NCBI GenBank assembly: GCA_037447605.1
Contig: CM074807.1
Coordinates: 372,001-436,000, forward strand
DNA length: 64,000 nt
Reading direction: 5' to 3'
DNA from: Zygnema circumcarinatum SAG 698-1b
Taxonomy: Eukaryota; Plantae; Zygnematophyceae
In this document: piece after piece, positions 1-64,000 of the stretch
How positions within the stretch are numbered: position 1 is the first letter of the stretch
How the letters are laid out: every line of letters starts with the position of its first letter
Program-made: the position numbers and the translations under genes
The notes under the pieces: generated by a model
Seen by the model: only the letters and a program-made list of their open reading frames with translations
What the model was told of the DNA's origin: nothing
The model's database searches: none

Positions 1-2302
1 TCGAGCCTTAGCAGGTGCAGACTATGCGAAGGCTTTAGGGTTAGATGTAGGAGTGAAGAATGATAGTAAGGGAAAGTCAGGGGTGTTCCAATATATTGGA
101 GGGGTTGGGGAGTTATCCAAGGAAGATAAACCGATCAACGATGAGGACAAAGCAGCAAGTATTGCCACCTGGAATGCTCAGAGAGCATTGTATTCTATGG
201 AGTATGAAAAGCCTGCGTATTCGAATGCAACATTAGGGACGGCGGGAGTGCCTGTGTTAGGAGTAGGAGTGGTGGGAGGGAGTGGTAGTGGTAGTGGGAA
301 TGGAAGCAGGAGCGGGAGTGGTGGGATAAAGAGTAATGGTAACGGGAAGGTTGATGGAGGTGGGGGTAAGGAGGGAGAGAAGAGAGGGGAGGAGGGAGGA
401 GGCTTTGCCATTGGGGGAGAAGAGAGATTGAGTCGGACATATGGATATCTGTCGGAGCTAACGGCAGCAGTGTTTGCTTGCAGGGTGAGTAGAATGGAAA
501 AAAGAAATACCTTTTCGATGATTACTGTTTGCTTTAATGGGTGCACTTTCAAGTTGTATTTTCCACTATTGTTTAATATTAAGTTTCGGCTATGAATAAT
601 GGAGGTTTTTTATGCAGGCGGGCGTCCGTCGAGTGCATCTCCTTGATAGCACTTTGGAGGGTTCTATGCTGTTGGAACTCTATACACGCGACGGAATCGG
701 AACTATGATCTCAAGGTGAGCATGGAAAGCAGTTAGCTGGATGCCTTCCGACAAAGGAATTTCGAGTACTCAGCTCGACATAGAAATGTTTAGAAGGTAC
801 AAAATGTTGTCAATGACTCTAACCTTTCTGTCAGAGCCCTAACTGTAATTTAAGGGGGTATCACAACTTTTTGGTATAAAACCACTTCAATGTCAGACTT
901 GTCGTTTTTTTGAAGTAAAAGCTATTTATCAAAACAAATATGTTGAACCTAAGTACTGGGATTATCGCAGTGACCTTTACGAGGGCACTCGGGCAGCTCA
1001 AGTAACGGATATCTCAGGAATTAGCAAGTTATTGGCTCCATTGGAGGAGGCAGGCATTCTCATTCACAGAACTTATGAGCAGGTGTGAAGCCCCATGCTC
1101 TTTCGTCCCGTTCACTCCTCTCCCTCACTGACCTTCACTCCCTCATCTCCGCCTATCTCTCTCCTTCCCACCCTCCCTTGCTTTGTGTCCCCCTCTTCCT
1201 CTGCGCCTCCCTTCCTAGCCCCTCCCCTTCTCCCCTTCCCTCCCCCCGCCTTTCCCTTCTCTTAAGTCGCCCATCATTAGACCTCGTCCTACTGCTTCCT
1301 CCTCCTCGCTTTCCCTCCTTCCCTCCTTCCGCTGCTTATCCCTCCTCCCCCCCTCCTCTCTCCCTCCCTCCTCTTGAGGGATTGATTCCAAGTGGGTCCT
1401 TTCTTTCTTCAAATACTTCGTTCACTTATTGGCTGTTTGGGGCCTCCAGCTGTTGAAGGAGCTCCCTTTCTTCACAGTGGTAGAGCGAGACGCACACATC
1501 ATTGCCTGCGCTGCTCTCTTCCCCTTCCCCCTTGAAGCGATGGCGGAAGTTGCTGCCTTTGCAGTCTCTCCGGAAGCCCGAGGGCACGGCCGAGGAGACA
1601 GTCTTCTTGGTAAGAGGTAGAAATGAGCGAAGGATGTGGGAGAGGCAAGAGGTGGAGGAGAGAGAGAGAGGGCGAGGGGCGAGGGGATGAGAGACAAGAG
1701 GTGAGAGAAGAAAGGAGAGAAAGTGAGAGATAGGAGGGGGGGGGACAGAAGAGATAGACGAAAAGACAAGAGGAGAGAGAGAGGAGAGGGAGAGGGGCAG
1801 GTAACGGATGTGAGGGAGAGGTCATTTGCTATTTGAGCGGAAATCTGTACCCTGACATGATGATTTGTGGTGATTGCAGATTACTTGGAAAAGCGAGCCT
1901 TGGAAATGGACATTCAGAAACTCTTTCTGTTGACCACGAGAACGGCGGACTGGTGGGTCTTTCTGGTGGCACTTTCTTTCATTTGTCCACCTTCAACGCT
2001 CGCAATCGCCCCTACATACGATTTCTAAAATCTTTGATCCTCAATGTAAAACTTTTGCTTTTTTTGTCTGGTAACCAGTTTCCGGTTTCTGGTTTTCTGT
2101 GCACAGGTTTGTACAGCGCGGGTTTAGTCCCTGCGAGATTGAGGAGCTCCCTCCGCAACGCGTTGCGCGAATTAATCGGAGCCGAAATTCAAAGGCGTTT
2201 ATGAAAGACATTAGGGACTTGGCGAGGTCGGGAGAGGAGCTGGAGGAAGAGAAAGGGCTGCCCACCGACCTGCCTAAATATGGGCCGCCGGTGGCCCTGT
2301 GA
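1..2302 (+). CDS. NAGS: N-acetylglutamate synthase (amino-acid acetyltransferase, plant ArgA type), 5'-truncated, multi-exon
   Basis: GT-AG exons splice to GFAIGGEERLSRTYGYLSELTAAVFACR | AGVRRVHLLDSTLEGSMLLELYTRDGIGTMIS | DLYEGTRAAQVTDISGI...RTYEQ | LLKELPFFTVVERD...EVAAFAVSPEARGHGRGDSLL | DYLEKRA...FLLTTRTADW | FVQRGFSPCEIEELPPQRVARINRSRNSKAFMK. This matches the AAK plus GNAT architecture of plant NAGS. The frame is open back to base 2. Confidence 0.93.
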
Positions 2303-3187
2303 CCCCCCCTGTGACCCCTCTGTCTGAACTCTGAAACAATCAGCAGCTGAGATTTGGGGAGGGTAGGAAAGGAAACCACGAAGAAAAATTCAGAATACTT
2401 CTGCCGTTTGCGATAAAAAGAGCATACGGCGAGGACGTTGGGTATGAACGTTGAAATGTTCCGCGAGGTGGAAGGAGGACCGAGAGAGGAAGTGGATGGT
2501 TCTGTTGATATTTGTAAAGAACGGTAGGAAGGAAAAAAAGCTGAGCCGTTTGTATGTACAGGCGTTTGGAACGAGCTTTCACTTTTTGGTGCAATGAAGA
2601 ACAAAAACCAAACTAGTGTGTGGAATTAGTTTTACTTAGTCTGCATTGCTCGCCACAAAGCCCACGAAGCACCCGATGACTGATTTGGCCAGAATTCTCA
2701 TTAAAAGGAAAGAGAAGTACAGGGACTAGTGTCACCGCAAATTGCAAGACTCTCCCCCCTTTAGCCACTTTCTCCATTCCGCGCTCAGCCATGACTTCCT
2801 GGCTAAAGCCGACCTCTCGGGAGAGATCTGCAATGCTATGTCAACTCACACCTTCTGGAAACGTGTTCTCGTGACAGCGGATACAATGGCCGACCGACCG
2901 ATTCAAGGGCGACTAGGAATTTGTTCTGAAAGTAAAGACTTTTTCCATGTTTTTGTGGCAAGAAGCGGCCTTGTATATTGGAGAAACTGCAACAATGTGC
3001 AGGGAACAAAGCCTCCGTGGAATCACCCTCTCCCTCGACCTGCATCAAAGAAGAAGTCCATTTCCAGCTTGTCTTAAGTGATGTTCCCAGCAATGTCGGA
3101 TGTTCCTCTTTCATACACATGAAAGGGAAAATTAGAAAAATGGGAATCTTTGGAAAAGCATATTGATGAAGTGAACAAGGCCTGAAT

Positions 3188-5008
3188 TCACTCTAAAGTC
3201 AGTTGATGAAAAGGACACTGAAGCATGAAGAACATGTCCATGATAGCAACTGTTATCGTTGAGAGTTGAAGGCTCATGAGCAGAGGCATACCTCGTCCCC
3301 CCTCTCCCCTCCCTCTTCCTCCACCTCGTCCTCCCCGACGGCCTCCCATATCTTCTCCATAGCCTCCTCTGCCCGGCTTCCCGCCATCCTCCATACCTCC
3401 TCGACCTCTCCCTCCCCGCCCTCTACCTCCATCTCCTCTGCCTTCGGGCCCCCTGCCACGACCGATACCACCACCACCACCACGTGGCTGCGCTTGCCGC
3501 CGATCTGTGCCCTCATCACTCTCAATGTGAGTGGTTGTCAACAGAACGGCAGGTAGCAGAGACAAGGAGACCCCCACCAGATGGGTGGAAGAGAAAGGAT
3601 CAAACGAGCAAAGCTAGTGAAAGAGTTTGAGGAAAGAAGAAAAAGGAACATGTGACTGTGCTTGTTGGTTGGACAGTCAACGAGTGGTCGTTGCAAATCA
3701 CTTATTTAGCCATATGATAGCATTCAAAAGAAGGAATATGCACAAGAGGGGAGAAAGGAGAAACGCGCTGAGTGCAGAAGAAAGTTGAAAGCGTACCTGC
3801 CCTCCTCAAAGTTTCTTCTTGCACTGTTTCAATAACCTGCCCCCCATAGCTCCGCCACCCATGACAAACCAATGAATAAAGTTCTCCAAACCCTAATATT
3901 CGTCAATTCTCTATACATCTTCGCTCAGAAGGATATCCTAACCTCAGAGTCCAACATCATCACCCATTCAAATGTGAAATAGAAACCCCCTTCTGCGGCC
4001 GATTCTCCACAGAAACCCTGCAACTTACAAACAGTCCATCATACTATCACCTAAATAAGTAAACCTTATATTGACCGTTTATTGACCGCTTGCGGCTGAC
4101 TAGTCCCTCACCTCATCTGGCACCCGCAAATATTTGATCGTGTTCCCCCGAATGAAACATTCAGGCATTCGCCAAAAACGATCTCCATCTTTAGATGTGC
4201 AGATCACTTCCCTCAGGTGAATATTCATCCATGTGTCGCAGCTTACTAAATGCCCATTATAAGTCTCCCCATTCTTGAGCTCTACCAGCTGCAATTACAA
4301 GCGACCCAACCCTCCAAAACTCAACCGACAAAATGCAAAGTCATAATAAAATGTGGTGCTACCACGATTGCGTGGATTCTGCCTTGACCATACCGTGCTA
4401 TATACTGCATTGGACCATCGTGGCTATATAGATGAGCTCTGGCGTCACAACAAGTCTCGTTTCGAACACAGAGAACACAGAAGGACTAAGTCCAGGGTCC
4501 AGGTTGCTAGTTGTTTTCTCTAGACAATCCACGGATTAAGCCCAATAATACAACTTCACTATGGTTTTTTGGTCCTGCCATCACTATAAAAATAAACTTT
4601 TTTAGAACCTGGGATTCCCGTAAGACTATTTTTGTTCGGAAAATTCCATACGTTTATGACAGAGAGACAGGGTACGAGTTACTGAGCATACCATAGGATG
4701 GCCCTGAGCGGACTTCAGTAAAGATAAGGGCAGCTGTAATGAACCATCCCTCCCCCTCCGTTCCCATTAGCAGCGAACCTGCATAGAAACATATGCATCG
4801 CCTAGCCTTGCCTTTCTAGACATCCCTGACAGCTGGTTTTTTTTTCCTCTTGGCAACTCAAATAGATGAGTGACAAAGCTTTCCAGAGAGGGTGGAAGCG
4901 AGGGAAGGAGTAAGCACTGAGGTCGGAGACAGAAAGGGACAATGGCGAGAGGGAGCAAAAGAGAGGGAGGGAGTGAGGGAGTGGGAGGGGAGACTAAAGG
5001 CGTACCAT
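3188..5008 (-). CDS. LSM4: U6 snRNA-associated Sm-like protein LSm4
   Basis: ATG-only exon 5006-5008, then 4692-4733 ([14 protein letters not shown]), 4112-4288 ([59 protein letters not shown]), 3797-3836, and an RGG-rich tail from 3504 down. The 3' end is uncertain: stop at 3188, or a further intron at about 3291. Confidence 0.92.
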
Positions 5009-5310
5009 GGCTGCTCCTGCACAGAAACTGAATTCTCGTTCCTTCAATTTTTCGGAGCAGATACTCGGTCAAGACTGAAACTTGAAGGGAGAAATTTTGA
5101 ATCCAAAAATCTCTCACAAACGAACGAATATGAAGAAAAAAAGAGCCAGTTGCAAATCCGTAGCGGCTCAACAGAAAGGGCTAATTGCACAGCCGAAGCC
5201 TTTGCCAAAGAACAATTGGAAGTACTCGGAAGTCTGCACTCAAAGGAGAGCAAGGAAATAGCGCGTTCAGCAAGGCCAATGAGACTGCTCATCTGAAGTA
5301 AGCAGGCATT

Positions 5311-5922
5311 GCAGGAATATGCAGATCGTTCAACAGCATCGAGAATCAGAAAAAACGCGCAAAGAGAACTGCTTCTAAACTTTTCAAACCCTAAGCATCT
5401 GCATGAACCTAAAGGAACTAAACTGAATTGCTTCGACCTACTTCAGGAGAGCCCATGCCCAATCCTCATCCTGCGCAAGGACGAACTGTAGAAGAGGAAG
5501 CCTTAATTTATAGCCCAACCACAAAGCATATATTATGCTCCAGCTAGCATTCCCGTGCTAAGAAAAGTAATGATTTTTCTTAGCAAGGCCAAGCTTGCAC
5601 CTGCAGAGCTTTCCAGCAAACCCTAAAAATGGAACACACTGTTGTCTGCAAACCCTAACTGCATGGAACGCGAGACGAGGCCGATCCGTGTGCGAGTGCT
5701 TATAATTCGCAGTCCGCAGTTCCGTCCCGTTGAACCGAACGGCCATCGCCACACGCGCACAAATAGCCAACCATTTCCAATGACTGCAACCATTGGAGCC
5801 AGCGGTTGGTTGGATCGAGAAATAACGGTTTGCAAACTAAAACCATTGGATCCAATGGTTGATCCAGCCCATGGCCAGTCCAGCGGATGGCCCAAAATAT
5901 TTTCAGCTGCCGTGTCCGTCCG
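5311..5922 (+). promoter_or_regulatory. P module copy 1 (upstream of gene A1; also LSM4 upstream region)
   Basis: Clearly homologous to 9238-9819 and 18281-18863. Contains three AAACCCTA telo-boxes and the palindrome at 5841-5860, and ends at GCCGTGTCCGTCCG. Confidence 0.75.
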
Positions 5923-6375
5923 CGATTGAGCGAGGGTCAGCCGGGCAGCTGAAATTCTTTCCGGTCCTCCCTCGCCGCGAGTACGACAAGCTGCAGCCCC
6001 CCTTCGACGCCTCACGTCACGTCACGCGTACCGTACGCGACCATTCCCCCCACGGCGATGGCGCCACCTGTCCGTCCGTACAGTCCTATCCAAGATTTGA
6101 GATGAGGTAGACGCGCGGCCCACCATTTGGGCCACACCTTTCCCCTCCGGGCACCTCGTGGCCAACCTTGTGCTGCCCGGATGGCGCTAGCCCAATCGCG
6201 GACGCTTACGTCGCACACACGGCAGCCAAACCTATTTCAGGGCTGCCCGAAGCCCACCCCAAGGCCAGGCCCCCCCGCCCGGGCCATCATTTTTCCCTCA
6301 CCTTCTCTCTTCCTCTCTCTCGCTCTCTCTCTCTCTCCCTCTCTCTCTCTCTCTCTCCTGCATCGAGCCACGGCC

Positions 6376-8039
6376 ATGGCTGCCGCGCCCTCGCCCTCCC
6401 TCCGTGAACGCGTGCGCGTGCTGGCGCTGAACCAGCTGCAGGCGCTGCTCTCGTACTGGCGGCTCTACACCGCCGCGCCGGGCGCCGACCGCGACGCCTT
6501 CGCGCAGACGGCCCTCGACTACAGCAAGGCGTACGGCGTGCTCGACCTCCCTCCCCTGCCGCCGNNNNNNNNNNGAGGCGAAAAGAGGCAGCGTCAAGCG
6601 CCTCCGCATGGCGTCGCCTGCTGCGCCCGTCCCCTTCTCTCCCGCTCCCTTCTTCCGCCCGAGGAGGAGAGCCTCCACCTCCACCTCGCCCTCTCTCGCG
6701 GCTCCATCGCTCAAACGGCCCGCGGAGGCGGAGGCGCCTCAGAGACCTTATTTGCTCCCTGTGTTCCAACCCCCCATGGAGCGTTCAGAGAGGGCGGCGA
6801 ATGGTTTTTATCGGCACGAGCGCGTTGAAGCTGGTGAGTATGCATTTAATATGTCGCTTTGCTTGCAAAGGGACGAGTGGGGAATCATTTGATTTCATTT
6901 TCTTATTTTTTTTTTTGAGTTTACATGTTATTTTCACACTCTTTGTTTCTTACACGTTTGTTTTCTGTCAACTTCTGCCAGGTCTGTCGCATGGCATGAG
7001 GATGTTCCTCGGCATTGAAAGTTTCAAGCCAACGCCAAAGGTACTTTTATTCTGCTATTCACTAGGCTAGCTTTGTATGCTTACAGCTTGAAGCAGCTCA
7101 AGGAGCCTTACCCGCTTTGTTTGTCNNNNNNNNNNAAGAGGCCTTACCCGCTTTGTTTGTCTGCTGCAGGAGTCGGCTCTGAAGCATGACAAGTGGATCA
7201 GAAAATCGATCGAGAGTCAAAAACAAGCCGAGGTGAGAATCATCTTTCTCTCTCTCCCTATGTCTCAGTCACTCTCTTTCACTGTCCCTCCCACGCTCTC
7301 CTCTCTTCCTCTTTCTTTCTTGCTTGGAATGTTTATCTGAATGAACCAAAATCAGGCAGAAAGGTAGCGATGGTGCATAATGAAGGGAGATAGTTTGAAA
7401 ACACAATATTCCTTTTGCTGATTTCATTTTCCGAATGTTTTTGTGGCGAATGCGCAGGAAAGAGCCGAGGCAGCTCGGAAGGCCGCCCGCGAGCAAAGGG
7501 TGGCGGAGGAAGGTGCCGAGGAGGAGCAGAAGAACAGGTCCGGAAGGCGCAATGGAAGAAGCCGGCGCTTGTGAAGCTGAGGGTGCGGAGGGCTCGGGGG
7601 CGACTGCTTGGAGGCGTACAAGGAAGTGGCGAGCAAACGGATGAGTTTCCGGAAGCTCAAGCCCAGGTGGGACGACTCGCGGCGGCTGGATGAGCTGTGG
7701 AACGAGAAGGAGACGCGCCGCCAGCTGAGGGATGAATACCGAGAAATCGGCCATCAGCTCCTCTTAATATACGTGAGTCAACGGACCCCGCTCGACCTCT
7801 CCTTGCGTTGTTATCCCCCCTTCGTTTCGCTCTCTCACTCTCTTTGTTTCTATCCTGCTCCCTTCCTCCGTAGCTGAAGCTGCCTCTGTCTGCTTGTCTG
7901 CCTGCTTGCTTGCTTGCAGACGCGCAAAGTCCACGAGTTTGTGAAGGTGGAGGCGGTGAGCGTGGCGGATCGAGTGCTGGAGGAGGCCTGTGCCGTCGCA
8001 GCCATTCGCGGTTGGCCGGAGGCGGCCACAGCGGCGTAG
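6376..8039 (+). CDS. Array gene A, copy 1 (unrecognised protein; gapped and noisy assembly)
   Basis: Same exons as copy 2 (MAAAPSPSLRERVR... to ...GWPEAATAA*), but N-gaps at 6565-6574 and 7126-7135 and an indel-rich patch at about 7540-7670. Confidence 0.65.
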
Positions 8040-8527
8040 AGACACACCACACAGAGGATAGGGCCACTTGCTGCAGGCACACGTTGGATTTTTGCATTCC
8101 TTTTTGATTCGGTGTCCATGCCGGTTGCAGTTCAGTTCGGCCACAGCGGCGTAGAGACACACCACACAGAGGATAGGACCACTTGCTGCAGGCACTTGCT
8201 GGAGTTTTGCATTCTTTTTTTTATTCGGTGTCCATGTCGGTTGCGGTTGAAGTTGCAGTTGCAATTGCAGTTGCAGTTCGGCCACAGCAGCGTAGAGATA
8301 GGCAGAGGATGAGGATGGGGGTGTCGCATTTTTTGAGTCTTGCATTAGTCGGTGTCTATGGCAGTTCCAGTTGCAGTTGCAGTATCAGTTTCACTTTCAG
8401 TTTTAGTGCAGTTTGGTCAACTGGGATAGCGATTTTTTTGCTGCAGCATTTATTATGTTTGCAGTTTCCATCGCTACTCAGTTTTCAAAGTGCAAGTCAA
8501 GAGAGTTGTAACTGAACATGGAACTGG
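8024..8527 (+). repeat. T module (short form) after gene A1; also at about 17067-17570
   Basis: Three reiterated units of about 120 bp starting CGGCCACAGC(G/A)GCGTAGAGA, then a core (GGTGTCGCATTTT...GTAACTGAACATGGA) also found at about 13615-13815, 22690-22890 and 25780-26075. Confidence 0.85.
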
Positions 8528-8793
8528 ACGACCACGAGTGCAGTGAGATGATAGTTTAGCAGCGTCATCCTCAATGAGGACAAGTTTGTTCGTTTTTTCT
8601 TTTTCTCATAAGTTCGGAATTGTTTGTAAACTCAAAACGTGTTGTTGTGCAAACAAAATAAGTCTGTGTGCAAACCATTTGTAAAGCAACAATTTCCATG
8701 ATTTGATGAGCACTATTTTGGCTGATATTTTACATTTACAAGTTCTTTCCTGTAAATGAAATTGGCGGTGGGGTCGACCTTACATCATCAATA

Positions 8794-8897
8794 GGGGGTG
8801 TCAGACTTAAAAAATTTCAGTACGCGTGTGCGGAGTACTTTCGTAACCTTTTTTTTCGTAACGCTTGTCGTAAGATTTTGTTAAGTCTGACACCCCC
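8794..8897. mobile_element. MITE-like 104-bp element with 17-bp TIRs and TA flanks (copy at 17837-17940)
   Basis: TA|GGGGGTGTCAGACTTAA ... TTAAGTCTGACACCCCC|TA: perfect terminal inverted repeats with no coding capacity. Confidence 0.7.
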
Positions 8898-9167
8898 TAA
8901 TATCTAAAATCTTATCGCTGCAAGCTTTGCGGAGAGAAAGCATACGACAGTTGATAGCTCATGTGAGCCATCATATGGACATGGGGCGCTGTTCCCATTC
9001 CATGTTCCACATGAGAGCCATCGATCATATCATGATCGTCATAGCCATTTCGAGACCGCCGTATTGTAGCCCAAGGGACAGTCGCAGATCCATGTGACGC
9101 TGTTCCATGACCTTCACGTGCTACTCCCAATACGGTCACTTGGCGGGCGGTCATGCGCTCCCAGTTC

Positions 9168-9215
9168 TCAGAAACAGTTCAACTTCATTCTTGAATGAAG
9201 TTGAACTGTTTCTGA
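9168..9215. other. Perfect 23-bp-stem hairpin with 2-nt loop (copy at 18211-18258)
   Basis: TCAGAAACAGTTCAACTTCATTC-TT-GAATGAAGTTGAACTGTTTCTGA. Confidence 0.95.
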
Positions 9216-9237
9216 ATGTCTAACATCCGGCAAAAAT

Positions 9238-9819
9238 GCAGCGATATGCAGGTCGTTCAAGAGCATCGAGAATAAGAAAAAACACACAAAGGGGACTGCT
9301 TCTCAACTTTTCAAACCCTAAGCATCTGCATGAACCTTAAAAGGAACTAAACTGTAAATTGAAGTGCAAGGACAAACTGTCGAAGGGGAAGCCTTCAACT
9401 TATAAGCCAAAAACAGAAACAGGCGAAGCATCTATTATGCTCCTCCCAGCATTCCCGTGCTAAGAAAAGTAATGTTTTTACTTAGGCCCTGCTTGCACCT
9501 GCTGAGATTTCCTGCAAACCCTAGAACTGAACACACTGTTGTCTGCAAACCCTAACCGCATGGAACGCGGGACGAGGCCGATCCGTGTGCTAGCGCGTAC
9601 GTGCTGTAGTCCGTAGTTCCGTCCCGTTGAACCGAACGGCCATCGCCTCACGCGCACAGATAGCCAACCATTGCCAATGACTGTAGCCATTTGATCCAAC
9701 GGTTGGTTAGATCGGGAATGAACGGTTTGCAAATCGCAACCATTGGATCCAATGGTTGATCCAACCCATGGCCCGTCCATCGCATGGCCTGACATGTTTT
9801 CGGCTGCCGTGTCCGTCCG
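9238..9819 (+). promoter_or_regulatory. P module copy 2, upstream of gene B1 (copy at 18281-18863)
   Basis: Homologous to 5311-5922, including telo-boxes and the palindrome at 9737-9758. It diverges from P1 immediately after GCCGTGTCCGTCCG. Confidence 0.75.
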
Positions 9820-9976
9820 TGGCAGTCCACAGTCAGTCCTTGCGTGCACGTAGCGGAAGCGCTGTGCAAGTTGCCAACTATAGTTTTGTAGACTCAAACG
9901 CTGTCCTTTTTAGCCAAAAAGTATTTTTGTTGTTGCATTGATGTTTGTCACATGGCGGTAAATTTGTTGCTGCTGC

Positions 9977-10011
<35 letters not shown>

Positions 10012-10147
10012 GTCAAAGGTGTTATGGTCAGACAGTTTTAAGCCAATGGTTGGCTGTTCACAATGATCCGACCATTGCAATGGATGCGAGCCATCCAACC
10101 ATTGCCAGTGGTTCGCAACCATTGCGGTCCGCCATGTGCCCACCCCC

Positions 10148-10178
<31 letters not shown>

Positions 10179-10604
10179 GCGCGGACCGCGTCCGACCGCC
10201 CCAACGACCGCGGACCGCCCTCAGGCCCTCCCTCGCGCCCTTTTGAAGGGGCGGGTCCGCCCGTGCGATCGCGCGCCGCACCACTCCGCCCCTGCGCGCC
10301 GACATGGCCGCTGGGTGGTCGGTGGCACGTGCAGAGAGGCTGCCACGCGGCAGCTGCATGCAATCTCGTTCTATGGCGCTCGCTTCCGTTCTCGTGCAAG
10401 GCCGCGCCGCGTGGCGCCGCTCGACCAGTTTGTGCGTACGGCCGGCCTGCATGCCCGCCGCGTGGCCTGATCCGGACAAGTTCATGTCGGTGACCTTGGC
10501 CACGTCCGCTCGCGATTGGCGGCGAGTCGGTGGCGCGCGGCCAAATTTTCAGGTACGAAGAAACACGTGTCGCGTTCTCCGTAGTCGTGTCAGACCGCAC
10601 TACA

Positions 10605-10860
10605 GCGGCGGCGAATCGGTCGCCGTCACGTGGCATATAAGGGGTTAAGTGGGTCGGCGCTTCACGACGCGCAGTACGGCGGCGAATCAGTCGCCGCCAC
10701 GTGGCAAATAGGGGGTTAGTCGGACGGCGCGTGACGACGCGTGGCAGCGAACCGGTCGCCAGCACGTGGCATATATGGGCTAGGGGGGTGGCGCATCGCG
10801 ACGCGCAGTTTGGCAGCGGCGAGTTGGTGGGCGCCACGTGAGGTTTAGGGTTAGGGGGGC
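10605..10860 (+). promoter_or_regulatory. Four degenerate repeats of about 70 bp, each carrying a G-box/ABRE (copy at about 19651-19915)
   Basis: CACGTGGC at 10627, 10698 and 10763 and CACGTG at 10835. TATAAAA at about 10976 lies upstream of the gene B ATG at 11113. Confidence 0.7.
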
Positions 10861-11112
10861 GTCTCGGCGCACCTGCGGGGGGCGGCGCCCTCTTGGACGC
10901 GCGCGCCGGCCCCTTCGCGGGGCGGGCCCTGGTCTCGAGCGTTCGCAGTTTGGCGCCTTGCGCGGGGCCCTTCCCTATAAAAGGGGAGGCGGGGGAGCCC
11001 TCCGTCATTCAGCTCTGTGCTTCTGCCCTGCGCTTCTGCCCTGCGCTTCTGCCTTGCGCTTCTGCCCTGAGCTCCTACTTTCTTTTACTTTTTTTTTTCA
11101 GTTGCCTTCAAA

Positions 11113-12892
11113 ATGGCTGCATCGCTCTTCAGCGCAGCGACTAATTTGGCGGCTCGCCGTCCCTGGGGAGTGCTCGCCAATGCGAGTAAGTTTTTTACTC
11201 CCTTTTTCTCTGTTTAGCTATTTGAGAGAGAGGGGGGAAGCAAGGATAGAGAGCATGTCTTTTTTGCTTTCTAGTTCGTGTTCCTGATTTTTGCTCAAAA
11301 TTGTTTGCAGGATCGGCGTGGTCTTCCGTGAAGGCGGAATCTCCTATTAGCATCAATGCGCTCGTCACTAAAATGGGCGGCCTCCAGATTTCGCCATTAA
11401 GTAAGTTATTTTACTTTCAAACTTCATTATTTCTTGTCTTTTTCCCTTCTTCCTTTTTCCTCCCTTTTGTTTTTGTCTGCACTTTGCACTTTATCAACGC
11501 CTAACTTTCGTTAATGTTGGTGGGGTTGCAGAGCCGCCCTCAGCGTTTTGCATGTCTCCGCCTTCCGCTACAGAGATGCTCAACGACATCTCTTTACTCT
11601 GTCGCCAAGTGGCGGCAATCGAGCTCGATGACGTCATGCGAACTCCAACTGCCAGTAAGATTCTTCCTTTCTTTAGTCGATGTTTTCTGTTTTTTTTTCT
11701 TGCATCAACGTTTTGTTGATTATATCTCTTCCAAATGCAACTATTTTTTGCTGTGCTCTTTAATTTTTAACAACATTTTTTTGTTCTCTTGCTTGCTTGC
11801 TTGCTGCAGGTGATGTGAGGGGTCAGACTGCTCCTGCTCCTCCTCCCCCTCCTCTTCCTCTCGCGGCGATTGATCTGCGTGGCGTCAAGCGATCTCGAAC
11901 TGAGAGTAAGTAATCTTTTCTCTTTAGTCAGTAGTTTTATTTTTTTTCTTTTCTTTTCTTTTCCTTGCATCAACGTTTTATTGATTATTTCTCTTCCAAA
12001 TGCAACCTATTTTTTGCTGTGCTTTTTAATTTTTAACAACGTTTTTTTGTTCTCTTGCTTGCTTGCTTGCTTGCTGCAGGTGCTGTGAGGGGTCAGACTG
12101 CTGCTGCTCCTCCTCCCCCTCCTCTTCCTCTCGCGGCGATTGATCTGCGTCCCGTCAAGCGAACTCGTACTGCGAGTACGTAATCTTTTCTCTTTAGTCA
12201 GTGGTTTTTTTTTTCTTTCTTTTGTTTTCTTGCATCAACGTTTTGCTGTTCATTCTCTTCCAATTGCAACTTCCTTTTGCTCTGCTTCTAAATTTTTAAT
12301 AACTTTTCCTTTCTCGTGCTTGCTGCAGGTGATGTGAGGGCAAGCCCGGCCTGCAGTGGACAGATTACTCAGATTACTCCCCCTCCTCCCCCCCCCCTCC
12401 CCCTTCGCTCTCTCTCCTCTTAAACGATTTGCGTCCGCGCGGCCTGCCGCCCCTCGGCGCATCTCCGCCGTCCGATGGCCGTCCCGGCGCGGCCTTGGCC
12501 GTCCGATCGCGAAGGGTCCAGGGCCCATCCTCGCCCGCCGTGTGGCTCGCACCGCCGCGTTTTGGGCGTCGGTATTTGCGGTCGAGCCACGTGGCGACCC
12601 CCCCGCAGGCAGCGCTCGCCCGCCCTCCAGCTGGTGGCCCGGCCTCTCTCAAACCGCCCTCCCGCCCTGGCTGCCTCTCCCCCCTCGCTGGCCGGGGGGG
12701 TGGTGGACCTAGACGCCGGATGCAGGGGTAGATGCACACCTCACCGGAGCTCATTCACTCATTCACTCATTCGATGTGCGGGGGGGTGTACAAGGGATTG
12801 CGGCTCGTTGACCGAGAGAGAGGGAGAGAGAGAGAGCAAGATTTGTGTTGAGCTTCTCATTACATGAATCAGGTGGCAGTTTCGTGGTGTAG
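11113..12892 (+). CDS. Array gene B, copy 1 (unrecognised Pro-rich protein; 3' end uncertain)
   Basis: GT-AG exons 11113-11185, 11311-11400, 11532-11654, 11810-11905, 12080-12175 and 12329 onward join in frame (MAASLFSAATNLAARRPWGVLANARSAWSSVKAESPISINALVTKMGGLQISPLKPPSAFCMSPPSATEMLNDISLLCRQVAAIELDDVMRTPTA...). The frame in exon 6 breaks in a C-homopolymer in this copy but is open in copy 2. Confidence 0.6.
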
Positions 12893-13439
12893 AGGGAAGC
12901 AAAGACATAGGAGGTGGAGCCGGCTGTATGGGAACGGATCATCGGAGTTGAGGGCAGCACCACATCATTGCCAAGGTGAAACAGCTTCAAGCAGAAGATT
13001 TGCCGCATCAGCAACTCTGCAAAGGGGAAGAAGTTGGGAAAATAACTCTGCAAAATGTGGAGGAGTCGAGCGGAGTTTCCCAGTCTTCTTCTATCGAACG
13101 TTTCAGCACAGATTGTTTGGAGGCTGAGGATTGGCACACTGTGGTGGCTATCGACGAGGAGACGAAATGATCGTCCATTGAGAAGATACTGAGAGAGGAC
13201 TTGTACAAGCATGAAGCCTCCCTTTGTCGGAAAAAGGCGAGGAGGGACAGGTCGCCTCGCGTGGCTCACAATCAGAGCGAGCATCGCATTGGAGTCGGAA
13301 ATGAGTCCGGTCGAAGCTGCAGCGGAGAGGTTAGAAGGCGAGTCAGAGCACTTGGCTGCGAGTCCGCTCTGCCCGTGGCAGGTTGCAGCAGTGGTCTTAG
13401 TTTTTTGTCTTTTAAGTCCTTTTTTTAGTCCTTTTTTTT

Positions 13440-14480
13440 AGTCGGTGTCGACGTCAGCTGCAGGTCCAGTTTCAGTTCCAGTTTAGTTTGGTCACACTGA
13501 GTGAGTGCGATTTGCAGCAGTCAAGGTTCTTTTTTTACTCGGTGTCCACGTCAGCTGCGTAGAGACAGGCTGGTAGAGACAGCTGCGTAGCGGCGTAGAG
13601 ACAGGCAGGATGGAGGTGTCGCATTTTTAGAGTCTTGCATTAGTCAGTGTCTATGGCAGTTCCAGTTGCAGTTTTAGTTTTAGTTGCAGTTCTAGTGCAG
13701 TTTGGTCAACTGGGATGGCGATTTTTTTGCTGCAACATTTATTATGTTTGCAGTTTCCATCGCTACTCCTCAGTTTTCAAAGTGCAGTCAAGAGCGTTGT
13801 AACTGAACATGGATCTGGCTGGCTGACCAGCATGTTTCATTTTTCATTTTTAATTCAGATTCTGATCTTGTCATCTCCTTGTTCCGAAAAGTGTGTCAAG
13901 GTTCAACCTTTTGAACGTGAACTGTGTTTTAGCCCATAATTCTTTCTTTTTGCTCTCCTCCCCTCCCAAGGCAGAAGGAGAAGCCTTTCAGCTTCTCTCT
14001 GAATCGGTTCCAGTGGAAGGGCCAAAGAAAGAAAGTCTGCGGGCAGTCCAGTCCAGTCCGTTCTTTTCGATGAACGAAAATCCACGACTCGAGTGACCTG
14101 GAGCTTGTGCAACCAACCATTGGATCATTGATTCGCGGAACACCCCACATTGCCAATCCTTGCAACCAATCATAGGCTGGGGACCCATCTAACGACAGCT
14201 CAGCTCAGCTTAGTCAGCCAGCCAATGAATGCAACCATTGGACCATTGATTCCCGACCCACCCAACCATTGCCAACGTTTGTAACCATTGCCAACGTTTG
14301 TAACCATTGCCAACGTTTGTAACCATTGCCAACGTTTGCAACCGTTGGCTGGAGATCCAGCCAACCATTGTCAATGACTGCAACCATTGGATCCAATGGT
14401 TGATTGGGTCGAGAATCAATGGTTTGAGAAGTCGCAACGATTGCCAATGTTTGAAGCCATTGGCTAGCTACCCAGCCAAA
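13440..14480 (+). repeat. T module (long form) after gene B1; homologous blocks at about 22513-23540 and 25624-26560
   Basis: Shares the T core with the gene A 3' regions, then continues through ...GGAAGGGCCAAAGAAAGAAAGTCTGCGGGCAGTCC... into the AACCATTG repeat field. Confidence 0.85.
14264..14343 (+). repeat. 19-bp minisatellite AACCATTGCCAACGTTTGT x4 (x3 at 23340-23400)
   Basis: Read directly; contiguous units without spacers. Confidence 0.95.
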
Positions 14481-14997
14481 CATTGCCAATTTCTGCAACC
14501 AGTGGATCCAACGGTTGGCTGGATCGGGAATCAACGGATTGCAAATCGCAACCATTGGATCCAATGGTTGATCCAACGCATGGCCCAAAATATTTTCAAC
14601 AGCCGTGTCCGTCCGCGATTGAGCGAGGGTCAGCCGGGCAGCTGAAATTCTTTCCGGTCCTCCCTCGCCGCGAGTACGACAAGCTGCAGCCCCCCTTCGA
14701 CGCCTCACGTCACGTCACGCGTACCGTACGCGACCATTCCCCCCACGGCGATGGCGCCACCTGTCCGTCCGTACAGTCCTATCCAAGATTTGAGATGAGG
14801 TAGACGCGCGGCCCACCATTTTGGGCCACACCTTTCCTCTGCGGGCAGCTGGAGGCCAACATTGAGCTGCCCGGATGGCGCTCGCCCAATCACGGACGCT
14901 TACGTCGCACACAAGGCAGCCAAAACTATTTCAGGGCTGCCCGTGGCCCACCCCAAGGCCAGGCCCCCCCGCCCGGGCCATCATTTCTCCCTCACTC

Positions 14998-15039
<42 letters not shown>

Positions 15040-15093
15040 GCGCTCTCTCCCTCTCTCTCTCTCTCTGTCGCTCTCCTGCATCGAGCCACGGCC

Positions 15094-17082
15094 ATGGCTG
15101 CCGCGCCCTCGCCCTCCCTCCGTGAGCGCGTGCGCGCGCTGGCGCTGAACCAGCTGCAGGCGCTGCTCTCGTACTGGCGGCTCTACACCGCCCCTCTGGG
15201 CGCCGACCGCGACGCCTTCGCGCAGACGGCCCTCGACTACAGCAAGGCGTACGGCGTGCTCGACCTCCCTCCCCTGCCGCCGCCTGTCAAGGAGCCCTCT
15301 GCGAGTCTCGAGGACTCCCACATGAGGAAAAGGGCCGCCGTTGAAGACCGCCTGCGCGAGCTCTCCCTCCCTCAGTTGCGCGCGTTGTTGTACACATGGC
15401 AGTTGTGCCCCAATCGCCTCCCCCTCGATCGCCACGCCTTCCTCCAAGTGGCGCTGGGATACGCGCACCTCCACAAAGTCGTGGAGCTCCCTCCGCTGCC
15501 GCCGCCACATGCCCCGGCCGCCGCCTCTCTCGCAAGGGCCGAGGAGGAGGCAGCGCCAAGGAAGCGGCGGCTTGAGGAGGAGGAGGAGGAGGAGGAGGAG
15601 GAGGCGGGCGAGTGCGCCGAGAGGGAGGCGAAAAGAGGCAGCGTCAAGCGCCTCCGCATGGCGTCGCCTGCTGCGCCCGTCCCCTTCTCTCCCGCTCCCT
15701 TCTTCCGCCCGAGGAGGAGAGCCTCCACCTCCACCTCGCCCTCTCTCGCGGCTCCATCGCTCAAACGACCCGCGGAGGCGGAGGCGCCTCAGAGACCTTA
15801 TTTGCTCCCTGTGTTCCAACCCCCCATGGAGCGTTCAAAGAGGGCGGCGAATGGTTTTTATCAGCACGAGCGCGTTGAAGCTGGTGAGTATGCATTTAAT
15901 ATGTCGCTTTGCTTGCAAAGGGACGAGTGGGGAATCATTTGATTTCATTTTTTTTTTTTTCATTTTACATGTTATTTTCACACTCTTGTTTCTTACACGT
16001 TTGTTTTCTGTCAACTTCTGCCAGGTCTGTCGCATGGCATGAGGATGTTCCTCGGCATTGAAAGTTTCAAGCCAACGCCAAAGGTACTTTTTCTTATGCT
16101 ATTCACTAGGCTAGCCTTGTATGCTTACAGCTTGAAGCAGCTCAAGGAGCCTTACCCCCTATATTTGTCTGCTGCAGGAGTCGGCTCTGAAGCATGACAA
16201 GTGGATCAGAAAATCGATCGAGAGTCAAAAACAAGCCGAGGTGAGAATCATCTTTCTCTCTCTCCCTATGTCTCAGTCACTCCCTTTCACTGTCCCTCCC
16301 ACGCTCTCCTCTCTTCCTCTTTNNNNNNNNNNCCCACGCTCTCCTCTCTTCCTCTTTCTTTCTTGCTTGGAATGTTTATCTGAATGAACCAAAATCAGGC
16401 AGAAAGGTAGCGATGGTGCATAATGAAGGGAGATAGTTTGAAAACACAATATTCCTTTTGCTGATTTCATTTTCCGAATGTTTTTGTGGCGAATGCGCAG
16501 GAAAGAGCCGAGGCAGCTCGGAAGGCCGCCCGCGAGCAAAGGGTGGCGGAGGAAGGTGCCGAGGAGGAGCGGAAGAGACAGGTCCGGAAAGCAATGGAAG
16601 AAGCCGACGCCGCGAAGCTGAAGACTGCGGAGGAGCTCGGGAGCGACTGCTTGGAGGCGTACAAGGAAGTGGCGAGCAAACGAGATGAGTTTCGGAAGCT
16701 CAAAAGCGAGTGGGACGACTCGCGGCGGCTGGATGAGCTGTGGAACGAGAAGGAGACGCGCCGCCAGCTGAGGGATGAATACCGAGAAATCGGCCATCAG
16801 CTCCTCTTAATATACGTGAGTCAACGGACCCCGCTCGACCTCTCCTTGCGTTGTTATCCCCCCTTCGTTTCGCTCTCTCACTCTCTTTGTTTCTATCCTG
16901 CTCCCTTCCTCCGTAGCTGAAGCTGCCTCTGTCTGCTTGTCTGCCTGCTTGCTTGCTTGCAGACGCGCAAAGTCCACGAGTTTGTGAAGGTGGAGGCGGT
17001 GAGCGTGGCGGATCGAGTGCTGGAGGAGGCCTGTGCCGTCGCAGCCATTCGCGGTTGGCCGGAGGCGGCCACAGCGGCGTAG
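15094..17082 (+). CDS. Array gene A, copy 2: 448-aa protein of unknown function (two helical repeats of about 60 aa, poly-E, basic clusters, coiled-coil-like C-terminus)
   Basis: Exons 15094-15883, 16025-16083, 16178-16240, 16501-16815 and 16963-17082 total 1347 nt. All introns are GT-AG with consistent phases, giving one uninterrupted frame. Confidence 0.8.
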
Positions 17083-19020
17083 AGACACACCACACAGAGG
17101 ATAGGGCCACTTGCTGCAGGCACACGTTGGATTTTTGCATTCCTTTTTGATTCGGTGTCCATGCCGGTTGCAGTTCAGTTCGGCCACAGCGGCGTAGAGA
17201 CACACCACACAGAGGATAGGACCACTTGCTGCAGGCACTTGCTGGAGTTTTGCATTCTTTTTTTGATTCGGTGTCCATGTCGGTTGCGGTTGAAGTTGCA
17301 GTTGCAATTGCAGTTGCAGTTCGGCCACAGCAGCGTAGAGATAGGCAGAGGATGAGGATGGGGGTGTCGCATTTTTTGAGTCTTGCATTAGTCGGTGTCT
17401 ATGGCAGTTCCAGTTGCAGTTGCAGTATCAGTTTCACTTTCAGTTTTAGTGCAGTTTGGTCAACTGGGATAGCGATTTTTTTGCTGCAGCATTTATTATG
17501 TTTGCAGTTTCCATCGCTACTCAGTTTTCAAAGTGCAAGTCAAGAGAGTTGTAACTGAACATGGAACTGGACGACCACGAGTGCAGTGAGATGATAGTTT
17601 AGCAGCGTCATCCTCAATGAGGACAAGTTTGTTCGTTTTTTCTTTTTCTCATAAGTTCGGAATTGTTTGTAAACTCAAAACGTGTTGTTGTGCAAACAAA
17701 ATAAGTCTGTGTGCAAACCATTTGTAAAGCAACAATTTCCATGATTTGATGAGCACTATTTTGGCTGATATTTTACATTTACAAGTTCTTTCCTGTAAAT
17801 GAAATTGGCGGTGGGGTCGACCTTACATCATCAATAGGGGGTGTCAGACTTAAAAAATTTCAGTACGCGTGTGCGGAGTACTTTCGTAACCTTTTTTTTC
17901 GTAACGCTTGTCGTAAGATTTTGTTAAGTCTGACACCCCCTAATATCTAAAATCTTATCGCTGCAAGCTTTGCGGAGAGAAAGCATACGACAGTTGATAG
18001 CTCATGTGAGCCATCATATGGACATGGGGCGCTGTTCCCATTCCATGTTCCACATGAGAGCCATCGATCATATCATGATCGTCATAGCCATTTCGAGACC
18101 GCCGTATTGTAGCCCAAGGGACAGTCGCAGATCCATGTGACGCTGTTCCATGACCTTCACGTGCTACTCCCAATACGGTCACTTGGCGGGCGGTCATGCG
18201 CTCCCAGTTCTCAGAAACAGTTCAACTTCATTCTTGAATGAAGTTGAACTGTTTCTGAATGTCTAACATCCGGCAAAAATGCAGCGATATGCAGGTCGTT
18301 CAAGAGCATCGAGAATAAGAAAAAAACACACAAAGGGGACTGCTTCTCAACTTTTCAAACCCTAAGCATCTGCATGAACCTTAAAAGGAACTAAACTGTA
18401 AATTGAAGTGCAAGGACAAACTGTCGAAGGGGAAGCCTTCAACTTATAAGCCAAAAACAGAAACAGGCGAAGCATCTATTATGCTCCTCCCAGCATTCCC
18501 GTGCTAAGAAAAGTAATGTTTTTACTTAGGCCCTGCTTGCACCTGCTGAGATTTCCTGCAAACCCTAGAACTGAACACACTGTTGTCTGCAAACCCTAAC
18601 CGCATGGAACGCGGGACGAGGCCGATCCGTGTGCTAGCGCGTACGTGCTGTAGTCCGTAGTTCCGTCCCGTTGAACCGAACGGCCATCGCCTCACGCGCA
18701 CAGATAGCCAACCATTGCCAATGACTGTAGCCATTTGATCCAACGGTTGGTTAGATCGGGAATGAACGGTTTGCAAATCGCAACCATTGGATCCAATGGT
18801 TGATCCAACCCATGGCCCGTCCATCGCATGGCCTGACATGTTTTCGGCTGCCGTGTCCGTCCGTGGCAGTCCACAGTCAGTCCTTGCGTGCACGTAGCGG
18901 AAGCGCTGTGCAAGTTGCCAACTATAGTTTTGTAGACTCAAACGCTGTCCTTTTTAGCCAAAAAGTATTTTTGTTGTTGCATTGATGTTTGTCACATGGC
19001 GGTAAATTTGTTGCTGCTGC

Positions 19021-19055
<35 letters not shown>

Positions 19056-20165
19056 GTCAAAGGTGTTATGGTCAGACAGTTTTAAGCCAATGGTTGGCTG
19101 TTCACAATGATCCGACCATTGCAATGGATGCGAGCCATCCAACCATTGCCAGTGGTTCGCAACCATTGCGGTCCGCCATGTGCCCACCCCCCCCCGCCGC
19201 CGCCGCCGCCGCCGCCGCCGCGCGCGGACCGCGTCCGACCGCCCCAACGACCGCGGACCGCCCTCAGGCCCTCCCTCGCGCCCTTTTGAAGGGGCGGGTC
19301 CGCCCGTGCGATCGCGCGCCGCACCACTCCGCCCCTGCGCGCCGACAGCCCGCTGGGTGGTCGGTAGCACACGATGCAGAGAAGGCTGCCACGCGGCAGC
19401 TGAATGCAATCTCGTTCTATGGCGCTCGCTTCCGTTCTCGTGCAAGGCCGCGCCGCGTGTCGCCGCTCGACCAGTTTGTGCGTACGGCCGGCCTGCATGC
19501 CCGCCGCGTGGCCTGATCCGGACAAGTTCATGTCGGTGACCTTGGCCACGTCCGCTCGCGATTGGCGGCGAGTCGGTGGCGCGCGGCCAAATTTTCAGGT
19601 ACGAAGAAACACGTGTCGCGTTCTCCGTAGTCGTGTCAGACCGCACTACAGCGGCGGCGAATCGGTCGCCGTCACGTGGCATATAAGGGGTTAAGTGGGT
19701 CGGCGCTTCACGACGCGCAGTACGGCGGCGAATCAGTCGCCGCCACGTGGCAAATAGGGGGTTAGTCGGACGGCGCGTGACGACGCGTGGCAGCGAACCG
19801 GTCGCCAGCACGTGGCATATATGGGCTAGGGGGGTGGCGCATCGCGACGCGCAGTTTGGCAGCGGCGAGTTGGTGGGCGCCACGTGAGGTTTAGGGTTAG
19901 GGGGGCGTCTCGGCGCACCTGCGGGGGGCGGCGCCCTCTTGGACGCGCGCGCCGGCCCCTTCGCGGGGCGGGCCCTGGTCTCGAGCGTTCGCAGTTTGGC
20001 GCCCTTGCAGGGCCCTTCCTCAAAGAAAGGGGAGGCGGGAGCCCACTAAATTAATTTCAGCTCCATGCTTCTGCCTGCGCGCTTCTGCCTGCGCGCTTCT
20101 GCCTTGCGCGCTTCTGCCCCTGAGCTCCCTACTTTCTTTTTACTTTTTTTTCAGTTGCCTTCAAA

Positions 20166-21965
20166 ATGGCTGCATCGCTCTTCAGCGCAGCGACTAATTT
20201 GGCGGCTCGCCGTCCCTGGGGAGTGCTCGCCAATGCGAGTAAGTTTTTTACTCCCTTTTTCTCTGTTTAGCTATTTGAGAGAGAGGGGGGAAGCAAGGAT
20301 AGAGAGCATGTCTTTTTTGCTTTCTAGTTCGTGTTCCTGATTTTTGCTCAAAATTGTTTGCAGGATCGGCGTGGTCTTCCGTGAAGGCGGAATCTCCTAT
20401 TAGCATCAATGCGCTCGTCACTAAAATGGGCGGCCTCCAGATTTCGCCATTAAGTAAGTTATTTTACTTTTCAAACTTCATTATTTCTTGTCTTTTTCCC
20501 TTCTTCCTTTTTCCTCCCTTTTTGTTTTTGCATGCACCCACTTTGCACTTTATCAACATAACTTTACGGGTATGTTAGCGGGTGGGGTTGCAGAGCCACC
20601 GCCCTCAGCGTTTTGCGTAATACCGCCTTCGCTGCGGGGTAACCTCAGCGACATATAACATACCGTAGCCAGAAGTGGCGGCAATCGAGAAAACTCGATG
20701 ACGTCATGCGAACTCCAACTGCCAGTAAGATTCTTCCTTTCTTTAGTCGATGTTTTCTGTTTTTTTTTCTTGCATCAACGTTTTGTTGATTATATCTCTT
20801 CCAAATGCAACTATTTTTTGCTGTGCTCTTTAATTTTTAACAACATTTTTTTGTTCTCTTGCTTGCTTGCTTGCTGCAGGTGATGTGAGGGGTCAGACTG
20901 CTCCTGCTCCTCTCCCCTCCTCTTCGCGGGTGATCTGCGGCTGGCGTCCAGCTTGATACCGAGACTGAGAGTAAGTAATCTTTTTCTCTTTTAGTCGGTA
21001 GGTTTTATTTTTCTTCGCTTCGCTGCGCATCAGCAGTTTTCGGTGATTGTTTCTCTTTGATGCAACCTATTTTTTGCTGTGCTTTTTAATTTTTAACAAC
21101 GTTTTTTTGTTCTCTTGCTTGCTTGCTTGCTTGCGGGTTTGGCGAGTTCGGGCTTCTAACGCTCATCTCCCCTCTGCTCCTTCCTCTCGCGGCGTTAGGT
21201 CTGCGTCCCGTCAGAAGCGAACTCGTACTGCGAGTACGTAATCTTTTCTCTTTAGTCAGTGGTTTTTTTTTTCTTTCTTTTGTTTTCTTGCATCAACGTT
21301 TTGCTGTTCATTCTCTTCCAATTGCAACTTCCTTTTGCTCTGCTTCTAAATTTTTAATAACTTTTCCTTTCTCGTGCTTGCTGCAGGTGATGTGAGGGCA
21401 AGCCCGGCCTGCAGTGGACAGATTACTCCCCCTCCTCCCCCTCCCCCTCCCCCTCCCCCTCCTCCCCCTCCCCCTTCGCTCTCTCTCCTCTTAAACGATT
21501 TGCGTCCGCGCGGCCTGCCGCCCTCGGCGCATCTCCGCCGTCCGATGGCCGTCCCGGCGCGGCCTTGGCCGTCCGATCGCGAAGGGTCCAGGGCCCATCC
21601 TCGCCCGCGTTGGCGACCCGCGCACTTGCGCGTTTTGGGCGTCGTGGCTGCGCGGTCGAGCCACGTGGCGACCCCCCCGCAGGCAGCGCTCGCCCGCCCT
21701 CCAGCTGGTGGCCCGGCCTCTCTCAAACCGCCCTCCCGCCCTGGCTGCCTCTCCCCCTCGCTGGCCGGGGGGGTGGTGGACCTAGACGCCGGATGCAGGG
21801 GTAGATGCACACCTCACCGGAGCTCATTCACTCATTCACTCATTCGATGTGCGGGGGGGTGTACAAGGGATTGCGGCTCGTTGACCGAGAGAGAGGGAGA
21901 GAGAGAGAGCAAGATTTGTGTTGAGCTTCTCATTACATGAATCAGGTGGCAGTTTCGTGGTGTAG
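20166..21965 (+). CDS. Array gene B, copy 2 (several indel-rich patches)
   Basis: Same start and exons 1-2 as copy 1. Exons 3-5 carry scattered indels; exon 6 is open (DVRASPACSGQITPPPP...LLLNDLRPRG...VVDLDAGCR). Confidence 0.5.
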
Positions 21966-24146
21966 AGGGAAGCAAAGACATAGGAGGTGGAGCCGGCTGT
22001 ATGGGAACGGATCATCGGAGTTGAGGGCAGCACCACATCATTGCCAAGGTGAAACAGCTTCAAGCAGAAGATTTGCCGCATCAGCAACTCTGCAAAGGGG
22101 AAGAAGTTGGGAAAATAACTCTGCAAAATGTGGAGGAGTCGAGCGGAGTTTCCCAGTCTTCTTCTATCGAACGTTTCAGCACAGATTGTTTGGAGGCTGA
22201 GGATTGGCACACTGTGGTGGCTATCGACGAGGAGACGAAATGATCGTCCATTGAGAAGATACTGAGAGAGGACTTGTACAAGCATGAAGCCTCCCTTTGT
22301 CGGAAAAAGGCGAGGAGGGACAGGTCGCCTCGCGTGGCTCACAATCAGAGCGGAGCATCGCATTGGAGTCGGAAATGAGTCCGGTCGAAGCTGCAGCGGA
22401 GAGGTTAGAAGGCGAGTCAGAGCACTTGGCTGCGAGTCCGCTCTGCCCGTGGCAGGTTGCAGCAGTGGTCTTAGTTTTTTGTCTTTTAAGTCCTTTTTTT
22501 AGTCCTTTTTTTTAGTCGGTGTCGACGTCAGCTGCAGGTCCAGTTTCAGTTCCAGTTTAGTTTGGTCACACTGAGTGAGAGCGATTTGCAGAATTCAAGG
22601 TTCTTTTTTTACTCGGTGTCCACGTCAGCTTCGTAGAGACAGGCTGGTAGAGACATCTGCGTAGCGGCGTAGAGACAGGCAGGATGGAGGTGTCGCATTT
22701 TTAGAGTCTTGCATTAGTCAGTGTCTATGGCAGTTCCAGTTGCAGTTTTAGTTTTAGTTGCAGTTCTAGTGCAGTTTGGTCAACTGGGATGGCGATTTTT
22801 TTGCTGCAACATTTATTATGTTTGCAGTTTCCATCGCTACTCCTCAGTTTTCAAAGAGTGCAGTCAAGAGCGTTGTAACTGAACATGGATCTGGCTGGCT
22901 GACCAGCATGTTTCATTTTTCATTTTTAATTCAGATTCTGATCTTGTCATCTCCTTGTTCCGAAAAGTGTGTCAAGGTTCAACCTTTTGAACGTGAACTG
23001 TGTTTTAGCCCATAATTCTTTCTTTTTGCTCTCCTCCCCTCCCAAGGCAGAAGGAGAAGCCTTTCAGCTTCTCTCTGAATCGGTTCCAGTGGAAGGGCCA
23101 AAGAAAGAAAGTCTGCGGGCAGTCCAGTCCAGTCCGTTCTTTTCGATGAACGAAAATCCACGACTCGAGTGACCTGGAGCTTGTGCAACCAACCATTGGA
23201 TCATTGATTCGCGGAACACCCCACATTGCCAATCCTTGCAACCAATCATAGGCTGGGGACCCATCTAACGACAGCTCAGCTCAGCTTAGTCAGCCAGCCA
23301 ATGAATGCAACCATTGGACCATTGATTCCCGACCCACCCAACCATTGCCAACGTTTGTAACCATTGCCAACGTTTGTAACCATTGCCAACGTTTGCAACC
23401 GTTGGCTGGAGATCCAGCCAACCATTGTCAATGACTGCAACCATTGGATCCAATGGTTGATTGGGTCGAGAATCAATGGTTTGAGAAGTCGCAACGATTG
23501 CCAATGTTTGAAGCCATTGGCTAGCTACCCAGCCAAACATTGCCAATTTCTGCAACCAGTGGATCCAACGGTTGGCTGGATCGGGAATCAACGGATTGCA
23601 AATCGCAACCATTGGATCCAATGGTTGATCCAACGCATGGCCCAAAATATTTTCAACAGCCGTGTCCGTCCGCGATTGAGCGAGGGTCAGCCGGGCAGCT
23701 GAAATTCTTTCCGGTCCTCCCTCGCCGCGAGTACGACAAGCTGCAGCCCCTTCGACGCCTCGTCACGTCACGCGTACCGTACGCGACCATTCCACGGCGA
23801 TGGCGCCACCGCAATAAAATCGTACGATTCCTATCAAGATTTGAGGATGAGGTAGACGCGCGGCCCTACGACACGGGCCCTGCTTTCCTCTGCGGGCAAT
23901 GGGGCCAACATTGAGCTGCCCGGATGGCGCTCGCCAATCCACGGACGCTTACCGTCGCACACAAGGCAGCCAAAAGAGCTTGCTATTTCAGGGCTGCCGT
24001 GGCTACAAGGCCAAGGCCCCCGCCCCGGGCCATATCATTTCTCCCCTCACTCACCTTCTCTCTCTCTCTCTCTCTCTCTACTCTCTCTGGCGCTCTCTCT
24101 ACCTCTCTCTCTCTCTCTATGCGCTCTCCTGCATCGAGCCACGGCC

Positions 24147-25639
24147 ATGGCTGCCGCGCCCTCGCCCTCCCTCCGTGAACGCGTGCGCGTGCTGGCGCTG
24201 AACCAGCTGCAGGCGCTGCTCTCGTACTGGCGGCTCTACACCGCCGCGCCGGGCGCCGACCGCGACGCCTTCGCGCAGACGGCCCTCGACTACAGCAAGG
24301 CGTACGGCGTGCTCGACCTCCCTCCCCTGCCGCCGCCTGTCAAGGAGCCCTCTGCGAGTCTCGAGGACTCCCACATGAGGAAAAGGGCCGCCGTTGAAGA
24401 CCGCCTACGCGAGCTCGCCCTCCCTCAGTTGCGCGCGTTGTTGTACACATGGCAGTTGTGCCCCAATCGCCTCCCCCTCGATCGCCACGCCTTCCTCCAA
24501 GTGGCGCTGGGATACGCGCACCTCCACAAAGTCGTGGAGCTCCCTCCGCTGCCGCCGCCACATGCCCCGGCCGCCGCCTCTCTCGCAAGGGCCGAGGAGG
24601 AGGCAGCGCCAAGGAAGCGGCGGCTTGAGGAGGAGGAGGAGGAGGAGGAGGAGGAGGAGGAGGAGGCGGGCGAGTGCGCCGAGAGGGAGGCGAAAAGAGG
24701 CAGCGTCAAGCGCCTCCGCATGGCGTCGCCTGCTGCGCCCGTCCCCTTCTCTCCCGCTCCCTTCTTCCGCCCGAGGAGGAGAGCCTCCACCTCCACCTCG
24801 CCCTCTCTCGCGGCTCCATCGCTCAAACGACCCGCGGAGGCGGAGGCGCCTCAGAGACCTTATTTGCTCCCTGTGTTCCAACCCCCCATGGAGCGTTCAA
24901 AGAGGGCGGCGAATGGTTTTTATCAGCACGAGCGCGTTGAAGCTGGTGAGTATGCATTTAATATGTCGCTTTGCTTGCAAAGGGACGAGTGGGGAATCAT
25001 TTGATTTCATTTTTTTTTTTTTCATTTTACATGTTATTTTCACACTCTTGTTTCTTACACGTTTGTTTTCTGTCAACTTCTGCCAGGTCTGTCGCATGGC
25101 ATGAGGATGTTCCTCGGCATTGAAAGTTTCAAGCCAACGCCAAAGGTACTTTTTCTTATGCTATTCACTAGGCTAGCCTTGTATGCTNNNNNNNNNNGAG
25201 CGACTGCTTGGAGGCGTACAAGGAAGTGGCGAGCAAACGAGATGAGTTTCGGAAGCTCAAAAGCGAGTGGGACGACTCGCGGCGGCTGGATGAGCTGTGG
25301 AACGAGAAGGAGACGCGCCGCCAGCTGAGGGATGAATACCGAGAAATCGGCCATCAGCTCCTCTTAATATACGTGAGTCAACGGACCCCGCTCGACCTCT
25401 CCTTGCGTTGTTATCCCCCCTTCGTTTCGCTCTCTCACTCTCTTTGTTTCTATCCTGCTCCCTTCCTCCGTAGCTGAAGCTGCCTCTGTCTGCTTGTCTG
25501 CCTGCTTGCTTGCTTGCAGACGCGCAAAGTCCACGAGTTTGTGAAGGTGGAGGCGGTGAGCGTGGCGGATCGAGTGCTGGAGGAGGCCTGTGCCGTCGCA
25601 GCCATTCGCGGTTGGCCGGAGGCGGCCACAGCGGCGTAG
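24147..25639 (+). CDS. Array gene A, copy 3 (gap at 25188-25197 removes exon 3 and part of exon 4)
   Basis: Exon 1 is intact and has 13 Glu in the poly-E run versus 10 in copy 2. The end of exon 4 and exon 5 match copy 2. Confidence 0.7.
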
Positions 25640-26897
25640 AGACACACCACACAGAGGATAGGGCCACTTGCTGCAGGCACACGTTGGATTTTTGCATTCC
25701 TTTTTGATTCGGTGTCCATGTCAGCTTCAGTTCAGTTCGGCCACAGCGGCGTAGAGATAGGCAGAGGATGAGGATGGGGGTGTCGCATTTTTTGAGTCTT
25801 GCATTAGTCGGTGTCTATGGCAGTTCCAGTTCCAGTTGCAGTTGCAGTTCAGCCACGGTGTCGTGGAGACAGGCAGGAGGGCGGTGTCGCATTTTTGCAG
25901 TCTTACATTAGTCGGTGTCTATGCCAGTTCCACTTTCAGTTGCAGTTGCAGTTTTAGTGCAGTTTGGTCAACTGGGATAGCGATTTTTTTGCTGCAACAT
26001 TTATTATGTTAGCAGTTTCCATCGCTACTTCCCAGTTTTCAAAGTGCAGTTCAAGAGTGTTGTAACTGAACATGGAACTGGCTGGTTGACCAGCATGTTT
26101 CATTTTTAGTTCAGATTTTGATCTTGTCCTCTCCTTGTTCTGAAAAGTGTGTAAAAGTTAAAACCTTTTGAACGTGAACTGTGTTTTTGCCCATAATTCT
26201 TTCTTTCTGCTCTCCTCCCCTCTCCTGGCAGAAGAAGCCTTTCAGCTTCTCTCCGAACCGGTTGAAGTGGAAGGGCCAAAGAAAGAAAGTCTGCGGGCAG
26301 TCCAATCCGTTCATTTCGATGAAAGAAAATACACGACTCGAGTGACAGCCGCTCGCTGACTTGGAGATTGTGTAACCAACCATTGGATCATTGATTCGCG
26401 GAAAACACCCCTCATTGCCAATGCTTGCAACCAACCACTGGCTGGCGACCCAGCCAACCATTGCCAAATGACTGCAACTATTGGATCCAATGATTGGTTG
26501 GATCAAGAATCAGCGGTTGACAAATCGCAACCATTGCCAATGTTTGCAACCAGTGGACCATTGACCTTTTGTATGACGTCAGAAAGGTGCAAACCTAGGA
26601 TAAACTCGCTCCAAGCCTGCTTTAAAATGTCCCTTGGGTTCGCACCAATAGGGGTAGGCGGCCCGTGGAGCACACTTGCCCACGTCACAGCGTCGCAGAA
26701 GGTTCCGGTTGCTTTTGCTCCTCTGCGAACTGTACTACAGACATCAGAGGGTGGGAGTGGGAGAGGGAGAGGAGGGAAGCTGGAACTCAATATTTCCGCT
26801 TAGAATCTCAGAATTCTCTGTATATTATTGTTATTGCATGTGGGCCAAGGAGTAAACTGCTCAATCCGAGAGCAAGTTGAAGACCATAAGGCGTTTA

Positions 26898-29800
26898 ATG
26901 GCATCCATTGTGCCCTCGCTGGCCTCAGCGGCCAGCTTGAGGACTGCGGGGGCGCCACGTGTCATTGCCGCAGCTCGTGCAGGGAGCTCCCTTCGTCTTG
27001 TTGCAGCTGATCGGAGGCTGCAGGGCGGAGCGTCCTGCAGTTCGTTCACGCACCGATTTCTGTGTGGTGGAATCTTGGGACTCGGTCTTTTCGGAGCAGC
27101 GGGGCTGCCGCCATGGCAGAGCAGCAGCACGATGCCGAACTGTCAGTCTGCAGGAAGGAGTGCAGTGACTACGCAGGCAGTAGCCGCAGAGCTTGAGACT
27201 CGTCCTGCTGGAGTCGATAACCCACTCCTGGTGCCCTCCACCTTTCCGTTGTTCGATAAGATTGAACCGCAGCATGTCGTCCCGGGCATTCAACAGATCA
27301 TTCAAGAATTGGTGAATTTGCAGTGCTCCCTATTTAGAGAAAGACTTATGCTGCTTTTGTGCTTTCGTTTTCCAAGATGTATCTCTGAGATAGTTTGAAA
27401 GGGTAATGGAGAACTGAAGCTGGATTTTTTCATCAGCGATTTCCGTTTCCTGAAGGGCTTTAGATTAGCATTTGAGAATTTCGTTGTTGCGGTTTTTTCT
27501 TCTGCATACCTAGTCAAATGTTTTCCAGTACCTGAACATCGGTTTTCCTTTCATCTCACTGAATAAGGATAAGTGAGAGTGAAGTATGATTTTTTCAAAA
27601 GGGCAACTGCATGTATGCATTAAATACAGGGTAAATAATTTTGGAGGCTTGCGCAAAACTTGTAGGTGTCACACCTCATCAAAGCCATGAGATACACACA
27701 CAATGACTCAACCATTTATGAGTGTCTATTGTATCTTGCAAATTCAACAGGATTGAATGTAGCTCCTTCGTGAAACCAACTTGGAATAGAGTCCATGATT
27801 TTTAATAGTGGACACTCGAAACTTGAGGGCTTCAACTTCAATTGGTGTTCAAATTTGTTTAGATTGACAGAGGGCTGACTGTTGTCGTCGCTCTTTGTAT
27901 TGTTTTATTGTTGTGTGTGAACGTCTCGCTGGTGGGGGCTGGCATGAATTTCAGGATGCTGAATTGGCTAAGCTAGAGGAGAACGTAGCCCCTGAATGGG
28001 AGAAACTGGCGCATCCCTTAGAGCGAATTGGAGATCGGCTGGCGGTTCCGTGGGGTGCAGTTGGTCATCTTAAAGGAGTGAAAGACTCCGAGGAGCTTCG
28101 CAAGGCAGTGGATACTGTTCAGGTGAACATTTTCTGAAAAGCCTTTCCTGAAGAACCCTTCTTAACGGATCCCTTTGATAAGAGTTAGTTGCTTGTATAC
28201 ATTTGAGGATATGGGAAGCGTGAGAAGATTTAGGAAGATGAAGGGAGTCCGGGACTGTTGAGGAAATTATGCTTTAAAGGCATTGAAATAGTTTGGCATT
28301 AGTACTATGTCAGGTATGGATTTTGGAGAAAAGGGATTCAATGATTTTTCGCTGAAGAACTCGCTCTTGGCCCTTGGCAGCTCCTGTCTTTGCTTGACAG
28401 GAGTCGGCGTGATTTTCAATTTTAATGTTGAAGTGCAAGTTTAATCTTTTGCCGCTAGTGAGTAGAATGTAGTGTTCTTCGAACTTAAAGTGATAAAGTC
28501 GCTCTTCAGTTACTGGATCGCTTTGCCCAGCACTGATGGTTAACAGGGTAGGATACTTGGACAAACCAAGGACAAAACCTGACTAGAAAATTATGTTCAA
28601 GGCTCGCAGGTACATTTGAAAGTAAGTCTAATTCTATGACAAACAAGCCTGTAGCAAAACTGTTGGAAGTCTGCTGCTGCTCCATTAACAGACTGTCATT
28701 GGTCGTCTTGCAGCCAGAAACCGTAAAATTTTCCCTTAAGATTGGCCAGAGTCGACCTATTTATGATGCATTTAAAGCTCTGCGCGAAGGTCCTTCATGG
28801 GAAACGTTGAGTGAAGCACAAAAGCGAATCGTGGAGTGTGAGTTTGACCTTGCTCCGTCACCTGAATTCGTCCTTCATTTCATTGTGGTTCGAGCAGAAA
28901 GAAGTCGTCGATGTGGGTAGGGCCTAATTAAATTACTAGCCATGTCAGTTCTCACACCTTTCTTGTCGGAGCATTGTTCCATTTGAGTGACCTACATGAA
29001 ACATACTAATTTGAGGCAGGAAAATATGTCAATTCTTGCATCAGAAGCTCATAAGTCTTAGTTGGATGGAGATTTTTGCAGCGGAATTAAAGGGTGCAGA
29101 GTTAAGTGGAGTGGCCCTGGAGGGTGAGGCCAAGACTCGCTTCAATGAGATTCAGCAGGTGTGTAGCCGACTTCTAATTTTCCAATTTGGATTCTTCTTT
29201 CCTTATGGAGCCTCTATTGTTGACTGCAGGCATATCCACCAACCCTAGCAAATCCGTTCTCAATTGTATACTTGGTTGACGGTGCGGTGGTACAGGAGCT
29301 TGCAACTCTCTCCACTAAATTCAGCAACAATATTTTGGATGCAACTAAGGCATATACGCGATTGGTTACTGACCCAAAGGATGTGGACGGACTTCCTCCC
29401 TCTGCCCTTGGATTGGCTGCTCAAACTGCCGTTGCCAAGGTGATGGAATGAAATGTGCATGCTTACTTTACTTTGTTGTTTGCTCGTACCTCAACTTTCT
29501 GCAGATTATGGCTGTTTGAGTTTCAGTTCATTGTGTGTTTTGTTGTTCATTGTGTGTGTGTTCATTGTGTTCATTGTTCATTGTTGCTTCATGCTGAATG
29601 GGACGAGCATGTGTCTGCAATTGCTGTGCAGGGACATGAAGGTGCAACGCCTGAGGAGGGTCCGTGGGTGTTCACATTAGACATTCCCTCCTACATGCCT
29701 GTCATGCAGGTAGGATGAAGACATTTCTTTTTCCTTTTATTATTGAAAATATCTAACCGAATACGGTGGGAACAAGCCCGCAAGATTCCTTTGCTTTGGC

Positions 29801-32800
29801 TGCTGAAGAATGGCAACGCATGTCTTGCCACTGCACGAATTGGATGACTGAAGTGGGAGCCATCTTTCAGCATCATCCATTTTTTGATGTGCAAACGGAT
29901 GTCTAGAAACTCTAGGATTTGGTTTGTTTCTGAATTCCCTTCAACGTTAGGTTCGGTTTCCTCTTGTTCATCTTGCAGCATGCAAAGAATCGTTCTCTGC
30001 GAGAGGAGATGTACCGAGCTTACCTCACACGTGCATCTAGTGGAGAGAACGACAATTCCCCCCTCATTGAGCGCATCTTGTCTCTCAAGAAGGAAAAAGC
30101 TGCACTTGTCGGCTATTCCAACCACGCAGAAGTAAGAAGATGAATCTTTTATAAATGCGTGCTTGGGAGGCTTTAGAAGCAATGGGGGAATTGCGGATCG
30201 TTTTTCCTTCCTGAATCTTATCCAGCCATGAATTGAATATGATTTGAAGTGTGAATGTAATATAATATAATAATGATAATGATGATAATGATGATGATGA
30301 TGATGATGGGGATGGATGATGGCGTGCAGGTGAGTTTGGCAATGAAGATGGCGACTTTGGAGAAAGCAGAAGAGCTTCTGGAAGAGCTCAGAAGTGCTTC
30401 TTGGGATGCAGCGGTGAAAGGTGGCTATCTCTCTCTATTACCAGGACTGCTCTAAATTTGACATATGGGAAAGCAAGCACGTTACGCAGCTTGATTCTTG
30501 CAGCTAGATATTCTCTGCTAGATTACTTTTTATCAATGTTCTTGTTTGCAGGTATTCACCTCTTATACAGTACTTGATACTAAGGCTTATACATCGTCTC
30601 ATTTTGGACGAAGTCTATGGATTTTTTTTTCTGCAGATTTGGAAGATCTGAAAGCCTTTGCTAAGGAGGCAGGAGCGGCAGAAGCTGACGATATTCGCCA
30701 GTGGGATACCACCTTTTGGAGTGAGAGACTTCGAGAAGCCAAATTCGACATTAGCGAGGTGGGTTACTATCACTGCTGACGATGGGTGTGTATCTTTCAC
30801 AAACTACTCACTACCCTCATCCTCAGTCTTCATTCTCTCTCCTCCATTATCTCGTCAGCTGAATCGAATTCAGTTGGTAATATTCTGATTACAGGAGGAG
30901 CTCCGCCCCTATTTCTCCTTCCCACGAGTCTTGGAGGGTCTCTTCAGCCTTGCTCAAGAGCTATTCGGAGTTCAAGTTGAAGCAGCTGATGGAATGTCAC
31001 CGGTATGTCCTCATTTTCCCCGTACATGTTCCGATAAACCCAAATTTTAAATCGATAAAACCTGCAAAATACAACGCTCGCAAGGGTCTTCGGCCCTTTA
31101 AAGTGAAACCCTCTGACTGAAAAGAGCAAATTTAATTAAATTTTATTCAAATTCCCCGTTTGATGTGAGGCAGGTATGGCATCCGGATGTTCGCTTCTTC
31201 CAAGTGAAGGACTTGGAAGGCAACCCTGTTGCTTACTTCTATTTGGACCCTTACTCCCGTCCGGAGGAGAAGAGGGGAGGAGCATGGATGGATGATGCTG
31301 TTGGTAGGAGCCGTCTCCTCGCGCCACGTGGCACCTCAGTGCGTCTCCCTGTAGCCCACATGGTCTGCAATCAGACTCCGCCAGTGGGAGACAAACCCAG
31401 TCTGATGACTTTCAGAGAGGTATGTATGTGTTCAAAAGTTGAACTCAAGAATTGACCTCGAAACTCGGATATGGAAGCCCCCACCTGTTTGTTTTGTTTG
31501 CGAGTTGAGGGGGACTCTCATTTTGTTGTATTGGGGGGAGTCTGAATGGGGCAATTGTGTTGGTGGGGGAGGGGGCAGGTGGAGACTTTATTTCACGAGT
31601 TTGGACATGCTCTACAGCACATGCTGACTAAGCAGGATGAGGGTTTGGTGGCCGGCATTAGGGGAGTTGAGTGGGATGCTGTTGAGCTTCCTTCCCAATT
31701 TATGGAGAATTGGTGCTACCACAGGTGAGAGAGGGAGATTGCTGCCCTTAGTTAGTGCTTCCCTGGTCGCAAAATGGAAAGTGAAACTGGGAAAAGTAAA
31801 CATGTGGTTGTATTGTTTTATTATTATTAAGGGGTCGTCTTTAATTGATTGTGGGTCTACAGGGCCACCTTGATGGGTATCGCTACACACTATGAAACTG
31901 GAGAGCCATTGCCCGAGGAGCTTTATAACAAATTAGTGGCCGCTAAAACTTTCCGAGCAGCTTCAATGATGATGCGTCAGGTGAGTGTCAATAATGAGTC
32001 AAATATTGCTGTTCGTTAAAGGAATGAGCTGGACCAGAATCCTACAACAGTCATGCCTTTTGAGCTCCATTGAATGTAATAAAATTACACGTCGTTTTAG
32101 CCGCTGCTGCGATCGATCAACCTTATGGGTTTTTAAAGGGGTGAAGAAAGAGACTGAAGAGTATATCGAAAATGCTGGCGAGCATCTACCTCTCTGTGAC
32201 GTAAAGGAGCTCCTTTTGGTTTGTTTCTCCCTCTGTTCTGCAGCTTCACTTTGCCTGCCTTGACTTAGAGCTTCACTCCCGCTATCAGCCCGGGGGGCCG
32301 GAAACTGTGTTTGATGTTGATCGCCGAGTAGCAGAGAGGACCATGGTGATGCCCCCACTGCCTGAAGATCGGTTTCTATGTGGGTTCAGTCACATCTTCG
32401 CTGGGGGCTACGCTGCCGGCTATTACAGCTACAAGGTCTGCTTTTCACACTTACCCTTTTTCACGGACTACTTTGCAATGAGTCTGCGGGTTTTCTGTTT
32501 ATGTGGAGAATCTGTGTTGTTTGTCACTGTGCATTATGGGATTTTCGGGGCACAGTACAAGTGTGGTATTTCTGCCACAGAGGGCAGCAAGCAAAGCACC
32601 AAAGTTTTTGGCTCAGTGAGTCGACTCAAAAGAGTGGTTAACCTTCTTGTGGGTGTGTTTTTAAATCGGAAGGGGATTTGTGGGAGCAGTGGGCAGAGGT
32701 GTTATCTGCTGATGCCTTTGCAGCGTTCGAGGAGGTCGGCCTTGAGAATGAGGAGGTGAGAGGGTCGCCCAGTCCTCTCTGTGTGCTTGCTATCTTCGTT

Positions 32801-33426
32801 ACTTGAACTGCATGCAGCTTCACTATGTCTGGTAGAGCCTGTTCTCATGTAGCTTACCGAACTGTTTTGTAATACAAGTAATGGGTAATTATCTGAAGAG
32901 CAAGAGCTCTACGCAAACGTGAGGGGTTACCAGATATCTTCTTGTATAGGATTCATTACTAAATCTACTCATCTACTACTATGTGGGTCTATTTTCTACT
33001 TATCTACCTCTGCTATATCTCTCTCGTACTCTCATTATCAGATATGGGATCTAGTTAGGATTTTTCGTGGACTCTATTTTCTGGCCAAACGCTCACAAAT
33101 TCGGTACCTTCTGGTGGGGATGTCTGAACAGAAGGTGAAGGAGACAGGGAAGAGATTCCGAGAGACTGTATTGGCCCTTGGAGGAGGGCGGGCTCCTCTT
33201 GAGGTATGGACAGTACCTTCAATTGAGGTCGTTCTCTCTCAATTACTGAGCATGCTGCTTGAAGGGCTAGATTACTCCCAGCTCTTTTCTGGGTTCCAGT
33301 TGGTTGACCATATAGTCTGACGCGTAGTTTATTCTATGACAGGTGTTTAAGGACTTCCGAGGAAGGGAGCCTTCTACTGAGTCCTTGCTGCGGCACAGTG
33401 GCCTCCTTGCAACTGCGGCTGCTTGA
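26898..33426 (+). CDS. OOP: Organellar oligopeptidase A (M3A zinc metallopeptidase) with N-terminal transit peptide
   Basis: Exons give [60 protein letters not shown] (HEXXH), [33 protein letters not shown]|[10 protein letters not shown] and [17 protein letters not shown]. Confidence 0.95.
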
Positions 33427-34346
33427 TTGTTTCCAGGAGAAGCTGAGTGCTTGTGTATTCACAGCTCGAGAAGGTTTGAAATAGCTTTTAAAACGTTCTT
33501 ATGGTTTTTTGGGGGTCTGTAGAGTTGTGAGGGAAAAAGTTAATGCAGTAGTGCTTGTAACAGTGGGTTGGATAGCAGCAGGGGAAGGGGCTGGCTGGCT
33601 GGCTGGCTTCGATGAATAATATGTTGAAAGTTAAGTTATATATTCTCTGTAGCCTTTTATCGTTCAATGCATGCTCGTTGGAAGCTCTATAACGGCACCA
33701 TTTGATTCTCGATGTTACAAGTAATACATATATAGGTATATTTCTGAAGTGATCTTGTCAATACTCTCCAAGAAAGAGCATGTGTTAAACATATTGGAGG
33801 CTGCTATAAAATGAAAAATTATCGGTGCGAGACCGCTCTGTTCTGAAGTGCTTCAAATCGATCAATAGTCAGAAATCTTGCCTAAAATTTTCCACTAGTA
33901 CAATATCCAGCACAGTAGTCTTGCGTATCGGGACACCGAGTGATACAGAATATTCTCGATATGATTCGATACATTCCAGCTGAGCCGATACTGCCCTGTG
34001 CGCTGAGAGGGAGCGACGGGCAGAGGGAGAAACATTTCGCAAACGGGCTACCGACCGTACAGTCCTACCAGCCAATCACGATTCAGCAGGCTGCAACGGG
34101 CAGAACTAGACCGCAAAAAAAATATCGAGGTGATATATCGAACTGAGTCGTCACATCTATAGTGGCGATATGATATCGGGAAGCTTTAGGAAAATCTCAG
34201 CCGTTCAAAAGGTTTGATCCAACGGCTGTGGGTCCTCCTCCGCCTCCCATTTCCCCTGCCTCGTGCTCCTGAGGCGCCCTCTTTCAGCGTCTCCCTCAGC
34301 GTCGCCATATCCTTGAGCTCCGCCTGCTTCTGCGCCGGCAGCAGCC

Positions 34347-35233
34347 ATGGTGAGAAAGGCTCCCTCTCACCCTCTTCCTCATATCTCTCCGCCCCCTTGC
34401 GTTTTTTTCCCTTCCTCTGATCCCCCTCGGCTTCCCTCGTCTGCTTGCTTGCCACTCCTTGGCCTTCCTCCTCGGTTCCCTGCTTTGCATCCCTCGGTTC
34501 CCCCTGGCCTCCCCGCCTTCTCTGGAATTTAGGCTGAGTATGTTTGTGGCTGGCGAGTGCAGGACGCTCCTCCAAAGCTCGCAACTGTTGTGAAGGTGGT
34601 GGGCCGCACGGGCTCACGAGGGCAGGTCACGCAAGTGCGTGTCAGCATCTTGGACGACAAGGAGAAGAACCGTGTCATCATGCGGAATGTGAAGGGGCCT
34701 GTCCGGGAAGGTGAGCCCTTAACCTGTATGGGGGAACCCTAAATACCTCCACTCACTTCCCCAAAAAAAAAGCAAAACAAAATCTGAAAATGGGGACCCA
34801 CACAATCAGTAAACAAGGCGTTTTGCCGAAATACCCAAGTATTAAGATTTCAGAAATCTTACTTGAACGGCGCGGTAATTCGAAAAGTCGAGGCCGCAGT
34901 CGGAGGCCGTCGCCGTCCCTCGGATGGGTCTATTGACATGCTACTCTGCTTTAGACTTCGCTAGACATCTCCAATTTTGCTTTGGGGTTTCGAATTTTGA
35001 GGTAGACATCTCGGAATATTTGCAAGAGAAAGCCTCTTGCTGTTCTGAAGCGGTAGTATTCAGGCAGTGAGGTTTGTTCTTCTGAAGTACATACACATGG
35101 CTTGGGTTGAGGATTTAGGGTTCCTAGATGTACGTCCCAGCTTATGTTTGCTAATTTGTTGGACTAATTGCTCTTTGCAGGTGATATCTTGACTCTTATG
35201 GAGTCTGAACGCGAAGCCAGAAGACTTCGATAA
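34347..35233 (+). CDS. RPS28: 40S ribosomal protein S28 (eS28)
   Basis: ATG exon 34347-34349; 34563-34710 ([23 protein letters not shown]...[12 protein letters not shown]); 35181-35233 ([16 protein letters not shown]). Confidence 0.96.
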
Positions 35234-36460
35234 ACAAGACTAAGGGAGAGTTTGGCTTAATTGTAATTGGTGCGAGCAGTTTCTTTTCACAACAAGAGCT
35301 CTCTCTTAAGCGCGCATTTGTGCTGTAGCGGACGAAGATAAGGTGTGAATCTAGTAACTGCACAATTTAGTAACTGCACAATTTTCAATCCAGCCTCCCC
35401 TTTCACTTTCTTCACACCTCATGTTTTGGTCGTCTCAGACTGCAAGTCCCACAATTCTCCGAAGGATGAGAGCAGTGAAAATTTTTGCTTGGGAAGGGAG
35501 GGCTTGATTGGTTGCGAGTTCTGAATTTTACCGGTTTTGACTCTTTCGCCGTCTTTGGTGGACAAGAGTTGGTAGCTGAACATGTGGGGAGTGGGGACCC
35601 CTAAATTTGAGTACTTGAAGGAAAACCCAGAGTTTTAATTTGCTCACAAATTTGGTTTTGGGATTGCTTGTCAAATGCCTCACTGCCTTTTCATGCTGTT
35701 TAACTCCTTCGAGCTGTATTTGAAACCAACTGTACATGTGACTGGCGTATGGAAATCTGTGGGATTCGACTGTTGCAGCCTGTCATGTGAAACGGAACTG
35801 ATCACACAAGAACTGTCTGTAAAACGCTGTGAATCCAATATGAAGAATGGGATTAGGGCTCCAGCTTAGAAACAGCCTAAGTCAGTAACCCCTGCATAGA
35901 CTGGTTAAACCTTTGAAACAGAGAAATCTTAACTGCAGACATGGAGGACTGCTTGAAAGTGTTAAAACTGGGTTTTCAGCTTGAATCGGGCAGTAATGGA
36001 GGACTCTCAGCTGCCTCCTATCCAGGGCAAAGCAGACTATGAACGTAAAGAAGCAAAAAAATTGCCATGCCGTCATAAACAGCACTCTTCATTGAAAGCC
36101 AAATAAAAGCAAAAACAAGAGCCTTTTGACACTTAAATTTTCCACCTGTGAAGTAACCCTCATGCTTGATGGCCAGGCACCTGAAAAGCCTTATGCCCTG
36201 TCTGCATGCCCTTCGCTGGGAAGCCTCATTGACAGGCATTATGAGGTAAACGAGAAGAAGAATTTGAACCAAACCATGTGCCACGTTACTGGCTGGCCCC
36301 TCGTATGCTCGGTTCCAAAAAATCTGCAAAAAAGAGTCACCAAATTTTTCTTTCCTCAGATTCATAGTTCGAAGTTCGACCACCAAATGAGGAAATTAAA
36401 AAAAAAAAAAATGTGTTTCTCAAGGCTCACTATCACCCCTATGCTGCTTATGCCCCTAGC

Positions 36461-36515
36461 GTGACGTGACGTGACGTGACGTGACGTGACGTGACGTGAC
36501 GTGACGTGACGCGAC
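36461..36515. repeat. (GTGAC)10 pentanucleotide run
   Basis: Read directly; about 80 bp upstream of the probable GFS12 start. Confidence 0.95.
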
Positions 36516-36590
36516 GCCACTGCCTGCAGCCTTCCATCAAAAAGGCACGCTTAGGTGTCCAGCTGGTGAGAGCAGACACGTGTCGCCTCT

Positions 36591-52726
<16,136 letters not shown>

Positions 52727-52771
52727 GGGGGGCACAAACTTTGAGTTTGTGGGGCCGGGTTTTGTACAATC

Positions 52772-52830
52772 TAGGGTTAGAATTAGGATCAGGGTTAGGG
52801 TTAGGGTTAGGGTTAGAGATAGGGTTAGGA
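52772..52830 (+). repeat. Second, shorter TTAGGG tract in the GFS12 3' region
   Basis: About 10 degenerate hexamers starting 45 bp after the stop codon. Confidence 0.85.
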
Positions 52831-53515
52831 TAAATTTGATGTAACATGCCTGTCTGTACTGTAATATGAGGTAGATACGTACATGTAACTGTTCGGAATT
52901 TGCGATGCTGAGCACTGGTGGAAGCTGTAATAAATCGATAGTCGGTCGGTCTACAACAGCGGCTGGTTAAGGGCTGATGATGCTGTTGGCTTCCATGTTT
53001 ATACATGAACTAGTTTATCATCTCTGTTTGTTATCATCAGATCAGTGCAATCTGAATACCTCCGAAGTCTTCATGAACGGTCTTCCCAAAAAGAATTGTT
53101 TGGAGCTTTATAATGTTAGCAATAATATAATATAGACCAAGTGATAATGAAGCTTGTACTGACTTTCAATCTTTGTTCAACGGCCTGTGGAGAAGTTTCT
53201 GAGGAGAAAGGTAGGACAGCCGGCTGGCAGATTTCCATTGTTGTTCCAGATGTTAAGTGAGACTAAGGATTGAAGGAGGCTTGAAGCACGAAAAAGAAGG
53301 AACGAATGACGATAGGAAGAAGTTTTAATCCTCTCTGCATGGCAGCTGGTCCACCTGCTGAGGTGCCGCTTACTCGGCATGAGGAATCAGAAAGCTATTT
53401 AAGGTTGCAGGAGGATGTTCATTCATTGGCATACTCCTCCCTTCAGCTCACACAGACCGCACATAGCAGCCTTCCTCACTCTCAACCTACAATCTCGACT
53501 AAGAGACTCAGTAAG

Positions 53516-53809
53516 ATGCGCAATACCACAGCCGTAGCGATCCCAGTCCTCCTCCTCCTCCTCTTAGCAGCTCCAAACATTCCTCGAGCGGAGGGTGGCA
53601 TCCTCGGCGCCCTCCTCGGCTATGGCGCATGTCAGTGCGCGTGCAATGCTGGGTGGGTGGCCTGTTATGCAGGACTTGGCGCCGTTGCAGGCACTGTGAC
53701 TGCGGGAGCGGGAGTGCCCGCGGCTATTCTAGCTTGTAACGCGGCGCAGGGTGCTTGCATGGTGGGATGCGCCGTGGCCGCAGGCATCATAGGCGCGGCG
53801 ACAGGATAA
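53516..53809 (+). CDS. Small secreted Cys/Gly/Ala-rich peptide, paralog 1 (97 aa)
   Basis: Signal-peptide-like MRNTTAVAIPVLLLLLLAAPNIPRAEG, then GILGALLGYGACQCACNAGWVACY...AILACNAAQGACMVGCA. TATTTAA at 53396. The paralog at 55664 preserves the frame. Confidence 0.85.
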   Translation: MRNTTAVAIPVLLLLLLAAPNIPRAEGGILGALLGYGACQCACNAGWVACYAGLGAVAGTVTAGAGVPAAILACNAAQGACMVGCAVAAGIIGAATG

Positions 53810-54850
53810 GTCCATAAAACGGGACTTATTATGCGTTGGTTTGGGGAGAATCTAGACCCCCTCTAGAGAGATGAAAGAGAGAGAAAAAAAAAAGGATTCA
53901 GAATATGAGAAGCGAAAGAGGAGAGAGGGAAAGAGAGAAGGAGAAGAAAAGAGAAAGAGATGGAATATGTGAAGATCTTTAGGGGGAACGCTCTTGTAGA
54001 GGCTGTACATATGCTGCTGGAAGGAGGCAGTGCTGGGTGTTTGAATAGGGGAGGGGCCATATTAGTAGGGTTTCACGATCTGTAAGACTATTTTTAAGTC
54101 AGAAGAAGTTTTTTGTCTGCGGAGTATTCTGGAAGTTTTGGCTTTGCAGACGATGTGCTGCTTTTGAAGTTTTGAAGTTTATGTTTTTGGGGTCCGAGCA
54201 TATGCCCGAGTGCAATTTCCACTGATTTTGATTCTCCAAAAGTTAGTCGATAGTGCTGATTCGCCTTTGTATCATCCCTCTCTTCTCCCCCCCTTGTTGA
54301 CAATTTGAGCCTGGTCTTTCCCACTACTCTCACTCATGATTGCAAGTCTGAATCAAAAACAGCCCTCAAGTGCACACACTTCAGCGGATGATTCAAAGCA
54401 GAGCAAAACACCGAAAGAGAAAATGTAAGGAGAAACCACCCCCGGCCTCAAAACTCCTTAATAAAGTTTGAAGAGTGCTTGTTTGAAGAGTAACAAGCAG
54501 TGAATTCAAGCCTTCAGACTTCTACCATGCAAATTCTCTTAGAAACACGAGCTAAACTGCAGCTGTATTAGGTTGAACTCCCGAGTTAATTTAATTCTAA
54601 ACAATTCCTTCTTAAATACTAAGCGCTGCAGTCCTCCACTGCCGGAGTGTCCGTACCGGAAACGCTCTCCCTCGACGCGCCAGCCTTCCGCGAAGCTTCG
54701 CATCCATCGCGCGCGCCTCTCCAGCGCCCGTGTTAGGCGTCCGTACGCCCATGCGTCTCGTACGCTCCGGACATTTTGTACGAGCGTCCGCCAAAGGGAT
54801 ACTGTAAGCAATACAGTACCGAACTGACCGCATATCCAATCGCTGCACGC

Positions 54851-54944
54851 CACGTGGCTACGAAATTCTAAGTAGACTCCCGTGATGGCGCGGCCTATCG
54901 CCGCTCTCCACGTGTCCAATTGGAGATCTCGTGTTCCCTATATA
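54851..54944 (+). promoter_or_regulatory. ABRE/G-box pair plus TATA box
   Basis: CACGTGGC at 54851-54858, CACGTGTC at 54909-54916 and TATATA at 54939-54944. Confidence 0.5.
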
Positions 54945-55663
54945 CGACAGAATCTATCTGTCTGTTCAGGCCGTGACCGAATCCTCTAAGGACCTGCGAC
55001 AATGGCTAAGGACCGCACGGTGTACTGTACTATTCTATGCTATACCCCTATTGTACCCAACACCCCTCCCTCGCGCCCTCTCTCGCACGCCTGCACACGT
55101 CCTGCTCCTTCCTGCCCTCTGGAACATTCCAAGGGAAGGCCTCCGTCAGGAGCAGCCGCCGCATGGAAGTGCGTTCGTTCTCGGGATCCTCCGAACGTCC
55201 CACTGAATGTCGCTGCGCCTTGAAACCATCCTTTCTTTACATGCATGCATGCGCTTTACCTACAGGTGCTTGCGATGAAGAACGTCTGGAAAATTCGTAA
55301 ATCGCTTGTGCTGCAGCCGCCAAGTTGGCAACACATGCATGGCTCTCATATGCAAGGAGCTGCATGGCAGCTGCTCCACCTGCTGAGGTGCCCCTTACTC
55401 GGCATGAGGAATCAGAAAGCTATTTAAGGTTGCAGGAGGATGTTCGTTCATTAGCACACTTCTCCGTTTCTCCTCATACAAACCGCACACACTAACCTTC
55501 CTCACTCTCCAATTACACTCTCGAATATAACAGAATCCACTCGGTAAGATGCGCAGTACCACAGCCTCAACGATCCCCTCGTCTTTGCCGATCATTCGGC
55601 AGTTCTAATTCCCTGTGAGGACTATCTCGTGTGCAGGCTCCCGTTTTCGCTTTGACTGCAAAA

Positions 55664-55957
55664 ATGAAGAAAGTCCTTCCTGTTTTGCTCCTTTTCCTCC
55701 TCCTCTTCGCAGCTGCAAACATTCCTCGAGCGGACGCTGGCATCCTCGGCGCCCTCTTTGGATATGGCGCATGTCAGTGCGCGTGCAATGCGGGTTGGGT
55801 AGCCTGCTATGCAAACCTTGGCGCCATTGCAGGCACTGTGACTGCGGGATTGGGAGTGCCCGCTGCAATTCTAGCTTGCAACGCGGCTCAGGGAGCGTGT
55901 ATGTCAGGATGCGCCGTGGCCGCAGGGATCACAGGCGTGGCAACAGGCCCCCTCTAG
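55664..55957 (+). CDS. Small secreted Cys/Gly/Ala-rich peptide, paralog 2 (97 aa)
   Basis: MKKVLPVLLLFLLLFAAANIPRADA|GILGALFGYGACQCACNAGWVACYANLG...CNAAQGACMSGCA. TATTTAA at 55421. Part of a duplicated block: about 53337-54265 versus 55363-56672. Confidence 0.85.
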   Translation: MKKVLPVLLLFLLLFAAANIPRADAGILGALFGYGACQCACNAGWVACYANLGAIAGTVTAGLGVPAAILACNAAQGACMSGCAVAAGITGVATGPL

Positions 55958-56914
55958 ATAGATGAAAGAGAAGAAAGAGAGAGGGAATACGGGAAGAGAA
56001 AGAAAAGAGAGAGAGAGAGAGAAGGAGAAGGAAAGAGGAAGGGATGGAATATGTGAAGCTCTTTAGGCGAGGCGCTGGGGAGGAAAGGAGGCGCCTGCTT
56101 CTGTAGAGACTGTATATATGCTGCTGGAAGGTGGCAGTGCTGGGTGCTTGAATAGGGGAAAGGCCATATTAGTAGGGTTTGACGATCTGTAAGACTGTTT
56201 CTAAAGAAGTGTGCAGGACAAAAGATTTAGCTTTGGCTTTGTAGATGATGTGCTGCTTTTGAAGTTTTGAAGGATGTTTTTGGAGTCTGCGCATATGCTC
56301 TCGTTTTCCTGCAGCTTTAGATTTCTCAAGGTTGAACCACCGCATGCAGATACATGATGTCGCTTGTTTGTTGATTTGCATACATGTGGATTGTCAACCG
56401 GGGAGGAGGGAGGAGAGGAAGTGGGAGAGGATTTATTCGCAAAAGTGTTTTAAGAACGGACTAAGAGGGAAGATATTCTCATGAACCTTCCATAATACTT
56501 CCAACAACATTAACCCGAAATGACCTGTGCAGGTCCATGGACGGGCCAATGGAGTCTGCACAGACCATCAATACTGCGACAATTCCAATGCAGGAGCTTC
56601 TCCTGCTTTGGTTGCATTCACTTCACTTATTTTGATTCTCCAAAAGTTAGTCGATGGTGCTGATTCGCCTTTCGCCTTTTTTCGCCGTGTGATGTTTGGG
56701 CTTAGAAGGGGATGCAGGGTATGGTGTGAAGCCTGGAACTGTCACTATCTCAAGCCGTTAGTGAAAAAATTACAAGCGAAAAACGCCAATGCGTTAAAAA
56801 TTCGGAATCAGAATCGGCGCAAATGGCTTGTTGAGCCCTAAGCTATGTACATTGAAAATCTGCAAATGACAGTACAGAGGGCCTCTGTACCCTGCAAGAC
56901 ATTCAGCTTCACAT

Positions 56915-57526
56915 TCAGCATGCTGCGAATGCTTTCTCCACACCCTCAGCATCAATCAAATAGGCGAATCCGTATGCCAAATTCTTCAACGTAGACTGAT
57001 GAAGCTCTTCATCACTAGTTGCCGTCGCATCCGGCGAAAAAAAAACCCTAAATCCGCGCACGAATGCATCTCTAGCTGTCGTTTCGCAGCACAAATTCGT
57101 CATCACGCCGGTGATCAGCACCTCCTTCACCTCCAAATCGCTCAGAACTTGTCCCAAATCCGTCTTCTGAAAGCCGCTGTAAGTCGACTTCGTGATCAAT
57201 TTATCATCCTTCTCTTGGCCTACTTCCGACATCAAGGAAGCTGCCGCTGTTCCCTCGATAATGTCACCCCCCGGCCACCACTCCCGCAGTATAGTAACCT
57301 CATTTGGATCGTCAATATGGCGAGTGAATATGACAGGAACTCCTGCTTTGCGGCAGCTGCTGATTATCTTCTGTAAAGGCCCAATAATTGGACTTGCGAT
57401 GTCCCGGAAATACTCCTGCATGTCGATAACAAGGAGAGCTGCTTCCGAAGCAGTTGGTGCCTTCTTCCTGATGGCGTATCGCTTCACATCTGCACTTAAA
57501 TCATTTGATCGTGCGAAATCCGCCAT
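56915..57526 (-). CDS. NIC2: Isochorismatase/cysteine-hydrolase family protein, nicotinamidase 2-like, intronless
   Basis: AALLVIDMQEYF, VPVIFTRH, EWW, KSTYSGF and GVMTNLCCETTARDAFVRGFRVFFSPDATAT...HQSTLKNLAYGFAYL, as in plant NIC2/NIC3. Confidence 0.9.
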   Translation of the reverse strand: MADFARSNDLSADVKRYAIRKKAPTASEAALLVIDMQEYFRDIASPIIGPLQKIISSCRKAGVPVIFTRHIDDPNEVTILREWWPGGDIIEGTAAASLMSEVGQEKDDKLITKSTYSGFQKTDLGQVLSDLEVKEVLITGVMTNLCCETTARDAFVRGFRVFFSPDATATSDEELHQSTLKNLAYGFAYLIDAEGVEKAFAAC

Positions 57527-57968
57527 CCTGCACTTCACTAGCCTGGCTTTCCTTCTCCCCTTTATTTCCCTTTAATTCTCATCTTTTTGCCGAAAACATG
57601 CTTTTGCTTGCCAAAATTCTCCGAGTCCTTCACTGCTGCTGCTGCTGCTGCTGCGTGCTTGCCTGCACGTCACATGAGCCTTAACTGCCCATAGTTCTAG
57701 TTACGATTTCAGTTGCAGTTCTGGTTCCAGTTCCCAGTTCATTCGTACATTTCCACGCAATGCGGTACGATATATTCCGATACGACATTACGTCTACCAC
57801 GGTCATTGACAAAGGCGATACGATATGGCATAGTCCGATACGATATTGGATGTACCATGCACATGGACATGGGCAGGCTCACTCTGTGTCCTCTGGTCCA
57901 TGGCGGACAGAGAGGATAGGAGAGGCCGAAGTCCTGCAGACCTTGGTGCGGAGGCGGCGAGGGCCGCC

Positions 57969-59963
57969 ATGGAGGGCGGAAGCCCGGAAGCAGGCTGCAG
58001 GCCGCAGAGGATCATTCTCATCCGCCATGGCGAGAGCGAGGGCAACGTGAACCGCGCCATCTTCTGCCATCTTGCAGACTCCAAGGTGTCGCTGACGCCC
58101 TTCGGACGGGAGCAGGCGGAAGGGTGCGGGAGGAGGCTGCGGGAGCTCATTGAGACGGACGGGTTTGATGACTGGAAGCTCTTCTTGTACGTGTCTCCGT
58201 ACAGGAGGACCTTGCAAGTGAGTTTTTTTTCACATCGCTGCAAGATTGGTATTTGATTGATGATTGAACCTGTTGATTGTTTCGGAAAGGGATTTTTATT
58301 TCTAGATATAATTACGTTCGCCGATAAGGAGGCATTTTGCTGAGTCTTTCAGAAAACGTATGTGAAAAAGTGTAGAATGTGGGCAGAGTTGTCGTATTTT
58401 TTTGATACAAGAGACGCAGGAGCAACGATTGTAAAGCTTGATTTTTTTAGAAACGTGTGCTTCTTATGAGGGTGTAGATGTTATAAGCTGACTTGAAGCT
58501 CGTCATTGTACTGCTTTTGTTGTTTGGTTTGCCTCCTCTCTTCAGTTACAAAGAATGCACTTTTACAGTCAGAACTTTTTCAAGCGCAAGCTTTAATAAG
58601 CTTCGCTGCTTGGATTAGTTTCTTTATGTTGCAAAGAAACTAGAAGCTAAAACGAAGCTAGAAGTGATAGAAATTGCTTTTACGGCTCTGCAGACATTGC
58701 GATGCATGGGGAAGGAGATTCCGCAATCGCGTGTGATTGGTCTGCGCGAAGAGCCACGCATCAGAGAGCAAGACTTTGGAAACTTTCAGATTCAAGACGA
58801 AATGCAAGCTTCCATGGAAGCGCGACGACGCTTTGGGGCCTTTTTCTTCCGCTTTCCGCAAGGAGAGTCTGCTGCAGATGTGTACGACAGGGTTACTGGT
58901 GAGTTCTTCGAAGCTTTCGACTTCAATCCTTATTAACTGACCTATTCACTGATGTATACCTTTGATTTAAAAAAAAAAAGAAACCGATGGGTTCTAGTTT
59001 GCATCGTGACCCGTAATAATGCTTCTCGTGTACCAAGTTAGTTCTCTTCGTGCTAATTTTCCTTTTTGTTGGTGATCGGCATCCTTCCTACATCTTGAAG
59101 TATTTCTTTTTTGTTCTTGATTTTGTGCCAAATGCGCACAGCTTGTCTGCAGGGTTTTTGGAGAGCCTTTGGCGTGACCTAAGCAGAGCACAGTCGCTGT
59201 GCAGCATCCAAAGAGGAGGGAAAGAACTGAATGTGGTCATAGTCACGCACGGTCTCACTATGCGAGTCTTCCTCACTCGCTGGTTCAAGTGGACCACTCC
59301 TCAGTTTGAGGGTCTGTGGAATCCGGAAAACTGCGAAATGCGGGTCATGGAACAGGGAAGCGGAGGAGAGTACAGTTTGGCAGTGCGGCATTCTGTGGAG
59401 GAAATGGAGAAATGGGGTCTCAGCCCTGCGATGATTCAAGGTGAGGAGGAGGAGGAGGTTCATGATGGCCCCTGTGTGAGAGAGGTAGGTTAGGGATGTT
59501 TAGCGGCTCTCCTGTTGAGAGGAGATGTGGAGAGGATGTCTGAATATGGCGGCGATAGAGGGAAAGCTCGTGGTTTGTAGAGGGAGGAGAAGAGAGCGAG
59601 AGGGATTCAGACTCGTCAAAGGGGTACAGAGAGAAAATACGAGAAAAGCTCATATAGAGGGAGAGGGAGAGGGAGAGGGAGAGGGTGGGGGAGGGGGACG
59701 GGAGGGGGGAGGGGCGGGGGAGAGCCCTTATAAAGTTGCACGACCTCACTTTGTTCTTTTTGGGGGCTGTGATGGCAGACCAGCTGTTTCGAAAGACGGC
59801 CGTGAGAGGGACCTGGATGAGAGACCAACAGTGGGACGAAATTTTTGGAGAGTCTGATGATGAAACGCATGGAGAAGAAACAAAGGCAGAGGAGCATGGA
59901 AAGGGGGAGGTCACTCTCTGCTCCCTTGAACTTAGTTCGGAGGAGAACCTTGTCCTGCAGTGA
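57969..59963 (+). CDS. Histidine-phosphatase / phosphoglycerate-mutase-like protein (AT74 family)
   Basis: RPQRIILIRHGESEGN (RHG motif), YVSPYRRTLQ|TL, EEPRIREQDFGNFQ, FFFRFPQGESAADVYDRVT|GFLESLWRD and VIVTHGLTMRVFLTRWFKWT. Four exons; an alternative upstream ATG lies at 57900. Confidence 0.9.
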
Positions 59964-60921
59964 GAGGAGCGGGTGCAGGCTTTAGACCTTAATTTTGGTG
60001 GAAAAATTGCCCATGTTCTTCGTTTCTCCAGCTTAATTTGGAGTCACGCTTGCATAGAGCGATTTGTACTGAAGTGGGTTTAGACATTATTAGAAGTCGT
60101 TCGGAAAGTAGAGGTTGAGAGCAGGTTTGAAACTTACCGCTTTGTGAATACTAAAAGTGTATTGAAAAATGTCACCTTCGGGGAAGACATATGTTGCTTA
60201 AAACGGTTGCAACGTTGCTAAAACAACGGCAATTTTTTGCGGAATATGTTCAAACTATTGGCCGGTGATTATGGTTAAGCGTCCAGGAACTGCTTGCTGC
60301 GTGGTTTGCCATTGCCATTGCCAACCCTGAAGAAACTGCAAGCAGGCTTCATAGGGCGTCACGTCACAGCGTCACGTCACGTCTTCCCCCCCTTCTCTCC
60401 TTCCCTCCAACTTCGCTCCGAGGACCTGAACTGCGCGCCGTCCCATCGACATTGAATGCCGCGATTCAAATACAAAGCCATTGAAACCAATGAATCTTGT
60501 CTTTAGGTCCTTTGCGATCAGTCCAGTTCCTCGTGGTTTCCCCATGCTGCTTTTGTCCAGGCACATTTGATGGCATCCATCATCGCCATCGTGAGATCAA
60601 TGCCATTTTCCCGTTATTTAATGAATCTCCGAACGCTCCCAAACCCAAGTGCGCAAGTAAATACTTTCCTGCCCTCGCTGCCGCCTTCATGAGAGCCCCA
60701 GCTGGCAGCCACGTCCAGCAAACTCGTACACCTTGAATTTCTCTGAAAACTCAAGAATCACTGAACCCTCCCGCGCGGACCCTCTCTCTCTCTCCCTCCC
60801 ATGCTAGCAACTTGCAAGTTCCCTCTTGACCGTCGACTTCAGCTGAACCCCAGCTGGCAGTCACGGCCGGTAAACTTCCCGGAAACTCAAGAACCAGTGA
60901 AGTAGTGCGCCCTCCTGTACA

Positions 60922-61112
60922 ACCCATATTGACCCATGTTGTCTGCACCATGTTGACCCATGGTGTTGTTGGACGACCCATGTTGACCCATATTGACCCA
61001 CGATCCCATGTTAACCCATGTTGTTGTCGTACGACCCATGTTGTTCGCCCAATACCGACCCATGGTGTTGTAAGACCCAAGTTGTTGTTTGGCCCATGTT
61101 GCACGACCCACC
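60922..61112. repeat. Degenerate field of about 14 GACCCATGTTG-like units
   Basis: Read directly; irregular 10-24 bp spacing. Confidence 0.75.
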
Positions 61113-62431
61113 AATGTCGGCTCCGCCCATGCCTAGTGGCCCTGCCCGTTGGGTCCCTCCCCCCCCTCCCTCCCTTCCCCTCTCTCTCACGCCAGCCCTA
61201 GCCCCTACACGGCCCACCCGCACATTGGCCATAGGACTTCCCTTGAGTCCGTCCCCAACAACATGCGCTGCCACTTGCGAGCCGATCCGGTCGGTCCCGG
61301 GGACTCTTCGCCCCCGTCCGTCCGTACGCCGATCGTCCCATATGGAACCGAAACTGTACGAGACACGTCCGTCCGTACGACGCTCGCACGTCGCCGACGC
61401 TCCGGTCCAAACACATTCAGTTGAATTCGCCCGCGGGGTCGCTGTCCGTATGGACGTCCGTACATGTATTCGTACACCCTCTCTTATTTTTTTCAAAAAA
61501 CGTTCCTCGTCAGGTCCTTAATCATTACCAAAATCTCGCAATAAATGTACTCGTACAACTAGAATCTGCCACCTGTCTTCTTGTGAACTTTCATTCGCTC
61601 AAACGCCACGTGTTACATTACCATTCGTCTTCATTCAGACTCATTCAAGTAGTGTCCGCTAAATGACAAAAGCCAAGACCTCCCGAATCTTCGGACCCGG
61701 CAATTAACCCCCTCTCGCTTCCCCAGAGATTGCGGCAATTATTGCCACATCAGCCCTAGTCCACTGGATCAACCAGTCCGTACAAAATCATTGTCGTTTC
61801 CCCCTCCCACTTGGCCTGCCGGTCCGTCCGCAGCCGCCCGCCCGGAGACTCTCAGATGCCGCCCCTGCCCGCGGTCAAACCAAAAAAAAATTCGGTCGTT
61901 GCCGCACCTTTAACCACCGTCCGTCGTTTCCGAGATATACACCAGTAACATCGCGCCACGTCAACATTCATAACTTTTTCTGACCTGACCGCAAAACTTG
62001 ACTGCCGCCAGCCTCCATCGGCAGTTGCCTCGTACGTTCTGTTCGTACAGACCAGCCGGTCAGAGCTGCCGGTCAACGGTCAAACCGTCTGCCAGCCGGC
62101 GCCCTGACGGGCGTCTTCCGCCTTTCCGGGTCGGCTTGACCCGCCGTCCGGCCGGTCCCGGCCGCTGGCCGGCGCCGGCCGGCAGGCGGCCGCCGGCCGC
62201 CGTGCCGTGCGAGCCACGGATTGGCGGCGGGCGGCCGCTGGCGCCCATTTAGAGGGCCAGGCTGGCAGGCGGCAGGGAGGGAGGCAACGGCTGGGAGCGG
62301 GAGAGGGAGCGAGAGTGAGAGAGAGCGAGGGGGACAGAGAGAGGGAGAAGGAGAGGGAGAGGCAGAGCACTGACGAAGGAAGAGGAAACTGCAGAGAGAG
62401 ATAGAGAGAGAGAGAGGGGAGGGATAGAGAA

Positions 62432-63697
62432 ATGGCGTCCGGGAAGCCGCTGATTCCCGACGCTCTTCCCAACATACGGGCGCGGTACTCCCTGCGGAGC
62501 GGCGTGCTGGGGGAGGGCTACATGGGCGTAGTTCGCGTGTGCGTGGAACGGAGCACGGGACGGAAGTTCGCATGTAAAACCATTCTCAAGGGGAAGCTCT
62601 CGCCCGCGGGGGAGGCCGACATCCGGCGCGAGGTCGCGGCCTTGCGAGCCATGGCGGGCTGTCCGTACAGCGTGGCGCTGAGGGAGGTCTACGAGGACGG
62701 GGGTGCAGTTCACCTGGTCATGGACCTCTGCGAGGGGACGCTCTATGAGTACATATGCAGGCGGAAACGCTTAACGGAGCAGGAGGCCATGGAGATCTTC
62801 CGCCAGATAGTGGATGGGGTGGCGGCCTGCCATGAAAGGGGCTGGATGCACCGCGATTTGAAGCCTGAAAACGTGCTTTTAGTGAGAAAAAGGGATGTGG
62901 GTCCTTTAGAAAACATTAAAAATTTGGTGGGTTTCAAGTCAGGGGTACAGGGGGAGGAGGAGAAGGGGAGAGCGGGGAGGGGGGTAGAGGTTAAGATTAC
63001 GGATTTTGGGCTTTCTATGGAGATTGGGAGCAGAGAGAGCTTCTATGGGCTGGCTGGTTCAGCCATGTATGTGGCCCCTGAAGTGGTTTTAGGGTTAAAG
63101 TATGGCCTCATGGCGGACATGTGGTCTCTGGGCATCATGCTCTATGCGCTGCTCCTGTCAGATGTTCCGTTCAAGGGGGCCAATGACAAGGAGGTCCTTC
63201 GGTTAGTGGCAACGGAACAGGTGCGCATGGAAGGGCCTGCATGGAGCGCCTTAAGCAAGGGAGCGCAGGAGCTTTTAGGGCAGCTGCTGAGGAGGGAGCC
63301 CAAGGAGAGGCCTACGGCGGCGGAAGTACAGAAGCATCCATGGCTGGGAGGAGGAGGGAGGAGGGAGGGAGGGAGGGGGGTGGTGGGAGTGCCGGTGCTG
63401 GGAAGGAGGGAGTCCATAGATAGCGGGGGAGGTAAGGAGAGTGGGTGTGAGAGGAGTAGAGGGAGAGGAACTTCCTATCCCACTCCCTCTGTGTCTGCCT
63501 CGTCGGCAGCTGTGGGAGAGAGAGAGGAGGGAGAGGGAGAGGGCTTGGAAGGGAAGGAAAACGGGCGGGTTTTGTGGAGATTGGGGAGGTTGAGTATTGT
63601 GAGGAGGAGAGAGGGAGAGCGAAGGGGGAGTGGGAGAGCGAAAGTAGCGGATGAAACAGTTGCGAGAGAGCAGCTCCTTATGAAGGGGCAGAGCTAG
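62432..63697 (+). CDS. Intronless Ser/Thr protein kinase, CDPK/PEPKR-related, no EF-hands
   Basis: LGEGYMGVV, FACKT, HRDLKPEN, DFG, GSAMYVAPE, DMWSLGIMLY and RPTAAEVQKHPW, followed by a low-complexity G/R/E tail. Confidence 0.92.
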   Translation: MASGKPLIPDALPNIRARYSLRSGVLGEGYMGVVRVCVERSTGRKFACKTILKGKLSPAGEADIRREVAALRAMAGCPYSVALREVYEDGGAVHLVMDLCEGTLYEYICRRKRLTEQEAMEIFRQIVDGVAACHERGWMHRDLKPENVLLVRKRDVGPLENIKNLVGFKSGVQGEEEKGRAGRGVEVKITDFGLSMEIGSRESFYGLAGSAMYVAPEVVLGLKYGLMADMWSLGIMLYALLLSDVPFKGANDKEVLRLVATEQVRMEGPAWSALSKGAQELLGQLLRREPKERPTAAEVQKHPWLGGGGRREGGRGVVGVPVLGRRESIDSGGGKESGCERSRGRGTSYPTPSVSASSAAVGEREEGEGEGLEGKENGRVLWRLGRLSIVRRREGERRGSGRAKVADETVAREQLLMKGQS

Positions 63698-64000
63698 AAC
63701 TTTAAATTTTAGATGGGTAAGAATGGTCTTATTTTTGTGGGTGTATATATACAATGGAAAGTGGGTAGGGTTACCTCTGTTAGAACATAGAATTTGAGCT
63801 GGAAAAAAAACTGAAACTGAGACTGAGAGCATAGAACAGGAGAGCATAGCATGAGAGAGAGAGAGAGAGCTTCGTTCTGTACAGTGAGCAGCAGCACAGT
63901 TTTGAGTAGTTGCCCCTTTGAGGTTGTACATACCGCGGTGCTATCATTGACCCAATAATAAATTATTCCATCGGAATGTTCAACAAGAACATGCAAGAGA

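Follow-up and report, generated by a model that had tools for sequence, protein, structure and literature searches.

A tandem array of two unrelated genes between the LSM4-like and OOP-like genes of Zygnema circumcarinatum is probably a local segmental duplication

Two unrelated genes, A and B, alternate between the LSM4 and OOP genes of Zygnema circumcarinatum SAG 698-1b, and our results suggest that the locus is a local segmental-duplication array and not a cassette system, a reading to which we assign a probability of roughly 0.6. The window, that is the whole stretch of DNA analysed, comprises 64,000 nt of CM074807.1 (GCA_037447605.1; forward strand, 372,001–436,000), and all coordinates refer to it (Table 1). 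The flanking genes are divergent as the initial annotation had described, since Pfam matches define an LSM-domain gene (minus strand) on the left and a Peptidase_M3 gene (plus strand) on the right. The LSM4-like gene has a probable ATG at 5009–5007 followed by an intron, and an RGG-rich tail is visible in its frame translations. No Rfam or tRNA matches were found.

Table 1. Features of the array and its flanks (window coordinates)
Feature	Position	Strand	Remarks
LSM4-like gene, left flank	3190..5009	-	exon 4103-4294 is Pfam LSM, E=7e-16
P1, full P (body and 115-bp-type tail)	5311..5922	+	adjoins LSM4 5' end
Inverted-repeat pair, 33-nt arms, 85% complementary, 222 nt apart	5917..6204	.	
A1	6377..8039	+	gaps 6565-6574 (exon 1) and 7126-7135 (intron 2); indel-rich patch 7500-7700
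T after A1	8023..8527	+	~three ~113-bp units, then T core 8312-8527
X spacer, solely between A and B	8528..9237	.	second copy 17571-18280
P2, full P upstream of B1	9238..9819	+	RNA depth 0-5
B1 transcript	10317..13810	+	gene model and RNA joints/depth
T within B1 3' UTR	13431..13818	+	degenerate units, then T core 13607-13818; B2 copy ~22505-22894
Long T and P-tail-type repeats	13819..14473	+	copies 22895-23530, 26082-26560
P tail upstream of A2	14474..14615	+	A3 copy 23531-23672
A2, most complete	15094..17082	+	predicted exons 15094-15883, 16025-16083, 16178-16240, 16501-16815, 16963-17082
P3	18281-18863		second full P upstream of B
B2 coding region	20166..21480	+	frameshifted as assembled
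A3	24147..25639	+	gap 25188-25197 deletes exon 3 and exon 4 start
T after A3: core, long T, P-tail-type repeats	25623..26560	+	reaches OOP upstream region
Peptidase M3 (OOP-like) gene, right flank	26898..33000, end approximate	+	Pfam Peptidase_M3 on 32307-32435; ATG 26898

Self-BLAST, a repeat search and alignments showed that the module map and the breakpoints claimed in the initial annotation are present in the assembly. The proposed self-comparison of 5–27 kb, carried out with self-BLAST, gave A-B-A-B-A units as assembled: 7290–16125 matched 16333–25187 at 96.3% over 8.9 kb, and the repeat unit of ~9.05 kb is arranged head-to-tail with a constant period of ~9043–9075. Each insert sits between common homologous flanks, P upstream and T downstream, and A and B proved as unrelated as had been supposed, with no similarity outside T in DNA, tblastx and protein comparisons. 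A P module of ~600 bp precedes A1, B1 and B2, and its last ~140 bp alone precede A2 and A3. By self-BLAST, 5310–5425 plus 5475–5922 correspond to 9237–9354 plus 9366–9819 and to 18280–18863 (84–90%), and P2 differs from P3 by a single indel. All P copies part directly after GCCGTGTCCGTCCG in the alignment, and the left arm of the 33-nt inverted repeat begins exactly where P and A part. A T core of ~215 bp lies 3' of all five genes (8312–8527, 13607–13818 at 90%, 17355–17570, 22681–22894, and ~25862–26081 at 84–86%). A1 and A2 leave the T alignment directly after ...GTAACTGAACATGGAACTGG, at 8527 and 17570 respectively, and A3 continues into a long T like that after B (25862–26452 compared with 13594–14187, 86%).

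The product predicted from A2 has 448 residues, and no relatives of A were found among 1.84 billion representative proteins; both A and B look lineage-restricted, the protein search having covered A only. For B1, a 5'-UTR exon at ~10317–10545 is followed by coding exons 11113–11185, 11311–11400, 11532–11654, 11810–11905, 12080–12175 and 12329–12423 (190 residues) and a 3' UTR reaching ~13800, and RNA confirmed the GT..AG joints 10545/11095, 11185/11311, 11400/11532 and 12175/12329. As assembled, exon 3 of B2 has 131 nt (compared with 123) and a stop, exon 4 has 91 nt (compared with 96) and exon 5 has lost its acceptor.

The T core is a real common transcript end. RNA depth in run X20 was 1170 at 13601–13800 and then 0, placing the end of the B transcript at ~13800, and an A-type variant of the core at 13717 accounted for 4011/5296 in X7 and 1937/3233 in X8, both spliced-RNA runs. 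The T units after A1 open with the last codons and the stop of A, and the T of B retains GCGGCGTAGAGACAGG ~1 kb beyond the B stop, which suggests that T is native to A. The initial annotation had proposed shared promoter and terminator shells; the terminator half stood and the promoter half did not. P was rejected as a promoter shell: RNA contigs of B begin at 10317/10319, ~490 bp beyond the P end (9819), RNA depth over P was 0–5 compared with 300–6000 over B, and A-type transcripts exist although A2 and A3 have no P body. RNA at 14601–15000, upstream of A2, was at background level.

Instead of a promoter, P is probably a copy of the LSM4 upstream region, because it adjoins the LSM4 5' end and each of its copies retains three telo-box-like AAACCCTA motifs, together nine of the 14 in the window. 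The P tail is a 115-bp palindrome-rich repeat, of which 9662–9774 matches 14474–14586 and 23531–23643 (89%), with a weaker copy at 26452–26536. Direct repeats of this type stand at the unit borders and before OOP (5765–5922, 14321–14615, 23378–23672 and 26377–26556), and the motif CAACCATTG occurs 33 times, always inside 5787–26536, compared with 0.44 expected by chance. Since DNA-run depth reached 2927 at 14201–14400 compared with ~150 nearby, and contigs extend from the P tail into sequence absent from the window, copies of the P tail exist at other genomic loci. Depths of 110–142 for the P body and 374 for the T core, compared with ~150–167 for B, are the levels expected from the array alone; these figures come from assembled contigs at a likeness of at least 95%, so that P or T copies elsewhere that are older and more divergent would go undetected.

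Flanking direct repeats are the classic substrate for unequal crossing-over, and many plant and animal gene clusters have arisen by this process with later gene conversion. The earlier idea that the array amplified by unequal recombination agrees with the direct P-tail repeats bordering the units. From the sequence we infer the following order of events and direction of cargo replacement. The ancestral locus would have read LSM4 ← P – A – T (core plus long) – P-tail repeats → OOP, with P as the LSM4-proximal upstream region, ending in the 115-bp repeat also found upstream of OOP and elsewhere. Unequal crossing-over between the two P-tail blocks, which have the same orientation, would have duplicated A, and would explain why long T and only the end of P stand before A2 and A3; their P tail, which lacks 17 nt common to P1 and P2 and follows long T, fits a hybrid repeat left by such an event. 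A separate tandem duplication would have copied 5311–8527, from the start of P to the A transcript end, and the junction would contain 0.7 kb of filler (X). The end of this stretch is at most ~50 nt away from the transcript end, taken from the equivalent position in B where RNA depth fell to 0. In the redundant copy, ~3.6 kb of foreign DNA may then have replaced the A body, so that P and the T end alone remained, and would have brought B together with a promoter and 5'-UTR exon of its own and the greater part of its 3' UTR. The A-B unit may have duplicated again, with gene conversion keeping the copies alike.

Like other tandem segmental duplications, the array is head-to-tail with the same repeat at each unit border, and its edge copies are the most diverged (84–90%) and its inner copies nearly identical. 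Unlike them, its unit contains two unrelated genes, one of them lying within an older, incomplete copy of the flanks of the other, and an extra replacement event is thus needed. The exchange of the A body for B exactly between P and T counts against the segmental-duplication reading as a single unexplained event, no donor locus for B was found, and whether A or B came first can be settled only with an outgroup. If this reading holds, the locus would be a neat case of nested tandem duplication, in which a young gene can gain the upstream region and the transcript tail of another gene; such inheritance would be one route to ready-made 3' ends for lineage-restricted genes.

How many units are real depends on the assembly, whose gaps we tested against the paralogous copies. 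The flanks of gap 6565–6574 correspond to 15282 and 15625 in A2, so that 342 nt (114 codons) are absent, and they would be in frame if joined. Those of gap 7126–7135 and of gap 16323–16332, which falls in intron 3 of A2, overlap by 21 and 25 nt respectively; these two are therefore unmerged overlaps with nothing missing. Gap 25188–25197 joins intron 2 of A3 to the middle of exon 4, with 515 nt absent including exon 3. Farther along the window, 44051–45231 equals 45243–46422 (99.9%) on both sides of gap 45232–45241, a proven false duplication. Differences between the array units are clumped and indel-rich, with one such patch upstream of A3 (23750–24100), and the assembly here is too poor for separating gene-conversion tracts from errors. 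As assembled there are three copies of A and two of B, although the distinct junctions require A-B-A only; because artefacts cannot explain P1-A, A-T-X, B-T-longT-A and A-T-longT-OOP all together, A-B-A is real at the least.

A tentative but serious alternative is that assembly error produced the second A-B unit and the true order is LSM4-P-A-T-X-P-B-T-longT-A-T-longT-OOP. The contigs 7136–16322 and 16333–25187, of about one period each, would then be one locus rendered twice and joined at gap 16323–16332; the pattern of shared flanks would stay and the five-member array would go. Homotype false duplications, about a read length in size and located at contig boundaries, are a recognised class of error (PMC8081667), and the array resembles them as a near-identical repeat across an N gap, with a 1.18-kb example in the same window. 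The overlapping flanks at 7126 and 16323 agree with such an origin, as do stretches of 1.6–2.6 kb over which units 1 and 2 do not differ, the dense, frame-breaking indel patches that hold the remaining differences, as from raw-read gap filling, and the fact that A-B-A accounts for every distinct junction type. Against this, DNA run X1 contains variant contigs at 9101/9107 in X (64 compared with 96) and at 13999 in long T (54 compared with 127) which are absent from both assembled copies, suggesting two slightly different real copies. The ratio of A-type to B-type T-core depth (174:142, or 1.2) is also nearer 3:2 than the 2:1 of A-B-A. Both observations come from noisy contig depths that have no single-copy control, and they favour three A and two B weakly. 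The distinct junctions set the array apart from homotype false duplications by demanding a real A-B-A at least. B2 and parts of both A1 and A3 are damaged or missing in the assembly only, a warning for annotation, and long reads are therefore needed before copy-number or pseudogene calls are trusted.

The remaining explanations assign P and T a role of their own. It is unlikely that they have been kept by selection as working regulatory modules of a co-expressed functional pair, with P as a telo-box upstream activating region and T as a 3'-end processing or stability module. The telo-box motifs of P1 and P2 are conserved despite the overall identity of 84–90%, the T core forms part of both transcripts and stops close to their end, and B is strongly expressed. 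However, A and B were not co-expressed in X20, where T-core depth was 1388 for the B type and 0 for the A type; the P body is missing before A2 and A3, B-specific promoter DNA lies in the ~0.5 kb between P and the start of B, and conservation of P and T is not above that of neighbouring non-coding paralogous DNA (84–90%). We also think it very unlikely that P and T serve as portable homology arms, or as an expression shell, between which whole genes are exchanged by gene conversion. An interchangeable-cargo system, as initially proposed, was not borne out: there is a single cargo difference, and inverted or terminal repeats linking P and T, a mobile-element protein and, at a likeness of at least 95%, an excess of P-body or T-core DNA depth were all looked for and not found.

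That P...T represents a gene-carrying, non-autonomous mobile element of the Pack-MULE, Helitron, CACTA or similar type which acquired different cargo, as a non-autonomous element was also suggested initially, appears highly improbable. Pack-MULEs and Helitrons are gene-carrying non-autonomous transposons, and the array shares with them common end modules around different host-derived sequence; some T-like and P-tail-like stretches adjoin other sequence elsewhere. Unlike these elements, the array has no terminal inverted repeats (only internal palindromes and small hairpins were found, none linking P and T), and P begins TGCAGG/TGCAGC, unlike the TC or similar ends of Helitrons. There are no target-site duplications at 5310/5311, 9237/9238 or the T ends and, at a likeness of at least 95%, no detected dispersed copies; the known copies all lie side by side in tandem, P-body and T-core depths do not exceed array expectation, and the cargo consists of complete genes that have introns and a promoter of their own. 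Spacer ORFs gave no Pfam hits, in agreement with the earlier remark that no transposase or recombinase was visible, and neither an element protein nor a nuclease or recombinase gene was found among them. The HML/MAT/HMR cassettes of yeast and the VSG cassettes of trypanosomes carry unrelated central segments between shared upstream and downstream homology. We give hardly any credence to the idea that the flanks are homology arms of such a recombination cassette, or that A and B form a selfish driver-plus-antidote module spreading through amplification. The layout does recall unrelated Y segments flanked by common X and Z sequences, the two genes seem restricted to the lineage, and copy number looks unstable. 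However, A-type and B-type transcripts both exist and both genes are transcribed in place, unlike an arrangement of silent donors and a single expression site; the nuclease is lacking, a single arrangement was observed, and nothing in the data bears on drive.

Portable P/T arms, if real, would make this a nuclear cassette-exchange locus in a streptophyte alga comparable to yeast MAT and trypanosome VSG, and the locus would gain far greater weight only if P/T pairs bracket other genes elsewhere in the genome. A few RNA contigs link T-like stretches (13461–13682) to sequence outside the window, so that some of T may belong to other transcripts as well. The X spacer contains a hairpin element (8792–8899) and a palindrome (9168–9215), and the long T region contains a 19-bp unit repeated 4.4 times at 14264–14347 and a 115-bp unit repeated 2.1 times at 14321–14557.

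Self-comparison of the window showed that the array is built on a repeat unit of ~9.05 kb (7290-16125 = 16333-25187, 96.3% identity over 8.9 kb), in which genes A (three copies) and B (two copies) are assembled in the order A-B-A-B-A between the LSM-domain gene LSM4 and the Peptidase_M3 gene OOP. The ~600-bp upstream module P stands before A1, B1 and B2 (P1, P2 and P3 respectively). P1 and P2 were 84-90% identical by the same comparison, with a single indel as the sole difference between P2 and P3, and in the alignments every P copy diverged directly after GCCGTGTCCGTCCG. All five genes are followed by the ~215-bp core of the downstream module T. In A1 and A2 the T alignment breaks off right at the end of GTAACTGAACATGGAACTGG, where a 710-bp spacer, X, takes over, and T is continued by a ~650-bp 'long T' in B1, B2 and A3. 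The module map and breakpoints described in the initial annotation are thus present in the assembly.

Positions of the array modules, flanking genes and assembly gaps
Feature	Position	Strand	Remark
P1, P module before A1	5311-5922		self-comparison
P2, P module before B1	9238-9819		self-comparison
P3, P module before B2	18281-18863		self-comparison
Last ~140 bp of P, before A2	14474-14615
Last ~140 bp of P, before A3	23531-23672
Left flank, LSM-domain gene		minus
Right flank, Peptidase_M3 gene		plus
Gap in A1 exon 1	6565		342 nt (114 codons) hidden or deleted
Gap in A3	25188		515 nt hidden or deleted, exon 3 included
Gap	7126		unmerged overlap of 21 nt
Gap	16323		unmerged overlap of 25 nt

A 33-nt inverted-repeat pair occupies 5917-6204 (also 14610-14900). 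Its left arm begins exactly at the point after P where A-type sequence parts from B-type, and the pair may be a small element or a breakpoint hotspot that forms hairpins. Two features of the X spacer look like small foldback or MITE-type insertions: a ~108-bp hairpin element at 8792-8899 (copy 17835-17942), whose 23-nt arms (TAGGGGGTGTCAGACTTAAAAAA) are 96% complementary, and, separate from it, a perfect palindrome of 23+23 nt at 9168-9215 (copy 18211-18258).

P and T had been proposed to be promoter and terminator shells shared by the two genes. We examined 9001-15000 with contigs assembled from one DNA run (X1) and from three runs that contain RNA (X20, X7 and X8). The RNA contigs confirmed the B introns by their GT..AG joints and revealed an exon of the 5' UTR at ~10317-10545 that is joined to 11095 by splicing; contigs of two independent runs started at 10317 and 10319, placing the start of the B transcript ~490 bp beyond where P ends. 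The RNA depth in X20 was 0-5 over P compared with 300-6000 over B. Upstream of A2 (14601-15000) the depth was at background level, which puts the start of A near the ATG and well beyond the P tail. Neither A nor B has P as its core promoter, and this half of the proposal did not hold. The terminator half was borne out. The depth of the B 3' UTR was 1170 in the 13601-13800 bin and then fell to 0, showing that the T core is a true transcript end. X20 lacked the A-type variant of the T core (13717 G>A), which was abundant in X7 and X8, so A is expressed, its transcript also ends in T, and its expression does not accompany that of B in every sample. T is a transcript tail common to A and B. In X8, one contig carried at 13819 a T-core variant (…TTCAAGAGTGTAGCTAAACATGGAA) that differs from all five assembled copies, before running into long T; this may reflect an additional copy or a strain variant.

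The start of P lies directly upstream of the LSM4 5' end. Three AAACCCTA motifs are retained in every P copy, together nine of the 14 in the window (1.9 expected by chance). The simplest reading makes P the LSM4 upstream region, with P2 and P3 as its copies. The 115-bp unit that makes up the P tail is organized around a perfect 22-bp palindrome, CAACCATTGGATCCAATGGTTG; units of this type occur at every unit border and before OOP, all in direct orientation, and upstream of the B start the motif recurs in a shorter cluster that lacks the 115-bp unit. All 33 occurrences of CAACCATTG fall within the array. The P-tail unit is also present at other loci, as shown by a DNA depth of 2927 at 14201-14400 (~150 nearby) and by contigs that extend from the P tail into sequence not present in the window. 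As for T, it is a small minisatellite, made up after A of ~113-bp units opening with A's last codons and stop codon, and GCGGCGTAGAGACAGG is retained in the T of B about 1 kb past B's own stop. Judged from these sequence features, T would have belonged to A first.

A system of interchangeable cargo or mobile cassettes had been suggested for this locus, and we found no evidence for one. P and T have neither inverted termini in common nor family-specific termini, and the alignments revealed no target-site duplication at the module borders. The spacer reading frames matched no transposase, recombinase or reverse transcriptase, in agreement with the initial annotation. Rfam and tRNA scans of the window were empty, and hence no known RNA gene is hidden in P. 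Counted from contigs at 95% likeness or more, the P body had a DNA depth of 110-142 and the T core one of 374, the level expected from the array alone. As a caveat, a few RNA contigs joined T-like stretches to sequence outside the window.

The assembly itself has to be considered in reading the array. Units 1 and 2 showed zero differences over stretches of 1.6-2.6 kb and dense indel-rich patches elsewhere, which frameshift B2, scramble the sequence upstream of A3 and break up A1 exon 4. Such clumping is better explained by gap filling with uncorrected long reads than by biological divergence. Since most differences between copies of a gene fall in these error-like patches, dN/dS between copies was abandoned. 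Elsewhere in the window, 44051-45231 equals 45243-46422 (1181 bp at 99.9%) directly on either side of an N gap (45232-45241), so that one exon-bearing segment of a neighbouring gene is shown twice. Contig ends left unmerged have almost certainly produced a false duplication here, a known class of error at contig boundaries (PMC8081667). The second A-B unit could be a false duplication of the same kind, with A-B-A as the real order: contigs 7136-16322 and 16333-25187 are each about one period long, and the distinct junctions demand no more than A-B-A. However, X1 contains variant contigs at 9101/9107 and 13999 that are in neither assembled copy, and the ratio of A-type to B-type T-core depth was 174:142; both weakly favour two real units. 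Inside or beside a large BEACH/kinase gene region, 47350-51050 runs from a (TC)n tract through ~3.4 kb of near-pure (AT)n to (TC)n again, with a GC of 0.001 at 48001-50000.

We class the locus as a nested tandem segmental duplication, an already known kind of structure. Amplification by unequal recombination, as proposed previously, is plausible given the direct P-tail repeats at the unit borders; the accompanying idea of an interchangeable-cargo or mobile cassette system is without evidence. The ancestral state may have been a single A between P on one side and T, long T and P tail on the other. Crossing-over between two direct P-tail blocks would have duplicated A, which would be why A2 and A3 are preceded by long T and the P tail only; the tail before A2 and A3 lacks 17 nt common to P1 and P2, which fits such an exchange. 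A separate tandem duplication of 5311-8527, a stretch that opens at the edge of P facing LSM4 and stops within ~50 nt of the A transcript end, would have left X as filler at its junction, and in the redundant copy the A body would have been overwritten by ~3.6 kb containing B and a promoter of its own. This replacement is the one unexplained event that the proposed history requires, and no donor locus for B came to light. A may have preceded B at the locus.

A2 is the most complete A copy, with five exons encoding 448 aa. For exon 1 (263 aa), no Pfam family was found, and the ESM Atlas gave at most weak SAP/HeH-like leads with scores of 0.77 or less. A word-index search, swamped by low-complexity words, gave no match, and an exhaustive HMMER search of 1.84 billion representative proteins returned no relative. 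The single-sequence AlphaFold model of residues 1-140 had a pLDDT of 45.8, too poor for structure search. Exact-product look-ups of three A open reading frames and a nearby single-exon gene retrieved no record. We rejected A and B as diverged paralogues, as sensitive blastn, tblastx and blastp matched the T units only; the absence of homology noted initially was upheld at the DNA, tblastx and protein levels outside those units.

The B1 product is a Pro-rich protein of 190 aa, and its gene holds three copies of an exon-plus-intron unit (period 270, 2.4 copies by Tandem Repeats Finder). Within intron 1, a 71-bp unit is present in 2.5 copies at 10607-10860, with telomere-like GGTTTAGGGTTAGGGG after it; the DNA depth doubles at 10801-11000, where one contig extends into sequence absent from the window. 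At 12388, just downstream of the last B1 intron, contigs of one DNA and three RNA-containing runs are 5 letters shorter in a C-rich tract than the assembly, suggesting either a small error in the assembly or a difference between strains. In the 3' UTR, the DNA and RNA depth of the 13001-13200 bin was 2-4 times that of neighbouring bins, and from 13028 contigs of three runs join different upstream sequence (TGGAGGAGAAGCAGCGG...), indicating that this piece of the B 3' UTR is also in another expressed locus.
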